IMG/VR virus record: IMGVR_UViG_3300049004_000112 | Coordinates: 1-57,019 of that record | From: a virus | Lineage: Duplodnaviria > Caudoviricetes | Strand: one strand, 5' to 3' | DNA: 57,019 nt | Shown here: piece by piece, positions 1-57,019 of the stretch | Layout of the letters: each line of letters opens with the position of its first letter | Numbering within the stretch: position 1 is the stretch's first letter | Notes under the pieces: model-generated | Database searches by the model: none | The model's input: the letters and a program-made list of their open reading frames with translations, nothing else | What the model was told of the DNA's origin: nothing | Position numbers and translations under genes: made by a program

Positions 1-354
1 ATGCCCGCCACCAACCGCCCTGTCCGCGTCATCGGACGCCAGCCCTACGCCCGCATTCCGTTCGCGCACCTAGCCGACGTCGAGACCGGCGAACGGTTGG
101 CGCTCGAGCGCGACCTGCGGGACGCCCCTACCCCCATCTCAGGCGGCATGCGGAAAGCGCTGGGGAAGGAACTCGGCAAGCAGAACTACCTGCGCTACCG
201 CCCGCCCCGGCGCTACCGCGAGCCGGATGATCTGCGGCGACCCTATGGCCTGCTGGAGGCGGTCTGTGGATCCTGCCGGCATGTCATGTATTTCGACGAT
301 GTGGAGAATGGTTCGGCCATCCGCTGCGACCGGTGCAAGCGGCCGCTGCTCTGA
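1..354 (+). CDS. Hypothetical protein with C-terminal Zn-ribbon
   Basis: CGSC...CDRC cysteine pairs; may be truncated by the window edge. Confidence 0.55.
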   Translation: MPATNRPVRVIGRQPYARIPFAHLADVETGERLALERDLRDAPTPISGGMRKALGKELGKQNYLRYRPPRRYREPDDLRRPYGLLEAVCGSCRHVMYFDDVENGSAIRCDRCKRPLL

Positions 355-355
355 G

Positions 356-661
356 ATGGCTGAGGACTGGAACCGCCGTTTCGACGACACGATCCTGACG
401 CCGGAAGGCGGCAAGATCAGGACGCTTGACGATGCCAGGCGCTACCTCGTGACGTTCCCGGTCCCAAGACAGCCGCACAAAAAGGAACTGCTCGCCACCG
501 CGCTGCGGACCGTGCTGGGCGCAGCAAACGGGACCGACCTGATGATGCACGCGCGCATCGCGGTCGGGCGCTGGGTACATCGGGACGCGCCGCCGAAGGA
601 ATTCGACCTGACGCGCAAATCGCCGTCATTCAGAAAACACAAATTGAAGCGCGATCAATGA
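356..661 (+). CDS. Hypothetical protein (MAEDWNRRFDDTIL...)
   Basis: In-frame ATG at 356 directly after the previous stop; resembles small rhizobial hypothetical proteins. Confidence 0.6.
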   Translation: MAEDWNRRFDDTILTPEGGKIRTLDDARRYLVTFPVPRQPHKKELLATALRTVLGAANGTDLMMHARIAVGRWVHRDAPPKEFDLTRKSPSFRKHKLKRDQ

Positions 662-724
662 CGGGAACGAAACCGTGTCGCTGCGCTTGAATAATCCGTG
701 TTCTGTTGCGTAGGAGTTTTCCCC

Positions 725-922
725 ATGCCGAAAGACGACGGCTCGGATACCATTTGGTATTATGAGAACGGCGACCAATTCGAGATATTCAAAACGGAAG
801 ATGAGGGGCACGCCTGGATCGAGAAAAACGACCCGGAAGGCGTGCTTTGGAAAGGCAAGCGCAGCGCGCTACGTCCGGCCGGGAGTGCGGACCGATACGG
901 CGTGCCGGTCGCGACACCCTAA
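725..922 (+). CDS. Small hypothetical protein
   Basis: ATG at 725 preceded by AGGAG; globular-like composition. Confidence 0.55.
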   Translation: MPKDDGSDTIWYYENGDQFEIFKTEDEGHAWIEKNDPEGVLWKGKRSALRPAGSADRYGVPVATP

Positions 923-944
923 ATCACGACCTCCGGTAACGGCT

Positions 945-1133
945 TCAAGAACGCGTCGGATCAATCCACTCAATACCAAAGCGCTCGCGGACCTTCAGCC
1001 AAAACTCACGCGCCCGCGAATATTCAACTGCCTTGAAATCTACCGACAGCGCCTCGAACGGCACGTCAACAGACGCCGCACCGCGCCGCAGCACTCGCTC
1101 AGAAAAGGATTCGTATGACTCACACTCGGGCAT
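945..1133 (-). CDS. Small hypothetical protein
   Basis: 62-aa ORF co-oriented with the late operon. Confidence 0.4.
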   Translation of the reverse strand: MPECESYESFSERVLRRGAASVDVPFEALSVDFKAVEYSRAREFWLKVRERFGIEWIDPTRS

Positions 1134-1165
1134 TGGGTGAATCTAGCGGAAGAACGGCCGCCGGT

Positions 1166-1579
1166 CTAGAATGGAATATCGTTCAACTCCGACCGATACG
1201 CCGCCACGGCCGGGACCGCGCGGATGCCGCGCCGGTTGGCCATGTTTTCCTTGTTGGTGAGCCAGCGCAGCTGCGGCAGCCCGTGATCATTCTCGCGGCG
1301 GTTATCGAGGCTGTCGCCGTTCTCATGATCCACGAAGTGTTTGTCTGACGGCCGCTCCAAGCCCATCCGCTCTGTGATGATCACACGATGCATCAGGAGC
1401 GTGACGTTGCGGTCGCCATCCCGCACAGATCGCCGCGCGTAGACTAGGCCGCCATGTCGCGGATGCGACACGGCGTAGGTCCATGGCCACTGCATCAGGA
1501 AGTCGCGATCTTCCCAGCTTACCTTGACGACGTATTGCGTGCGGCAGCCGACGGTGATCGTCGCGTGGGGCAGCATCAA
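1166..1579 (-). CDS. HNH endonuclease-like protein
   Basis: LLMHRVI...VDHENGDSLDNRREN...ENMAN phage HNH motif. Confidence 0.75.
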   Translation of the reverse strand: MMLPHATITVGCRTQYVVKVSWEDRDFLMQWPWTYAVSHPRHGGLVYARRSVRDGDRNVTLLMHRVIITERMGLERPSDKHFVDHENGDSLDNRRENDHGLPQLRWLTNKENMANRRGIRAVPAVAAYRSELNDIPF

Positions 1580-1622
1580 AATTCGTCGACAGCCTTCGGT
1601 GCATCGATCGCCGGGCTCTCCG

Positions 1623-1991
1623 TCACGCCATACTCCCCGGCATGAAGCAGCGGATAGTGATGCCTTCGAAACTCTGCAGCGTGCCGTTGGAACTGAACGT
1701 GCCGCGCATCGGCCAAACCATCGTCCGGCCGGCGCGGTTCGGCTCGGTGATCACCGCATCGTCCGGGACGTCGATCCACTCGCCTTCGAGGCGCACCTGG
1801 TATTTCCCGTCACGGGTCCGCCAGTCGACGTCTGCGAGCGCCGTGCCGTCGGCATCCGAGCAGCATGGACCGTTCTTGCTTTTCAGGGAATCAAACCACG
1901 GCTTCAGCGGGGATCCTGCGTAGCGGCCGTCGAGATCGCGGGCATGAGCGAGGCTGCAGAACAACGCCAAGCTGAGAGCAAGCCATTTCAT
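1623..1991 (-). CDS. Secreted Cys-containing hypothetical protein
   Basis: Signal peptide MKWLALSLALFCSLAHA; PCCSDADG and IRCFMPG; ATGA overlap with the upstream small ORF. Confidence 0.7.
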   Translation of the reverse strand: MKWLALSLALFCSLAHARDLDGRYAGSPLKPWFDSLKSKNGPCCSDADGTALADVDWRTRDGKYQVRLEGEWIDVPDDAVITEPNRAGRTMVWPMRGTFSSNGTLQSFEGITIRCFMPGSMA

Positions 1992-2104
1992 CGGCGTTTT
2001 TCCTTGTGCCATTTCCACCATTCGGAGACGCCGGCCGCGACCGCGAGGATCGCAACCACGATCAGGAACGCGGTCAGCCATTGCAGCCAATGAGCGAAGG
2101 TCAA
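1988..2104 (-). CDS. 38-aa single-TM protein (not in ORF track)
   Basis: MTFAHWLQWLTAFLIVVAILAVAAGVSEWWKWHKEKRR; TTG start overlaps the upstream TGA and its stop overlaps the downstream ATG. Confidence 0.65.
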   Translation of the reverse strand: MTFAHWLQWLTAFLIVVAILAVAAGVSEWWKWHKEKRR

Positions 2105-2448
2105 TGCGATCTCGGTATCTGCGCGATGCTGTTTTTCAGGTCACGCATGTCTTCGCGGTATTCGGCGCGGAAGTCGTCGAAGTCGCCCTTGGCAACAAAG
2201 CCTTTGACCGTCTCGAGCTCGACGTCGTTGATCTTCTGGCGCAGGCCTTTGAGCGTTTCGTCGAAAGCTTCCGTTGCGCGATCGACCTTTTCTTCGAATC
2301 GTTTCTCGCATTCGGAGATGCTTCTCTGAAAATGCAGCTTGAGCCGTCCCTCGATCTGCGCGACGCGCCACACGCCCGCAAGCAGGCCGCCGAGCGCGCC
2401 GGCCATCACGGAAATCACTGCGATGGCGAGATGAATCCATTCGAACAT
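2101..2448 (-). CDS. Membrane-anchored coiled-coil protein of the lysis cassette (i-spanin/holin-accessory-like)
   Basis: N-terminal TM helix followed by a charged helical domain; lies downstream of the endolysin. Confidence 0.55.
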   Translation of the reverse strand: MFEWIHLAIAVISVMAGALGGLLAGVWRVAQIEGRLKLHFQRSISECEKRFEEKVDRATEAFDETLKGLRQKINDVELETVKGFVAKGDFDDFRAEYREDMRDLKNSIAQIPRSH

Positions 2449-2520
2449 AAGCGCAATGCCCTGCTAACGTGACGGAGATGGCGGCACACGACGCGCCGCC
2501 ATCTTATGACGTGACGCGGT

Positions 2521-2844
2521 CTAACCGCTTCCGGCTTTCGACGCGTCAGGCGCGGGGGGCGCTACATTCGTCAGCGCCACGGAGTTCGGCCGGCCAGGCG
2601 AGATATGGTTCAGGAAATCCAGGAAGGCCGCGAACGCATCCCCGCCGTTCTGGGCGGCAAGCGAGTTCAACGCCCGCTCGACAAACGGTGCGGCCATCAC
2701 GATCATCGGCTGCACCGTAGCGACGACGGGCGCCGCACCCGGGACCAGCATGCTGGCCATCGTCGCAATCATCGGCTCCATCTTCATGATGGCCGTGACG
2801 GCCTTTTCCGCGGTTTCCGCCGCGCCGGAAATATTCAAGTCCAT
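2521..2844 (-). CDS. Hydrophobic lysis-cassette protein, possible holin
   Basis: AAGGAG RBS before ATG 2844; hydrophobic central segment; immediately after the endolysin. Confidence 0.45.
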   Translation of the reverse strand: MDLNISGAAETAEKAVTAIMKMEPMIATMASMLVPGAAPVVATVQPMIVMAAPFVERALNSLAAQNGGDAFAAFLDFLNHISPGRPNSVALTNVAPPAPDASKAGSG

Positions 2845-2855
2845 GGTTTTCTCCT

Positions 2856-4073
2856 TCAAGTGACTTTCGGGGTGGATGGTTCGGCTAAAGGGCTTTGTAC
2901 GAACTCCCAGTCGACGAGCCCTTTGCCGTCGATCTGCAGGGCCTTGGCGGCGGCGAACGTAAGGTCGATGCCGGCGCGGTTGGTGTTGCGTCCCCTCATG
3001 TCGGTGCCGGTTTCGGCTTGCGGACGCGATCCGGTCTGCCAATAAGGGTCGTGGGTATTCCACGGTCCGACGTCGACAATGTCGCAGACGATCGATTGAC
3101 CGGATCGTTTGGCCGTGACGCGAACCTTCGGCCGCTCGCCCGTAAAGTGGAACGGCAGCGCCACGCCGTTCGCGTTGTCATCGATCGCGCCGCCATAGGC
3201 AGAGCCTTGCCCGCCGAACATGGTTGCGACGATGTCCGTCTGCCGGCCGGTCGCGATCGGCGGCGCAGGTCCTGCGATGGCCGCTATGGCGGGCGGCGTC
3301 TGGAGGTGTGCCGGGGATCCTGCCGGCATCTGGACCGGACCGATCGCGGGTAGCGGCATCGACTTCGGCCACCAATAACCGATCAGGCCGAACGTGGCGC
3401 TCGACTTCGGCAGCGCCTCGATCTGCACCATGTCGCTTTCGTTGCCGCCGAGCGTCCAGACATGCGCGTCATCTTCGCCGCGGTAGCAGCCGACGTGGCC
3501 AAGACCGGAATCCTTTGAGCCGCGCCAGAAAACGGCGATGGCACCGAGCGCCGGGCCGGGTAGTTGCACGAACTCCGGATGATGGCGGAAAGACTGCGAG
3601 GAGGCGCTGCGCGTGCCCGGAATGCCTGAGGCCTCCAAGGCTGCATTGACGAAGATCGCGCACCACGGGTCGCCCAAATCCCCGCAATGGCCCAATCCGA
3701 TGTAGCGCTCGATGCCCTGGTTGTTGCCGGTCTCATGGAAACCGATCTCGTGCAGCGCCCACTGAAACCACGGCGGCACGCCGCTCGAAGAAGATGCAGG
3801 CTTTGCGAGCGCCGGAGCCTCCGGATGCTTTGGCAGCGATGGCAGCGGAAACAAGGCCGGCAGCTTGACCGGAACGCCAGCTGAAGCCGGCTGCAACGGA
3901 AGCGGCAAGGGCGAGAGAGTTTCGATCGGCCTTGGCCCGGCCTGTCCCAACAATTGCGCCAGGAGCTTCACGGTCTCGTGCTGCGACGACAGCGAGCGCC
4001 ACAACAGCGCGGCCATCCCGACAAACACGATCAGCATCGCAAGCCACGGTACGGCGGCGAAAAAGTCGCTCAT
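2856..4073 (-). CDS. Endolysin: N-terminal TM + TIGR02594/CHAP-NlpC-like domain + RlpA/DPBB-like domain
   Basis: PWCAIFVNAAL...GHVG...LGGN (Cys/His peptidase motif); VDVGPWN...AGIDLT (DPBB-like). Confidence 0.8.
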   Translation of the reverse strand: MSDFFAAVPWLAMLIVFVGMAALLWRSLSSQHETVKLLAQLLGQAGPRPIETLSPLPLPLQPASAGVPVKLPALFPLPSLPKHPEAPALAKPASSSSGVPPWFQWALHEIGFHETGNNQGIERYIGLGHCGDLGDPWCAIFVNAALEASGIPGTRSASSQSFRHHPEFVQLPGPALGAIAVFWRGSKDSGLGHVGCYRGEDDAHVWTLGGNESDMVQIEALPKSSATFGLIGYWWPKSMPLPAIGPVQMPAGSPAHLQTPPAIAAIAGPAPPIATGRQTDIVATMFGGQGSAYGGAIDDNANGVALPFHFTGERPKVRVTAKRSGQSIVCDIVDVGPWNTHDPYWQTGSRPQAETGTDMRGRNTNRAGIDLTFAAAKALQIDGKGLVDWEFVQSPLAEPSTPKVT

Positions 4074-4126
4074 TTGGTTTTGGCTTTCCGTGAAATGGAT
4101 TGAAGAGGGCCCCTACCCTCCACAGC

Positions 4127-4147
4127 AAAAAGCCGCCCGGAGGCGGC
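4127..4147 (-). terminator. Intrinsic terminator upstream of the lysis cassette
   Basis: Minus strand GCCGCC-TCCG-GGCGGC-TTTTT. Confidence 0.7.
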
Positions 4148-4224
4148 GGAAAAGGCGAAGTGCAGGGTTGTTCGCTGGATGGTTGCGGGGTAGGAGGATT
4201 ACTGACTAGCGAGAGCTTCAGGGC

Positions 4225-4410
4225 ATGGACAAGGACAGGCCGGAAAGCGACCCCCCGAAACCAACCGCGCTAAGCCCATCGCTCGAAAAAATCCTAAACG
4301 AGGATCGGATCGGACTTGCTCAAGAACAACGCAAGAGGCTTCGCCTCATGACAGTTTACATCTCTATCGAATTCGATCGGGGCAAGGCGCCGAAGTGGCG
4401 GGACAAGTGA
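4225..4410 (+). CDS. Small hypothetical protein (moron)
   Basis: 61 aa, opposite orientation to the late operon; coupled to the next ORF. Confidence 0.4.
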   Translation: MDKDRPESDPPKPTALSPSLEKILNEDRIGLAQEQRKRLRLMTVYISIEFDRGKAPKWRDK

Positions 4411-4628
4411 TGAACGCGTTGCGGGCCATCATCAATTTTATTGCGGGACAAAAACGCGATGGCGCCTGGCACCACTACTCGCCATATTTTCGGCGATCAG
4501 GAATGCCGGAGCCTCACCCGCATGCCGGGCTGATGCGTCGCTGGCACAATGGCGCTTGGGAATATCGCGCTCTGACAGATGATGAATTGGCCGAAGAAGC
4601 GGAGCGCCAGATCGAGTCGGTGCTGTGA
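4407..4628 (+). CDS. Small hypothetical protein (moron)
   Basis: GTGA overlap with the previous stop; LMRRWHNGAWEYRALT motif. Confidence 0.55.
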   Translation: MMNALRAIINFIAGQKRDGAWHHYSPYFRRSGMPEPHPHAGLMRRWHNGAWEYRALTDDELAEEAERQIESVL

Positions 4629-4674
4629 CGCCCTGAGCGCCCCCCGGCCTTAAAGGATTTCGTAAGCGAATCCC

Positions 4675-6162
4675 CTAGTTCGCCGACATCAAAATCCAAT
4701 TGGTGCCGTCGGATTGCAGACCGGCCCATTTTCCCGCCGTTGCCGTGAGTAGTGCGGTGCCAGCAGCACCCCCAGCGAGCGGGACGACATTCGATGACGC
4801 GCTGTTCACGGTCTGCGCAGCAATTGATTTTAGATTCAGCCATCGGCCCGGATAAGTCGCAGCTGTCGGCAGCGTAAGGGTGAAAGTACCCGAGGCGTTT
4901 ACGATAATCGAGCTATCCGACACGCCGACGCTGCCCGACGTGCCTGTGAGCGTGACAGGGATAGCGGTGGCAACTGCACCGCCGACACCAAGGTTCTTGA
5001 TCCCAGGATCAGTAATTCCGACGCCAATTGTGACACCGCCGCTTGGCTGCCAGCGCATGCTTTCCGCAAGCGTCGTAGAGCCAGCCGGAACGGTTCTTAT
5101 TCTGACGAAGCCGCCATGATCCGATACGGTCTGCGCATTGGCAGTAGCAAAATCGAGAGTAGCAATCGAAGCATAGGCCGTTCCATCCCATGCTTGGGCA
5201 CCGATTGACTGAATAAACGCTGCCGCATTGACAGACGATTTGCTTGTTGCCGTCCCGTAACTGAGTCGCGCCGTGACGACATTTTGAAACCCCGAACCGA
5301 AGGCGTCCATAGCGAATCCAGCAAACGCATTGTCAGCGCCTACGGCATGGACTTGCACAGCCGTATTGGGCGCAACGGTCGCAACCGTGTTTGCGTTCGC
5401 CGTGACAAGAGCGTCGGGGGTGACAGCAGCTCCAACGTTCACCGACGTATTGGCTTGCAGCGTAGTGTGGGTCCCAGCAAGCGGCGTGGTTGCGCCGATC
5501 ACGACGTTGTTGATCTGGTTGCCGCCGCCGCTGACCGTGCCGCTGAGGGTGAACGCGTTAATCGTGGTTGCCGCCAGCGTCGGGACTGTGAGGGTTCCGG
5601 TAAAAGCTGGGCTTGCGATGTTCGCCTTGAGCGCGGCGATTGCGTCGGCGTACGCAGTGGTCGCAAGCTGAGTGGTATTCGTCCCCGGTGTTGCCGTCGG
5701 CGCCGTAGGCGTTCCGGTGAGCGCCGGCGAGATAGAAAATACAGCCACGCCCGTGCCGGTTTCATCTGACAGGACGCCAGCCAGTTGCGCCGATGTAGTC
5801 GCGGCAAATGCCGACAGGTTGTTCGAAGTGTAGGCGACGGTCCCGCCGCCCCCGAACGTCACCGTCGAACCATCGGTCGCGGTGAAGGTCACCGTGTTGT
5901 TGACGGTCAGCGTCTTGCCCGCCAGCAGCGTCAGCGTCGCCAGCGAAGCCGGGTTGGTGAGTGCGACATTGCTGCAGCCCGGCTGCGCAGCGCCACCGAT
6001 AATGGCGCGCGGCGATGGGCAGTTTGCCGCCAGCATGTCGATCAGCGATGGTCTTGTGGTCAGCGGCGCCTGCGCGTGTGCAAGCGCAGCCGACAGCAGC
6101 AGCGCTATCGAAGTAGCGAGTGACCTCATCAATAATGTCGTCATCTTGGCTCCCGTCGTCAT
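4675..6162 (-). CDS. Tail fibre-like protein with N-terminal signal-like peptide
   Basis: Thr/Ala/Gly-rich; SPALTGTPTAPT...TQLATTAY fibre repeat; C-terminal TLTLP...SDGTNW module. Confidence 0.75.
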   Translation of the reverse strand: MTTGAKMTTLLMRSLATSIALLLSAALAHAQAPLTTRPSLIDMLAANCPSPRAIIGGAAQPGCSNVALTNPASLATLTLLAGKTLTVNNTVTFTATDGSTVTFGGGGTVAYTSNNLSAFAATTSAQLAGVLSDETGTGVAVFSISPALTGTPTAPTATPGTNTTQLATTAYADAIAALKANIASPAFTGTLTVPTLAATTINAFTLSGTVSGGGNQINNVVIGATTPLAGTHTTLQANTSVNVGAAVTPDALVTANANTVATVAPNTAVQVHAVGADNAFAGFAMDAFGSGFQNVVTARLSYGTATSKSSVNAAAFIQSIGAQAWDGTAYASIATLDFATANAQTVSDHGGFVRIRTVPAGSTTLAESMRWQPSGGVTIGVGITDPGIKNLGVGGAVATAIPVTLTGTSGSVGVSDSSIIVNASGTFTLTLPTAATYPGRWLNLKSIAAQTVNSASSNVVPLAGGAAGTALLTATAGKWAGLQSDGTNWILMSAN

Positions 6163-6443
6163 TTGTGGCCCGCCTGCAGCGCCTCGTTACGCTTGACTTC
6201 CGCTTCCCACCCGATTTTCGCCGCCGCGCATTCGCCGGAATCAAACGTCGTCGGATCAATCCTGGCGCGGCGGGTGCACAGGATCATGGCGGCGCGGGCG
6301 GCGTCCTGCGCAACCGCTTCGGGGCTGCGCTCGCGCAGAAACACGTCCGGCATCGGACGAATGATTGGACGAACGATAACTTCCGGCGTCTGCGCAACGG
6401 CGGGAGACACCAGCAGCAGTAAGAGCAATGCGCGCATTCTCAT
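6159..6443 (-). CDS. Small secreted protein in the fibre cluster
   Basis: MRMRALLLLLLVSPAVAQ signal peptide; stop overlaps the next start. Confidence 0.6.
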   Translation of the reverse strand: MRMRALLLLLLVSPAVAQTPEVIVRPIIRPMPDVFLRERSPEAVAQDAARAAMILCTRRARIDPTTFDSGECAAAKIGWEAEVKRNEALQAGHK

Positions 6444-6448
6444 TTCCG

Positions 6449-9382
6449 TCAGTTGGAGGGGCAGTTGGCGTACAGCGCCAGCGTTGAAGCAGTTCCGAAC
6501 GCCGGCACAGAGCTCGGGTTGCTCGCTCTGAACATCGACCAATTGGTCGTTCCTGTGATGCCGAATCCAGCGATGGTTTGGGACGTTCCACCATCTATTC
6601 CAAAAATAGAGCACGAAGCGGAAAACGCGAACGGCGCGCCGCTTAAGGCCGTAGCGCCGGTCGCCGTCACGGTCCCGAACGCCGTGGAGACCCAATACTC
6701 GGTGTTGTTGCCGTGCTTCTTGTAGAAGCCTTGATTCGTCGTCGTCGGCAGCGAACCTCCTCCAGGAGTCCACACTGGCGTCCACGTTGGCAGTGGCAGC
6801 AGCGCCCCGCCCGGGAATGTGTTCGGCGTAATGTTATCGGCAGTGGCGTTGAAGCACCCGGTGCCGGTGACCCACGTAAAGGAGAAGGAGGCGGTGAGCG
6901 TCTCGAACCGCATACCACTGGGGCTGGAGGTGCAATTAAAGATGCCGCCAGTGAGAGTTTCGTAGTGGCTACCTGACCAACTATAGGCGGTGCCGCCAAC
7001 CAGTGTGTATGCGGTGGTGTTGACAAAGTTTCCGCCGCCGATCTGATCCCCATCGGAGGTGAATCCGTTTGCGGTGAGCGTATACCAGGTGCCGCCACCT
7101 CCGCTGGGCGCTATGATGTCTCCATGCCAGTTGCCAGTCGAGACCATCGCCTTGCATGGCCGAGAAGCGTCATTGGAAAACAGACCAGCGCGGCCATTTA
7201 CGTCCGCCTCGAACGCGTTGCTGAGAAATATCCAGCTCTCTCCGCAATCAATGATCGCAGGGCCGGTATATGCAGCGAACTGTGATTCCGTGATCTTAAC
7301 ATTGACGTTTAATCCAAGAATATTTTGCCCTTTGAGGGCCGGTCCGCACCGCCCGAAGTTGACGCGCTTGATGATGATCTCGCTGATCTCTGGCATATTG
7401 ACGCAGGTCGGCGGCGTGGCGACATAAGTGGCGCTAATCGTTGCGTTCTCGATCAGTATTTGAGAGCCGCCGACGGAAGTGCCGGGAATCGTCGCGCCAA
7501 AATCGACCAGCGTTCCAGTAAACCCCGAATTGGTTGCAAGGATCGGCACGCCGGTGATGGTGGCTGCAATACCGTCGCGCCAATCAATGGCCCGTCCGGT
7601 GCCGCTGCCGGTGAACTTGAGCGCTGAGGGCGTGCCGCTGCCGGGGCCATAACCCCCCTGTCCGCGCAGCACCAGGTTGGGATGTCCCTTGAAGTCCAGT
7701 GTGGTCAGGAAGGCGCAGGTGCCGGGGATATCAATATAGCCGCCATTGCCCGGCGTCGCATTGATGGCCGCCTGGATCGCGGCCGAATCATCAGTCGATC
7801 CATCGCACACCGCATTATACGGCGCCGCCGTCACCGGGTTGTAGAGGAACGCCGAAATTCCCACAGACAGGTTTTGTCCCGAGGTCGAGACCGTCGCGCC
7901 GCGGACTCCGAGGAGGTTCAGCGCGCCGCTCGCGCCATTGAGGTTGCCGACGCCAGCCGTGGTGGACGGCGCGTACCAGTGCGCTTCGACCACCTGCGTA
8001 TTGGATGGAATTGCGGCGTTGAACGTGACGACCGCGCCCGCCAGTGACCAGGTATTGTGCGACTGGATGACGCCGTCGAAGGTGATCGCGAGCAGCGCCG
8101 CCGCCGAAGGCGAGTTCATCAGCGTGATCGACGTGCTGGTTCCGGCCGTGAAGCCTGTGCCGGCAAGGAAGTCCTGCACATAAGGCGTGTTGGCGTTGGC
8201 GCCGCAGCTTGCGCCGGCGTCGACCACGTTCAGATCGGCGTCGAATTTGACGCAATCGTTCGGCGTCAGCGCGCCGGCGGTGGTGACGTATTTGGTGGTG
8301 TTGCCGGACCGCGTGCCCTGGGTGAGCGCACTCGTGCCGTTGCCGATCAAGGGCAGGTTGGCGGTGAACGACGTTGCCCCGGTGCCACCGGCCGATACCG
8401 GGACGGTGCCCAGCGCGAGCACTCCGCCGGCGAACGACAGCGGCGAGGTGACACTCAACTGCCCGGCGCCAAGAGTCCCAACCAGATCGGCAAAACTCGG
8501 CTGCGAGCAAGCCGGCAGGCCTGCCGTCGAGATCGTATTGATCCAGTTGCTGCTGCTGCAGGTCAGCGAGCGCACGCCGCCGATCGCGCCTGCGGACGAA
8601 GGCTGCAGATTGAGACTGCCTCCGCTGCTGGCAAGCCCGGTACCGATGTTTTGTGTCGCTACGTTGCCGAGACCAAGGTTGGTGCGCGCGGTCGCGGCGC
8701 TCGCGACGTCGGAAAGATTGTTGGGCCCGAGCAACGCGGTGCCGGTATTGAGCGTCGGGCGCCAGATCGTGTTGGGTGCATCATAGACATACTGGATGGC
8801 GCGGCCCGGGCCGACAATGCCGGTGCCGCCGATGGTTGTGCCGGCGCCGGCGCTGATGGTGTCGCTCGCGGTCGCATCGACATTGGTGACGACGATCTTG
8901 CTGCCGTTGACCATGCCCGTGGTGCCTGCGGCCGGAAACGTATCGGTCATCGCCGAGCCGGAATTGGAGCGCCGGGTTTCCTTGAACAGGTCGGCGGTCG
9001 CATACGTCTTGCTGGCGCCGGTCACGGTCTGGATCGGCAGCAGCGCCTCCAGCGTCCCGGTGCCGGGGTTGGCGACCGAGGCCCCGGCCGTGCTCACCGG
9101 GGCGCCGGAGGCCGTAACGCAATATCCCGCCGCCCAGCTGGTGCCGTTGTCGACCAGGCAGCGGCCGTTGGTGCCGGGCGCAATGAAGCCGACGGGATCG
9201 GTGCCGTTGCCGAAGATCAGGTTGTTCTGCGGCAGCGTCGTGCGCCCGGTTGCGCCACGCGACACCGGCTGCGCGCCGGATCCGGCGAAGCCGCCCTGCG
9301 CCAGCGCCGGAATCGCGAGCCCAGCCGAGAGCGCCGCGCCGAGCAGGGCGCGGGAAAGGTATTTTGCCAATGTCATGATCAC
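6449..9382 (-). CDS. Tail fibre/tailspike with pectate-lyase-like beta-helix (putative depolymerase)
   Basis: YNAVCDGSTDDSAAIQAAIN...YIDIPG beta-helix start motif; NNLSDVASAATARTNLGLG fibre repeat. Confidence 0.8.
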   Translation of the reverse strand: MIMTLAKYLSRALLGAALSAGLAIPALAQGGFAGSGAQPVSRGATGRTTLPQNNLIFGNGTDPVGFIAPGTNGRCLVDNGTSWAAGYCVTASGAPVSTAGASVANPGTGTLEALLPIQTVTGASKTYATADLFKETRRSNSGSAMTDTFPAAGTTGMVNGSKIVVTNVDATASDTISAGAGTTIGGTGIVGPGRAIQYVYDAPNTIWRPTLNTGTALLGPNNLSDVASAATARTNLGLGNVATQNIGTGLASSGGSLNLQPSSAGAIGGVRSLTCSSSNWINTISTAGLPACSQPSFADLVGTLGAGQLSVTSPLSFAGGVLALGTVPVSAGGTGATSFTANLPLIGNGTSALTQGTRSGNTTKYVTTAGALTPNDCVKFDADLNVVDAGASCGANANTPYVQDFLAGTGFTAGTSTSITLMNSPSAAALLAITFDGVIQSHNTWSLAGAVVTFNAAIPSNTQVVEAHWYAPSTTAGVGNLNGASGALNLLGVRGATVSTSGQNLSVGISAFLYNPVTAAPYNAVCDGSTDDSAAIQAAINATPGNGGYIDIPGTCAFLTTLDFKGHPNLVLRGQGGYGPGSGTPSALKFTGSGTGRAIDWRDGIAATITGVPILATNSGFTGTLVDFGATIPGTSVGGSQILIENATISATYVATPPTCVNMPEISEIIIKRVNFGRCGPALKGQNILGLNVNVKITESQFAAYTGPAIIDCGESWIFLSNAFEADVNGRAGLFSNDASRPCKAMVSTGNWHGDIIAPSGGGGTWYTLTANGFTSDGDQIGGGNFVNTTAYTLVGGTAYSWSGSHYETLTGGIFNCTSSPSGMRFETLTASFSFTWVTGTGCFNATADNITPNTFPGGALLPLPTWTPVWTPGGGSLPTTTNQGFYKKHGNNTEYWVSTAFGTVTATGATALSGAPFAFSASCSIFGIDGGTSQTIAGFGITGTTNWSMFRASNPSSVPAFGTASTLALYANCPSN

Positions 9383-9954
9383 ACCAGTTCGTAGCCTTCG
9401 CCGGTCACATTGCCGGCGTCGTCGCGAATTTTGCGGAAACTCAACGCCATGTTGTCGACGTCGATCTTGACCGACGGATTGCCGTCGATGGTCTCGGCGC
9501 CTTGCGCCGCGACCGTGATATTGAAGGTTCCGGCGCCGGCGCCGTTGGCCAGCATGCGGTCCTTGATGGTGACGAATTCCGGAACGAGGTTTGTCGATAG
9601 CGGCAGATTGATCCGGAACGCCGCCGGCACGGTCTTTTTGGCGATAACCAAGCCAATATCATCCGCCAACGTCACATCGCCGGCCGCAGTCAGCGTCAGC
9701 CGCTGCGGCCGGCCGAGATCATCGAGGAATTCCGTGGTCGCAAGCCTCTTCGAGCGATCGCCCCGCGGCGGCGTCGGCGCGGTAGGCTCGTTGAGAAATT
9801 CCGGACTGTCGATCGGTGCGGCTCCGACGACCTCATGGGCACCATCGCCGTTCCAGTTCGATGGAACGAGTTCGCCGGCGGCGGCCGCTTCCTCGCTGTC
9901 TTCCAGCAACGAAACGAAGCTGTGCCTGACGATGACCGTGCCCGGAATTGTCAT
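9379..9954 (-). CDS. Tail fibre-associated protein
   Basis: SPEF..PTAPTP...LATTEF fibre repeat plus INLP...TIKD...ETIDG module. Confidence 0.7.
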   Translation of the reverse strand: MTIPGTVIVRHSFVSLLEDSEEAAAAGELVPSNWNGDGAHEVVGAAPIDSPEFLNEPTAPTPPRGDRSKRLATTEFLDDLGRPQRLTLTAAGDVTLADDIGLVIAKKTVPAAFRINLPLSTNLVPEFVTIKDRMLANGAGAGTFNITVAAQGAETIDGNPSVKIDVDNMALSFRKIRDDAGNVTGEGYELV

Positions 9955-9975
9955 GACTGTTTGCCGTTCCGATTT

Positions 9976-10872
9976 TCAGAACTTGATCGCGCGGCGGACC
10001 AGCGATATCGGATTGAGGATCGGATGCGCCTGCCCGCCGGTATTGCTGGAGGTGCCCGTGGCTGTCACAAAAGGAAGCGTGCCGGTCCCGGGCTGCACGC
10101 CGTCCACCGAGCCCCCCGCGCCGGCGCCGACCGTGATCACCACGCCGCCGCTGCGCAAAAAATGGTCCGCTGACGTGGTGCTGACCGAAATGCTCGGCAG
10201 CTGCAGCGCGGTCAGGGTCGCGCTTTGCGAACCGCAATTTCCGATCGCGGTCGCGTCACAGCCGCTACCAGCCGACGTGACGACATTGGCGGCGCCCCCG
10301 GCGCCCTGGTTATCGAGCGCGACAAGGGAGCGGCCTTTTGAGTTCGGCAGGCCGAATGTCGTCGTGCCATCGCAGGCGCCGTAGTTGGTGCCTATCACCG
10401 AAAACAACGGCGCAAAGGTTGCGCGCGACACGCAGCTGCCATCCTCGATCAGCGTGCCCCGTAGCGTGGCGCTGCCGCGATATTCCACCGTTCTGCCGAT
10501 CGGCGTCATGTCGACCGGACCCAGAATTTCGATGGTCGAGCCGTTGTACATCACCGTCATGGTGACGCCGGCCTGCAACTCGCCGCCGGAAAGTGCCACC
10601 AGACCGATATTGGACGGCCGCCGCGCCGCGGTCGCGGTCAGGTTGTTGATCGAGATCGTCGCCGGTCCGGTATTATCGAGCGGCGGGACATAGCGCAGCG
10701 GCACGCCCAGCACGTCGTTGAGGCTCTGCACGTTGGCAATCGAGATGGTCTGCGCATTGGCAGTGCCACCGCCGGCGCCACCCCAGGTGCTCTGCGCCTC
10801 GAAGGCGACGGCCGGCGCGGACAGAGCAAGCAGCACACATCCCAACGCCAGTAGTTTTCGGAGGATCATCAT
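9976..10872 (-). CDS. Tail fibre protein with phage tail collar domain
   Basis: PIG...DGSCVSRATFAPLFSVIGTNYGACDGTTTFGLPNSKGR collar motif; C-terminal GQAHPILNP..V..IK. Confidence 0.85.
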   Translation of the reverse strand: MMILRKLLALGCVLLALSAPAVAFEAQSTWGGAGGGTANAQTISIANVQSLNDVLGVPLRYVPPLDNTGPATISINNLTATAARRPSNIGLVALSGGELQAGVTMTVMYNGSTIEILGPVDMTPIGRTVEYRGSATLRGTLIEDGSCVSRATFAPLFSVIGTNYGACDGTTTFGLPNSKGRSLVALDNQGAGGAANVVTSAGSGCDATAIGNCGSQSATLTALQLPSISVSTTSADHFLRSGGVVITVGAGAGGSVDGVQPGTGTLPFVTATGTSSNTGGQAHPILNPISLVRRAIKF

Positions 10873-11744
10873 GTCGAGCGGCTCCATATCCGGGTGACGC
10901 CATTGTCGTAGAGACGGAAAATCGTCTCCTGAAAGTTGCGGTTCATGACGTAGTTCGCGGCGCCCGCGATAGTTTCGCCGACGCCGAGCGGTGTCACCGT
11001 GGCAGGGTAAGGCTGCAGATTGCCGGCCACGTCCGATACGACGAACTCCTTGCCGTTCTTGGCGCCCGGTGGAAGCGTGATGGCTTGTGCCGCCGGCGCC
11101 GCGGTCCGCAACAGCGCGACCGAGCGCTGAATCAAGGTCAGATTGAGTGCCGCGCTCGAGGTGACGATGGTCGCCGCACTGGAGAATTCAGCCGGCATGT
11201 CGATCTGAAACGCCGCGCCGTCGTAATCCAGCTTCGCCATGCCGCCGCCGAGCAGATCCTTCTTCTGCAGGGGCGCGCCGCCCTTGCGAAGGATCGCCCT
11301 GGCGGCGAGACCGTTGACCGCGATGCTCGCCGCAGCGCCGGTTCCATCATGGGCAACCAGGACATTGATCGAAAGTCCGGCCTTGTATTCGGCCAGCGCC
11401 GGCGCAAGTGCCACCACCAGCGCATCGGCAGCGCCGGTATCGATGCCGAACTTCATCTGCCCACGCTGGATCAATTGCTGCACGGCTTGCAGCGCCATGG
11501 TGTCGTCGGCATTGTCTTCGGTGACGACGTTGGCCAGCGCCGCGGTCTGGCCGTTGCCGCGGATCAGCGCCCGCAATTGCCCCAGCAACCCGTTCATGAA
11601 ACCGGCCGTAATGCCGGTGCCGTCGCCCGCGCCAGGCGACGAACAGTCCTTGCCGTAGGTGTCGGCGCCGCCGAACACGCGGCTGTCGCCAGGCCGCGTG
11701 ATAACGACGTTCGGCGCGTTGGTGCCGTATCCAAGCAGATCCAT
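10869..11744 (-). CDS. Baseplate-anchoring tail fibre protein
   Basis: GTGITAGFMNG N-terminal anchor motif; directly follows the gp48-like gene. Confidence 0.75.
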   Translation of the reverse strand: MDLLGYGTNAPNVVITRPGDSRVFGGADTYGKDCSSPGAGDGTGITAGFMNGLLGQLRALIRGNGQTAALANVVTEDNADDTMALQAVQQLIQRGQMKFGIDTGAADALVVALAPALAEYKAGLSINVLVAHDGTGAAASIAVNGLAARAILRKGGAPLQKKDLLGGGMAKLDYDGAAFQIDMPAEFSSAATIVTSSAALNLTLIQRSVALLRTAAPAAQAITLPPGAKNGKEFVVSDVAGNLQPYPATVTPLGVGETIAGAANYVMNRNFQETIFRLYDNGVTRIWSRST

Positions 11745-11752
11745 GATTGACC

Positions 11753-12451
11753 TCAGGCAGTTCGATAGATGACGGCGACGTGGGCGTGCACGATGCGATC
11801 GAGCAGGCACACAAGCGGCGAGAAGTCCGGTTCGCAGTTCAGCGTGTTGCCGAGCTGGAACGCGCCGAGCAGCGGCTGGGTTTGCAGCACGCCCTGAAAC
11901 GCCGGGCTGCTCGCAAGGTCGACGACAATAAGGATCGTGGCGGCACCGCCCTCGCCTCCCAACCCCTCATTGCCAAGTTGAAACGTGCCGAGCTGGAAGC
12001 AGATCGCTGAGAACAGCGGCTCACAGACAATCGACCATCCCGCGCGCGCGGCTGTCTCCCCGTAATAGACGCAATCTGTGCCGCCGAGCGCGCCTACCTT
12101 GGCGCACAGGTCGGGAAAGGGATCGCAGGCATCGGGCAGGCCATATTCGGCAAGCCACAGCTCGCGGCTCTTTGTTTGCGTCGCGCACCAGAACTCCAGC
12201 CGCAGCGCGCACAATAGCTGCGTCAGTTGATAGAAGAAATCCGCGACCGCCGCCCAGAAGGCATGCATCAGGGTCAGCGGCCGGCCGAGCGTCTGAAACA
12301 TGCCGGCCTGCGCAAAGCCGGGCTGCGCCATGGTGACTGTATAGGCCTGCCCCACCGCATCGTTGCTCTGCCAGGCGTTGCCGCGCGGCAGCAGCAGCAG
12401 CAGCTGGCGAAAGATTTGCAGCTTGGTCGGACAGCGGAATTGCGCACTCAT
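11753..12451 (-). CDS. Baseplate protein, Mu gp48/DUF2313-like
   Basis: LLLLPRGNAW...WLAEYGLPD.C motif; position after baseplate J. Confidence 0.8.
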   Translation of the reverse strand: MSAQFRCPTKLQIFRQLLLLLPRGNAWQSNDAVGQAYTVTMAQPGFAQAGMFQTLGRPLTLMHAFWAAVADFFYQLTQLLCALRLEFWCATQTKSRELWLAEYGLPDACDPFPDLCAKVGALGGTDCVYYGETAARAGWSIVCEPLFSAICFQLGTFQLGNEGLGGEGGAATILIVVDLASSPAFQGVLQTQPLLGAFQLGNTLNCEPDFSPLVCLLDRIVHAHVAVIYRTA

Positions 12452-13575
12452 GTGAACGCTACATCTCCGGGCGTTGCGATCTGTCCGGACGTCAGCGGAA
12501 TGTCGGCGGCGGGCGCCAGCAGAATGTGCCGTTTCTGCCCGGCCGCATTGGAGATCGCCTGACCGATCCACTCCCGCGAAAACGATTGCGCGGTCGCCAG
12601 ATACGGCATGCCGTCGTGCTCGGTGTCATTGCCGGCCACCGCCGACAGCCGGCGGAACGCAGCGCCAATTTCGGCGATCACCGACTGCCGCACCGCCGTG
12701 TTATCCGGCGACAGGCTATTGATGGTCACAGGCACCGGCACCGCGATCGGCGCCGACACCGTGACCGCGGCGCCGGCCGGCGCCACCAGGTCGATATAAT
12801 CCTGCACCCTTGCGACGTCCGCGGGCGAGGGAATGCCGTCGGCGTAGCGACCGTCCATCAGCACGAACACCCGCACTGTGCCGGCGCCGATCCAGCGCCG
12901 CTCGACATAGACCCGGGTGACGCCGGAAACCGACGACGCCCACAGCACATAATCCGCCGGCGCGCCGCCATGCGGCGGGTTGCGCTTGCGAAACAGTATC
13001 CTGCCGCGGAAGGTCGACAGGTCGGAGGTGAACGGCTCGCCGTCGGCTTCGACGTCGTCGCCTGCAACGATGCCCTCACTACCTACCGCTGCCGTTGCAG
13101 CGCCCGTCACGCCGGAGACGACGGAAAGCGGCGTTGCTGCAATGGCATTGCCGGCCTTGCCATCCACCGAGGCTATGACATCGACGTCGACTGTGCCTGC
13201 GCCCGCAAGCGAGGTTGCTGCAGCGGCGAGGTAGCGAAAGCCGTCGCCGCGCGTGAACACCGCGCCGAGATCGACAGTGACCGCTGCCGGCACCGTCAGT
13301 GTCACCTTGCCTGAGGCCGGCGCCGCCGGCCGCTTGGTCAAACCGACTTCCGCGCCGTGCAAAACGAGATTGTCACCGTCGGCCGTCAGCGCGAATTTCT
13401 GCCGCGAGATATAGCTTGCGAAGCCCATGATCTCGGAACCGACGCCGGCCATCACCTTGGCCGCCACGGCCATATTGTTCGGCCATATCCATGCGTCGCT
13501 GCCTTTCAGATAAGCGCGCAGCGATTTGCGCGCCATATCCGCCAGCGCAGACAGGGTCGGAACGGCAAAACTCAT
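12448..13575 (-). CDS. Baseplate J / Mu gp47 family
   Basis: FRGRILFRKRNPPHGGAPADYVLWA..VSGV motif. Confidence 0.92.
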   Translation of the reverse strand: MSFAVPTLSALADMARKSLRAYLKGSDAWIWPNNMAVAAKVMAGVGSEIMGFASYISRQKFALTADGDNLVLHGAEVGLTKRPAAPASGKVTLTVPAAVTVDLGAVFTRGDGFRYLAAAATSLAGAGTVDVDVIASVDGKAGNAIAATPLSVVSGVTGAATAAVGSEGIVAGDDVEADGEPFTSDLSTFRGRILFRKRNPPHGGAPADYVLWASSVSGVTRVYVERRWIGAGTVRVFVLMDGRYADGIPSPADVARVQDYIDLVAPAGAAVTVSAPIAVPVPVTINSLSPDNTAVRQSVIAEIGAAFRRLSAVAGNDTEHDGMPYLATAQSFSREWIGQAISNAAGQKRHILLAPAADIPLTSGQIATPGDVAFT

Positions 13576-14117
13576 CGCACCTGATTCCAGATGTCATCAA
13601 ACCGGCGATCGACCGCGAGCGATCCGTTGCTGCGATAGACCTTGACCAACAAATCCAGCCGCCCGATCGCGGGCTCGGCAATCGCGGTGACGTCGATGCG
13701 CGCGACAATCCGCTGGCCGATCAGGGTCTGCAGCGCATCGCTCGCCAGCGTCTCGGCCCAGCGCCTGGTATCTTCGGTCAGCGGCGCTCGCGCCAACACC
13801 CACAGCAGCGAGCCCATCTCGGATTCACCAAGATCGCTCCGGACGTCGACGCCATCGCCCCACCATCCGCGCAAATCGTCGCCGTCGACGTACTTTCGCA
13901 GCGGGTGATCGACGGGCATGCGCTTGTCGGTAAATAGCTGGATCACGATCGCCGTCTCCAGCGCGCGCGTCGCAGTCAACCCGCCGCGGTTAAGCGTCTC
14001 CGATGCGGCCGCCAGCGCCCATTCCGCAAAACCACGCGCGGCAATCCAGATACTGTCCCACAATAGCTGCGGCTGCGGATCGCGGCCCTCATTAATGCGA
14101 ATGCGCGGGATTGCCAT
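13572..14117 (-). CDS. Mu gp46-family baseplate protein
   Basis: LETAIVIQLFTD...RGWWGD...GSLLWVL motif. Confidence 0.9.
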   Translation of the reverse strand: MAIPRIRINEGRDPQPQLLWDSIWIAARGFAEWALAAASETLNRGGLTATRALETAIVIQLFTDKRMPVDHPLRKYVDGDDLRGWWGDGVDVRSDLGESEMGSLLWVLARAPLTEDTRRWAETLASDALQTLIGQRIVARIDVTAIAEPAIGRLDLLVKVYRSNGSLAVDRRFDDIWNQVR

Positions 14118-14590
14118 CAGCCGGTCCGCGCCATCACATTGGTCGAAACACCCGCCACCGTCCGCACTTGCGAATAGGCCCCGTCCACGCCGTCGCCGCC
14201 GAGAAACAGCATCTCGCCAGGCGCGGGAGAGACGGTGATTGTTCCCTCTGTTGCCTTGATCATGATGCCACTGCTTCCCTTGGCGAAGATCACGTTGCCG
14301 GATGCGTCGTAGAGCACCGAAGCCCCCGACGGCAGATTGGCTTTCCGAAAATCCTTGTGTTCGCCGCCGATCGCCATCGCGCGGCTCATTCCGCCGCCGG
14401 CCGCCAGCATCAGAAAATCCGCGCCGGCCGGCGGCGACGACGAAAACCCGAATTCCATCACCCGCGGCACCTTGCGCGGCCGGTCCGATTTCAGCGCCGA
14501 GAGGTCGAGCAGCTGCTGCGAGCCGGAATCATCGAGGCTGAGCAACTGCGCCCGGCGCAGCATCAGCCGCACCTCGTCTTCGCGGTGCAT
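14117..14590 (-). CDS. Baseplate spike, Mu gp45-like
   Basis: EFGFSSSPPAGA...GG motif; synteny. Confidence 0.85.
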   Translation of the reverse strand: MHREDEVRLMLRRAQLLSLDDSGSQQLLDLSALKSDRPRKVPRVMEFGFSSSPPAGADFLMLAAGGGMSRAMAIGGEHKDFRKANLPSGASVLYDASGNVIFAKGSSGIMIKATEGTITVSPAPGEMLFLGGDGVDGAYSQVRTVAGVSTNVMARTG

Positions 14591-14591
14591 T

Positions 14592-15653
14592 TTATTCCGG
14601 CTCGCTGTCGTCGAGATCGTTATCGTCGCTCGATTGGTTGCCCTTGCCCTTGTCGCCGTCATAGGCGCGCGGGTCGACCAGGCCTAACTCCGTCAACGAT
14701 CCGGCCTTGGACCCTTGCGAGAATTCGACTCTTTCGATCAGCATGTCCTGCGCGATGCCTAAGGTTTCGCTCTCGGTCCAGATCAGGCGCCCAGGCTCAA
14801 ACACCGCACCGTTTTCGTCGCGAAACCCCTGTACCGTAACATCGCTGCCGAGCGCATTGCCGGCGGCCCGGTCGCGCCGTGTCGCCGCCCGGCCCTTCGC
14901 GCGCTTCTTGCTGGTACTTTCCTTTTGCACGATGATCAGCGGCCGGAAGCGGCGCACCCTGGCATCGGCCGCGGTCGCCTCGATTTCCAGCGCCTCCGCG
15001 CCATGGCCGGTCGCGACCTGACCGCGGACGATGTATTTCGAGTGCCGGTTGCTGGCGTTATGGTCCGCCTCGGCCTCGATGATGTTGCCGCCCTCGTAAA
15101 GGCCGCCGGCGTGACGTGAGGTGCCCGCCTTGGTGATCAGCACATTGCCCGCTGCGGTCCCCGTCAGCGTCTTGTTTTGATCGCGGCATAACTCCTCCAC
15201 CACGGTGAAGATCGTCTTTCCCTGCGCCAGGTGATAGGTCTCGACCGGCTCCAGAACCTGATCGCTCTCAAACCTCGCCGCAATGCCTGCCGCAATCGCG
15301 TTGCCGATCTCAAGCGGGGTCATGTTGTCGAAGTCGCCGCCGTCGTGAACCGCGCTGCAATCGACCAGGTCGCAGGATTTGGAGCGGCCCGAAATGGTGA
15401 TTCCGGTTTCGTCCTCCGAGAGCTTCGGACACCGGCGGTCGACATAGCCATCGAGGAGAAGATCGCCGTTGGCGAAGATCTTCAACTCGACGCCTAGGGC
15501 AAACGTGGCATGCGTCTCGGCCGGGCCGAGTTCGTTCGCAGCCTTCAGGCTGAAGCTGCGGCAGGCTTCATCGAACGCCGCGCGAATTTTGACGCTTTCC
15601 CACGAGGTAAAGGTTTCACCTCCGACCTCTACCCTGATCTGTTCTTTTCCCAT
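14592..15653 (-). CDS. Baseplate hub, Mu gp44 (P) family
   Basis: SWESVKI...ISGRSKSCDLVDCS motif. Confidence 0.88.
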   Translation of the reverse strand: MGKEQIRVEVGGETFTSWESVKIRAAFDEACRSFSLKAANELGPAETHATFALGVELKIFANGDLLLDGYVDRRCPKLSEDETGITISGRSKSCDLVDCSAVHDGGDFDNMTPLEIGNAIAAGIAARFESDQVLEPVETYHLAQGKTIFTVVEELCRDQNKTLTGTAAGNVLITKAGTSRHAGGLYEGGNIIEAEADHNASNRHSKYIVRGQVATGHGAEALEIEATAADARVRRFRPLIIVQKESTSKKRAKGRAATRRDRAAGNALGSDVTVQGFRDENGAVFEPGRLIWTESETLGIAQDMLIERVEFSQGSKAGSLTELGLVDPRAYDGDKGKGNQSSDDNDLDDSEPE

Positions 15654-16873
15654 CAGCTGGCCAGTGCCTCGATTCCGACCGGCATAAAGCTTGGATGCTG
15701 CACCTTGTTGCGCGCCACGAGTTCGGGCGCGCGGGCCGGATCGGCATAGAGTCTCCACGCCCATGCCAGCGACGGCAGCGGCAGATTCGAGGCGGCCGAG
15801 ACGACAGGCGCCAGCGTGGTGATCTTCTGGCTGAGATAATCCACCGCGGCATTGCGAAGATCCTGCACCCCTGCGATCAGATCGCCGTGCCGCATGTCGA
15901 GCGCCAGTATTTCGCCATCGAACAACTCGGTCAGGTCGGCCCGCAGCGTAATGCCGGCGGCCCGGTCCGCGATCGTATCGTCGCGCGCCACCGACTCCGC
16001 CGCGACCGTCAAGGCCGCCAGCCTTGCTGCGGCGCGCACCGCATTGACGTTGCCCGCTGCGTGCTGCGCAGAGAGCGTGCCGGCCGGATCGACCGCCACA
16101 TCGGGCAGCATGTCCAGCAGCGGCAGGAACGCCGCACGTGCCGCTGGCGCTGCAATGCCATCTGCGAGCGCGCGCGCGAGCTCGATGATGCGCAGGCCGA
16201 GCGTAGCGTCCACACCTGTCAGGCGATGGACCAGATCGGACGCGTCATCCTGCAGCGCCGCGATGGCGCTGCGTTGCGCCGCGCTGACCGCAGTATCGAG
16301 CGGCGCCGAGGTGCGGATATTCTCCAGCACCGCTGCGACATCGCGCAACGCTTCGACGCCCGCGAGCACCACATAGTCCGGCTGCAGCAGCGCCACCATG
16401 TCGTCAACGCAGAGTGCCGCAATCGCGGGCTCCAGCGCGTCGGCGGCGACAAACATTAGATTGGCCAAGGATCGAACGGACGGCTGCGCCTGGCTGGCGC
16501 CGTCGCGGACGAATTTCAGTTCGAGCGCGATATGGCCGTGCTTGTCACCCTTGCGGTTGCGCTTGAAGGTAAGGCATTGCACCTGGATTGGACCATGCGA
16601 GGGCAAAACCAGCGTGCCGGCGCCAGGCTGCGCGCAGGTTGCGATTACAGTTGCGGCGTCGGCGTCGGCGGAATCCGAAGCGACATAGGCCGATACCTCG
16701 AAGTCCCGCTGATCCTCGCCCATATCCTCGATAAAAGGATCGTCTCGCTTTACAAACTTGTGGACCGCCTTGCGGCGCCCACCTTCTTCGGCATCGGACT
16801 CCACCTGGAACGGCACACCCTTGTAGGATGCCGGCCACAGCGTGCGGAGCCAATCGCGGGCTTGTGCCATCAC
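15653..16873 (-). CDS. Mu gp43 / DNA circularisation protein family
   Basis: WLRTLWPASYKGVPFQV...GGRR..H.F..RD N-terminus; LYADPARAPELVARN..HPSF C-terminus. Confidence 0.9.
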   Translation of the reverse strand: MMAQARDWLRTLWPASYKGVPFQVESDAEEGGRRKAVHKFVKRDDPFIEDMGEDQRDFEVSAYVASDSADADAATVIATCAQPGAGTLVLPSHGPIQVQCLTFKRNRKGDKHGHIALELKFVRDGASQAQPSVRSLANLMFVAADALEPAIAALCVDDMVALLQPDYVVLAGVEALRDVAAVLENIRTSAPLDTAVSAAQRSAIAALQDDASDLVHRLTGVDATLGLRIIELARALADGIAAPAARAAFLPLLDMLPDVAVDPAGTLSAQHAAGNVNAVRAAARLAALTVAAESVARDDTIADRAAGITLRADLTELFDGEILALDMRHGDLIAGVQDLRNAAVDYLSQKITTLAPVVSAASNLPLPSLAWAWRLYADPARAPELVARNKVQHPSFMPVGIEALAS

Positions 16874-19326
16874 CAGCCTCCGCTCACGCCAGGCTGCGCG
16901 TCGGGCGAAGATTTTCCGAGCGAACCTGCACCGTTGATCATCAGCGACATGCCCGACTTGGACTCCTTGAGGATGTCCTTTACCTCTGATCGCAGTTTGT
17001 CGTTGTCGAACGTCACCACAACTTCAACCTTGCTGTTTACGGTCGCTTCACCGGACAATTTGCCATCGTTCCACACCCCCGATGCACCGCCGCGCGCACC
17101 GGGATGTAGAATACTGGCGGCGAACGCCGCATCTGGCGCCATCGCACCCAACATCGGGTTGTCTGTGAGCGCTTTGGCCAGTTCTGGATTGTTCTTGAAC
17201 TTGTCCCAAGAAAACCAGGTGGCGGCGGCTCCGCCGGCGAGCACGCCGGCGATCGTGCTGCCTGTGGCGATTGCACCGCCTGCAGCAGCCGATGCTGCAG
17301 CCTTGCCTGCGCCCTCGATGACCGATCCGCCACCGAGACGCGCCGCGGCCGCCGTCAACGCCGCGGCCGATGAATCCAGCGCGACCGCGGACGCCGACAA
17401 ACCAAAGCCTCCCATCAGCTTGCTGGTCAGCCACGTCGCGCCGCCAATCATGCCGCCGCCAACCGCAAGCGCGCCTCCCGCCACCACCGGCTTTGGCAGG
17501 TTCGATACCCAGTCCAGCGCGTTGCCGAAACCCTCAAACGCAGGCTTCAAGGTGCCTTCCCATGCCTGCCCGATCGAGAGGGTGAGGTTTTCGACCGAAC
17601 CCTTCAGCCGCTCGAACGAACCGCCCAGGCCGCCCATGATTTCATCGGCCTTGCGCTTGGCAAAGTCCGGGTCCTCGCCGGTTTTCTTCAACTCGTTGCG
17701 AGCCGCCAGGTATTCGTCGCGCTGCCGTTGCGTGATGGCGCCCTTGCCGCCGTGCTTGGCGGTAAAGAACTCATTGAGCTGCGCCAGTGTCATATCCGAC
17801 GACATGATCTTGTCGAGCAACGCTTCGACGTCAACCGAAGCTGCCGATACCTTGTGGAATGTACCGGCACTGCGCGCGATCTTCTGGCGGTCCGATGCAC
17901 GCATCGAGCCGTCTTTCTTCTTGCCGAACAGCGGATCGACCGCCTCAGTGACGGCCTGCGTAAATGCGCCGCGGTCGCCGATGATGTCGGGATCGACCAG
18001 CGCCTTTTGCAGGGCTTCGCGGACGGCGGGCGTAAAGCTGATGCCGAGATCCTGCTTGAATTGGTTTTCCAGCCGACCGACATCGAGATTGCCCGGCATC
18101 GTGACGTAGTCGCTGTAGTTGATGCCCGCCGCATTGAGCGCTGCACGGCCGCCCTTTGTCGGCGCGACCAGCTTGGAGGCCGCCGCCCGGACAAACACGC
18201 CGGCTTCGTCGCCGCGCAGGCCGCCGCGGCGTGCCAATGCGGCAAGCGACAACAGACTTTCCGGCGTCAGTCCGGCCGCGGTGCCGCTGGCGACCGCGAA
18301 TTTGATAAAGCCCTGCACGTCTTCATCGCTCATGCCGCCCAGCTTGGCCATTTTCACCAGCTGGTTGGTGGCCTTATTGGCCTCGGCAAGCGCCTTTTGT
18401 TTTGTCGAGATATCCTTGTTGGTGGTCTGCAGATAGGCCCGGATCGCTTCCGCGGAGGTTGCAAGATCGCCCTCCATCACCAACGCATAATTCTTGACAT
18501 TTTCCAGAATGCCTTCGGCGACTTCGGCCTTGATGCGCCCGGTCAGGTTCGATGGCAGGCCCTGCATCGCCTTGGTCTGCGCCTTCACCACATCGAGATT
18601 GGTGAACTGGGTGTCCTGCCCGATCTTCTTTGCCTGCGGCGTCAGGATGCTGGCCTGATCTGCAGCCGAGATATCCGTGAATTCACGCTGCTTGCGCGAC
18701 GCGATGTCGAACTCGGCAGCCGCGACCACCGCGCTGGTGCTGAGCATCTTGACCTTGTGGCCAGCGATCATTCCGGCGCCGCCGATCGCAGCCGCCCGCG
18801 CAACACGATCTGCCACTGCGCCGCGGCGATCCTGTCGCGTCTTTTGCTTGTCCATCGCGGCATTGGTCGCCAGAACCGCAGAGCGCAGCCGCTCCTGGTG
18901 CGCTGTCGCTTCCTTGATAGGAACGCCGAGCTGTTCCAGCGCGCGACGATCGGCGAACATCGCGGTTTTCTGCGCCTCGAAAGCCTTGCTGGCCAGGTCA
19001 ACGGCACGGCCGAGACGGCGCTGCTCGGCTTCAAACGCCGCGCGGTTCGGAGCGGCAATCGCTACCTTGTTATGCCGGTCGACTGCAGCAGCAGCCTCCC
19101 TCAGCCGCTTCTGTGAAGCATCGAACACGCCGCGCGAATTGGAGTAGCGGTCGATCGCCGCCATCTGTGTCTTTACTTTTTCGAGCGACTTCGAGAGTGC
19201 GTCAACACCGGCAGACATTTTACCCGACTTCGAAATCGCGTCGACCCGCTTGGCGATGCTGTCAAACATCGCGCCGGTCTTGTCGTCGCCGGAAATGACA
19301 AGCTTGGATTCGATAATGCGATTCAA
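16870..19326 (-). CDS. Tail tape measure protein
   Basis: About 818 aa, Ala-rich and helical; follows the chaperones; TTG start with GGGAGA RBS. Confidence 0.9.
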   Translation of the reverse strand: MNRIIESKLVISGDDKTGAMFDSIAKRVDAISKSGKMSAGVDALSKSLEKVKTQMAAIDRYSNSRGVFDASQKRLREAAAAVDRHNKVAIAAPNRAAFEAEQRRLGRAVDLASKAFEAQKTAMFADRRALEQLGVPIKEATAHQERLRSAVLATNAAMDKQKTRQDRRGAVADRVARAAAIGGAGMIAGHKVKMLSTSAVVAAAEFDIASRKQREFTDISAADQASILTPQAKKIGQDTQFTNLDVVKAQTKAMQGLPSNLTGRIKAEVAEGILENVKNYALVMEGDLATSAEAIRAYLQTTNKDISTKQKALAEANKATNQLVKMAKLGGMSDEDVQGFIKFAVASGTAAGLTPESLLSLAALARRGGLRGDEAGVFVRAAASKLVAPTKGGRAALNAAGINYSDYVTMPGNLDVGRLENQFKQDLGISFTPAVREALQKALVDPDIIGDRGAFTQAVTEAVDPLFGKKKDGSMRASDRQKIARSAGTFHKVSAASVDVEALLDKIMSSDMTLAQLNEFFTAKHGGKGAITQRQRDEYLAARNELKKTGEDPDFAKRKADEIMGGLGGSFERLKGSVENLTLSIGQAWEGTLKPAFEGFGNALDWVSNLPKPVVAGGALAVGGGMIGGATWLTSKLMGGFGLSASAVALDSSAAALTAAAARLGGGSVIEGAGKAAASAAAGGAIATGSTIAGVLAGGAAATWFSWDKFKNNPELAKALTDNPMLGAMAPDAAFAASILHPGARGGASGVWNDGKLSGEATVNSKVEVVVTFDNDKLRSEVKDILKESKSGMSLMINGAGSLGKSSPDAQPGVSGGW

Positions 19327-19330
19327 GCGG

Positions 19331-19513
19331 CTATCTCCCGCGCGGCTTCGGCCGCTTCGACCACGCAACCGCGCGGCCGTGCCAGTAGAGCAGTTGCGAG
19401 ATTGTCATCCCGCCCACGTCCTTCATGCTCGCCCGCCCGACGCCCGCGAACGTGATCTCGTCCGCGAGTTCCCGGATGCCGCGGGCTCCCCGGCGTCGGG
19501 CTGGAAAAAACCC
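19331..19513 (-). CDS. C-terminal extension of tail assembly chaperone made by -1 frameshift
   Basis: Slippery G GGT TTT at 19513-19507; the -1 frame reads ...GGMTISQLLYWHGRAVAW... to TAG at 19333-19331. Confidence 0.8.
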   Translation of the reverse strand, partial: GFFPARRRGARGIRELADEITFAGVGRASMKDVGGMTISQLLYWHGRAVAWSKRPKPRGR

Positions 19514-19794
19514 AAGATGGCCTGCCTCACCTTGCGCGCCGCATGGAGGTCAGCCTGCTTCAACAGCGCAGGATCCGCAGGTTCGACCAGGCAGAGATCG
19601 ATGTAGCTGCGGATGACGTCGCTGTTCTCGACCACGAACGGAATCCCGCCCGGCGAAACCGCAACGGTGTAGGGGTCCTCGCGAGCAACGACCTCGTCGA
19701 AGGTCGGCTCCCGCAGCACGATCGCATTGAACATCGCGCCGTTCGGCCCCTTGATCGGTTTCTTCAAAGCAATCGAGACGTTCTCACCCATCAC
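19423..19794 (-). CDS. Tail assembly chaperone (Mu gp41/GpE-like)
   Basis: IALKKPI...IVLREPT...ILGFF; lies between tube and TMP. Confidence 0.85.
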   Translation of the reverse strand: MMGENVSIALKKPIKGPNGAMFNAIVLREPTFDEVVAREDPYTVAVSPGGIPFVVENSDVIRSYIDLCLVEPADPALLKQADLHAARKVRQAILGFFQPDAGEPAASGNSRTRSRSRASGGRA

Positions 19795-20183
19795 ACGGTC
19801 TCGTAGCTGTCGTAGGCGATCTCCAGGCCGGAGAGCTCGCCGGTTGAAAGGTTCTGCGCCGGGTCGCCCGTAAAGAACGCCCCGGTCATGAGGTGCTGCT
19901 TGCCGCGATTGTCGATCTCGGTGAAGGTAACCGGCAGATCGGTAATCAGCAGCAACCGCTCATCCCACTTCATCCGCGAGCCGTCCGGCGCAGTCAGCAC
20001 CGTATTGGCATCGAAGGTAATCGATGCCTTGCGCGGTTTCGGCGTCACGGTGCGGTACAGCGAACCGTCAGAATTGGACCCGGCCTCTACCGAGATGTTC
20101 GAGGCGTTGAGGTTGGTTTCGCCGCGCGCTGAATAGGGCACGCCGGCGACGACGATCGACACGCGCCCGCTGGTGGTGGTCAT
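19791..20183 (-). CDS. Tail tube protein (Mu-like)
   Basis: 130 aa directly after the sheath gene; beta-rich. Confidence 0.8.
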   Translation of the reverse strand: MTTTSGRVSIVVAGVPYSARGETNLNASNISVEAGSNSDGSLYRTVTPKPRKASITFDANTVLTAPDGSRMKWDERLLLITDLPVTFTEIDNRGKQHLMTGAFFTGDPAQNLSTGELSGLEIAYDSYETV

Positions 20184-20242
20184 TGGAGTTAGCTCCTGTA
20201 TGGCTTGATTGGGGAAAGCGAAGCGGCTGCCCTGCCCGGCAG

Positions 20243-21739
20243 TTACGCCGGGAATTGCAGGAAAGTCGTCGCGTTCGCCGCGAAGATGCGCAGCTGGTTG
20301 ATCACGTCGACCGGAAGGTAAGCATTGACCCGGTTCGGATCATTGGATCGCTCGACCACGAGGCGCTCGGCGAACAGGCCGGAATTCTCCACCAAGCCGC
20401 CGCGCTCCAGTTCCTTGTAGATGTGGATGCACTCGGCTTTCAGGGTCGCTACCGTCACGATCGTCGGCTTGTTGCCGGGATTGTCGTCGGCGAGCGAACA
20501 GCGCGAATAGTTCTGCGCGATGCGCTGGCGCATGTAGCGCACGAAGTAGACCATCTGCGCGCGGGTATCGACGTCGAGCCAGGTGATATCGGGCTGGCCC
20601 GCGGCATTGGTCTGATAGGTGGTGATCAGCCGGTCGATCCGCACCGTGCCGTCCGGGTCGACTGTGAAGCCGGAAATGCCATCCTGGTAGAGCTGCTGGC
20701 GCTGGGTTTTGGTGAACCAGTTGATCCGCGACTTCGGCGGCTTGAGGCCAACGAGCTCCAGCGTCTGCAGCGGTCGGCTGATCTGGTAGGCTTGGTCGAC
20801 GGATCCTGCGAGATTTTTCGCCTGCGCCACCGCCGCGCCGATCGCCGCCGCCCACACCCACGGCGGCGAAGATGATTCCACCACGCCCATGATTTCCGCG
20901 TTCGGATCGTTGCGGGCAGCACCGGCCGCGGCGAGGTTGCCGAACGTATCGAACAGCGCCGTGATATAGTTGCCGTAGGTTTGCTGCATCGGCGACCAGC
21001 GGTCCGCCAGGAACGCCTGGATGGCATTCAGCGAGGCTGTGTCGGCATAAGGCGCGGCGATCCAGTCGTATTCCTGATCGCCCAGCGCCGCGAGGCCGGC
21101 CGCCAGCGATGGCACCAGCGTGCCCGCCGTCGGCGCGGCGATGGTGAGATACTGCGCCAGCGGGCCTTCATTGCCGAGCAGGTCCTTGTCGACCGCGATC
21201 GCATTGCCCATCGTTCCGACATTGCGTGCGGTCAGCGACACGACATTGGCAGCCGCCGATGCGATAACCGGGAACGACAGCGCGCGGCCGAATTTGACAT
21301 AACCCTTGTTGATGGCGGCGACCAGGTTGGCCGCTACGTCGGAATTGGCATCGGCCGCCGCGACCGCAACCGAAACCGGCTCGCCCTGGATGTACACGGT
21401 GACCGCGCCGACACTGCCGAGAATGCCGACGCCGACCGTCACCGTCTTGATCGCCGCGACGCCGCCGGGATCGGCCAGCGGCAGCGCCCAGATTTCACCG
21501 AGCGGAAGTCCCTGCCGGGCATAGAGCGCCATGTCCGACAGCATCGAGCCGGCGCCGAACATCACGGTCGGATCGCCATCGATGCGGATCGGTGCATTGG
21601 CCGGCGCGGTGCCGGCGCCGGTCTTCTGCCCGATCAACAGCGTGCGGCTTGCGGCGAGATAAGGCGACTGCCCCGCATTGATCTCGAAGTAGGCAAAGGG
21701 CACGCGGATGTTCGAGGGAATCTGGTTGAAGGTGACCAT
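20243..21739 (-). CDS. Tail sheath protein (Mu gpL-like)
   Basis: FNQIPSNIRVP...LLIGQ...RLITTYQTN..G..D..WLD...INQLRIFA. Confidence 0.95.
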   Translation of the reverse strand: MVTFNQIPSNIRVPFAYFEINAGQSPYLAASRTLLIGQKTGAGTAPANAPIRIDGDPTVMFGAGSMLSDMALYARQGLPLGEIWALPLADPGGVAAIKTVTVGVGILGSVGAVTVYIQGEPVSVAVAAADANSDVAANLVAAINKGYVKFGRALSFPVIASAAANVVSLTARNVGTMGNAIAVDKDLLGNEGPLAQYLTIAAPTAGTLVPSLAAGLAALGDQEYDWIAAPYADTASLNAIQAFLADRWSPMQQTYGNYITALFDTFGNLAAAGAARNDPNAEIMGVVESSSPPWVWAAAIGAAVAQAKNLAGSVDQAYQISRPLQTLELVGLKPPKSRINWFTKTQRQQLYQDGISGFTVDPDGTVRIDRLITTYQTNAAGQPDITWLDVDTRAQMVYFVRYMRQRIAQNYSRCSLADDNPGNKPTIVTVATLKAECIHIYKELERGGLVENSGLFAERLVVERSNDPNRVNAYLPVDVINQLRIFAANATTFLQFPA

Positions 21740-21745
21740 CGGCGT

Positions 21746-21973
21746 TTATTCCTCTATGGGCGAGGCGGCGGCGAGCTTGTCCGGCGCAGGCGCAGGTTGC
21801 GGATCGGTTGATGTTTTCGGCGGCTCGGTTTCGACGACGTCTTTGCCGATGATCAGCCGCTCGTAATAGGTGTCACGCGGCACCAGCGCGCCGCTATCGG
21901 GCATCACCTGGCCGCCCCGTTCCGGCTGACGGATGCGAGCACCCTCGCTTGGCTTGACGTAGACCATGTCCAT
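21746..21973 (-). CDS. DUF2635 / Mu gp38-like protein
   Basis: YVKP..G..IRQPE...MP..G..VP...YYER....DV. Confidence 0.8.
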   Translation of the reverse strand: MDMVYVKPSEGARIRQPERGGQVMPDSGALVPRDTYYERLIIGKDVVETEPPKTSTDPQPAPAPDKLAAASPIEE

Positions 21974-21989
21974 CGGCTGATCTCTCTGT

Positions 21990-22760
21990 TTAGAGTTGCG
22001 GAAGGTCGACCGTGACCACGACTTCGCGGTCGTCCGGAGCTATCGTTTTCACGGCGTCGCCGGCGTCGGCGCGGAAATCAAACCCTTCAAGTGCTGTGCC
22101 GGCCGTGATCTGCGCCAGCTTCGCTGCCAGGGCGGCGCAGGTCACGCCGCCGGACGAATCCAGCGGCAGTAATTTGGCGACCGAGCGCAGCGGCTCCGGC
22201 AGTGCATCGAGCCCTACCGGCGCCGGCGCATTGACATCGAGCACCTCGATCGCATCGTCATTGACCCGGCAGCGCAGGGTCAATAGCCGCGAAGCGATCT
22301 TGACACCATCATCAGTTGCGGCGCGATGGCAGGCGCGATGCACGATACGCGCGAGCTGGCGAAACTTCACCGCGAACGGCGAAACCCCGATCGCGAGCTC
22401 GCGGATGCTCTGGAATTCCAAAAAATCCAGCGATGCTTCCAGCCGGGCATCAGTATCCGGCGCTTCGACCACATAGACCGAAGCCGCCGGGTTGTTCGGA
22501 TCGACATACTGCACGCGCGAGGCGATGGACAGTTCGAGATTGAGGTCGATCATGCGGTCGAACGGCGGTCCGCCATTCTGTTCCGAGAACGCCTCGCCAT
22601 CGTCGTCGTCGCAAATCACCATGATGACCGGCAGGCCATCCTCCGGAACGCTCTCCGGTGCCAGGTCCGCCAGGCGGCTGTCGTCAACCCGCCCGTCCGC
22701 GATCGTCCTGCCGGAAAGTGCTGCGACCGTGACCAGACGCAGCGCGGTGCGGGCCAGCAT
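21990..22760 (-). CDS. Putative tail terminator/completion protein
   Basis: Position between head-tail joining and sheath genes. Confidence 0.55.
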   Translation of the reverse strand: MLARTALRLVTVAALSGRTIADGRVDDSRLADLAPESVPEDGLPVIMVICDDDDGEAFSEQNGGPPFDRMIDLNLELSIASRVQYVDPNNPAASVYVVEAPDTDARLEASLDFLEFQSIRELAIGVSPFAVKFRQLARIVHRACHRAATDDGVKIASRLLTLRCRVNDDAIEVLDVNAPAPVGLDALPEPLRSVAKLLPLDSSGGVTCAALAAKLAQITAGTALEGFDFRADAGDAVKTIAPDDREVVVTVDLPQL

Positions 22761-22761
22761 G

Positions 22762-23157
22762 TCAGGCGGTCTTTCCGGTCAGGATGAACAAGGTGCGCGC
22801 GACGCCATCGGGCATCGGCCGCGCGATCTCATATTGAATGCCAGTCTTGAGGCGGGTGACGCGATCGCCGGTGACCACGGCCCATGGCAGCTTCGCGTTA
22901 TCGATCGACACGAACGGCTCGGTCACGACGTTGCGCTGCGCTTCGTTGTTCGCCGTGCCGCGCGCGCGCGGAAAGGCGGATTTTGCGGGATCGACATACC
23001 CGCCCACGGCCTCAAACTTCGGCCGCGCAATATCGAGCACCTTCGGCGATCCACGGTCGACCCCCGGCTTCATGGCAATGAAGGTGAACGTCTCGCCGTA
23101 GATCGTATCGACCGCCGCCGATGTCATCGCGGCGGCGGTCTCAAAGGGTGTCGGCAT
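22762..23157 (-). CDS. Head-tail joining protein
   Basis: Size, position, GDRV...YEI...PDG C-terminal motif. Confidence 0.65.
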   Translation of the reverse strand: MPTPFETAAAMTSAAVDTIYGETFTFIAMKPGVDRGSPKVLDIARPKFEAVGGYVDPAKSAFPRARGTANNEAQRNVVTEPFVSIDNAKLPWAVVTGDRVTRLKTGIQYEIARPMPDGVARTLFILTGKTA

Positions 23158-23176
23158 GATCGACCTTCAAACCTTG

Positions 23177-23200
23177 AGCCTGCGCCAATTGGCGCAGGCT
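23177..23200. repeat. 24-bp palindrome copy 1 (intergenic, after capsid gene)
   Basis: AGCCTGCGCCAATTGGCGCAGGCT. Confidence 0.95.
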
Positions 23201-23209
23201 TCACGATGA

Positions 23210-24226
23210 TTATGTTCGCCTGCCCTTAACGAGTGCCTTCGGCCGCGTACACAGCGACAGTGCGTTCATCTGGCTATCCAGATTGATGCCCTTATCGTTA
23301 TCCATGAGGTACTGTTTCATGTAGATGCGCTGGCCGATGGTATTGACCGTTTCGACATAGTCCGCGGGCGCGAAATAGGTGCGGAATAGGTTCGGAACGC
23401 CGAGCGGGAAGATGTGGCACTTATCGGTGTTGATGAACCCGGTGCCGCCCACGGCACCCCGGTAGTTCTCCCAGACGATGCCGCCGAACTCGAACGAGCC
23501 AAACGACATCCCGTTCATTACATACGCCTTGCGCAATTCGGCAGCAGCCGGATTGTTCAGGAAAGTGGCGCGAACTTCCGGATGCGCCAGCAAAGCGTCG
23601 AAGAACGCATCGCCGCACAGTGCGTGCAGTCCGGAGAAAGGAATACCACCCAGGTTATTCGAGACCTGACGAATGACGGCGGCAACCGCCTTACGCAAAA
23701 CGCCGGGCGCTGGATTCGCAGCGGCCAGATCGAAGTTGATTTCGGCGTCCTGCGCGATCCCGAACGCAGCGAACAGATCGGTCGTTGTCGTGTCGGCATA
23801 GGTGATCACGCCAATAACCGCGCCAATGCGCTGATATTCCAGCGTCACTTCATGGGAGGGCCGATGAATACCGATACGGTCGGCGACCACACCCATCACG
23901 GTCTGGAGTTGATTTTCCGTTCCCCAGGCGCGCACTCCCTGCACCTCATCGGCATAGATAGCGTCGTTGATCTCGAAGTGAGGGACGACGAACGGCCGCG
24001 CGGTCGCCTTGTTCTTGCCGAGCGTGTTGCCGGGGCCGCCGCGTGGCGTCGGCGGGATCAGGATCAGGTTGCCATCCTTTTCCTCCAGCACGATGGTGGT
24101 CGTTGTGACGCCCCGTTCGTTGAAGAGGCCCATTTGACCGAGCCGCCCGGGTGCGAACAGCGGCTTATTGATCGCGTCGGTGAGACTAACCACGCCGAAC
24201 GCATTGTTATTAAAGATGTCCAACAT
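23210..24226 (-). CDS. Major capsid protein (lambda gpE-type)
   Basis: FGVVSLTDAIN...GLF...LIPPTPRGGP...ADEVQGVRA...FAPADY.ETVNT...CTRP. Confidence 0.93.
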   Translation of the reverse strand: MLDIFNNNAFGVVSLTDAINKPLFAPGRLGQMGLFNERGVTTTTIVLEEKDGNLILIPPTPRGGPGNTLGKNKATARPFVVPHFEINDAIYADEVQGVRAWGTENQLQTVMGVVADRIGIHRPSHEVTLEYQRIGAVIGVITYADTTTTDLFAAFGIAQDAEINFDLAAANPAPGVLRKAVAAVIRQVSNNLGGIPFSGLHALCGDAFFDALLAHPEVRATFLNNPAAAELRKAYVMNGMSFGSFEFGGIVWENYRGAVGGTGFINTDKCHIFPLGVPNLFRTYFAPADYVETVNTIGQRIYMKQYLMDNDKGINLDSQMNALSLCTRPKALVKGRRT

Positions 24227-24324
24227 GGTTGGTTGGTCCTTCCGTTTGATTGAGGAACGACGTCAACAAATCGACGCCGCGGGGGAATTAGATGGAATTC
24301 AGTTCGAGAGGCCGATCCGGCTGG

Positions 24325-24990
24325 TTAGCGGATCATGATCATGCGCTTGCGCAGCTGATCGATGGCCTCCGCCTTTTGCGCAGCGGTGATGCCAGCCGGC
24401 CATTCGATGCACTTGCCGTTGACTTCGGCGCCGCGGACGATGGCGGAGATCTTTGTGGTGGTCGCGCCGTCATTGACGATCGGATAGATCGCAATTCCCG
24501 CGGCGTTCTGCGAACCATCCGCGCCGGCCGGATTGAGCGCGCCGTAAGTCAGGTCGGCCGGCGTCTCAATGCCAACACGAACCTTGAAGCTGTCGCCGAC
24601 GATAAAGTCTGCGGCGCCGTCGGCGATCGTCAGCTTGATCTCCTTGTCGAAGGCAACCGCTACGGTCAGCGGGCCGATCTCACGGCCATCCGGCGTTTGA
24701 ACGCTGAAGGTGCCGGCGTTCGCCGCAGCGGCCGTGCAGGTCAACAAGTAGTCGCCATCGACCGCAGCCTGGCTCGTCGCCGGGTTCGCCAGGGTCGCCA
24801 CGCCGTTGCCGGTGTTGGCGCCGATGATGATCGCGGCAGTCTCCGCGGCCACAATCGCCGCCGCACCAAGCACGGTGCCTACTAGGATGGTCTGCGAAAT
24901 GCCGATCAGCACATTTTCACGGGAACCGTGACCGTCCAGCTCGGTAAGGATGAACTCGCCCGGGTGCCGGGCCTCGGTGAAGGTTGTCAT
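24325..24990 (-). CDS. Head decoration protein (gpD-like) with internal insertion
   Basis: SRE....GTVLG...DGSQNAAGI...RGAEV motif. Confidence 0.85.
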   Translation of the reverse strand: MTTFTEARHPGEFILTELDGHGSRENVLIGISQTILVGTVLGAAAIVAAETAAIIIGANTGNGVATLANPATSQAAVDGDYLLTCTAAAANAGTFSVQTPDGREIGPLTVAVAFDKEIKLTIADGAADFIVGDSFKVRVGIETPADLTYGALNPAGADGSQNAAGIAIYPIVNDGATTTKISAIVRGAEVNGKCIEWPAGITAAQKAEAIDQLRKRMIMIR

Positions 24991-25055
24991 GTGTCAGGAT
25001 CCGTTCGTTCGGGGTTGGTGAGAGAAAAATGAATCGCGCGACCGCGCGGGGCGAC

Positions 25056-25523
25056 TTACGAAGCGATTTTCATCCCGCGCTTCGTCATGACCGTGTCCCA
25101 GGCGGCGCCGGTAGCGGCGGCATCCATCTGCTGGCCCGAGTTTTCATCCGCCGCGAGTTTCGGATCCGGCACGGAGCCATCGAGGCGCGACTGCGACTGA
25201 CCCTTTGGGGCGGCCTTGAGCATCGCAACCGCGGCATCGGCGGCCATGTTGCTGTCGAATGCGAGGTGCTGCGCCATGCCTTCGCGGCCCTTGGCTTCAG
25301 CGTGGCACAGGATTGTCTTCGCGCGGACATTGGCAGCGGCAGTCGCATCCGCGCCGATCTTGGTGGCATCGTTGCCGGCTTTTTGCAGGCCGACCTTCTC
25401 GCCCTCCGCAAGCGCCGCGGTGATTGCGCTTGAAAGCGCATCGCGAGACACGGAATCCTTTGCGTCCATGCTCAACCCAGCTGCCGCGTACACGGCCGCA
25501 AGCCCGGTCAATACCGTCGTCAT
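25056..25523 (-). CDS. Capsid scaffold-like protein
   Basis: RAKTILCHAEAKGRE..A..LA...M...AVAML resembles lambda Nu3/C C-terminus. Confidence 0.7.
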   Translation of the reverse strand: MTTVLTGLAAVYAAAGLSMDAKDSVSRDALSSAITAALAEGEKVGLQKAGNDATKIGADATAAANVRAKTILCHAEAKGREGMAQHLAFDSNMAADAAVAMLKAAPKGQSQSRLDGSVPDPKLAADENSGQQMDAAATGAAWDTVMTKRGMKIAS

Positions 25524-25576
25524 GTCAGTCTCCTTTTTTCAGGGTAAGAGGGACGCTGCGGTGCAGGGCCCGGGTG

Positions 25577-26503
25577 TCAACGCATCAGTGAAACGAATTG
25601 CGAAAAGGCTTCCGATGGACGGACCACGCCGTCTGCAATTCCTGCGGCGACCGCGTCAAAACCTCTGAAGCACTCGGCCTCGGTAGCCAGCGCCGCATCC
25701 TTCGTCAGACGCGCGCCGCGGTAGCGGCCAACAGCCGTCGCAAATTGCTCACGTCCGGCATCAAGACGCTTCTGAATGCGCACGGCCGTGTCGTCGGAAA
25801 GCGCCGCGAATGGATTGCCTTCCGCCTTCAACTTGCCCGACGACAACACGGTGACCTTGATGCCGTCTTTCTCGAGCTGCTTGGAGTAGTCGACATGCAT
25901 GGTGACCACGCCGATATTTCCGGCGTTGCCGTTCTCCGGCAGAACGATGTACCGGCACGCCGACGCCAACAGGTACGATGCTGAAAGCGAATTGTCGGTC
26001 AGGATGGCGAGCGTCGGCTTAACCTGCGAGAGCTCGTAGACGGCTTCGGCGAGATCGTAGACGCCGGAGCTGTCGCCGCCGAAACTATCCTGCTCAAACA
26101 CCACACCACGCACTGAATTGGAACTCGCCGCGGCCGCGACCCGGGTTTGCAAGCCCTCATAAGAAGTGCTGCCAGAATATGCGCCGAGGTAGCTTCCTTT
26201 GTGAACCAGCGTCCCCTCGACGGGGATCACAGCGACATTCTCGACCCTGAACAAAGTGTCGTCCGCCGCGTAACCGTTTTGCTGCAATCTCCGCATCAGC
26301 GGATCGCCGAGCCGGCCCATTTCATCGGACGCCCTGCCGTTGGCGAAGGCGACATGATCGATGGGCGCCGCGCCGCCGGACAATTCGACACCGCCGTCGA
26401 CGATCCGGCCGCCGATCCCCATCAGGATCGCGGCGGCCTTGCCGGGGTCAATCATCAACGTCGAATTGAAAACCCGCGCGGCGATCTCGGGACGCAGGAT
26501 CAT
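25577..26503 (-). CDS. Prohead protease, S49 family
   Basis: IPVEGTLV...TSY...DSFGG...SASYLLAS...GNIGV. Confidence 0.9.
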   Translation of the reverse strand: MILRPEIAARVFNSTLMIDPGKAAAILMGIGGRIVDGGVELSGGAAPIDHVAFANGRASDEMGRLGDPLMRRLQQNGYAADDTLFRVENVAVIPVEGTLVHKGSYLGAYSGSTSYEGLQTRVAAAASSNSVRGVVFEQDSFGGDSSGVYDLAEAVYELSQVKPTLAILTDNSLSASYLLASACRYIVLPENGNAGNIGVVTMHVDYSKQLEKDGIKVTVLSSGKLKAEGNPFAALSDDTAVRIQKRLDAGREQFATAVGRYRGARLTKDAALATEAECFRGFDAVAAGIADGVVRPSEAFSQFVSLMR

Positions 26504-28146
26504 TGACCCGGCCTCTTGTCGGCGGCTGCGTCGGCCGCAGCATCGTTGCCGGCATCACTCGGATCGGGCAGGAGTCCAGAGCCGGCAGAAATCGTCCGCG
26601 TTAACCTGCGAGCTTTCAGCATTTCTTCTTCATAGGCGACCTGATCAATCGTCTCTTCCCAGAAGAGACCCTGATCGGCGTTCTCGCTCTCGAGGGTCGC
26701 AGTCAGCGTCCCCATGCGAAGACTTGCACCCTGCGCTTCCTTGACCGGATCGACATAGCCGCGGCCTGGGCCGATCCAGCGGCCTCGCAGATAGGCACCG
26801 GGGAGGTCCCAAAAATCCGGAAGTCCCTTTGGGATAGCAACGTAGCCACGGTCGAACGCTTCTTCCATCACGGCGAGCCGAATGGGATCAGCTACCTGCT
26901 CGGTAAACGCCGCGGAGACAGTTCGAATGTGCCTCCAAACCTCGTTAAGAGCCGCCCGCGCGGAAGAATAATTGACCATCGACCAATCCCCCGCCAGCTG
27001 CTCGTATGAGATGCCAAGCGCGGAGGCGATCGACTGCAGAAACGCCGACTGGAAATCCGCAAAGGAAGTGGTGTTGCGCGATGCGTTGTTGATCTGGACT
27101 TCATCGCCGACCGGCATTACGGGAACGCGAACGCCGTTGAGCATCGCGGGATTTTGGGCATAATAATCCATCCGTTTGTCCGCGAAGGTCAGCGTTTGCG
27201 GCGTGAACGCCTGGTTGACGGCATCTACCGGCAACGACGACTTGACGAACGCCGCGAACAGCGCGTTCACAGTTGCCGACGCTAACTCTGTATCGGCAAA
27301 CTTGCCTATCATCCGCATGCGCTGTATCAGCGCCGCGAACGGCGTGATTGCGCGCGCCTGATCTTCCCGGTCCGGCTCGAAGCCGTGAATGAAGACTGGT
27401 CGGCCCCACTTCGTGCTACGCGGGATCCTCGTCCATGTCAGCGCGTTCGGACGGATGTCGAAATAGTCGCTCGGATGACCGTTGCGGACGTGATAGGCAA
27501 GCGGCTCGCCGTCAATATCGAACTCGACGCCAAGACGCATCGTTGCCGTTGTCGCGGCACCGTTCGGATTCGAGAGACGATCTGGATCAATCGCTCGGAC
27601 ACACGTGGAGTAACGCCCGCGATTTTTCCAACCCAACGAGGCTGTTGTCTCGCCGTTGATAACCCACGTGCGGCACAACAGCCGGAACATGCCGTTCATC
27701 GAAAGCCGGCGCTGCGCATCGCAACGCCGAAGAGGGTCTTCTGCAAAGGCGCGCCATTCGGCGTCCATTGCTGCGCCGAGTTCGCGGTTGACCTTGGCAT
27801 CCTCTGGCTTAAGAGGATCTAGACCCAGTGCACGCATATCCGGCTTCGATGACCATCGAAGACCGGGGCCGATGATCATGTCCACAAGCTTAGATACACC
27901 CGCGACGGCATGTGGATCGTTGCGCACCAGATCGCGAACCCGTGCAACGGAAAGATCGCGGTTTGGAATAATCGCAGCATCGGCCGACATGGTGGACGGA
28001 CGCCATGCCGCCAACTCCTGCGAATGGAAGGAGCCAGACCGAAACGGCGGCGTAAATGTTGCCGGCGTGAACGCCTGCGAGCGTATGCCGGCGATATAGG
28101 ACGCCGGCACCGGCGTGCCGCTGGCATCGAGGATCGCAGTCGTCAT
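26500..28146 (-). CDS. Portal protein, lambda family
   Basis: RVRDLVRND...GISYEQLAGDWS.VNYSSARAAL...VDPVKE. Confidence 0.95.
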   Translation of the reverse strand: MTTAILDASGTPVPASYIAGIRSQAFTPATFTPPFRSGSFHSQELAAWRPSTMSADAAIIPNRDLSVARVRDLVRNDPHAVAGVSKLVDMIIGPGLRWSSKPDMRALGLDPLKPEDAKVNRELGAAMDAEWRAFAEDPLRRCDAQRRLSMNGMFRLLCRTWVINGETTASLGWKNRGRYSTCVRAIDPDRLSNPNGAATTATMRLGVEFDIDGEPLAYHVRNGHPSDYFDIRPNALTWTRIPRSTKWGRPVFIHGFEPDREDQARAITPFAALIQRMRMIGKFADTELASATVNALFAAFVKSSLPVDAVNQAFTPQTLTFADKRMDYYAQNPAMLNGVRVPVMPVGDEVQINNASRNTTSFADFQSAFLQSIASALGISYEQLAGDWSMVNYSSARAALNEVWRHIRTVSAAFTEQVADPIRLAVMEEAFDRGYVAIPKGLPDFWDLPGAYLRGRWIGPGRGYVDPVKEAQGASLRMGTLTATLESENADQGLFWEETIDQVAYEEEMLKARRLTRTISAGSGLLPDPSDAGNDAAADAAADKRPGQ

Positions 28147-28165
28147 GCTGTTTCAGATTTCCAGG

Positions 28166-28381
28166 TTAGAAGATGAAGCCGACAGCGCCGCGGTGCGGTC
28201 GCACGGCGATCCGCTGCTCCAGCTCGGCGATGTAGGCATCGAGCCGGTCAGCATTCGCCGCCGTGAACTTGGTACGCTGCTGCCCGCCGGCGCCGCCGAA
28301 GTCGCATTCGACGATGCCCTGCCCCATCAACAGCTGATGGCGTGCAACGCGGGCCGCATCGAGCATCTCCTGGTCGGTCAT
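28166..28381 (-). CDS. Head completion protein gpW
   Basis: LDAARVARHQLLMG...FTAAN..RLDAYIAELE. Confidence 0.85.
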   Translation of the reverse strand: MTDQEMLDAARVARHQLLMGQGIVECDFGGAGGQQRTKFTAANADRLDAYIAELEQRIAVRPHRGAVGFIF

Positions 28382-30411
28382 CAAATTCCCCGGTTCATTT
28401 CCGCAAGTCGCGCCCACGGATCGTCTTTCGGCACTTCGATTGGTATCTCGCCCGTCACCATGTCGGCGCCGCGCTGGAACGCGCGCGGCGTGAACAGGTC
28501 CGGCGTGCGCAAATCTTCCGGAATGCCGCGCTCGGCGGCGAGCCGGGCCCAATCGTCCGAGGTGAAACTTGCAAAATACGCATCGAGCGACGCCATGTTG
28601 TAGATGCGGCAATCCAGCCAGTGATTGTCGGCGCCGGCGCGCACGGTCCATACCTGCAGCTTGCGTTTCTTCTTGCCCTTGCCGGTCTTTTCGTCGGCAA
28701 GGAATTCCGACGTGATCTGCTTGAAGTAGGCTTCGTCCTGAAAGTTTCCGAAGTGGCAGTAACCCATCGGATAAACCAGGCTGGAGCCTTCCGCTTTCGC
28801 CACAAGCGCCAGATACGTGTAGAACGTGCTCTTCAGCGGCCAAGTGCCGACGAAGCGGACGGTGGCACCGCCCTTCATCACCTTGCCGCGGTAATCGATA
28901 TCCTGTGGCGCTGCGGCGCTGAGTGGCGGGCGGCCCCATCCGTCGCGACCAATCACCGCCTGCGTGCCGGCGTGCAACCGCGTCCACGTCTTGACCGCGC
29001 CGGCGTTGTAGTTGGAATCGACCGAGAACGTATCGGGGCGTCGCAGCTGGCCATAAGCATCGGGCCAGGACCTGTGATACAGCTTCGTCAACTCGAGGAA
29101 TGCGCCGCCGTCGTGATCCGTGGTGGCACCGTCGATATAGCCGTAGTCGACAACCCAGCTTTCGCGGTTCGGCGCGACGGCCAGACCTTCCCAATAGATG
29201 CCGCGCTTCTGAACGTCGGCGGCGATCGCGTACAGCAGCGCGCCCGGCGGAATGTGGCCGCGCCGATAGTCCTCGCGGCGCTCGAACAGCCGCATATGGT
29301 CCGGCGCATCGCCGCGGAAGCGGTAGGCGAGCCCCATTTTCAGGGTCGAGTAGTCTTTTTTCGCGGTCTCGCTCTTGCGGGAGCCGAGCCAATCTTCCGC
29401 GAGCGCCTCATACGACATCATCAGCGAGATGAAGGCGTCGATATGGAAGCCCGGCTGGCGCCTCAGGTCATCGAGAACGCTCGCGATCCACTTTCCGGCG
29501 CGAACCGCGTCGACGCGCTCGGTTTCGGTGACGTTATGGCCGCAGTCGCAGCGATAGACCGAGCGATGCGGGTGCTTTTCGTCGATCAGGAAGTTATCGA
29601 AGCGATGCACGAACAGTTTTACGCATTCCGGGCACAGACAATTCCAAAACCGCTGGTCCGAGCGCTCGAATTTCAGCGTGATGCGACAATGGCCTTCGGT
29701 ATCGCCGCTCGGATCGCCGGTGTCGACTTCCGGCGTCGAGATATTCAGGATCTTGAAGTTCTTGCGGCGCCGGAACGCCGTGAAGCGGCCCTTGAACAGC
29801 GTATCCGGATCGCCGAAGCCCGGAATGTTCTGCCATTTGGAGAATTCGTCGCGAATTCCCTTCTTGGCGGTCTTGCCGCTCATGTCCATCACGGAATGCG
29901 CGTTTGCGAGCCACAGCCGGCCGCCGGCGAACACCTTTTCCGTCGTGGTCGAGCCCGCCATCTGGCGGGCCAGCGGATAGATCACCGGCGGTTTGTTGCC
30001 GCCGATGCCGTCGCGCCTGGTGTGCTTCTGCCAGGCATCGATCAGCGGCTGCAGCTTGGCGTTGTTGATATCCCGAAGAAACTCGATGCCGGGGCAGGCG
30101 TACAGCGTATTGGCCGGCTCGCAGTCGGCGATGAACAGTCCCCACGCCAGCGCCAGGATCGACGCGCCGGATTGCTCCGATTTCCGGATACTGACCTCTG
30201 TGCAGGGATGATCGTCACCCAGACACTCGGCAATCTCGCGCAGGTAGGGCGCGCCGTCGGCGCTCCAGAGCTCTCCCGCGTTCGGCCCGTCGATCAGCTT
30301 GATGTTTTTTGGCAACCACTCGACGAAACTGATCTGTTCCCGCGGCGACAGCGACGCATCGAATACCGACGCGGTCCTGTCATACGCCGTTTGCTTGAAC
30401 TGGATCGTCAT
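28381..30411 (-). CDS. Terminase large subunit (lambda gpA family)
   Basis: APYLREI, KSEQSGAS (Walker A-like), DE, ISTP, ADVQ, NHWLDC motifs. Confidence 0.95.
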   Translation of the reverse strand: MTIQFKQTAYDRTASVFDASLSPREQISFVEWLPKNIKLIDGPNAGELWSADGAPYLREIAECLGDDHPCTEVSIRKSEQSGASILALAWGLFIADCEPANTLYACPGIEFLRDINNAKLQPLIDAWQKHTRRDGIGGNKPPVIYPLARQMAGSTTTEKVFAGGRLWLANAHSVMDMSGKTAKKGIRDEFSKWQNIPGFGDPDTLFKGRFTAFRRRKNFKILNISTPEVDTGDPSGDTEGHCRITLKFERSDQRFWNCLCPECVKLFVHRFDNFLIDEKHPHRSVYRCDCGHNVTETERVDAVRAGKWIASVLDDLRRQPGFHIDAFISLMMSYEALAEDWLGSRKSETAKKDYSTLKMGLAYRFRGDAPDHMRLFERREDYRRGHIPPGALLYAIAADVQKRGIYWEGLAVAPNRESWVVDYGYIDGATTDHDGGAFLELTKLYHRSWPDAYGQLRRPDTFSVDSNYNAGAVKTWTRLHAGTQAVIGRDGWGRPPLSAAAPQDIDYRGKVMKGGATVRFVGTWPLKSTFYTYLALVAKAEGSSLVYPMGYCHFGNFQDEAYFKQITSEFLADEKTGKGKKKRKLQVWTVRAGADNHWLDCRIYNMASLDAYFASFTSDDWARLAAERGIPEDLRTPDLFTPRAFQRGADMVTGEIPIEVPKDDPWARLAEMNRGI

Positions 30412-31048
30412 CTGGCAGCAAATCGGCCTGCAGCATTGGTAGCCCGCTCGCGGCGGAGGCCGCGCGTGCGCGCGCAGCGATGGCCATATCCTTCATTGCG
30501 GTGACGATCGCGATCCGCTGCGCCCTCGCGATCCGCTTCAGCGCCGCGCGCATGCCGTTCTCGCCTTCCTTGACCGCAATCGCGGTCAATTCGGAATCCC
30601 GCGCCAGCAACCCGTCGACAATATCGCCGATGCGGCTGGCGGCATCTTCGGCCAAGGGATCGAAGTCGGCGACGGCGAGCAGGTTGCCCCGCGCGCGCTC
30701 GAGCTCGATGAACTTCAGGTCCGCCGCATAGGCCTTGTCGCGGGTCTGTTCGTCGCGAAGCCTGCCGTCCGGCGGTAACTTCGGAGCGTCGGTAGCGCCG
30801 GGCCTATCAGCGGCCTTGGTCGCTGCGCCCTGCTCCCTCGCCCCGTCGCCAACAGCGCCGATCGCCGTGTCGTACTCCGCGAGATTGATCAGCTTCTGCT
30901 TGCCCGCGCCGGGCTTGACCGTCAGGCGCCCGGCTTCGACCAGCCTTCCGACCTTTTCCGAGATGGTTGACTTGCCGACGCCCTTTTTCGCCGCCAATTC
31001 CGTGACCGAAAGCCACAGCCCATCGTCAAGTTCGGTGTGTTCGGCCAT
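30380..31048 (-). CDS. Terminase small subunit (Nu1-like)
   Basis: N-terminal HTH (SVTELAAKKGVGKSTIS); LERARGNLL coiled coil; lies upstream of terL. Confidence 0.8.
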   Translation of the reverse strand: MAEHTELDDGLWLSVTELAAKKGVGKSTISEKVGRLVEAGRLTVKPGAGKQKLINLAEYDTAIGAVGDGAREQGAATKAADRPGATDAPKLPPDGRLRDEQTRDKAYAADLKFIELERARGNLLAVADFDPLAEDAASRIGDIVDGLLARDSELTAIAVKEGENGMRAALKRIARAQRIAIVTAMKDMAIAARARAASAASGLPMLQADLLPDDDPVQANGV

Positions 31049-31076
31049 GTCCTGTTCGGGTGTTCGGCGTGTTCGG
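31030..31076. repeat. Five GTTCGG direct repeats next to cos (possible cosB-like TerS sites)
   Basis: GTTCGG starting at 31030, 31039, 31054, 31062, 31071. Confidence 0.55.
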
Positions 31077-31113
31077 TCAGTTTCGAAACCCGTCCAACTG
31101 GAAAACCCCGGCG

Positions 31114-31153
31114 AGCATTTATGCCCGTGGGTGAAAGTCGCCGGGAAGGACCC
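31114..31153 (-). other. Lambda-like cos site (cosQ GGGTCCT at 31153-31147; cosN with 12-nt GGCATAAATGCT at 31125-31114)
   Basis: Minus strand CGGGTCCTTCCCGG...ACG|GGCATAAATGCT|CGCCGGGGTTTTC parallels lambda CGGGTCCTTTCCGG...ACG|GGGCGGCGACCT|CGCGGGTTTTC. Confidence 0.8.
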
Positions 31154-31180
31154 GCTCCGGTTCCACGTGTGACCCTCCGG

Positions 31181-31756
31181 TCAGTAGCCCCGGAGGGTGT
31201 CGTTAATGGCCCGCTCGACCTGAGCCGGCAGATCAGTCATCACAAGCGCGTCGAAGGCGGCAAGCGTCCGGCCCTGCAGCATCTCGACCGGGATGTAGAC
31301 GCCGCTGCGGCCGCCCTCGATCGGCAACCGGCCCTTGCCCCTGCGCACGAAGACATTGCCGTCCATGCCTTTGCCCTTGCCGCGGCTATCGAAGCGCACG
31401 CGGTTGGGAAAGCGTCCGGCCTTCATGAAGGTGTGGGGTACAACGATCCGCTTGCCGAGCGGCGCGGCGCTGACACCCGCGCGCGTCTCGCGCGCCTTGA
31501 AGAAGCGCAGGTTGATATTGCCGCCCCGGGTCTTGAGGGCAAAGCTTAAGCTGCGCTCGCTGGCGCGATAGGACTTCACCGCGCGCTTGATAGTCTTGCG
31601 CGGCAGCCCGGTCTGATCCGTCAGCGCCCGCACCACTTGGGTGACTGCCTTGGCGCCGGTGCGGTTGAGCGCACGCATCGCCACCTTGGGCATCGCCCGG
31701 CGAAGATTGACCAGCCGCTCGATCTGCTCGATGTTGAGCGAGCGGGTTAAATTCAT
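31181..31756 (-). CDS. Lambda gpZ-like minor tail protein
   Basis: RALNRT...basic protein...VFVRRGKGRLPI. Confidence 0.7.
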   Translation of the reverse strand: MNLTRSLNIEQIERLVNLRRAMPKVAMRALNRTGAKAVTQVVRALTDQTGLPRKTIKRAVKSYRASERSLSFALKTRGGNINLRFFKARETRAGVSAAPLGKRIVVPHTFMKAGRFPNRVRFDSRGKGKGMDGNVFVRRGKGRLPIEGGRSGVYIPVEMLQGRTLAAFDALVMTDLPAQVERAINDTLRGY

Positions 31757-31983
31757 CGGCGTAGACCGCGACCTGTGGTCATGCGCAGCAACGATAACCG
31801 TGAGCGCGCCTCAAAAGCCGCGTCCTCAATCAGGCTGCGAGCGACGAAACGAAGGTCCTCACGGGCCGGGCCGGAATCACCACGCCCGACAGCCGATGCG
31901 GCGTGCTTCAAGGCAACCTTGCGTTCAGCGCATCGGCACATCGAGGAAAAATCCGAAAAATGGGCCGATTGCGCGGAGGGCAT
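31753..31983 (-). CDS. Small hypothetical protein
   Basis: Stop overlaps the gpZ-like start (ATGA); true start uncertain. Confidence 0.35.
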   Translation of the reverse strand: MPSAQSAHFSDFSSMCRCAERKVALKHAASAVGRGDSGPAREDLRFVARSLIEDAAFEARSRLSLLRMTTGRGLRR

Positions 31984-32072
31984 CCAAACAAGCGGCCCGA
32001 AGTCAAAGGGAGGAAACGCCCAAGGAGGGCAGCGATAGCGCCAAGGCGCTACCGCATACCCTTATGCAAACG

Positions 32073-32106
32073 AAAACGCCCGACAGGTCGGAGCCTGCCG
32101 GGCGTT
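32073..32106 (-). terminator. Intrinsic terminator in the late leader
   Basis: AACGCCCGGCAGG...CCTGTCGGGCGTTTT stem with U tract on the minus strand. Confidence 0.65.
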
Positions 32107-32127
32107 CCAATCCAATATGGAATTCGT

Positions 32128-32451
32128 TTAGGCCGCCAAGGTGCGGACGCGTCCGGACCTCCAGCCGGACAGTGCCGTAGGACGCACGGCGGAGCGGGAT
32201 GCGCGTTCCTTCACGGCCATGGGCCGGAACGCGGGGAAGCTGGATGCAACGCGATCTTCCTTGCCCATCGGCAAGAGAAATGCCGGCTTCTGATAGTCGG
32301 CAAGCGAGATCACAATCACGTTGTCGTAGGGCGATGCGGCGGTGCCGCCGCTGTCGAAGTAGGAAGCCGGCGCCGTGGTCGAGAGGGTCATGCTGCACAA
32401 GACGGCAGCGATGCCCATCACGAGGAAGCGCAGGCTATAGCCGTAGCCCAT
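32128..32451 (-). CDS. Hypothetical protein with hydrophobic N-terminus
   Basis: AGGAG RBS before ATG 32451; LRFLVMGIAAVLCSM. Confidence 0.45.
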   Translation of the reverse strand: MGYGYSLRFLVMGIAAVLCSMTLSTTAPASYFDSGGTAASPYDNVIVISLADYQKPAFLLPMGKEDRVASSFPAFRPMAVKERASRSAVRPTALSGWRSGRVRTLAA

Positions 32452-32509
32452 TGGGTTGCTCCTGAGTTTTGCGGGAATGCGGCAAAAGCCGCTCACACCC
32501 TACACATGC

Positions 32510-32538
32510 AAAAGCCCCGGACGATAGCCCGGGGCTTT
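32510..32538 (-). terminator. Intrinsic (possibly bidirectional) terminator downstream of the NusG-like gene
   Basis: AAAAGCCCCGG-acgatagc-CCGGGGCTTT. Confidence 0.75.
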
Positions 32539-32623
32539 GGGTACAGTGAGGGCTGCGTGAAGCGAGGGGTGTTTCCCGCTCCGGTCCGCCAGTCCGTTCC
32601 TCTTACTCCCTTGCGGGCGAGTA

Positions 32624-33301
32624 CTAGGCGGCTAATTGCAACGCATTACGCAGTGTCTGATTCCGTCCCTCTTCGTCAAGGGTCAATAAGCAGTCTTGAA
32701 AGGCCGACCATGGCCTGCAGGCGACGACTTCGTTATTGCGCTCCCATTGGGCTCGCTGTAACTCATAGGCCCGCTTCTCTTTTTTGGTCCATCGGCCTTT
32801 CTTCTTAGGCGGCGCGATTTCTTCAGGGATCATCACCGCAGGCAGCGGCCGCTTCCCGTTCTCCACAGCTCTGATCTCATCAACCATGGCGTCGCTGATT
32901 ACGGCTGGCCGTTTACCTCTGACAGTTTCCACGTACATGATCCGCGAGACACCTGGCACGCTCTGGATTCTGCGCTGGTGCGCCATGATGTCCCAAACGA
33001 AAATAAAGATGTAGCTGCGGAACATCAGCCGCGTCACGTCTATCTTCCGCCCGCGGCGCAAGATGGTCTCTTCGATTTCCGGCACCATGATGCCAAAGCG
33101 CCGAGCAACAAGATGAGCGGCCGCTGTCCGCTCGCTGTTCGGATGGGTTTCTACAACATGCCATTGCGGCACGGCGCCCGGCATGATCTCCGCCAGCCTT
33201 GTATTGACCGGCGAATAATCCACGATGTCGCCGATGGCAAGATCGCCCGCAAGCGCCGCTCTCACCTGTTCCAGATTTCCCTTGCTCGCTGCCATCAGCA
33301 T
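32624..33301 (-). CDS. NusG/RfaH-family transcription antiterminator (late regulator position)
   Basis: WHVVETHPNSE...RLMFRSYIFI...IQSVPGVSRIM NGN domain; degenerate KOW region. Confidence 0.85.
   Translation of the reverse strand: MLMAASKGNLEQVRAALAGDLAIGDIVDYSPVNTRLAEIMPGAVPQWHVVETHPNSERTAAAHLVARRFGIMVPEIEETILRRGRKIDVTRLMFRSYIFIFVWDIMAHQRRIQSVPGVSRIMYVETVRGKRPAVISDAMVDEIRAVENGKRPLPAVMIPEEIAPPKKKGRWTKKEKRAYELQRAQWERNNEVVACRPWSAFQDCLLTLDEEGRNQTLRNALQLAA
32652..32680 (-). promoter_or_regulatory. Putative late promoter
   Basis: CTTGAC-N17-GACACT with GAATC (GANTC) in the spacer. Confidence 0.5.
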
Positions 33302-33320
33302 CTTCCCTCACCTCTCCTGT

Positions 33321-34514
33321 TCACTTGAAGTCTTCCTGCAAATCCTGTTCGCTCATCAGCGTTTCCGGCGGTCCGGTATCGGCTGAGTAGATTTTGCCGT
33401 CGACCGATGGCGGCCATGGCCAGGGCGCGCGGGATCCTTCGCGCAACCGGTGACGCATTTGCACCACGACGAATTCGCGGAGCATCCCTTCCCATGCGCC
33501 GGCCTGTTGATGCGACAAGGTCACCCAGTCGGTTGCGGCGGCCGCTTGAGCCAGCGCCGCAAGCTGTGGCGTCATCGCTTTCGGATAATGGATTATCCCT
33601 TCGCCGCGGCGATGGACTTGGCGCAGGAAATCGAGTTTGCCCGCGATCTCGTGCAACACGATGATAGCCTTGGCTTCGACGCTGTCAGGCGCATAGGCCA
33701 GCACCGCAGAGGAAGTCGAAGCGGCCTGTTCAAGCAACGTCCAGCGTTTTTGCCCAAGGTAATTGAAGCCCGCCGGCGGATGGGTCTTTTTGAGCCGCTT
33801 CTGATTTTCCAGAAACGGCGTGATGCCGGCTATCGCCGCCTCGCCTTCATCCATCGTTAGCGCGAACCATGCATTATCGACACGCGTCTGATCATCGGCT
33901 GCGTTCGTTGGCCAGCGCCGTTTGAACTCGGACAGGTGAAGGGCGTGTTTTTCCTTCGCGCGCTCGTGCTCTCTCTCAACTTTTTGGGTAGAATCCGTCC
34001 TTGGTAAATCATTGTTTTGTATACTTATATTAGCCACCGACGGGTTACCCGGCGACGGGTCAACCAGCGACGGGTGACCGCCTATCCAGAGCGGATTTCT
34101 AGTAGGTGGTTCGGGGTCTCCCGGGACGTCTTCGGAGCGCGTAACTGAGGCCTCGAACTCGTCAGACGCAGCCTCGCCGGACACCAGCGATAAAGCCCGC
34201 CTGACCTCTTCGTCGGTCAGCGTCGCCCCGGGCTCATCCCGGATTTCGTAAATGAAGTGGAATGTGCCGTTGGCCAGCCGTGTCTTTTCTGGTTGGCACC
34301 AGCCGTATCGCACCAGGCTGGAGATGACGCGCTTGATGGCATCGCGCCCCATGTTCCAGCGCCGCATAAGCGCCGGCCGGCGAACCTCCCAATCATGCGG
34401 GCGCGACAACAAATACGCCAAAATCCCGACCTCATCGGCGGCCAGCCGTTCGTCTTCGAACAGCACGTTGCCGATGGTCGTGAAGTTGGCGGTATGGCGG
34501 CGGCGGATGATCAT
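33321..34514 (-). CDS. Replication initiator (wHTH, lambda O-like)
   Basis: NFTTIGN....DERL....GILAYLLSRPHDW; internal iterons. Confidence 0.75.
   Translation of the reverse strand: MIIRRRHTANFTTIGNVLFEDERLAADEVGILAYLLSRPHDWEVRRPALMRRWNMGRDAIKRVISSLVRYGWCQPEKTRLANGTFHFIYEIRDEPGATLTDEEVRRALSLVSGEAASDEFEASVTRSEDVPGDPEPPTRNPLWIGGHPSLVDPSPGNPSVANISIQNNDLPRTDSTQKVEREHERAKEKHALHLSEFKRRWPTNAADDQTRVDNAWFALTMDEGEAAIAGITPFLENQKRLKKTHPPAGFNYLGQKRWTLLEQAASTSSAVLAYAPDSVEAKAIIVLHEIAGKLDFLRQVHRRGEGIIHYPKAMTPQLAALAQAAAATDWVTLSHQQAGAWEGMLREFVVVQMRHRLREGSRAPWPWPPSVDGKIYSADTGPPETLMSEQDLQEDFK
34001..34075. promoter_or_regulatory. Putative replication origin: AT-rich tract plus three CGACGGGT iterons
   Basis: CGACGGGT at 34038, 34053, 34068 (15-bp period) beside AT-rich 34001-34032. 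Confidence 0.65.
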
Positions 34515-34876
34515 GCTTCAGTCGCGGCCTTCGGTTCGATCTGCTGGCTTTCGCAATGGTCGAGGTGCAGCGTGATGGCGTCCGCAACGACGGCGCCGAT
34601 CTTCTCGGAGTTGGCCAGACAGAACGCCGCGAGCTGCGCGGCGATGTGCGAGGGCACAAAGACCGCGACGCCGTCCCGACCGAAGCCGGAGAGTGCCCCC
34701 CCCGTCGAAACGCTATTGACCTCGCCACGCTCCACCAACGATCCCATCAGCCGGTTGGCGTTGTTCGGATTGCAGCCGAGCGCTGTCGCGAGCGACCGGC
34801 GCGAAGGCATCACGCCGTGCATCGCGACGTGCGCCGTGATGGCCTGCAGCGCGTCTTTCATTCGTTGCGTGAGCAT
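34511..34876 (-). CDS. LexA-like wHTH DNA-binding protein (no peptidase domain)
   Basis: LTQRMKDAL..I......GVMPSRRSLATALG......RL...LVERG; AAGGAG RBS. Confidence 0.7.
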   Translation of the reverse strand: MLTQRMKDALQAITAHVAMHGVMPSRRSLATALGCNPNNANRLMGSLVERGEVNSVSTGGALSGFGRDGVAVFVPSHIAAQLAAFCLANSEKIGAVVADAITLHLDHCESQQIEPKAATEA

Positions 34877-34999
34877 TTTCAGCGGCTCCTTAAGCCTGTG
34901 GACAACTCGCATAACGGGGACAACCGCACCCCAAAACACCCTTGCGAGGCGACGAGGGGACGGCCGTGTGAGAGGATGGGACTGTGGAAAAGCCTGCGG

Positions 35000-36865
35000 T
35001 CATGAGCGGCCCCGAAGCATGGACAGCACGCCTTCCATATGCTGCTTGGCGGCATCCTTGGCGTCGCGGCGGTCGTCGTCAGTCTCGCCCTTGTCCTGCA
35101 TCAAGCCCGTGAACTGGCTGGCCTTGAGATTGAGCGTCATCATGACGAAGGGATCAGTGCCAAGATCGGTGACGAGGTAATAGGCCAGCACGCTGTCGCG
35201 CTGCCCCATGCGATGGGCGCGATCTTCCGCCTGGCGATGCACGGCCGGCGACCAATCCAGTTCGGCAAACACCACGACGCGGGCGCGCTTCTGCAAGCCG
35301 TCAATGCCCGTGGCGGTGCGCAGCGAGATCAGGCAGAGGTTGGTTTCGCCGGCGGCGAAGGCGGTGACTGCGTCATCCTTTTGCGTTTTGTCCTGACGGC
35401 CGGTGATGCAGACCGGCTTGAACTCTTCCAGCGCCTCGAGGATGCCATCGGTCACGGCGTGATGGTGCAGGAAGCACAGCGTCGGCTCTTCGGCCTCCAA
35501 TAGCCCGCGCAAGAATGCGATCACGGCCGGCAGTTTCGCCAGCGCCGTGGCGCGACGCGTCTGGCGGATTGCCTCCGCCTCCATCCGGGCGCGGTCGAAG
35601 GGGTCGTTGATTTCCGCCGCGCGGCGCGCGAGCTCGGCGGCTTCCTTGACCATGTCGGCGAAAATGCCGGCGTCGCCTGCGATCGGCTCGATGACACGGC
35701 GCTTTGCCGGTAGCTCGAGCTGCACCTCATCCTTGCGCCGGCGCAGCATCAGGCGCCGGTCGCGGAGATACTCCCCGAGCACTGCGGGATCCTGCACAAC
35801 CAGCTTGTTGCCGGCATAAGCGCACCAATCCCGCTCAAAGGCAGCGCGCGTGCCGAGACTGCCCCGGCAGAGCGTGTTCATGACGGTGTGCATTTCGGTG
35901 CCGTGGTTGTAGATCGGTGTTCCGGACAGCCCTGCGACGTTGTCAGCCGCCTTGGCCACGGCCGTGCACGCTTCATGCTTGCGGGTGTTCGGATGCCGCA
36001 GTTCCTGACATTCGTCGAAGATCACGGTCTTGACGCCGCGCTCGATCAGGAATTCCGACCACGCGTGCAGCACGAGATAGTGCACGATGTAGACGTCTGC
36101 CGCGGGCGTCGAGTTGAAGCACTTGGCGCCGTTGAGCGATTGCACCCGAAGGCCTTCCCCGAATTCGTCGCCGAACTCGCGCACCCGCATGAATTCGATG
36201 ATCTTCTTTTCCCAATGCCGTTGGACGTGCGACTGCACGATGATCGCGGCGGGATAGGATGAAATCCGGTCAAGGAAGCCGAAGGCCTGTACCGTCTTGC
36301 CGAGCCCCATGTCATCGGCCAAAAGCCCCTTCCGGACCGCGCACAGGAAGGCAACACCCTCGGTCTGGAACGGCAGCAGCCGGCCGCGAAAATACTTGCC
36401 CGCCGCGGTGTCCGCCGGAACGGACGCCGCGATATGGCGCTCGGCCACCAGCTGCCGGTACATCCGGTCGAACATCGCTTGCGCGGCTTCGGTCATCTTG
36501 AGCGGGAAGCGATGCAGGAGCAGCAGCAGTTCGTCGAATGAGCCGAGCGTCGCCGGAAACGAGATGGAATTGACCTTGCCGTCAGTAGCGTTGGAATCCG
36601 CACCGAACAGTTTTTTGGCCATGATGATGGCGTGCGCGGAACCGGTGATCCTCCAGCGCGGCCAGGCTGGCGACTTCGGATCGTCCGGCTCGGAATAATC
36701 CAGCATCCCTACTGCGCCTTCCAGCGGCGGGCGCGTCAGGACGGTCGGCAGGGACACGGCTGCGCCATCGTCGCGCCACGCCAGATCGAGCGCGGCCTTG
36801 ATCAGCGGCGAGTTCCAGAACTCCCCGTCATCGTCAGGCGCTTCTGTTGGCACGAGCGCGTTCAC
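35000..36865 (-). CDS. SNF2-family helicase
   Basis: LLADDMGLGKT, DECQ, LSGTP, LRRRK, QAEDRAHRMGQ; GTGA start overlap. Confidence 0.92.
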   Translation of the reverse strand: MNALVPTEAPDDDGEFWNSPLIKAALDLAWRDDGAAVSLPTVLTRPPLEGAVGMLDYSEPDDPKSPAWPRWRITGSAHAIIMAKKLFGADSNATDGKVNSISFPATLGSFDELLLLLHRFPLKMTEAAQAMFDRMYRQLVAERHIAASVPADTAAGKYFRGRLLPFQTEGVAFLCAVRKGLLADDMGLGKTVQAFGFLDRISSYPAAIIVQSHVQRHWEKKIIEFMRVREFGDEFGEGLRVQSLNGAKCFNSTPAADVYIVHYLVLHAWSEFLIERGVKTVIFDECQELRHPNTRKHEACTAVAKAADNVAGLSGTPIYNHGTEMHTVMNTLCRGSLGTRAAFERDWCAYAGNKLVVQDPAVLGEYLRDRRLMLRRRKDEVQLELPAKRRVIEPIAGDAGIFADMVKEAAELARRAAEINDPFDRARMEAEAIRQTRRATALAKLPAVIAFLRGLLEAEEPTLCFLHHHAVTDGILEALEEFKPVCITGRQDKTQKDDAVTAFAAGETNLCLISLRTATGIDGLQKRARVVVFAELDWSPAVHRQAEDRAHRMGQRDSVLAYYLVTDLGTDPFVMMTLNLKASQFTGLMQDKGETDDDRRDAKDAAKQHMEGVLSMLRGRS

Positions 36866-37305
36866 TTTTCGATTAACCCCATCTCCCGGCGCGCGCTTTG
36901 CTGGCCTTGCTCGAAGCTTTGCATCATGGCGCGAAGCATCAGCTCGCGGTCGTTCGAAAGTCCGGCATAGAGACCTATTGGTTCCTGTTTGTGAATCGCC
37001 TGCCCAGGGCAGAACTCCCCGTCCTTGCGGACTACCCATCGGCGCGCTGCCCAATACCGGTTGCGGTCGCGGTCGAAATGCGGTTCGAAATTCATCGCAT
37101 GACGCCATGCCGTCGCCGACGAATTGAACACGAAGGCATGTTCAATATCGGTGGACCAAACCCCTTCCGTCACCTGGAACGGCACGGTCTTGGCGTCGTC
37201 ATGGAATCGAAACGGGGAATCCACGATCTGGATCTGTCCCGTGAACACGCCGCGGTCTTTGAGGAAGACGTCACGCTCGACGATGATGTAGCCCGTGGCC
37301 ATCAC
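36862..37305 (-). CDS. Hypothetical protein
   Basis: Translationally coupled on both sides. Confidence 0.6.
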
Positions 37306-37592
37306 AGCATCCCCAGCGCCTGCATATACGTCTCCAGGATGGTTTCCTGCTCTTGCCGCTCATTGGCGTCCTGTTTGCGCAGGCGCACGATGGTACGCAG
37401 CGCCTTGACGTCGAAGCCATTGCCTTTCGCTTCGGCGTAGACGTCCTTGATGTCATCGGCGATGGTCTTTTTCTCTTCCTCCAATCGCTCGACGCGCTCG
37501 ATGATGGATTTGAGTTGATCCTTGGCGAAGCGGGTTGCGGGCTGTTCGGCAGGCTTGCTGTCAATGCCGGTATTGCTGGCGTGCGGCTGCAT
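37302..37592 (-). CDS. gapR: GapR / DUF2312 nucleoid-associated protein
   Basis: [53 protein letters not shown]...[10 protein letters not shown]. Confidence 0.93.
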
Positions 37593-37651
37593 TGAGCCTC
37601 TCCATAGGTTTTTCGAATTTTGGGGACGCAACAGGACGCAACGAACAGGAA

Positions 37652-38059
37652 CTAGCGCGGCTCGAATTTCCAGCCTGCTTTCTGGATCGCTTGCACGATC
37701 AGCGTGACGACGCGATCTTCCGGGCCGTGAAGCCGCCCGGGCGTCCATCGCACTAGCGAGAGCGCAATCGCGATGGCTTCAGCAGGCTCAACCAGTGGAC
37801 CAGCGGAGGGCTTGCGGGCATCAACGGCGGCTTGATCGATGGTGAGATGGGAACGCTGAAAATTGCCGAGCGGAGGTGCTTTAGCATCGGACATCACAAC
37901 GGCTGCGTTGCTCTTTAAAACGTCCAATGCTGGCTGGAACCTCGGATCAGAGACTATTAGCTGACCTTCGTTGAAGGCGATCAGCAATTGCCCAAGATAG
38001 AGCACCGCGGCGTCTCGCGCAGTCTCAGGGTAGCTGAGCTTGACGATCGCTTCAGGCAC
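37652..38059 (-). CDS. Hypothetical protein
   Basis: 135-aa ORF within the operon. Confidence 0.55.
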
Positions 38060-38525
38060 CTGTCACCTCCACGGCCGCCGCGATCTGCGCAGCGACTACA
38101 TCGCGCGGCACGTCGAACGGCATCTGCCGGCCGCGATAAGGGATAGGCTCCGGGAAACGCCAGTAGGAGCCGCGGCGCCAGCCGAAGCGGCCTTCCGAAA
38201 AATCCCCGCACTCCATGTCCTTAAGGTCGTCAATCGACAGCGGAAACTTGCTGTGCAGACGTTCCGTCGGAATCACGTCGACCAGGTCGACCATGCCGAT
38301 GATCGCGCCGGTCGCCAGTTCTATGCCCCAATGGTTGCCGAACTCGCTTGAGCAGATGTCGTCAAGCTCGCTGTCCACGTCCTTTTCGATCCGCTTTGCG
38401 GCGTGGACCAACAGATGCCCGCGATGCCGCGTTGACCAATGCCGGGTTTCATGCCGCTTGTTCGGCGAAAGCCAGAGCGAGCCCCATGGTTGCCAGAGCG
38501 AGAGGGCTTTGAGGGTATCGGTCAT
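38052..38525 (-). CDS. ASCH domain protein
   Basis: KALSLWQPW...KRHETRHW.T.HRG.LLVHAAK...GAIIG.V.L...PIPYRG. Confidence 0.9.
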   Translation of the reverse strand: MTDTLKALSLWQPWGSLWLSPNKRHETRHWSTRHRGHLLVHAAKRIEKDVDSELDDICSSEFGNHWGIELATGAIIGMVDLVDVIPTERLHSKFPLSIDDLKDMECGDFSEGRFGWRRGSYWRFPEPIPYRGRQMPFDVPRDVVAAQIAAAVEVTGA

Positions 38526-38770
38526 GGCCGAAAACCGGGCTCAACGCGCAACGGCTTTCCATTGGCATCAAGCAGCGCATATGCCTGCACGAAACCATCG
38601 CTACTCGCGCGCGTCAGAAGTATCCGACCATCCTCATCTTGAACAAGATCAAGGCCGGCCTTGCGCGCGCTCGTTTTGATAGGCCAGAGCGCGCCTTTGG
38701 CGTTCCGTTGCTTGCGGACCTTCACCACGCGCGCGCCGGCGCGCCGCATAAACTGATTCAAGGTTCGCAT
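38522..38770 (-). CDS. Hypothetical protein
   Basis: Coupled ORF within the operon. Confidence 0.5.
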   Translation of the reverse strand: MRTLNQFMRRAGARVVKVRKQRNAKGALWPIKTSARKAGLDLVQDEDGRILLTRASSDGFVQAYALLDANGKPLRVEPGFRP

Positions 38771-38773
38771 GAC

Positions 38774-41700
38774 TCAATCTCCATCATGTCCGTGGGGGGG
38801 GGTATTGACGGCATCGAATGTCGCCAGGTCGAACAGCTGCGGCGTTTCCATCTTCTCTTCTGCCATGCGGTTGTAGTGGATGCCGTCGAGAAAATAGGTC
38901 GCGGACAGTTCGATGTAGACGCCCCGCCGCCCCTTGAGCAATGAACGGTAGGACACGGTGCCGAGCCCGCCGAACGGATCAAGGATGAGGTCGCCCGGAT
39001 TGGAGTATCGCTCGATCAGGCGATCCACGATGTCGAACTGAAGCGGACAGAGGTGCATCTCCGCGCCCTTGCGCTGCTGCAGCATGTTCAGCGTGCGCAT
39101 CCGGTTGATGTCGGTCCACACGTCGGGATGGTGCGAGCCAGGCGCGATGGCCATGAAGGTAGCGGGTAGCGTGCCGGTCCGCTCCAGAGCTTCGCCGATT
39201 TTGACATGCGCTTCGTGGTTATAGATGCGCTGGGCACTGGTCTTGGAAAACAATTTGGCGAGGTCAGCGGAAGAGCATTGCGCGAACTCTTCGGGCCTGA
39301 GGTGCCGGTCGCCGCTCGATGGCCAAAAATCATGGGCGACGATCTGCCAACGTGCGCGGGATACGCCATCGTTCTCGCCATCCCATTTTTCCTTGGTGAC
39401 TGGCACGTCGGCATAGCCGCGCGACCGGTCGCTCTGAGGCTTGCGCAGCAGCAGAATGTATTCCGGCATGCCGACACCCATTTTGGTGCCGTCCTTGCAC
39501 ATCTCGCTCCAGCCGAGCCGATAGGTCTGGTTGTTCTCTCGCACGACGTCGGTGACAACGGTGACCATGCCGCAGTAGTCAAACCCGTGGGCGCGGTAGT
39601 GCATGATCGCTTCGGCGTGGAAGGGCGAGACGGTCGGCACGCCGGCGCCGGTGACCGATCCGAACAGCACGCGGTCCTTGACGTGAATGCAGGCCAGCCG
39701 GCCGGGCTTCAGCATCCGGAGCAAATGGACCGTCAAGAAATCCATCTGACTCCAGAAGTGACCGGAATCGTCGCTGTGGCCGAAGTCTTCATAGCGCGCG
39801 GAATATTCGTATTGATTGCCGAAGGGGATTGACGTGATGATCTGATCGACGGAGTTGTCCGGCCAATCTCGGCATTCGGCGACCGCGTCGTTATTGATCG
39901 CGACGAAGTTCTTGCCCCTGATCTCAACCCGCTTGACGCCCAGTGTGCGCAACAGCGCATCGCGCATCGGTAGGGCGTTAAGGCCGTGCTTCAGGATGAT
40001 GTCCGACATGCGGGCGCGCATCGCGGTATCCAGCGCCCACTTTTCCTCCAGCGCGGCGCGCCCGGCGCGCATGTCTTCGGAATAGATGATGTCGACCTCG
40101 ACCGGGAACTGCTGCCCGAACCTTTGCAGGCGATAGATCGATTGAATGAAGTCGTTGAACTTGTAGCCGTCGCCGGGCATGCCGACGTAGATCGCCTTGT
40201 GGCAGTGATACTGGAAATTCGAGCCGGAGCCGGACAGAATCGGCTTGGTGCCGAAATACTTGATCCGGCCTTCCTCAAATTCGTGCAGGCGGATTTCCCG
40301 ATCGTCGATATCCATGCTGCCGGTGATGGTGACGACCTCCGGCAGGGCCTGCTCGATCGCTTCGCGTTCCGCTTCCAGGTCATGCCAGATGATCCGATGC
40401 GGCTCTGGATCCTGCGCGATGATATCGACCATCTTGGCGATACGGGACGACAGGCTGTCGCGCCGCGACTTCGCAGCATCCTGCAGGCTGTTGGCGACGT
40501 TGCGGAACATGACGCCCTGTCCGTCGCGCTCCGGTACGGCCTTGGAGTGGTCCGAGGGCACCTCGTGCCAGGTGAGTTTCAGCGGCGGCAGTTCGTAACC
40601 TTCGTCGGAATAGCCGAGCTCGGATGGGCGCTGCAGGAACGCCGCCCACGAGTGCACCCACATCCAGAATTCTTCTTCCTTGTGCGGGTAGAGCGTGAGG
40701 TCGCCGGCCTTTTCCGAATTGCGCTGGAACCAGCGCGTCAATGCAAGCCCGGTATCCATCACGCCAAGGAAGCCGCCATAATGGATCAGTTCCTTGTAGC
40801 GGTTCGGCGAAGGCGTTGCGGTCGCGACCAGCTTGAACTCGACCTTGAGAAACAGGGGCAAGAATTCCTGAAAGGTCTTTGAGCCATAGCTGCGCAGCAC
40901 GCTCGCTTCATCGAGACTGCAGGCCGCGAACAGGTTCGGATCGAGCTTGCCCTCGCGGATGGATTCATAGTTCGTCAGGAAGTGGACAACGCCTTCCGCG
41001 CTCAGCGCGGAAAACTCCGCGTTGGTCCGGATGAAGCGCACGTCCATGCCGAGCTGCAGAGATTCCTTGATGAAGCCGTGGCGCACGCCCAGGGGAACGA
41101 CGTTCAGCGTCGCGCCGCCGACGTTCTTGTGCAGCTGCCTGCACCATTCCAGCTGCATCGCGGTCTTGTGCAGGCCGAAATTGGCGAAGATCGCAGCGCA
41201 TCCGAGCCGAAGGGCCCAGAGCGTCAGGTCCTTGCAGTGCGGCTTCAGCCAGGGATGCAGCCCGTCGCGCGCGACTTCGATCCCCCGCAATGGTGCCGTG
41301 ACGATCTTGTCCTTGAGGAAGGCGTCATAGGATGGCCATTCGATGGAGAGGTCGTCGTCATCGGAAAGGATAGTCTCGGTATTACCGATTTTATCCGGTG
41401 CGCACGCTTCGCACCTCACATCGGCAACGGAGCCTGCGCCAATTGGCGCAGCCTGTTGCAGCAGCAACGCGTTGCCGGCTTCCGTCAGAGATAACCGCTT
41501 AGTAGTCGCATGCACCAAGTCTTTGCGCGCAAGATCGAGCAGGACCGGCCCTTCGACCTGTTCGCCGGCTGCAATTGCGCGCAGCGCTGAAATGGTTGAG
41601 CCCGCGCCTTCGGGGGGCGCGTCAGGCGCGGGCTCTCTCTCGCGCAGATGATGGGGCGAAGCGCCATCTGCGGGATACGGCGCAGAAGTTAGCCCTCCGG

Positions 41701-42391
41701 CGCCGGGTTGGATTGGATTGCCTCTGCCGTCGACCCTCTCCGGCAGATGGTCGAACTTCTGCCAGTGCGCCTCGATCGCGGCGTCCATGCGCTCGAATCC
41801 GGCGCTGCCATAAGGATACGAGAAACTATCGCCGCAGCTGCAGGTGCCGAGCGTGACCATCTTCTTGTTGATGACCGGATTGGTCATGGAGAACGTGTGG
41901 CCGGCCGGATAGACCTTGCGCGCGCGATGCGCGGCGACCAGTTCGGCGACGATGGGATCACTGATCGGCTGATCAATATTAGCTAATACATCGGAGGGAA
42001 CAGAGGCTTGCTCGGCCGGCTGCAACAGCGACTTTGCCCAACGGATCACCTGGCCGCCAAAGTCTGCGGTCCAATGCGTGCCGTCACCCTCTCCGTTGCC
42101 CATGTAGCGCTGGGCGCGGATAACCATCTCATCGGATGCATCGGTCAAGGCGTCTTCGCGGGAAACGAAGAACACGGGGATAGCGACCCGGAAGCCAGGC
42201 GGGTGTGCCATCCACTTGCCGTTTTCCAGTTCCAGCACGCCGATCTTGATCGAAGGCTGCCGGTCGCGATCGAAATAGAACATCTCGCCCTGGTCGTCGC
42301 GGAAGGTTAAGCCTTGAGGTCCAAGCGGAGGCTCGCCGGCGGCGTTGCGGAGGACCGGGGTTGCGGGTGTGGTACGGGCGGGAGCGTTCAT
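38774..42391 (-). CDS. SF2 helicase-like / N4-N6 DNA methyltransferase fusion with long N-terminal extension
   Basis: FGLHKT, LDEAS, TATPSPN, RLQRFGQ; MTase TSIPF (motif IV) and DPFGGLGT (motif I), beta-class order. Confidence 0.88.
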   Translation of the reverse strand: MNAPARTTPATPVLRNAAGEPPLGPQGLTFRDDQGEMFYFDRDRQPSIKIGVLELENGKWMAHPPGFRVAIPVFFVSREDALTDASDEMVIRAQRYMGNGEGDGTHWTADFGGQVIRWAKSLLQPAEQASVPSDVLANIDQPISDPIVAELVAAHRARKVYPAGHTFSMTNPVINKKMVTLGTCSCGDSFSYPYGSAGFERMDAAIEAHWQKFDHLPERVDGRGNPIQPGAGGLTSAPYPADGASPHHLREREPAPDAPPEGAGSTISALRAIAAGEQVEGPVLLDLARKDLVHATTKRLSLTEAGNALLLQQAAPIGAGSVADVRCEACAPDKIGNTETILSDDDDLSIEWPSYDAFLKDKIVTAPLRGIEVARDGLHPWLKPHCKDLTLWALRLGCAAIFANFGLHKTAMQLEWCRQLHKNVGGATLNVVPLGVRHGFIKESLQLGMDVRFIRTNAEFSALSAEGVVHFLTNYESIREGKLDPNLFAACSLDEASVLRSYGSKTFQEFLPLFLKVEFKLVATATPSPNRYKELIHYGGFLGVMDTGLALTRWFQRNSEKAGDLTLYPHKEEEFWMWVHSWAAFLQRPSELGYSDEGYELPPLKLTWHEVPSDHSKAVPERDGQGVMFRNVANSLQDAAKSRRDSLSSRIAKMVDIIAQDPEPHRIIWHDLEAEREAIEQALPEVVTITGSMDIDDREIRLHEFEEGRIKYFGTKPILSGSGSNFQYHCHKAIYVGMPGDGYKFNDFIQSIYRLQRFGQQFPVEVDIIYSEDMRAGRAALEEKWALDTAMRARMSDIILKHGLNALPMRDALLRTLGVKRVEIRGKNFVAINNDAVAECRDWPDNSVDQIITSIPFGNQYEYSARYEDFGHSDDSGHFWSQMDFLTVHLLRMLKPGRLACIHVKDRVLFGSVTGAGVPTVSPFHAEAIMHYRAHGFDYCGMVTVVTDVVRENNQTYRLGWSEMCKDGTKMGVGMPEYILLLRKPQSDRSRGYADVPVTKEKWDGENDGVSRARWQIVAHDFWPSSGDRHLRPEEFAQCSSADLAKLFSKTSAQRIYNHEAHVKIGEALERTGTLPATFMAIAPGSHHPDVWTDINRMRTLNMLQQRKGAEMHLCPLQFDIVDRLIERYSNPGDLILDPFGGLGTVSYRSLLKGRRGVYIELSATYFLDGIHYNRMAEEKMETPQLFDLATFDAVNTPPHGHDGD
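41431..41454. repeat. 24-bp palindrome copy 2 (one mismatch; inside helicase-MTase gene)
   Basis: AGCCTGCGCCAATTGGCGCAGCCT. Confidence 0.9.
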
Positions 42392-42630
42392 GGCGCGCTC
42401 CGTGGCAACGGCCTGCCGACGCGCAGCATAATCAGATCAGCTAGATCGCTGAGGTATCCGTCGCCGTATTCAGCACGCCCATAGTCCGCCGCAACGCCAA
42501 TGACGACGCCAACAGCGCCGTCGATTGCCATTCCTTTTGCGAGCGCGTCGTGGATGGCATCCGATACTGCATTCGCAAGATCAGCGGGAAGCTGTCCGGT
42601 CACTGTGACGACTTCGGATTTGTGCGTCAT
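42388..42630 (-). CDS. Hypothetical protein
   Basis: Coupled ORF within the operon. Confidence 0.55.
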   Translation of the reverse strand: MTHKSEVVTVTGQLPADLANAVSDAIHDALAKGMAIDGAVGVVIGVAADYGRAEYGDGYLSDLADLIMLRVGRPLPRSAP

Positions 42631-43133
42631 GACATCGGCCCCGTCGCAAGCGAAACCGACCGCACGCCGTCACCCTGCCCCGCGCGTTGATCCAGCGCGC
42701 TACGGCCCGGCAGCGGATCGCCGAAGAACTCCGCCGTGATGCTGCGATGCTGCGGGGAGGTGTCGCGGATTTGCTTGGCGAGCTCGGTTGCGCTTTGACG
42801 TATGATGCGCTGGTGCGGGGCCTTGGGCACAGCGCCTGCGGCTGTTCGTTTCAGAAGATTGTATTGCACCTTGCACGCGCGATCGGTGCGCTTGATGCGT
42901 GCGCCTATGTCGCCCCAGGGCTCGCCCTTGTCGCCGGCCTCGATCAGGGCCCCGTTTTCATCGTCACTCCAGCGCTCGCCCTTCCGGTTGCCCCGCGCTT
43001 CGGAACGCAGCCTGCCGTAACGCTTCACGACGGCGCCTTCGCTCAGGCCTAGCGCATCGGCGATCTGGCGGTTGGTTTTCCCCGCTTCCTTCATAACGAG
43101 CAGCGTGGCGTCGTCTTCGGGGTGCCTGTTCAT
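42627..43133 (-). CDS. GcrA-like / tandem Myb-like HTH protein
   Basis: EDDATLL.MKEAGKTNRQIADALGLSEGAV; second repeat RWSDDENGAL...WGDIG..IKRT..ACK. Confidence 0.6.
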   Translation of the reverse strand: MNRHPEDDATLLVMKEAGKTNRQIADALGLSEGAVVKRYGRLRSEARGNRKGERWSDDENGALIEAGDKGEPWGDIGARIKRTDRACKVQYNLLKRTAAGAVPKAPHQRIIRQSATELAKQIRDTSPQHRSITAEFFGDPLPGRSALDQRAGQGDGVRSVSLATGPMS

Positions 43134-43276
43134 GCAAACCTCCGACGCAACGCCTTGATGCAGACCGAAACCTTGTCGAAGATCGTCAAGCAGATCATGC
43201 CGACGATCGAAAAGATGAGGACTCCACAGAAGGTGACGGCGAACAGGACGGCCAAAGCAACGAGGACGATTGTCAT
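43130..43276 (-). CDS. Small membrane protein
   Basis: MTIVLVALAVLFAVTFCGVLIFSIVGM; ATGA overlaps at both ends. Confidence 0.55.
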   Translation of the reverse strand: MTIVLVALAVLFAVTFCGVLIFSIVGMICLTIFDKVSVCIKALRRRFA

Positions 43277-45331
43277 TCCGCCGCCTCCATGAACTGAGGC
43301 GCGGGCTCTACATCGCGCGGGGCGTAGTTTGCTTTGACCAGCGCAGCCGCCATCGGCGGGCAGACGCTGTTGCCGCATTTGGAGACCTGTTCGGTCTTGG
43401 AGATCGGCGTGCCGTCCGGCTTGCGATCGATGATGTAGCTGTCGGGGAAGCCTTGAGCGCGGAACAGTTCGCGCGGCGTAAGCATGCGCATGCCGATGTC
43501 GACAATGATGCAAATGATGCCGTCGATATTGACGGTAACGAATTCGCGGTCATCCCAGAGGCCATGAGCGCGGAGAAGATCAGCAACCAGGCGCGCGCGC
43601 GGTGCGTATTCAGGAAGGAAAGGCGGGATTTCCAGCTGCGCTGTGCCAAGGCCGAAGCGGCCCTTGGACGTTACAGTGTGCAGCGGCTCATCGAGACGGG
43701 GATCCTGATCGGCCCCGTAGTATTTCTGCAGGAAGGCGGCGGATAGTTGCGACTTGTTACCGCCTCCACCATTAGCCGGCATGACCGTCGGTGCAGGCTC
43801 TTCGACGCTTGAACCGACCGCAGTCCCGAACTGCCTTACCAGATTGACTGCGGCGACGCCCTGATGCGATCCGGATTGCAGGATGGTGCTTACCGGCTCG
43901 TCTACGGGACGGCCCGCGTTGCCCTCGCCAGTGCGGCCGTCGATATTGTTCTGCGCAAGAAACGCCGCCACCAAAGCATGATGGCCGCCGGTCGTGATGG
44001 TCTTTACCGGCTCATCGGCGCCGTAGTGCGGCTTGTCGCCGAAGTTGTTTTTGACCAGGGACGCGGCGACCACGCCCAGAGGTGCCGCGCCGCCCGCGCG
44101 CTTGATAAACGAATTCGCCGTGACCGTCGGCGCAGGTTCGTCCATTCCGCTGCCTATGCTGTTTGCGCGGAATTTCGTTAGGTGAACCGCGGCGACCTGG
44201 TTCTGATCCTTTGGCGATGCGGTAACGGTATGGAGCGGACCGTCGACCGAACGCACGCTACCGCCCTGCTGCGCGGCGCTAATGAACGGCGTCACGACGA
44301 CACTGTCTGCCTTGGCAGTCAGCGTCTGCACAGGTTCGCTGACGCTGCGCGGTTCGGTTTGCCCCATCCGGCCGCCGACGCCAGTCACGAACGGTGTCAC
44401 AAGCGCCTTCTCGCCGCGATGCGCGCCGGTAACCGTGGCCATCGGATCGTCGATTGATTCCGCGCGGTCGCCGCCATGATGCGTCAGGTTGACGATGAAC
44501 GGCTTTTGCCGCATCGACCACATAGCGCCGGACTCCCTTGGCCAGCCGTGCCATCGTTGCCTTTTGCAACGGCCGCACGGCCCGCAGTCCGTACTTTTCC
44601 TTGATCTGTTTGGCCGTGTCGAAAATCGACGGACACGGCAGCGACCAGTCGATGATTTCCGCGGCGACACGCGCGGGCTTCACGTCAGGAACAAGGGCCG
44701 AGCCTAACTTTTCTACGTCTGCCCTGCCATCGCGATAAGCCTTCACCCGTTTGTGCGTCGGCACCGGCCATACAATCGGTTCGCCGTCACAACGCGCGAT
44801 AAGGAACAACCGCTTGCGCAGTGTCGGCGCGCCGTAGTCGCAGGCACGCAGCTCGCGCCACTCGACGACGTAGCCGAGCCGTTCCAGTTCGGAAAGCCAG
44901 CGCTTGAAGGTGAGGCCCTTCTGCAGCGGGCACGGCTTGTTGTCGGCGCCGAGCGGTCCCCAGGTCGCGAACTCTTCGACGTTTTCGAGGATGATGACGC
45001 GTGGGGCAACGACGTTGGCCCAATGCACGACAACCCATGCCAGCCCGCGTATTTTCTTCTCTACCGGCTTGCCACCCTTCGCTTTTGAAAAGTGCTTGCA
45101 GTCCGGGGAAAACCAGGCGAGCCCGACCGGGCGGCCGGCCGTCACTTCAACAGGGTCGACTTCCCAGACATCGGATACTAGATGCGTGGTTGCGGGATGA
45201 TTGACCTCGTGCATCGCAAGCGCGGTCGCGTCATGGTTGATCGCGATGTCCGGCGAGCGGCCGAGCGCCATCTCGATGCCGGTTGAGGCACCGCCGCCGC
45301 CCGCGAAGCTGTCGACGATCAATTCGATCAT
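43273..45331 (-). pseudogene. C5-cytosine DNA methyltransferase, frameshifted at about 44504-44507 (real or assembly error)
   Basis: FAGGGG, SPDCKHFS, ENV, R.R motifs in one frame; MRMLTPRELFRAQGFP and GNSV in another; removing one A restores ...DAAKPFIV... Confidence 0.85.
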
Positions 45332-45730
45332 GCGCGTCCGCCCTTCTGCGGGTAGACGGACGGCACCGCTGCTGATACGTCTGCTACGCCCTTCAAATCG
45401 TTGCGCCAGGAAATAGGCAGTCTTGCTGAGTTGAGTTTCGACATACGGGAACATCTGTTCGAGCGTTGCGTCGGCTGGCCGCGTGCTGGCGATGAAGTCG
45501 CAGATCATGTTCGCGCACACCGCGGCGAGCGCGTCGGAGATCAGCTCGTTGTCGGTATTGCGGTTGGTTTCGACGGCCAACTGCCGCGTAAACGCATGCT
45601 GCACGGCCGTGCCCATCCGCGCTTGCGCGCCGTCGCTGTCGTTTTGCAGGGCGATCTCGGCTGTCGCTGCTTTTGCGCGCGCGATCATCGCCTCAATCTC
45701 TGCCATGTCGACGTGAACCGGCTTCGTCAT
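45328..45730 (-). CDS. Hypothetical protein, apparently fused to the MTase by a frameshift near 45390
   Basis: Alternative frame ends ...PQKGGRA* with ATGA overlap on the MTase start. Confidence 0.5.
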
Positions 45731-45912
45731 CGCGCGAACTCCACATCTTCCCGCGCAGGCTTGACGCCATGGCTTCGCGCTACCGCTTCATTGACGTAGT
45801 TGCCGGGGGTGATCTCCACCATCAGCGTTGCGCCGCGCCAGTAGGACTGGCCGGGTTTGAAGCCTTTGGCCCGGGCTTGTTCGATCTGCTTGTGCTGGTC
45901 GTCGGCGTTCAT
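45727..45912 (-). CDS. Small hypothetical protein
   Basis: Coupled ORF. Confidence 0.55.
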   Translation of the reverse strand: MNADDQHKQIEQARAKGFKPGQSYWRGATLMVEITPGNYVNEAVARSHGVKPAREDVEFAR

Positions 45913-46436
45913 CGCGCACTCGCTGGTTTGCGCTTGCGGGCACGGTCGAATTTTTCGCCCTCTGCGATGATGAGAGCGGCGGCGCGCACAAGATCACGCC
46001 TGAAACCGGCCGGTTTCCACCATTCCCACGCCCAAGGCCAACGGGCTGGAATGTCGCTTGCCGATCGTCCCGGCAGACCGGCGCGGTCAGCGTAGCATCC
46101 GCCGGCAATGGCGAGTTCGCCGACCGGGTGTTGATCGTCATGCTCGATTGACCAACCTTCCGCCTCGATCTGCCGGAAGCGTTCGGCGATCACAGCCTGC
46201 GCAAATGCAGACATTGGCCGGCGGATATGCAGCGCCTCGAATACACGCCGCAGCACGAACTGCCGCAACAGCGACACGACCGTCATGATCGCGGCAAAGG
46301 CCACGTTCATCTCGATCGGGATGTTGACGCCGAGCAGGACGGGCAGCACCAACCACTGCACGAATAGCGAGAGGAAGAAGCCGGCCAAGGTTGACAGCGT
46401 GGTTTCGAGTGCGGACATCCAACGGGATTGTTTCAT
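45909..46436 (-). CDS. Two-domain phage protein (2-TM domain + AER.RQ...HDD...WPW domain)
   Basis: QSRWMSALE...RRVFE membrane module fused to a widespread phage domain. Confidence 0.7.
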   Translation of the reverse strand: MKQSRWMSALETTLSTLAGFFLSLFVQWLVLPVLLGVNIPIEMNVAFAAIMTVVSLLRQFVLRRVFEALHIRRPMSAFAQAVIAERFRQIEAEGWSIEHDDQHPVGELAIAGGCYADRAGLPGRSASDIPARWPWAWEWWKPAGFRRDLVRAAALIIAEGEKFDRARKRKPASAR

Positions 46437-46729
46437 GCCGCCGCTCCCTCGCGCTTGACCGATCCGATCTCGACGCTCTTGCCGGTCGGTGTCAGGTCTT
46501 TTTCGCGGACCAAATACTGTTCCAAGTCGAGTTCATTGAGCAGGAGGTAGGTAACGACGACGCCAGGGATTGCGCCGAGAACGGCCGCCTCGTGCGGTAA
46601 GCCTTCAAGGCGCTTGCAGCGACGTACCAGCACCACTTCACCGCGCTGAAACAGCGCGTCGGGGCATGGCGGGGCTTCGCCGCGGGAGACGGCTTCGATC
46701 TGGAGCTCAAGTGTTCGCGATAGGTTCAT
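46433..46729 (-). CDS. Hypothetical protein
   Basis: Coupled ORF. Confidence 0.5.
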   Translation of the reverse strand: MNLSRTLELQIEAVSRGEAPPCPDALFQRGEVVLVRRCKRLEGLPHEAAVLGAIPGVVVTYLLLNELDLEQYLVREKDLTPTGKSVEIGSVKREGAAA

Positions 46730-48054
46730 TCTGCGGCCTCCGCAGTTTCGATCCCGCGCTTCGCGACCGGCCGCTGCGTAAACCGCTTCGCATCATCCGG
46801 GCGCGTCAAGGCCTCGCGGCAACCAGGCGGTATCCAGAACGGCGCGCGCGGCGCTTCGCCCTTGATCCAGACCAGCCAGATGTAGGCCGTGGCAGTGCCG
46901 CCCTCAGGATCCCATCGGCCCTTGCAGAGATTGACGCGCTCGGCGAAGAACGCGATCAGCGTCGGTGGATTGTCCCGGAAGATGCGCTCATAGCGGCCGA
47001 TGGTTTCCAGCCATTGCAGGCGGACGAACATCGCAACGCCGACGCGCGCGCGCTGCAGGGCCTGCAGTACGAAGGCTTCGCTCTTGTCGCCGAACGGCGG
47101 GTTGGTGACGATAAAGTCCCGATCGGTATGAGCGCTGGCCTCAAGGCCGTTGGTGAAATCAAGCACGGCATCGCCATAGCGGTAATCGAAAACGTCGGTT
47201 GCCAGAACGTCGCTGCTATATTCGCGCAGCACTTCGGCCATGTGGCCTTCGCCGCACGCCGGCTCCCACGCCGAGTGCTCGGCAAAAAGCATCGGGGCCG
47301 GCAGGAGCCCAAGTTCCGGATTATCCAGCACCCGCTCGATCAGCGCCCGCGTTGCCCATGGCGGCGTCGGGAAGAAATCGAGACTGTCGTCCGGCTCTTG
47401 CCGCGACGACATGATGGCGCGGTTGCCGTTCGGCAGCGCCTTTTCCAGCGCGGCCGGCTGTTCGGCTTGCGGCAGGCGCGCGATCTTTTCGGCTACCGAG
47501 ACCGCGATCTTGTCTGTCTCGACCGCTTGCTGAAGTTCGGCCGTACCCTTTTCCTGTACGGTCGTCGCGCGCTGCACACTGCGCCGGCCGACATTCATCA
47601 GGTCAGCCGCTTCTGTCTGCGATACGATCGCTGCCGTGCCTTCGCAGGCCGGCGGCGCGATATCGATAAAACCCATCGAGCCTGCGCCAATTGGCGCAGG
47701 CTGCGAATGCTGGTTGTCACCCAACCGCATCGTCGAAAGCTTTGCCGCGACCATTGCGCGCTGGCTTTCCGTCAGATGCCGGCGCTTCAGGTTCTTCGAG
47801 ATTACCCAGCTCAGAGCCTCGCGCTCGGAGCCCTCGAAAATCTCCGTGCGCACGCCAAGGTTCTTCCGCCCGCATGCCGTGTAGCGGTTGCGGCCATCCA
47901 GCACCATGCCGCGATGCAGCTTGACGGTTTCCACCTGGCCATTGGCGCGGATGTCTTCCGCCAGATCGTCGAGTTCTGAATCCGACAGCATCGGAAACAG
48001 GTTCGCCAGCGGATGGAATTTCAAGGGCGCGTGGCCAGGCGGGAGGAACGTCAT
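46726..48054 (-). CDS. ParB-like domain + HTH + adenine DNA methyltransferase fusion
   Basis: HPLANLFP...LAEDI..NG...LDGRNR...SKNLKRRHL (ParB fold); SQTEAADLMNVGRRSVQRA (HTH); DFFPTP, WEPACGEG, TNPPF (MTase). Confidence 0.88.
   Translation of the reverse strand: MTFLPPGHAPLKFHPLANLFPMLSDSELDDLAEDIRANGQVETVKLHRGMVLDGRNRYTACGRKNLGVRTEIFEGSEREALSWVISKNLKRRHLTESQRAMVAAKLSTMRLGDNQHSQPAPIGAGSMGFIDIAPPACEGTAAIVSQTEAADLMNVGRRSVQRATTVQEKGTAELQQAVETDKIAVSVAEKIARLPQAEQPAALEKALPNGNRAIMSSRQEPDDSLDFFPTPPWATRALIERVLDNPELGLLPAPMLFAEHSAWEPACGEGHMAEVLREYSSDVLATDVFDYRYGDAVLDFTNGLEASAHTDRDFIVTNPPFGDKSEAFVLQALQRARVGVAMFVRLQWLETIGRYERIFRDNPPTLIAFFAERVNLCKGRWDPEGGTATAYIWLVWIKGEAPRAPFWIPPGCREALTRPDDAKRFTQRPVAKRGIETAEAAE
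47679..47702. repeat. 24-bp palindrome copy 3 (inside ParB-MTase gene)
   Basis: AGCCTGCGCCAATTGGCGCAGGCT. Confidence 0.95.
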
Positions 48055-48233
48055 GACCTATCGCCCCGCTTGTGGACCACGGGCGCCCGCAGATATCCCA
48101 CGACGGCTATGCCCATAAGCAGCGCCAGCATCACGGCGATTGCGATCAACGGCGTGCGCAGATCGCCGAACAGGTCGATTCCGTCGAGGTCGATTGCGAG
48201 TGGCAGATCGGATGAGGATGCGCGTTGCATCAC
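48051..48233 (-). CDS. Small membrane protein
   Basis: LIAIAVMLALLMGIAVVGYL; coupled to the ParB-MTase gene. Confidence 0.5.
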   Translation of the reverse strand: MMQRASSSDLPLAIDLDGIDLFGDLRTPLIAIAVMLALLMGIAVVGYLRAPVVHKRGDRS

Positions 48234-48390
48234 AGCGCCCTCGCGTTGCGAAGGTTGGCCTCGATGCGCTCAGGTGAAGGAGATGAACCGGACGAGGCGC
48301 GTGAGGGCCTATGACAAGGCGAACGCTCCCCGCCCGGTTCTGCCGCCGGGGGGCGCGTCGGATTGGTGTTGTGGTCGTGATCGCTCGACA

Positions 48391-48666
48391 TCATGCAGCC
48401 TCGCGTTCAAGACGTGATGCGCCGGCCAAGATGGCGTTGATAAGATGCCAGCCGCTCGCAGATGGGCGATAGAACGCGCTTCGCACACTGCCTTCATCGG
48501 GAACAATTTGGCACCACATCTGAATCAGGCCGCGCCGCCACAGCGGCGTCATCGCTTCGCGCTGATCGCGGGTCAGCGTGACCTGTCCGCCATTGGCGCA
48601 GCAAATCGCGAGGTGCTTTAACGTCGCGATTTGCCGATTGGAGAGGCGCTGTTGCGTCACAGGCAC
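48391..48666 (-). CDS. Hypothetical protein (possible wHTH)
   Basis: LSNRQIATL...LWRRGLI; ends EREAA like neighbouring genes. Confidence 0.55.
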
Positions 48667-49376
48667 TCCCCGATGATTTCACGCTTCAGCGCGCCGACCT
48701 TGTCGTCATCGTCGGACTGAACTTCGCCGTGCAGTGCGACGATCCACCAACGCTCGCCTTTCCATTTCGGAGGGATGAACGTGGCGTGCAGCGCCTGGCG
48801 TGAGCAGATCCGCAGAGGGCCCGCGATTTCCTCGATGATCCCCGGCGCGACCGGCGGGTTCGTACCGCCATTGCATGCGCGGCCATTCTTGTCAGATCGC
48901 CAAAACGCGATAGTGGCGCCACTTTCTTCAAGCTCGCGAAGGCGAGATTGCAAAGTGTCTGGCCATTTCCGGGCGAAGCCCGGGATGGTGGCCAGCCAAT
49001 ATTGCTTGGAGCCGTAGCCGTAGCCGTAGCCGGAGCCGTAGCCGTAGCCGGCGCCGTAGCCGGCGCCGTAGCCGGAGCCGTAGCCGGAGCCGTAGCCGTA
49101 GCCGTAGCCGTAGCCGGCGCCGTAGCCGGCGCCGTAGCCGGAGCCGTAGCCGGAGCCGTAGCCGTAGCCGGCGCCGTAGCCGGCGCCGTAGCCGGAGCCG
49201 TAGCCGGAGCCGTAGCCGGAGCCGTAGCCGGCGCCGTAGCCGGAGCCGTAGCCGGCGCCGTAGCCGGAGCCGTAGCCGGCGCCGTAGCCGGCGCCGTAGC
49301 CGGAGCCGTAGCCGGAGCCTTTAAGAAATGAGTGCGGGACTTCGCCCCGCACAAGTTTTGCTTCGCTTACTTCCAT
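48657..49376 (-). CDS. Gly-Tyr repeat protein
   Basis: 104-residue ([10 protein letters not shown])n tract followed by a globular domain. Confidence 0.75.
49008..49319. repeat. Tandem 12-bp/6-bp repeat (GCCGTAGCCGG[A/C])
   Basis: Directly visible 312-bp tract. Confidence 0.97.
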
Positions 49377-49674
49377 GGCGCAGCCTCCCAGGCTGCAGCG
49401 GCTGCCGGGGTGCAGAGCGTGACGGAGGTAATGTCACGCAGTTGCATGTCGGCCGCCGGGCCAACACGGGCACCTTTGACCGGTCCCATGTTTGCGAGGC
49501 CTACAAAACCCTTGTTTTCAGTGGGCCAAGAAAGGCAGTTGCGCGCCGAGCGCAGATCGATGAACTCGCCGCTGATATCGGTGGCGTATCCGAAAAACAC
49601 GCCGCGATGTGACGTCGTCACCATCACAGCTCGCTCTTCCTGCTGCTTTGGGACCGGTTCGGGTGGTTAGCCAT
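49367..49674 (-). CDS. DUF6948-like protein (N-terminus frameshifted near 49648)
   Basis: [12 protein letters not shown]...L..AR....W....G..GLA..GP; strong RBS precedes ATG 49674, which is out of frame by one base. Confidence 0.65.
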
Positions 49675-49819
49675 TACTCTTCTCCTGCCCCTGAAAATCG
49701 CCGAGGCGCACGATCACCGAAATTCGAGACAAAACCGCTCACGTCCGGAAATGACCGGACGCGCGCGAAGGCTTAAAAACGCAAGGGGAAGCAACTGGAA
49801 CGCCGGGGAACTCGAAACC

Positions 49820-49966
49820 TTAACGAGGCGACTGGACCTCGCGTAATCTTGTGGCGCTGCGCGCCGGGACATGGCGGGGCTGCAGAAGGGCGACCGCGAC
49901 CAGGAGCGCGGCCGCAAGGCCGAGCAGCACGGGCGAGATGCCTACCAGGAGATCGAGCAGCCTCAT
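49820..49966 (-). CDS. 48-aa membrane protein (not in ORF track)
   Basis: MRLLDLLVGISPVLLGLAAALLVAVALLQ...; ATGA overlap with the upstream stop. Confidence 0.55.
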   Translation of the reverse strand: MRLLDLLVGISPVLLGLAAALLVAVALLQPRHVPARSATRLREVQSPR

Positions 49967-50451
49967 GCCACGCTCACCTTTCGGAAACTGGCCATCGCCT
50001 TTTCGACGGCCGCGCTAATGATGACTTCGTCCCGGGCCTCGACCGCAGCGACCAAGGCGTCGCCGCCGATCTCGTGTAAGGTGGCCTTGCGGGCCTGATC
50101 CCATTTCTCGGCTTCATGACCGATTTGATCGTTGTGATCGGCCATCAGGCATTCGATATCCTTGATGTCCTGATCGGTCAGAACGTGACCAGCGGCGAGG
50201 CCATAGAGCCGCTCGCTTTCGCCGGCGTCGCCGTGCGCATCCACGCCTGACAGGCCATCATGGGCGCGGACGATTGCGATCAGCGCCTTGGCCTCCGCAT
50301 AGCGGTCCAACTCATCCGGCGGGTCGCCCTCGAACTTGTTGGCGACCATTGCCTTCGCGCGATCGACGCGGAACTGCGACATGCGGTCAGTCAAGCGAAC
50401 GGCCAGTGGCCCATGCATCGCGACTGCCTGGGCGCGGGAAAGCTCGCTCAT
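49963..50451 (-). CDS. Hypothetical protein
   Basis: GAGG RBS; lies within the operon. Confidence 0.6.
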   Translation of the reverse strand: MSELSRAQAVAMHGPLAVRLTDRMSQFRVDRAKAMVANKFEGDPPDELDRYAEAKALIAIVRAHDGLSGVDAHGDAGESERLYGLAAGHVLTDQDIKDIECLMADHNDQIGHEAEKWDQARKATLHEIGGDALVAAVEARDEVIISAAVEKAMASFRKVSVA

Positions 50452-50463
50452 GCCGCCCTCCGA

Positions 50464-50712
50464 TCAGCCGATGATCTCGGCATAGACAGCAAGGGCTGCA
50501 CGGGCGTTCGGCTTGCGTTTGCCTTCGATGAGCAGGTTGGCGTGGCGTTCGCTGCACTTGCCTCCCTGCCGCTTGACGCGTTCGGAAAGCCACTGCGCCG
50601 GCTTGATGCCACCAGCAAGAACGATGACGCACCGGCCGAAGCGAGAATTAGGGAACAGTTGTTCCTTAATAGCTTTTGACCGGCGGCGCCGCCGCGCGCT
50701 TGATTCTCCCAT
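50464..50712 (-). CDS. Putative CII-like regulator
   Basis: Basic HTH-like protein downstream of cro. Confidence 0.45.
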   Translation of the reverse strand: MGESSARRRRRSKAIKEQLFPNSRFGRCVIVLAGGIKPAQWLSERVKRQGGKCSERHANLLIEGKRKPNARAALAVYAEIIG

Positions 50713-50938
50713 GACGCGCCCCCTACACAAACAACCCTACGTCGCGAAGGACAGTTGCAGGCCTCACTTGCACATATTGACGCGCGAGTTAGCCCCAATT
50801 CGCAGGTATAACTTGCTTTTTTGTTCCATCGCGGAACGCAAAATAAATGTGTCACATTCCGAACATACGTGGTTAGATCGTCCTTCAAGGGTTTTTGAAG
50901 GGCCTGGGAATGGGAATGGTAGTTCGCTTCCCGCAGCG

Positions 50939-51193
50939 TCATGCGCGGGCCTCTTCGGCTTCGGCTGGCTCTGGCCGCGAGACATCGACCGGCCAATCTG
51001 CGCCACTAGGCCAATTGGTCGAGAACCAGACGAAGGCACGTTCCAGACGCTTGACGTTGATATCCGCTCCGCCTTCCAGCGCGGTAAGTTTCTTCCCGTC
51101 ATTCAAGGCACGCGAGCTAACCGTAGTGAGGGGCACACCCTCAAGTTCGGCATATCGCCGCGCGACCGTCAGTAGAGAATCAATTCCAGACAT
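50939..51193 (-). CDS. Cro-like repressor
   Basis: LLTVARRYAE..G..LTTVSSRALNDGK.L..L..G...WFS.NWP...WP; divergent from cI. Confidence 0.8.
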   Translation of the reverse strand: MSGIDSLLTVARRYAELEGVPLTTVSSRALNDGKKLTALEGGADINVKRLERAFVWFSTNWPSGADWPVDVSRPEPAEAEEARA

Positions 51194-51199
51194 GCATGG

Positions 51200-51242
51200 A
51201 ATATCGGTAAGCCTACCGGTCTTGTCAACGGTAAACGTGCCG
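51200..51242 (-). promoter_or_regulatory. PR-like promoter with two operators
   Basis: TTGACA-N17-GATATT; operators CGGTAAGCCTACCG (51205-51218) and CGGTAAACGTGCCG (51229-51242). Confidence 0.8.
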
Positions 51243-51278
51243 AATGCACAGCTTGGCCGTCCCTGCCATCCTACCGGC

Positions 51279-51599
51279 ATGGACCTGAAGCTGCTTTTGA
51301 CCAATATTGACCGGCACATCCGCGTTCAAAAGACGACGGATAACGCCATTTCCAAGAAGGCCGGGCGGGTCGATGCCATCCGGAACCTGCGCCGGTACGC
51401 GGCCGGAGACATCAAAGGCACATGGACACTGGACGTACTTGATGACGTCGCCAAAGCGCTCGGAACGTCATCATGGGAACTGCTCCGTCCGCCCGGTGCC
51501 GTCCCGGAAGACGGAAGCTTCCGGGACTACATTGACGCTGTAGTTGACGAAAAGCTCGCTCAGGCGTCCTTACCGCGGAAGAAAATAAAACATCGGTAA
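51279..51599 (+). CDS. CI-like XRE HTH repressor lacking S24 peptidase domain
   Basis: AISKKAG...IRNL...TLDVLDDVAKALGTSSWELL; flanked by operators. Confidence 0.75.
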   Translation: MDLKLLLTNIDRHIRVQKTTDNAISKKAGRVDAIRNLRRYAAGDIKGTWTLDVLDDVAKALGTSSWELLRPPGAVPEDGSFRDYIDAVVDEKLAQASLPRKKIKHR

Positions 51600-51643
51600 G
51601 CTTACCGATTTTCCTTGACCGGTAAGATTACCGGTTTTAGATT
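51592..51643 (+). promoter_or_regulatory. PL-like promoter with two operators
   Basis: ATCGGTAAGCTTACCGAT (51592-51609); ACCGGTAAGATTACCGGT (51618-51635); TTGACC-N17-TAGATT. Confidence 0.85.
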
Positions 51644-51693
51644 GTTTCCCGTGAAACAAGAATCACGGGAACGGTCCAGTGGCCAGCACACGA

Positions 51694-52476
51694 TCAATCC
51701 AGCGGGCATTCCTTGGCGAGATCGGCGAAGGCCGCGCGTGCGCCAGATGTCTTGAAGATGCTGGTGCGGCTCACCCCTTGAGCATTTTCGATCCGGACCG
51801 CCGCTTCCCGGCCCTCCTGCATCGCCTTCACCGTCGATTTGTCAGTAACGACCTGAATCACGCGGTTGTCGATCGCAACGCCAGCCGTTTCCAAAACGGG
51901 CTCCAGGTCGACGCGGAACTTCAACTTGAATGCCTCTCCGGTCTGCAACGGCTTCTGGTCGGGACCGGCCTCGATCATCGCAATCGTCAGCTTTTTTTGA
52001 ATGCAGCGGACCGCCAGCGCAATGCCTTGGTCGAAAGCCACGGCGACAAAACTTCCGCCGTCTCCGAAACGGTCCCGCTTCGCGGAAACCATCCATCTGC
52101 CGATCATCCGGTCCTCATAGTCGGTCGGCCCCGGCGCGGCTTCCGCTCGCGCGGGTTGCTGCTGCGGTGCCGCGGGCTTGATAGCGGTTTCAGTGCGCGG
52201 GGTTTCGAGTGGTGCAGGCGGAGGCTTAGGCGCGGCCACGGGCGCGGGCTGGGTCGGCTTCGGCTGCGCTTGCTGGCGCAGCTTGCGATTGCGGCTGGCG
52301 GTGTCGGCATCGAGCACCTGACAATCCGTCATCATCGCGGGAAATTTGCCCGTCGCGCGGATTTCCCGGCCCTGCGGGCACTCATCCTCTCCGATGCGAT
52401 AGCCGCGTCGGGGATCCTGCGCCAAAGCGTTTGTTGCGGCGCACAGCAGGCCCGCCGCGATGACAAGTCGTTTCAT
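51694..52476 (-). CDS. Secreted/periplasmic moron protein
   Basis: Signal peptide MKRLVIAAGLLCAATNALA; Pro-rich linker; beta-rich C-terminal domain with paired Cys; GGGGGAGGG RBS. Confidence 0.75.
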   Translation of the reverse strand: MKRLVIAAGLLCAATNALAQDPRRGYRIGEDECPQGREIRATGKFPAMMTDCQVLDADTASRNRKLRQQAQPKPTQPAPVAAPKPPPAPLETPRTETAIKPAAPQQQPARAEAAPGPTDYEDRMIGRWMVSAKRDRFGDGGSFVAVAFDQGIALAVRCIQKKLTIAMIEAGPDQKPLQTGEAFKLKFRVDLEPVLETAGVAIDNRVIQVVTDKSTVKAMQEGREAAVRIENAQGVSRTSIFKTSGARAAFADLAKECPLD

Positions 52477-52573
52477 CTAGCCCTCCCCCCGCCTTAGCTT
52501 GGTCGCATCCTGCCACTGGCACAACCTTAATTCCAGCGTCCACCCACGAAACAACCTCACGGGAATCAGTTCA

Positions 52574-53005
52574 ATGGCCCTCCGGGACGCCGTAACCGAC
52601 AAGATGGTGAAGGCCGGGCGCGCCGCGTCGCATAAGCACGGCGCCAGTGCCATGCGAGAGATTTACACGGCGATGATGCTGGCGGCGCCCGGCCCGCGCC
52701 CGGGGCATGAAGCGCGCCTAGTCTACGAGACTTGCTGGCATGCCCCGGGCTACCGGGATATGCGCATCATCACGCGCGATCCGAGAACCGGAAACACCTA
52801 CGAGCTCGACCTGAGACCGGCCGACGTCCAGCGCGTCATCTACGATTGCGCCGACGCCGCCAAACAAATCAACAACCATCCTCCGCTCGACTGGGATCAG
52901 TATCGCACGACCATCCATTGGCCGAGCGTCGTCACGTGGATGGCCGGGCCTCCGGCCGCAAAGGATTCAACCGAAACAGTAACCGGAGTTAGTTGCAATG
53001 CGTAA
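52574..53005 (+). CDS. Hypothetical early protein
   Basis: First ORF of the rightward operon; VTDKMVKAG...IYTAMM.AAP motif. Confidence 0.6.
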   Translation: MALRDAVTDKMVKAGRAASHKHGASAMREIYTAMMLAAPGPRPGHEARLVYETCWHAPGYRDMRIITRDPRTGNTYELDLRPADVQRVIYDCADAAKQINNHPPLDWDQYRTTIHWPSVVTWMAGPPAAKDSTETVTGVSCNA

Positions 53006-53438
53006 GCTCTCGGAAATCACCACCTCCATCCTGCCGCCGGCGCCTGCAGGGCGCAGCTATCCCCGCCGACCGGTGAAGGCCTTCTACGCAGGCATTACCT
53101 GCCTGGCGCTGGTCAATCATCAGGAGAGCGCAAGCAAAAAGGCCCTGTACGTCTCCGACGACGGCGATGTCTTGAACGCGGTCTGGGTGCCCAAGGCCTT
53201 GCTCGGGCTGGATAAGAAAGACCGGGGCAGGTTTCTGGTCGCGACCGTATCGAAGGCCTTCGCGGACCGGAAGCAACTCGACTTCGGACGCTTCAAGGCC
53301 GAGTGGGCAGAGCGGCTTTTGCCCGATGAACGCGCGCAATTCGACGACGCCCAGCAAGTCGCAAAACTCTCACGGCAACGGTTTCGCGGCGATGCCACGT
53401 CGCGGCTGTCGCATTTCGGAAGGAACGAATTCGCATGA
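52998..53438 (+). CDS. Hypothetical early protein
   Basis: Coupled ORF; KKALYVSDDG...VWVPK motif. Confidence 0.65.
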   Translation: MRKLSEITTSILPPAPAGRSYPRRPVKAFYAGITCLALVNHQESASKKALYVSDDGDVLNAVWVPKALLGLDKKDRGRFLVATVSKAFADRKQLDFGRFKAEWAERLLPDERAQFDDAQQVAKLSRQRFRGDATSRLSHFGRNEFA

Positions 53439-53737
53439 GCGAAGAATTCGACGGCGCCCGCGAGCCGATGCGCGCGCTGCGCGATCTGATCAACGCCTGC
53501 GAAGGCATCTTCGGCGACGACAACGGCGAACAGGCCATCCTCTCACGCGCACAGGCGGGCTTTGACAGCCTTCGCAAGCTGTTCGGCGATACCCGGCTGG
53601 CCGAAGATACAGCCCACGGGCCGATGATTGAGCCGACGGCAACCGTCCTTTTCATACCCGGCACCATCGATCTAGCAGAGCTCCAGCGAATAAAAGTAAC
53701 TTTCAAAGCCACCCTTCAACGTTTGCAGGTTGGCTGA
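53435..53737 (+). CDS. Hypothetical early protein
   Basis: ATGA-coupled. Confidence 0.55.
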   Translation: MSEEFDGAREPMRALRDLINACEGIFGDDNGEQAILSRAQAGFDSLRKLFGDTRLAEDTAHGPMIEPTATVLFIPGTIDLAELQRIKVTFKATLQRLQVG

Positions 53738-53954
53738 CATGGGCTTCCATCGCATCCCGCAACCTGCAGCCCTCGATCGCGCCAGCCTCACGGCCGTGGT
53801 CGCCAACCTCCTGGCCGAAGAGGTTGCGTTTCTCACCCACACGGCGGACCCGTTCCTAATCGACCACGACTGCCTTAACCCGGCTGGCCATGATCCCATC
53901 GCAACCTGCAGGGACATCGTCTGTTGCCATTGCGCGAAGGTGTTCTTGAAATGA
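53730..53954 (+). CDS. Small Cys/His-rich protein
   Basis: HDCLNPAGH...CCHC. Confidence 0.55.
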   Translation: MADMGFHRIPQPAALDRASLTAVVANLLAEEVAFLTHTADPFLIDHDCLNPAGHDPIATCRDIVCCHCAKVFLK

Positions 53955-54196
53955 GCCGCGCCCCTCACCTTTGGCTGATCGATAGCCCGCTATTCGATAA
54001 TCAATCGCCACGCCTCGCAATGGTCGAGCAGATGGCCAACGCGCTGGTGCGCGAGCAGGCCATGGACATCGAGAGCGATGCGATCCGCAGCCTGCACGGG
54101 GCCGGTTTTCAGATGGCCGATATCGTCATGTGCATCGACGACGCCCGCCAGGCGGCGATGCAGCACATCGTGGCGAGGGAGATGGCAAAGCTGTGA
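53951..54196 (+). CDS. Hypothetical early protein
   Basis: ATGA-coupled. Confidence 0.6.
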   Translation: MSRAPHLWLIDSPLFDNQSPRLAMVEQMANALVREQAMDIESDAIRSLHGAGFQMADIVMCIDDARQAAMQHIVAREMAKL

Positions 54197-54360
54197 GAGA
54201 TCGCAAGGGCGATAAGTCCAAACAGCCGCCAGAATGCAATATCGAACTCGAAAACCATTGCCCTCACATCAAGGAAACGGGAGGCGGGATGCGAGGCGAA
54301 CAATACGAGTGTGACGTTTGCGGCGAGCGGTTTTTCCTCGCTTACGAGGAAATGCGATGA
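54193..54360 (+). CDS. Small Zn-ribbon protein
   Basis: CPH...YECDVCG; GTGA-coupled. Confidence 0.5.
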   Translation: MRDRKGDKSKQPPECNIELENHCPHIKETGGGMRGEQYECDVCGERFFLAYEEMR

Positions 54361-54812
54361 TCCTGCCCCGCCCGCAACGCCTCTCCCATCACGCGCCGCC
54401 CGGCTCGCTGCTGAAGCGCTTCGACGCGCCGACGCCACGGATAGATGCCCGGGTTAAAACCGGGCATGCGGAGCGTGATCCTGACTACCTCAGCATGGTC
54501 CGCCAGTGCCCCTGCCTCAAATGCGGCATGGAGCCTTCAGAAGCCGCCCACGTCAGGTACGCCTGCGCCTCGTTCGGCAAGGCCTCAGGGTTGGCCAAGA
54601 AACCCGACGACCGCTTCGCGCTTCCCTTGTGCTCGGGCTGTCACCGCCTCGATCGCGACGCGCAGCATAACCGCGGCGAGAAGCTGTTCTGGATTCAGCT
54701 TGGCATCAACCCGCTGATCACTTGCGGAAAGCTGTACGCGCAGCGCGGCGACATGGTCGCGATGCGGGCTGTGATTTTTTCGGCGATTGCAGAGAGAGGA
54801 CACCCGTCATGA
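54357..54812 (+). CDS. DUF968-like HNH-fold protein
   Basis: YL..VRQCPCLKCG...AAHV...KPDDRFALPLC..CH...QH. Confidence 0.8.
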   Translation: MILPRPQRLSHHAPPGSLLKRFDAPTPRIDARVKTGHAERDPDYLSMVRQCPCLKCGMEPSEAAHVRYACASFGKASGLAKKPDDRFALPLCSGCHRLDRDAQHNRGEKLFWIQLGINPLITCGKLYAQRGDMVAMRAVIFSAIAERGHPS

Positions 54813-54997
54813 CCACAGCACAGCGCCGCTGGTTGCGGAAAGCCGCGGACTTGAAACCGGGCGAGTATCTGACGTGGGGCACCAGGTCGAACGCCGGCGG
54901 CGCGATCCACCGAATGTTGGACGAGATGAAGGCCCAGGGTTGGCTGAAAGGCCCGCCTTGGCGGATCGCAGCCGGTGGCCGCAAAGCGCTGAAATGA
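54809..54997 (+). CDS. Small hypothetical protein (wHTH-like)
   Basis: ATGA-coupled; MTTAQRRWL...GRKAL. Confidence 0.55.
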   Translation: MTTAQRRWLRKAADLKPGEYLTWGTRSNAGGAIHRMLDEMKAQGWLKGPPWRIAAGGRKALK

Positions 54998-55020
54998 GCC
55001 TGCGCCAATTGGCGCAGGCT
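54997..55020. repeat. 24-bp palindrome copy 4 (intergenic, early operon)
   Basis: AGCCTGCGCCAATTGGCGCAGGCT. Confidence 0.95.
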
Positions 55021-55036
55021 GGCGGGGATCAGGGAA

Positions 55037-55438
55037 ATGACCGAGCAGATGACGGACGAACAGAAAAAATTCTGCAACCAGGTCGCGCAGTGGATGGAAC
55101 GCATCCGCGAGTTTCCCGGCGGCACAACCTTTTTGGTAGACCTGTTCGTTTCGATCTGTGCGACGCAAAGCCTAGATATCGTCGACCGGTCGGACCCTTC
55201 GATCTCGTTACGCCGCGAGATAACGCAGGAACTCTATGACGCCCTGTGGACCTCACGCGAACTCCGCAAGAGCGGCTACACGATGCAGACCGCCGGTAAG
55301 ATCGGCTTGGCCGATCTTTACGCAGCGCACGGAGTGCCGGGACTGCAGCGATTTCTAGAGGTCGCGACGAACAACGCGCTTCACAATGCCGGGCTTTCCG
55401 GCATTTCGCTTTCGCCAGTTCACAACGCGGTCAATTAA
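55037..55438 (+). CDS. Hypothetical protein
   Basis: 133-aa ORF with purine-rich RBS. Confidence 0.55.
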   Translation: MTEQMTDEQKKFCNQVAQWMERIREFPGGTTFLVDLFVSICATQSLDIVDRSDPSISLRREITQELYDALWTSRELRKSGYTMQTAGKIGLADLYAAHGVPGLQRFLEVATNNALHNAGLSGISLSPVHNAVN

Positions 55439-55442
55439 GAAA

Positions 55443-55679
55443 ATGACCCGCCCCGCCACCATCCCGCCCGGCCTGTGGCCGCCCCGAATGCCTGTGGAAA
55501 TGGCAGCGGGCTATTGCGGCGAGCGCTCGGCTGAAACATTCTTGCGCGGGGTGCGGGCCGGAACCTATCCGGAGCCGCGGATCAAGTGCGGGCGGCGTCA
55601 GATATGGTGGAAAGCAGACCTGGACCAGTCGGGTATTGCCGCAAGCGAAACCGCGGCGGACGTCGCGGCGGATTTGTGA
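55443..55679 (+). CDS. Excisionase (AlpA-like HTH)
   Basis: WPPRM...AAGYCG...TF......YPEP......W...DLD; directly upstream of the integrase. Confidence 0.8.
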   Translation: MTRPATIPPGLWPPRMPVEMAAGYCGERSAETFLRGVRAGTYPEPRIKCGRRQIWWKADLDQSGIAASETAADVAADL

Positions 55680-55681
55680 CC

Positions 55682-57019
55682 ATGGAACGGCCGCTTCCGC
55701 GTTTCGTGACCTCAAAGGACGTCGCCGGCCGGACGCGCTACTACTGGACGCTCCCGACCTATTACCGCGAGCTCGGCTGCACGCTGCACAAGGAACACGA
55801 AACTGCGCTTGGCGCGGACTACGCGACCGCCTGCGGCGAAGATGGCAACGGCGGCCGGGCCGCGACCTTGAACGGACTGTTCGATGACTGGGACCGCGCG
55901 CGCCTGGGCGAGCCGCCACTGCGGAAGATCGAGGTCAAGGTTGGCAGCGTCGACTGGCTATTCCAAACGTATCGCCGATCGAACGACTGGACCGAACGTG
56001 TGTCGGCGCGCACGGCGCCGGACCACGAGGTCACCATGAACCTGGTCCGCGACATCAGGCGCAAATCAGGAATTCGCATCGGCGACACCATGATCCCTCA
56101 CATCACGCCGGAAGTCGCCGACTTGCTCTACGCCAAGGTGCGGGACACCCCTGTCCGCAAGGGCAAGACCGAGCGGCCGCGCACGGCGGAGAAGGTCGTC
56201 GCGGTCTGCCGCCATGCGTGGAAAGTGGTGCACCGGCTGCACCCGGGCCTGTTCATCCAGGGATCCTCCGCAGGAGACGAGCTGGTCTGGAATCCATGGG
56301 AAGGCATCGCAATGCGAAGGCGCCGCAAGGCGACCAAGCCGGCCGCGACGCGTGACCAAGTCTACGCCTTCGCCTGGGGCGCGATAGAGGCCGGTTTTCC
56401 GGAGCCGGCCGCAGCTGCGGTTATCTGTTTTGAATGGCTGCAGCGCCCGGAGAACGTGCTGGCGGGGTACGTGACGTGGAACGGATACCGCGGCAAGGAA
56501 CACCCGACGCAAATCCGGATCGAGCACCAAAAAACCGGCGAGATGGTCATGCACCCGCTGGAGGGAACGGTCAACGGCGACACCACGCTGTTTTACGAAG
56601 AGGCCGAAGAAGTGCTCTCGCATCTGCAGAAGATCGGCGTCGGCCTGGTCATGCGGCCGGGCGTCAAGGGCGCGCGGCAATGGGACAAGCACACCATGGC
56701 GCGCCACGTCCGGCACCTGCGCGACCGCGCCGGCCTGCCCGCCACCTTCACGCTCGACGCCTGCCGGCACGGCGGCATGACCGAGCTCGAGGAAGCGGAA
56801 CTGACCGACGGCCAGGGCCGCGCGCTATCGGCGCACCGCTCAAAGGCGTATGATGGCTATGCGAAGCGGACCGAAAAGCGGGCGCTGGCGGCGACGCGGA
56901 AGCGGTACGCGCACAAGGTGGCGATGACCGGATCGGATTTGAGAGGGAAAGAAAGCAATGAAGAGATTGTCGCCGGAGGAAGCCCACGCCATCAATCGTC
57001 TGATGGACCCGCCGCCTGA
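55682..57019 (+). CDS. Tyrosine recombinase / phage integrase
   Basis: LQRPE (R), K in HQKTG, ACRHGG, SAH and GY catalytic residues; N-terminal arm-binding RYYW motif. Confidence 0.9.
   Translation: MERPLPRFVTSKDVAGRTRYYWTLPTYYRELGCTLHKEHETALGADYATACGEDGNGGRAATLNGLFDDWDRARLGEPPLRKIEVKVGSVDWLFQTYRRSNDWTERVSARTAPDHEVTMNLVRDIRRKSGIRIGDTMIPHITPEVADLLYAKVRDTPVRKGKTERPRTAEKVVAVCRHAWKVVHRLHPGLFIQGSSAGDELVWNPWEGIAMRRRRKATKPAATRDQVYAFAWGAIEAGFPEPAAAAVICFEWLQRPENVLAGYVTWNGYRGKEHPTQIRIEHQKTGEMVMHPLEGTVNGDTTLFYEEAEEVLSHLQKIGVGLVMRPGVKGARQWDKHTMARHVRHLRDRAGLPATFTLDACRHGGMTELEEAELTDGQGRALSAHRSKAYDGYAKRTEKRALAATRKRYAHKVAMTGSDLRGKESNEEIVAGGSPRHQSSDGPAA

Follow-up and report, generated by a model that had tools for sequence, protein, structure and literature searches.

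We have found that four late genes in the tail operon of a temperate phage open with classical Sec-type leaders, namely those encoding a collar-domain tail fibre, a spike-like protein, a 92-aa protein and the last tail fibre. We propose that these distal fibre parts are exported, folded with disulfide bonds and joined to cytoplasmic tails at lysis. The evidence is computational throughout, and we give this reading a probability of roughly 0.55. It draws on the leaders, their conservation, the cysteine pattern and the order of the genes, from which we infer export, leader cleavage, disulfide formation, the time of joining and the presence of the four proteins in the virion.

The window, by which we mean the whole 57,019-nucleotide stretch of DNA analysed here, amounts to a complete phage, temperate and contractile-tailed, with a baseplate of the Mu type, and is a provirus of soil origin. 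The sequencing runs listed for it are three soil DNA runs from a single study, with no RNA run among them. The fibre genes lie on the minus strand. A leaderless proximal fibre protein, or "anchor" (10869..11744; 291 aa from MDLLGYG, longest ORF to 11810), is followed by the collar-domain tail fibre (9976..10872; 298 aa comprising the leader, an N-domain at residues 24-125, the collar domain and a conserved C-terminal strand), a leaderless fibre or adaptor protein (9379..9954; 191 aa), the spike-like protein (6449..9376; 975 aa, or 977 aa from a GTG at 9382), the small protein (6159..6437; 92 aa, alternative start at 6443) and the last tail fibre (4675..6144; 489 aa, longest ORF to 6162). The last of these is also the final gene of the tail operon, which is closed on the same strand by a terminator-like hairpin of six G-C pairs and a subsequent T run (4132..4147). 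Two of the joins are 4-base overlaps of a start with the preceding stop: ATGA for the collar fibre (ATG at 10872) behind the upstream gene, and GTGA for the spike (GTG at 9382) behind the 191-aa gene. Three genes (collar fibre, small protein and last fibre) escaped a crude GC3 gene caller and were set by hand; a database gene call for the collar fibre (P0001) begins at the same Met, and a GGGAG ribosome-binding site stands ahead of the last fibre's ATG at 6144. Elsewhere in the provirus, a signal-anchor-release endolysin candidate is located at 2856-4073.

The initial annotation had claimed Sec-type leaders for four genes of the fibre cluster and none for the two anchor-type genes. All four leaders are present at true N-termini, and the interleaved genes at 10869-11744 and 9379-9954 are leaderless in sequence. 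The predicted Sec signal peptide of the collar fibre (10804..10872; 23 aa) reads MMILRKLLALGCVLLALSAPAVA and precedes FEAQ, and that of the spike-like protein (9299..9376; 26 aa) reads (MI)MTLAKYLSRALLGAALSAGLAIPALA, ahead of QGG. The small protein begins with (MR)MRALLLLLLVSPAVA before QTP (leader at 6393-6437) and the last fibre with MTTLLMRSLATSIALLLSAALAHA before QAP (leader at 6073-6144). Each has a positive n-region and an uncharged hydrophobic h-region within the ~7-15 residues set by our own rule, and the -3/-1 sites are AVA↓F (collar), ALA↓Q (spike), AVA↓Q (small protein) and AHA↓Q (last fibre). A Tat signal was considered and rejected, as RR is missing from all four leaders; so was a lipoprotein signal, with no usable lipobox ([LVI][ASTVI][GAS]C) in any of the four. 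The sole leader cysteine, in the collar fibre (ALG-C12), lies 6 residues past the Lys with A at -3, and is not conserved.

Leaders were called with our own rule rather than with SignalP. A looser first version let through 15 of the 54 provirus ORFs; the strict version used instead is passed by only 4 of 54 at their listed starts, although it overlooks visible leaders with long n-regions, such as those in related loci L004 and L090. Judged in this way, the leaders exceed chance expectation. Their conservation, a point that the initial annotation had put forward for checking, was borne out: the strict rule is passed by 82 of the 105 collar homologues found and by 72 of 100 homologues of the spike's N-terminal half, and syntenic relatives carry leaders too. 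Across the 38 sequences of the collar alignment (A1), the Ala at -1 is invariant, the residue at -3 is always small (A, V, S or T) and c-regions are often rich in Pro.

Closely spaced cysteine pairs had also been reported in the three large leader-bearing proteins, and the counts agree: the mature parts of the collar fibre, spike, small protein and last fibre contain 4, 16, 2 and 2 cysteines, respectively, versus 1 in 10869-11744 and 0 in 9379-9954. The pairs are 147/167 and 205/213 in the collar fibre; 73/86, 273/290, 375/391, 524/554, 658/677, 711/741, 815/841 and 922/972, taken consecutively, in the spike; 54/70 in the small protein; and 42/57 from Met in the last fibre (41/56 in the 488-residue query, which starts one codon after Met). 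Even cysteine counts occur in 77/82 leader-bearing collar homologues versus 12/22 others, in 65/72 versus 14/24 spike homologues and in 18/21 versus 39/90 last-fibre representatives, and of 94 collar sequences 83 have both Cys147 and Cys167, 9 have neither and 2 have only one of them; these statistics count related sequences, so the events are not independent. Neither cysteine occurs in any of 74 leaderless collar-domain ORFs, which have A/L/N/P/E/T/V and G at the two positions, upholding the earlier remark that the collar fibre bears Cys where Cys is not normal. Cysteine richness alone is no mark of export, because the provirus has a leaderless gp48-like baseplate protein with 12 cysteines. 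At the level of sequence, the even number of cysteines and the joint retention or loss of pairs fit disulfide-bonded periplasmic proteins.

Nine related loci (L003-L007, L090, L094, L095 and L097) repeat the order of knob gene, leader-bearing collar gene and large leader-bearing variable gene, and in all of them a homologue of the 10869-11744 knob sits before the collar gene; in some of them the hub and J proteins are just 25-30% identical to those of the window. The large proteins of these relatives keep their N-terminal modules and have swapped distal parts, and in L005 the leader and mature N-terminus are of the same type as in the window's spike. In one locus, L006, the knob has an ORF to itself whose start looks like a leader, at odds with a cytoplasmic adaptor. 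Two scans of genome contigs gave no usable relative, and a search with a second alignment (A2) returned only three loci, all already in the related-locus set.

The collar fibre matches the Pfam Collar family (PF07484) at 45.9 bits (cut-off 24, E 5.5e-12). Its AlphaFold2 model has a mean pLDDT of 72, exceeding 90 for residues 30-120, and Foldseek ranks the cyanophage A-1(L) tail fibre (8kec, E 6e-7), the Pa193 fibre and T4 gp12 as its best matches. The upstream leaderless protein, 10869-11744, matches PHROG tail protein families and ends in a conserved C-terminal knob domain (~185-291). Docking was modelled with domains cut to exclude the leader, covering the collar fibre and the knob. Three copies of knob 185-291 with three of collar 24-125 gave an ipSAE of 0.93 in 3/3 runs, compared with 0.00 for the best of 3 controls, at a partner pLDDT of 94 and with 100% contact agreement between runs. 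In calibration, solved complexes reached the mark in 58 of 80 cases and mismatched pairs in 2 of 110, counts that are only rough here because our own alignments and three copies per chain were used. The modelled interface sets collar residues 24-30 and 46-55 against knob residues 241-247, 261-270 and 291, and includes F24, the first residue past the predicted cleavage site. According to this model, the mature collar N-terminus would dock, from F24 onward, on the C-terminal end knob of the leaderless upstream protein. A distal N-terminus placed on a proximal C-terminal end is the arrangement of end-to-end multi-segment fibres, and it is the arrangement predicted here; T4 gp34-gp37 form such a fibre, with segments joined end to end. 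The initial annotation had suggested attachment at or after lysis, and the docking model lends that part of its reading a first support.

The spike-like protein combines fibre modules in its N-terminal half with a C-terminal half that appears beta-helix-like. For the latter, Atlas features give 0.91 to PF12708 clusters and structure comparison gives TM scores of 0.77/0.63 to beta-helix clusters, which we take as a lead only; the Pfam match to PF12708 is 16.6 bits, below the 27-bit cut-off, and Pfam and PDB sequence searches named no family, with no PDB sequence match. Neither the spike nor the last fibre matched any of 50,697 phage records by tblastn. The small protein, without a Pfam or PHROG match, has one homologue among 69 candidates, which is 65% identical and keeps the leader and both cysteines. 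The last fibre matches PHROG tail fibre and virion protein families, with 8127 representatives at E<=0.001, the best 150 of which are mostly leaderless fibres. The leaderless 9379-9954 protein matches PHROG tail fibre families and has 80 conserved N-terminal residues and a variable C-terminal half, which in alignment A2 switches type in step with the mature N-terminus that the next gene encodes. Both leaderless proteins have the same kind of terminal knob as the last fibre, and could be complete short fibres by themselves.

In the mechanism we propose, the leaderless proximal proteins (10869-11744 and 9379-9954) would be made and mounted in the cytoplasm, whereas the collar fibre, the beta-helix spike-like protein, a small partner and the last fibre would be directed to the host Sec translocon. 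Signal peptidase I would remove their leaders at the four sites given above, and the mature parts would then fold in the periplasm, form trimers and acquire disulfide bonds there. They would reach the tails only once lysis merges the compartments, at which point the new N-terminus of the collar fibre would dock on the proximal protein's end knob. The initial annotation had read the locus in terms of export, disulfide folding and late attachment; the n/h/c architecture, the -3/-1 sites, conservation and the pairing of cysteines with leaders add in silico support to this reading, and it is in these terms that cleavage, disulfides, periplasmic folding and virion presence are proposed. Counted against it are the fibre-region proteins of two cultured phages with the same baseplate, PPF1 and yong2, which are leaderless and Cys-poor. 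It may also be observed that joining after lysis must overcome dilution. A broader version, to which we would give slightly less than even odds, envisages a two-compartment phage. Head, tail and proximal stubs would be cytoplasmic, and every distal receptor-binding part would be Sec-exported, trimmed by signal peptidase, oxidised by Dsb and snapped onto leaderless knobs only when the inner membrane opens; infectivity would need the host secretion and disulfide machinery, and the habit would extend across a lineage of phages of soil proteobacteria.

Other explanations were weighed against this proposal. It seems to us rather unlikely that the four proteins are exported and never join the particle, acting instead in the periplasm or outside the cell to destroy or mask receptors, to digest surface polysaccharide, sparing progeny loss on debris, or to aid exit. 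Soluble or surface factors of this kind, the alternative given by the initial annotation, may yet apply to the small protein, the last fibre and the spike, the docking model being one of the collar fibre; the spike's C-terminal half resembles a pectate-lyase-type beta-helix depolymerase (PF12708 below threshold), the knobs of the leaderless proteins might suffice as fibres, and bacteria export tailspike-like enzymes, such as Pantoea WceF with its Tat signal (PMC7949094). On the other hand, the collar mature N-domain was modelled on the knob of a tail protein with a score far from that of the controls, all of the genes lie within the tail operon and are coupled to tail genes, and distal swaps with retained N-terminal modules are as in virion receptor-binding proteins. 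A distinctly improbable case is that the N-terminal segments stay uncleaved and keep the fibres tethered to the inner membrane on its periplasmic side, whether until lysis or for good. A -3/-1 site would be superfluous in an anchor, but Ala is found invariably at -1 and the -3 residue is always small; the window's h-regions are short (~11 residues), although many collar-family members have hydrophobic stretches of 15-18 residues ahead of a PPP motif and AlphaFold2 models the collar leader as a helix (2-18). The modelled interface also uses residue 24, directly after the site, and the module SSPNW.YG.VPT..QWN, which comes after AxA↓Q in P0130, P0157, P0158, P0167 and P0171, begins at Met1 (MASQSSPNW) in the leaderless relative P0145, which has 0 Cys.

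Slightly less probable again is that the hydrophobic N-termini play no part in export, folding and assembly being cytoplasmic and the leader look structural or vestigial. This is the textbook route, and every cultured relative examined is leaderless; against it, full n/h/c regions with AxA are conserved over ~90 collar homologues and in unrelated large proteins, even cysteine counts and paired gain or loss track the leader, and ORF inspection found no internal start near the leader that would yield a leaderless form. Least probable, and only a slight prospect in our view, is lysogenic conversion, in which the proteins, expressed by the resident prophage, would be exported to serve as adhesins or in exclusion. 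The fibre regions of temperate phages do include known exported moron proteins, lambda lom among them, and the element is a provirus. The genes nevertheless show no gap and no promoter of their own (4 promoter-like sites in the region versus 2.2 expected by chance, the single coding-strand site falling inside the spike gene), they share 4-base overlaps with tail genes, and the layout is identical in every related tail module examined.

If receptor-binding parts do complete their maturation in the periplasm, disulfide-stabilised fibres would be possible for phages of Gram-negative hosts, which would suit life in soil, and the phage would depend on host Sec, signal peptidase and Dsb. Attempts to produce such fibres in the cytoplasm, whether for engineering or for structural studies, would fail or yield misfolded protein, and a leader should no longer count against a virion role in gene calling and annotation. 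The window offers a testable joint, at which a leaderless tail protein is predicted to receive residues 24-30 and 46-55 of the collar fibre on its knob (residues 241-270).

The standard teaching is that tailed-phage particles assemble entirely in the cytoplasm. Our literature search, which did not extend to supplementary files (possible virion proteomes), found no description of exported tail fibres in tailed phages; periplasmic folding with joining at lysis is thus a route undescribed for these phages in the literature searched. In the available text of the phiCbK and 7-7-1 papers, 'signal peptide' occurs just in the reference list. The closest structural counterpart by Foldseek, gp34 of the Anabaena myophage A-1(L) (PDB 8KEC), is a trimeric fibre, as the collar fibre is proposed to be, and its N-terminal domain fixes the fibre to the tail. 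The gp34 shoulder domain (Met1-Ile155) binds the baseplate wedge directly, the numbering from Met1 suggests that there is no cleaved leader, and the available text of the paper mentions disulfide 0 times (PMC10966104). The window's collar fibre, in contrast, carries two Cys pairs behind a leader, and its modelled docking partner is a separate protein that lacks a leader. T4 gp12 and WAX24428 of Bradyrhizobium phage ppBeUSDA76-2 share the Pfam Collar domain with it; WAX24428 also shares the domain ahead of the collar, but is leaderless and has A and G in place of Cys147 and Cys167. Within the phage collection, 267 records match the Collar domain and none reaches residues 1-54. Rhizobium phage vB_RleM_PPF1 and Microcystis phage vB_MweS-yong2 have the same baseplate gene order as the window and full-length baseplate J proteins that are 32% and 41% identical, respectively, but their leaderless fibre-region proteins contain 0-6 cysteines, with 6 in a 1038-aa protein.

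Exported proteins of related form are found outside of virions. The MAT fibres of Bdellovibrio bacteriovorus are phage-fibre-like trimers with a signal peptide, a conserved beta-rich domain, swappable tips and some disulfides (PMC10769870); they differ in being cellular proteins on the predator's own surface, outside of a phage tail operon and virion. WceF of Pantoea stewartii is a trimeric beta-helix protein that is exported and has a tailspike fold (PMC7949094), which differs from the window's spike in that its Tat signal implies export in the folded state, its gene is a chromosomal exopolysaccharide gene and it lacks fibre modules. Signal-anchor-release endolysins such as P1 Lyz are late phage proteins that use host Sec, P1 Lyz with a disulfide as well (PMC3556154), but these are lysis enzymes, whereas the window's fibres are proposed to be parts of the particle.

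The 57-kb record is classed as a provirus in IMG/VR and rated complete by CheckV, and almost every gene is on the minus strand. PHROG matches were obtained for terminase, portal, major head protein, sheath, tube and tape measure, as well as for two hub proteins, wedge proteins, a baseplate J protein (12448-13575) and a gp48-like protein (11753-12571, minus strand). Because head, tail and baseplate are all represented, the window is, judged by gene content, a complete contractile-tailed phage whose baseplate is of Mu type. A tailocin reading was dropped, since head, portal, terminase and tail genes were all matched by PHROG. The sequence was found only in soil metagenome DNA runs, all from one study.

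Downstream of gp48 lie six fibre-region genes, all on the minus strand. The leaderless proximal fibre protein, here called the anchor (10869-11744, 291 aa, one Cys), is followed by the collar fibre (9976-10872, 298 aa, four mature Cys), whose leader, MMILRKLLALGCVLLALSAPAVA, ends at a predicted signal peptidase I cut ahead of F24. Next come a leaderless, Cys-free 191-aa protein (9379-9954) and a spike-like protein of 975 aa with 16 mature Cys (6449-9376; leader MTLAKYLSRALLGAALSAGLAIPALA, then Q27). A small protein of 92 aa (6159-6437; MRALLLLLLVSPAVA, then Q16) and the last fibre, of 489 aa (4675-6144; MTTLLMRSLATSIALLLSAALAHA, then Q25), have two mature Cys each. The anchor stop and collar start overlap as ATGA, the stop of the 191-aa gene overlaps the GTG of the spike ORF as GTGA, and the ATG of the last fibre is preceded by a GGGAG site; the leaders therefore stand at the true N-termini of tail genes that are late and translationally coupled. 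The Sec-type leaders that the initial annotation had seen on four genes of this cluster were thus confirmed, as was their absence from the two genes it termed anchor-type. A twin arginine is absent from all four leaders, as is any usable lipobox. The collar leader of a related provirus (L005, ~5190-5270) carries the lipobox-like word LIGC, which is absent from the collar protein of the window.

The operon ends in a strong terminator-like hairpin (4147-4132, minus strand), and the stretch from this hairpin to the last fibre gene holds two small ORFs on the plus strand (4225-4410 and 4395-4628). Just downstream of the operon, 2856-4073 (minus strand) encodes a candidate Sec-dependent endolysin of the signal-anchor type, 405 aa long, in which a membrane segment at the N-terminus is combined with a lysozyme-like domain (phrog_1259).

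The leader-bearing genes do encode fibre proteins. Pfam Collar matches the collar protein, whose AlphaFold2 model (mean pLDDT 72, and >90 for residues 30-120) has the cyanophage A-1(L) tail fibre, the Pa193 fibre and T4 gp12 as its best structural matches. Modules of the last fibre are shared with 8127 representatives (E<=0.001), and most of the best 150 of these are leaderless. The C-terminal half of the spike resembles pectate-lyase-type beta-helices (Atlas: features 0.91, TM 0.77/0.63). Since its Pfam score falls below threshold and sequence searches returned no solved relative, the label "spike" is a lead and not a family membership.

Leaders were called with purpose-written sequence rules, in a loose and a strict form. 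The loose rule passed 15 of 54 provirus ORFs and was too permissive; the strict rule passed four, of which two are plainly real leaders, in a crude gene list that omits the collar, small and last-fibre genes. Poor conservation of the leaders would have spoken against the initial annotation; by the strict rule leaders are conserved, in 82 of 105 homologues of the collar fibre and 72 of 100 of the spike N-terminal half, and several failures are visible leaders with long n-regions. In the collar-family alignment (38 sequences), A23, directly before the predicted cut, is invariant; only A, V, S or T occurs at position -3, and ahead of A23 there is usually a Pro-rich stretch. Gln follows the predicted cut in 39 of the 82 collar and 50 of the 72 spike homologues. 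For the small protein, 69 candidates yielded one homologue, 65% identical, which retains the leader and both Cys, and the rule was passed by 24 of the best 150 of the 8127 last-fibre representatives.

Three further ORFs of the window, all on the minus strand, were noted. At 51694-52476, in the early or lysogeny region, a 260-aa protein without a PHROG match carries a classical leader (ending NALA, with QDP after the cut) and is possibly an exported moron. An internal start in 1623-2090 gives a leader (MKWLALSLALFCSLAHA), and this ORF also has a CC motif; L004 and L005 encode leader-bearing proteins with a CC-containing stretch, similar by eye, at the matching place adjoining an HNH endonuclease gene. 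The 239-aa protein of 48657-49376 contains a long Gly-Tyr/Gly-Ser repeat (GSGYGAGYG…).

The same N-terminal modules occur with and without a leader. Among spike homologues, SSPNW.YG.VPT..QWN stands directly behind Met (MASQSSPNW) in the Cys-free P0145, and is preceded by AxA and the Gln of the predicted cut in P0130, P0157, P0158, P0167 and P0171. In the collar homologue P0094, a leader stands ahead of the module with which the leaderless collar protein of Bradyrhizobium phage ppBeUSDA76-2 begins, which suggests that leaders may have been added more than once. The leader thus behaves as a removable addition, and the predicted cut would restore the usual N-terminus. In ppBeUSDA76-2 the collar gene (L084, 6785-7765) lies between two lysozyme genes.

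The paired cysteines reported by the initial annotation were also borne out, the mature counts of 4, 16, 2 and 2 all being even, and those of the spike fall into eight consecutive pairs 13-50 residues apart. The other pairs are 147/167 and 205/213 in the collar fibre, 54/70 in the small protein and, counted from its Met, 42/57 in the last fibre. Even counts were found in 77 of 82 leader-bearing collar homologues (12/22 of the others with any Cys), in 65/72 leader-bearing spike homologues versus 14/24 of the others, and, among the best 150 of the 8127 last-fibre representatives, in 18/21 that pass the leader rule versus 39/90, all these counts being taken over related and hence not independent sequences. 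Cys147 and Cys167 occur together in 83 of 94 aligned collar-family sequences and are jointly missing from nine, with two discordant, and the partner of Cys213 is retained, shifted by 1-2 columns. Both positions had been described as normally lacking Cys, and of 85 collar-domain ORFs taken from viral and metagenomic loci (a further ORF, cut by a locus end, was left out), 74 are leaderless and lie outside the family, none of which has Cys at either; the leaderless protein of ppBeUSDA76-2 has A and G there. The gp48-like protein is leaderless yet has 12 Cys, so Cys richness alone is no proof of export; these Cys possibly bind a metal or cluster.

Gene order was compared with that of three close proviruses (L003-L005) and of six distant loci (L006, L007, L090, L094, L095 and L097), in some of which the hub and J proteins are only 25-30% identical to those of the window. 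All nine keep a gene ending in the knob (the anchor's C-terminal domain), followed by a leader-bearing collar gene and by one for a large variable protein, except that in L006 no large gene follows the collar gene and that the sequence of L094 ends at the collar gene. The seven loci that reach the large gene (L003, L004, L005, L007, L090, L095 and L097) have a classical leader on it. L093 also encodes a collar-family member. In the close loci a leaderless gene of the 191-aa type sits between the collar and large variable genes, and over the four loci that have this gene its C-terminal half co-varies in type with the mature N-terminus encoded next to it, one type being common to the window and L005 and another to L003 and L004. 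This would fit a contact between the two proteins and would equally fit simple linkage.

A complex of three anchor knobs (residues 185-291, knob alignment A3) and three mature collar N-domains (residues 24-125, collar-family alignment A1) was modelled. The ipSAE was 0.93 in 3/3 runs, with 0.00 for the best of three controls, at a partner pLDDT of 94 and 100% contact agreement between runs; the mark used is reached by 58 of 80 solved complexes and 2 of 110 mismatched pairs, a calibration that is rough for own alignments and multiple copies. On the collar side the modelled interface comprises residues 24-30 and 46-55, so that the residue directly following the predicted cut takes part in it, and on the knob side residues 241-247, 261-270 and 291. 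The model, of the leaderless form, favours collar-knob binding without showing it.

We consider it somewhat probable (about 0.55) that the fibre apparatus is assembled from two compartments, the leaderless parts being made in the cytoplasm and the leader-bearing parts exported, disulfide-folded and joined to them at lysis. Of the interpretation in the initial annotation, export and disulfide formation are well supported by the sequences, and attachment to the tail is favoured by one model for one of the four proteins, the collar fibre. At odds with a purely cytoplasmic adaptor, the knob domain of L006 is a separate 126-aa ORF (9588-9968) with its own leader-like start.

That the proteins are exported and act as non-virion factors would suit the beta-helix likeness of the spike C-terminal half, but the tail-operon setting and the docking model speak against it; we regard it as unlikely. 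The N-terminal segments might instead be uncleaved anchors, a doubtful reading given the conserved A23 and the modules that also occur leaderless, and slightly more doubtful is that the leaders go unused, against which their conservation and the even Cys counts speak. Least probable, for genes of a provirus that are nonetheless coupled within the late tail operon, is a role as lysogenic-conversion proteins.

The baseplate is shared with two cultured phages, Microcystis phage yong2 and Rhizobium phage PPF1, in which the fibre-region proteins are leaderless and Cys-poor. Passages of PMC10966104 describe the shoulder domain of A-1(L) gp34 as Met1-Ile155, with direct binding to the wedge. Exported tail fibres of tailed phages were not found described in a literature search, and no tail operon of a tailed phage is known to encode exported fibre- or spike-like proteins. 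Exported proteins of these kinds are known from cells, as passages of PMC10769870 (fibre-like, the MAT fibres of Bdellovibrio) and PMC7949094 (spike-like, WceF of Pantoea) report; those are cellular, whereas the exported-type proteins of the window are encoded in the tail operon of a tailed phage.

Follow-up and report, generated by a model that had tools for sequence, protein, structure and literature searches.

Our analysis of a 57,019-nt stretch of phage DNA (referred to here as the window) suggests that the 24-bp palindrome AGCCTGCGCCAATTGGCGCAGGCT, present in four copies, is rather probably a parS-like docking site on double-stranded DNA for the phage's own ParB-HTH-methyltransferase. Directly supported are (i) a constraint at the level of the DNA, (ii) the dyad symmetry of the sites, (iii) the fold of the reader, (iv) the rule that a site lies within the reader's linker, (v) the covariation of recognition helix and site, and (vi) the switching of entire site sets. 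The interpretation given in an earlier note on this DNA is, taken as a whole, partly supported. No description of such sites for phage ParB-methyltransferases was found in the literature.

The earlier note had reported four copies, each preceded by G, and both points hold: the copies were confirmed (Table 1), the base 5' of each on the plus strand is G (4/4), and 100 dinucleotide-preserving shuffles of the window gave no match with up to three mismatches. Copy 1 lies 9 nt past the stop codon of the major capsid gene, with the next ATG 20 nt away, and its orthologues are perfect in phages G001 and G003 and carry three mismatches in G004. Copy 2 encodes AAPIGAGS at about residues 313-320 of the 1205-aa helicase-methyltransferase, in a slot that is filled in nine of ten homologous genes (in G020 with the variant A' introduced below); in G036 the slot holds the variant A''. 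Copy 3 encodes PAPIGAGS (residues 119-126) in the 442-aa ParB-methyltransferase, and the claim that the two in-frame copies both encode APIGAGS is thus correct. From the end of copy 4 it is 17 nt to the next ATG (55037), and G004 has a similar palindrome copy where a 98-aa ORF ends.

Table 1. Features of the window that bear on the palindrome and its proposed reader.
Feature	Position	Strand	Remarks
Palindrome copy 1	23177..23200		perfect; between major capsid gene and next gene
Palindrome copy 2	41431..41454		1 mismatch, at an outer position; in frame, disordered-looking linker of helicase-methyltransferase
Palindrome copy 3	47679..47702		perfect; in frame, linker of ParB-HTH-methyltransferase gene, residues 118-126
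Palindrome copy 4	54997..55020		perfect; starts on last stop-codon base of ORF 54722-54997
Major capsid protein gene (Phage_cap_E)	23210..24226	-	adjoins copy 1
Helicase / N6_N4 methyltransferase gene, 1205 aa	38774..42391	-	hosts copy 2
ParB-HTH-methyltransferase gene (P0001), 442 aa	46726..48054	-	proposed reader; phrog_799 E 4e-79; phrog_4715 ParB-like E 5e-15
ParB/Srx-type N-domain, residues 1-108	47731..48054	-	invariant D53 G54 R55 N56 R57, N88, R91, R92
Disordered linker, residues 109-145	47620..47730	-	pLDDT <50 at residues 116-124
ParB-type HTH DNA-binding domain, residues 146-218	47401..47619	-	structure model, fold search
Recognition helix RRSVQRATTVQEK, residues 157-169	47548..47586	-	best predictor of palindrome sequence across homologues
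N6-adenine-type DNA methyltransferase core, residues 215-442	46729..47412	-	invariant NPPF; without separate target-recognition domain
91-aa ORF	54722..54997	+	stop codon overlaps copy 4; without family match

As modelled, the N-domain and HTH of the 442-aa protein are ParB/Noc/KorB-like. An AF2 model of this part (220 residues; pLDDT 87.2) yielded 25 Foldseek matches in the PDB at E <= 1e-3, headed by Spo0J (1vz0), Noc (7nfu) and CTPgS-bound ParB (7bnr), with Noc bound to its binding-site DNA (7ol9) and KorB (8qa8/8qa9) among the further best matches; since the alignments span 190-240 columns of the model, they cover both the N-domain and the HTH. Profile searches likewise returned Noc, Spo0J and ParB chains with E-values from 1e-5 (Noc, Spo0J) to 3e-3, the alignment pairing iLDGRNRyra with IIAGERRWRA, and the G001 homologue matched HTH_ParB (PF17762) with an E-value of 0.0023, below the cut-off. 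The motifs DGRNR and NxxRR, invariant among 63 sequences, have GERRWRA and ENLQREELT as their aligned counterparts in Noc: retained are the G and second R from Box II (GERRxRA) and, from Box III (ENLQRxxL), the N and R. Because the Glu position of Box II is Arg in the phage protein, nucleotide handling may differ from that of ParB. In the linker, the low-pLDDT residues overlap the palindrome-encoded peptide.

A ParB-type C-terminal dimerisation domain is absent, residues 215-442 being predicted to fold as a methyltransferase core (pLDDT 83.7, pTM 0.85; 108 fold matches at E <= 1e-3, at their top the type I M subunits 3ufb and 7eew, M.BseCI 7qw7 and M.TaqI 1aqi). This region had no match in Pfam, NCBIfam or PDB sequences; N104 P105 P106 F107 of the domain are invariant in 30 sequences. 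Target-normalised TM values of 0.21-0.37 against M.TaqI, M.BseCI and the type I M subunits indicate that the catalytic core alone is matched, and a target-recognition domain is lacking from this stretch of ~228 aa. A search of the 57-kb record for ParA-type ATPases (PF13614, PF01656) gave no match, whereas 14 of 14 control genomes were matched.

The proposal that the gene carries its own site can be extended, for a reader gene containing its own site is, as judged from homologous genes, a family-wide rule. Among 78 non-duplicate homologous loci (many of them related to each other, such that the counts are not independent events), 63 contain a perfect palindrome of at least 12 bp within the 180-nt linker window, compared with 164 of 1906 control windows (8.6%), and 21 contain one of at least 20 bp, compared with a single control window among the 1906; the other 15 homologues are without a linker palindrome. 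The centre lies 68-100 nt past RRHL in 59 of the 63, which comprise 17 distinct central 12-mers, and the central four nucleotides are self-complementary (AATT in 55/63), as would fit a dimer on duplex DNA. When 170 sliding 9-residue windows were compared as predictors of the palindrome, the nine best all fell within residues 150-166, with the peak at GRRSVQRAT of the recognition helix (rho 0.52), as opposed to rho ~0.1 for the protein stretches adjoining the palindrome in the gene; covariation over the whole domain is weak (partial rho 0.20 vs 0.14). The palindrome class tracks the HTH, and neither the N-domain type nor the methyltransferase family (four families). The earlier note had looked to homologues for covariation with HTH residues and for repetition in each phage; the former is found, and the latter is not the rule, as the linker palindrome is single-copy in most homologous phages. 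Its single-copy state in about 20 other records implies that dispersal is not general.

Dispersed sites in the present clade number 4-6 per ~55-kb genome, and 51 were collected from 20 related records. Three variants can be distinguished: A (TGCGCCAATTGGCGCA) is paired with the helix RRSVQRA, A' (TGCGCAAATTTGCGCA) with RRS(V/L)QSA (5/5 sites in G028 and 3/3 in G020), and A'' (TGGGCAAATTTGCCCA) with HRSVKSA (4/4 sites in G036). None of 25 genomes mixes them, and each variant switches as a whole set along with the helix. Together with the helix covariation, this bears out the earlier claim that palindrome and ParB-HTH module belong together. Some findings, however, speak against the simple form of the idea: the ParB-HTH module is also found without any methyltransferase, and, as the main contradiction to the reader-site idea, phages G001, G004 and G005 possess a single ParB-HTH each, which is of class D (single-copy, CACGTG-centred palindrome), and keep 2-3 class-A sites each with only 1 of 112 core positions changed. 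It follows that class-A sites are kept up even where no class-A reader is encoded in cis; the flanks of these sites are 73-90% identical to those of class-A phages, or unalignable.

The orphan sites are what chiefly speaks for a different reader, that is, a protein of the host, of a co-resident prophage or of the phage itself that would bind the dispersed sites, with the palindrome in the ParB linker being separate or tolerated; so do the fragments G002, G003 and G015 (42-59% complete), in which sites are present and ParB-HTH was not found. We nonetheless consider such a reader unlikely. It would leave unaccounted for that the A/A'/A'' sets switch in parallel with the ParB helix and that the strongest covariation peak falls on that very helix; moreover, the search for another ParB-HTH, or for an HTH resembling class A, came up empty, and only three of nine site-bearing homologues of the helicase-methyltransferase have its winged-helix-like stretch. 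The ParB gene itself appears to move horizontally between phages (of 26.9 kb, G004 and G005 have 2.6 kb in common, with the ParB gene as the longest shared block), and the orphan class-A sites may not yet have caught up with a recent exchange of the reader.

It is somewhat less probable still that the copies act as RNA or single-stranded DNA hairpins which punctuate transcripts, stabilise 3' ends or are sites of processing, e.g., past the capsid gene. The earlier description of a palindrome with 'no loop or U tract' was right about the tract and wrong about the loop, since a single strand can fold into a stable hairpin in which a 10-bp stem carries an AAUU loop (MFE -24 to -29 kcal/mol for 58-nt stretches; z-scores -2.1 to -4.3). 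A role of this kind would also suit the copy directly past the major capsid gene, the 27 of 51 sites that are outside called genes or at most 12 codons from a gene end, and the terminator-like T run that follows a match in Larkinella. On the other hand, 24 of the 51 lie well inside genes, no U tract or T run follows any of the four copies, a terminator scan was blank at copy 1 and no Rfam family matched at the sites; an intrinsic terminator, already deemed improbable in the earlier note, was rejected. Furthermore, the centre itself is self-complementary, which a loop does not need, the outer positions vary without preserved pairing (e.g., AGGC...GGCG), and neither sequence identity across copies and phages nor covariation with a protein helix would be expected of a structure-only element.

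Even lower is the probability we assign to small mobile palindromes of the REP or RPE kind, or to recombination linkers, that were inserted in frame where this is tolerated and now mark the joints between modules. Copies do occur in frame in linkers and at gene junctions, inter-phage homology breaks at the palindrome (the capsid gene of G003 is 33% identical and the next gene 76%), and the N-terminal extension of the helicase-methyltransferase is variable from the palindrome onward. Yet the exact 24-mer occurs only once across 185,579 species genomes (the host's own chromosome not among them), in the unrelated context of Larkinella, and merely 2 of 80 metagenome loci carrying the 16-mer have more than one copy of it. 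A REP/RPE-like host-wide repeat was therefore rejected for the genomes searched, and within that same scope the result favours the earlier view of the motif as phage-specific. Moreover, copies fill orthologous slots in diverged phages, and covariation with an HTH helix is not expected of a mobile repeat.

The constraint acts on the DNA rather than the peptide. In the 20 records, every one of the 28 APIGA peptides is encoded by one identical 15-nt stretch, which includes the rare codons CCA (10%), ATT (15%) and GCA (11%) and has a probability of 4.6e-4 given the peptide; across homologues the linker dyad uses the three frames 31, 31 and 1 times, and since two frames are used equally, the linker peptides differ. 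A conserved APIGAG peptide serving as a short linear motif common to several proteins, for which one might invoke the single frame shared by 33 of the 34 sites inside called genes, is hence scarcely credible, as that peptide is never otherwise encoded, the other 17 of the 51 sites fall in no called gene, the peptides specified by A' and A'' are AQICA and GQICP (with other frames in some slots), and the APIGAG segment has a pLDDT below 50.

Several known systems resemble the phage protein and its sites in part. As in ParB-parS systems (Spo0J 1vz0, Caulobacter ParB 6t1f/7bm8, Myxococcus ParB 7bnr), the N-domain fold is followed by an HTH, the palindromic site is spacer-less with a 16-bp core, and a copy lies within the reader's own gene; in B. 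subtilis, a parS is located within spo0J. Differences are the lack of ParA, the methyltransferase core in place of the C-terminal dimerisation domain, the Arg at the Box II Glu position, and a disordered linker of ~35 residues between N-domain and HTH. Noc (7ol9, 7nfu, 7ng0), which provides the best profile match (E 1e-5) and top fold matches, is a ParB paralogue with altered site specificity, and a few HTH residues suffice to switch between parS and NBS; in contrast to the phage protein, it serves cell division as a membrane-tethering chromosomal factor, with many sites and no enzyme fusion. KorB, whose structures 8qa8 and 8qa9 are among the fold matches, resembles the present case in that its short palindrome OB is scattered rather than clustered over a mobile element, plasmid RK2 (PMC11790492); it is a repressor and partition protein acting with KorA, TrbA and IncC, whereas the cargo of the phage protein is an enzyme. 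Dispersed centromere-like sites are described for N15 (PMC3235114, citing Ravin and Lane 1999), a linear prophage and likewise a temperate phage whose genome has several ParB-family sites spread over it; N15 is, however, a plasmid prophage with SopA/SopB, while the present record is classed as an integrated provirus and is without ParA. Of the same architecture class are the prophage-enriched phage fusions of ParB-CTPase folds to N6_N4, MT-A70 and other methyltransferases, whose function was left open in the portion cited of PMC12704722; that portion names no DNA sites for them, and 'palindrom' occurs 0 times in the main text. Finally, phage thymidine dioxygenases depend on ParB homologues, and the cited part of PMC13229309 quotes, as unconfirmed, the idea of a ParB that 'directs' modification to loci; the phage ParB homologue likewise assists an enzyme that modifies DNA there, but as a separate protein without obvious DNA-binding domain, whereas the present reader has an HTH and a fused enzyme.

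If the palindromes are docking sites for the ParB-HTH-methyltransferase, a dimer would read both half-sites (AGSS-TGCGCC-AA) through the HTH recognition helix (residues 157-169). With the site written into the reader's own linker, reader and site would be inherited together upon module recombination, and extra copies placed in tolerant spots (gene ends, protein linkers) would provide the 4-6 entry points per genome. Docking could then deliver a methyltransferase core devoid of its own target-recognition domain onto phage DNA, where the enzyme might either spread in the manner of the ParB, Noc and KorB clamps or act near the sites, and thus mark the phage DNA in cis, probably for protection from restriction. 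Physical binding, nucleotide-gated clamp sliding, methylation in cis and its purpose are what we infer. As docking sites, the palindromes would provide a first lead on the role of this widespread phage protein.

Comparison among homologues lends good support to the pairing, put forward in the earlier note, of a repeated palindrome with the ParB-HTH-methyltransferase of the window. The 24-bp palindrome AGCCTGCGCCAATTGGCGCAGGCT occurs in three perfect copies and one with a single mismatch (see table), the base before every one of the four copies is G, and 100 dinucleotide-preserving shuffles of the window contain no copy of the 24-mer, even with 3 mismatches allowed. The four copies first described are real, with positions, mismatched copy and preceding G all reproduced, and the gene calls bear out the in-frame placement of two of them in the ParB-methyltransferase and helicase-methyltransferase genes of what is a complete 57-kb provirus record.

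Palindrome copies and other features; positions are those of the window unless another record is named
Feature	Position	Strand	Context
Copy 1, perfect	23177-23200		9 nt past the stop codon of the gene for the major capsid protein (Phage_cap_E)
Copy 2, one mismatch	41431-41454		in frame, 1205-aa helicase/N6_N4 methyltransferase
Copy 3, perfect	starts 47679		in frame, 442-aa ParB-like methyltransferase
Copy 4, perfect	starts 54997		first base is last base of an ORF stop codon; end lies 17 nt 5' of the next ATG
HNH-endonuclease-like / DUF968-like ORF	54318-54812	+	just upstream of copy 4; phrog_131 E 3e-9; PF06147 E 4e-6, the latter just below the cut-off
Four methyltransferase-type genes	38774-48054	-	within 9 kb: helicase/N6_N4 fusion, split C5 type, ParB-fused N6-adenine type
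Two ORFs matching phrog_116	44279-45730 and 43273-44670	-	different frames, ~390 nt overlap; match successive parts of the profile
suhB / mmgR small RNA (RF00519)	31947-32037	-	full-length Rfam match, 53.7 bits (gathering score 41)
Linker palindrome of related viral record G009 (locus L070)	~37547-37602 of G009		56-bp perfect palindrome around the same 16-bp core
Palindrome in related viral record G003	14639-14662 of G003		nucleotide homology between related phages ends at its edge, as at copies 1 and 2
24-mer in Larkinella contig (locus L016)	779-802 of L016		51% G+C; followed by TTTTGTTTTT (T run)

The N-module of the protein has 385 relatives in viral contigs, and the best 80 of these 385 were analysed together with 19 from a second query; the DGRxR...RRHL anchor is present in 93 of the 99 loci, and dropping 15 with identical anchor-region sequence left 78. 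A perfect palindrome of at least 12 bp lies within 180 nt after RRHL in 63 of the 78 loci as compared with 164 of 1906 control windows taken from these loci, and one of at least 20 bp in 21 loci as compared with a single control window; for the most part, the homologous genes do carry the intragenic palindrome that the earlier note proposed to extract from them. Among the 63, (i) the palindrome centre falls 68-100 nt past RRHL in 59, (ii) the dyad is split equally between two reading frames, and (iii) there are 17 distinct central 12-mers, with an AATT centre in 55. The 26-bp linker palindrome of G023, a complete phage, is the sole perfect palindrome of at least 16 bp in its 54 kb, and the G009 gene listed in the table holds, 90 bp off, a second, 11-of-12-arm palindrome.

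According to a crude motif test, the ParB-HTH module stands without a methyltransferase in 18 of the 78 loci. Three such relatives (L163, L177 and L194) have a C-terminus resembling a coiled coil; their CCCGGG palindrome centres are the only adenine-free ones seen, and an A/T-containing centre is found in 48 of 48 methyltransferase-fused loci with a palindrome. Methylation within the palindrome centre may be taken as a lead, bearing in mind that the three CCCGGG loci represent one lineage and that the domain was assigned by the crude motif test.

Similar half-sites accompany similar recognition helices. When a 9-residue window was slid along the alignment of 63 sequences (the window and 62 of the 99 loci, hand-picked to thin near-duplicates; 48 with a palindrome of at least 12 bp) and protein distance was correlated with half-site distance, the nine best of the 170 sliding windows all fell inside residues 150-166, with a peak at GRRSVQRAT (rho 0.52). 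Stretches nearer the palindrome in the gene yield a rho of only ~0.1, and physical linkage thus does not explain the peak at the helix. The expected co-variation of palindrome and HTH residues was hence found, and the palindrome class tracks the HTH rather than the type of N-domain or the methyltransferase family (MT-A70, Dam, N6_N4 or NPPF type). A Mantel-type test on whole domains separated HTH and N-domain weakly and was superseded by the sliding-window scan.

Repetition within each phage, likewise anticipated, holds in part: the site is multiplied in the clade of the window (4 copies in the window and, in related records, 6 in G013, 5 in G014, 4-5 in G017, 5 in G019 and 4 in G012), and about 20 records have a single copy of the linker palindrome. 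Of two sister variants, TGCGCAAATTTGCGCA occupies 5 of 5 sites in G028 and 3 of 3 in G020, the helix being RRS(V/L)QSA, TGGGCAAATTTGCCCA occupies 4 of 4 sites in G036, with the helix HRSVKSA, and none of 25 genomes mixes variants. Even spacing of sites showed a weak trend (Fisher P 0.016, nine related genomes) and was not relied on.

As judged from the sequences compared, the constraint on the palindrome is exerted at the DNA level. A census of the window and 19 motif-bearing records, using rough gene calls and admitting up to 2 mismatches from the 16-bp core, gave 51 sites in the 20 records, 43 of them perfect; 34 are within called genes (33 in one common frame), and 27 of the 51 are outside called genes or at most 12 codons from a gene end. 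Every one of the 28 APIGA peptides has the identical GCGCCAATTGGCGCA as its coding sequence, in codons with 10%, 15% and 11% usage and with no alternative coding found. A conserved APIGA peptide motif was rejected on the grounds of this identity and of the two reading frames equally used by the dyad among homologues. Diverged phages have slots in common: the linkers of both the ParB-methyltransferase and the helicase-methyltransferase, the region 3' of the capsid gene, the final codons for a protein of 660-711 aa, and the beginning of a gene for an SNF2 helicase.

Three related records, G001, G004 and G005, do not fit the pairing when their sequences are compared. Each encodes one ParB-HTH with a CACGTG-centred palindrome of its own, present in a single copy, and retains 2-3 sites of class A, the class of the window's own palindrome. 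Of 112 core positions in these sites 1 has changed, and the sequence on either side is 73-90% identical or cannot be aligned. No second ParB-HTH or class-A-like HTH was found in them by tblastn (E <= 10), motif or HMM (E <= 0.01) searches. By inference, phages may exchange the ParB gene, with the dispersed sites trailing behind; the sequence common to G004 and G005 amounts to just 2.6 kb of 26.9 kb, and its longest block is the ParB gene. The N-extension of the helicase-methyltransferase was rejected as a reader, as just 3 of 9 site-bearing homologues possess a winged-helix-like stretch and its distance to the site varies.

The exact 24-mer occurs once in a collection of 185,579 species genomes, and the host-wide repeat that would have spoken against the proposal was not seen in that collection. 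This sole bacterial match, in a Larkinella contig, has no ParB-HTH nearby and looks like an ordinary terminator hairpin sharing the sequence by accident. A scan of viral contigs returned the 24-mer on 4 others and an 18-bp core in 25 stretches on 19 contigs. Among the metagenome matches listed, 2 of 80 loci containing the 16-bp core have more than one copy; the metagenome count of the 16-mer, at least 120, is estimated to be near chance for a collection of such size, and contexts alone were therefore used. Deposited phages include no close relative of the window, the search giving 3 weak matches.

That the palindromes act as hairpins appears improbable: a stem can form and copies are located at gene ends, but the centre is itself self-complementary, the outer positions are unpaired, a U tract is absent (as noted when a terminator was first called unlikely), Rfam has no match at the palindrome sites, and the half-sites co-vary with the recognition helix. 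Even less probable are mobile repeats, with which the in-frame placement and the break of homology between phages at the palindrome would agree, but neither the rarity of the motif in genomes nor the co-variation with the helix. As to those breaks, G003 has its capsid gene replaced (33% amino-acid identity) beside a next gene that is 76% identical, and the N-terminal extension of the helicase-methyltransferase diverges among phages from the palindrome onward. The one RF00519 match hints at an alphaproteobacterial host, since among 14 control genomes this family matched Caulobacter vibrioides alone.

The model of residues 1-220 of the ParB-HTH-methyltransferase (mean pLDDT 87.2) comprises an N-domain (1-108) joined by a linker of low confidence to a helical domain (helices 146-152 and 157-169), and the sole segment with pLDDT below 50, residues 116-124, overlaps the palindrome-encoded peptide. 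Its best Foldseek matches in the PDB are Spo0J, Noc (its site-bound complex among them), CTPgS-bound ParB and KorB, in alignments which span 190-240 columns and thus cover both domains. A profile built from 63 homologues finds Noc and Spo0J (E 1e-5), placing the invariant DGRNR opposite GERR of Box II and NxxRR opposite Box III. Residues 215-442 (pLDDT 83.7) have the fold of an N6-adenine DNA methyltransferase catalytic core (type I M subunits, M.BseCI, M.TaqI), in which NPPF is invariant among homologues, and are too short to accommodate a target-recognition domain; sequence searches with the C-terminal domain found no match in PDB sequences or NCBIfam, and the methyltransferase identity came from the fold search. 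No ParA was found in the 57-kb record. The four methyltransferase-type genes listed in the table, this one included, represent a heavy investment in DNA modification. Among them, the C5-methyltransferase gene (43273-45730) may have been split by a frameshift, since the two matches to phrog_116 (a DNA methyltransferase profile of 779 positions) adjoin in a single frame in G001.

Fusions of a ParB fold to a DNA methyltransferase are common in phages and prophages, and a 2025 survey describes their role as open, 'perhaps in anti-defense' (PMC12704722); 'palindrom' does not occur in its main text, and a full-text literature search turned up no publication on docking sites of such fusions. Dispersed ParB-family sites are described for N15, RK2 and pSM19035 (PMC3235114), and KorB is described as a sliding clamp (PMC11790492). 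We tentatively propose, as a possibility rather than a probability, that ParB-HTH-methyltransferases are nucleotide-gated sliding enzymes, loaded at palindromes and selective for their own genome, with palindrome and helix exchanged as one cassette. The enzyme would load solely at the phage-carried palindrome, one copy of which lies within its own gene, and would then travel along the DNA while methylating, such that the phage's own genome is modified selectively and fast; 4-6 site copies would spread coverage over the whole genome. Evolving and swapping as a unit, the cassette would give rise to private specificity groups (A, A', A'', B, C, D etc.), for which plasmid incompatibility groups may be an analogue.

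Modular recombination is typical of phages. What is supplied here for ParB-fold-methyltransferase fusions are candidate DNA targets, a rule for finding the site (inside the linker of the gene itself, some 70-100 nt past the RRHL motif) and a first recognition code linking residues of the HTH helix to half-site bases, which together make the role of the fusions directly testable by standard binding, ChIP and methylome work. If the proposal is true, the ParB principle of loading at a site would serve to target an enzyme as well as to segregate and silence DNA, and the presence of site and reader within one gene would be a way of staying matched through the modular recombination of phages.
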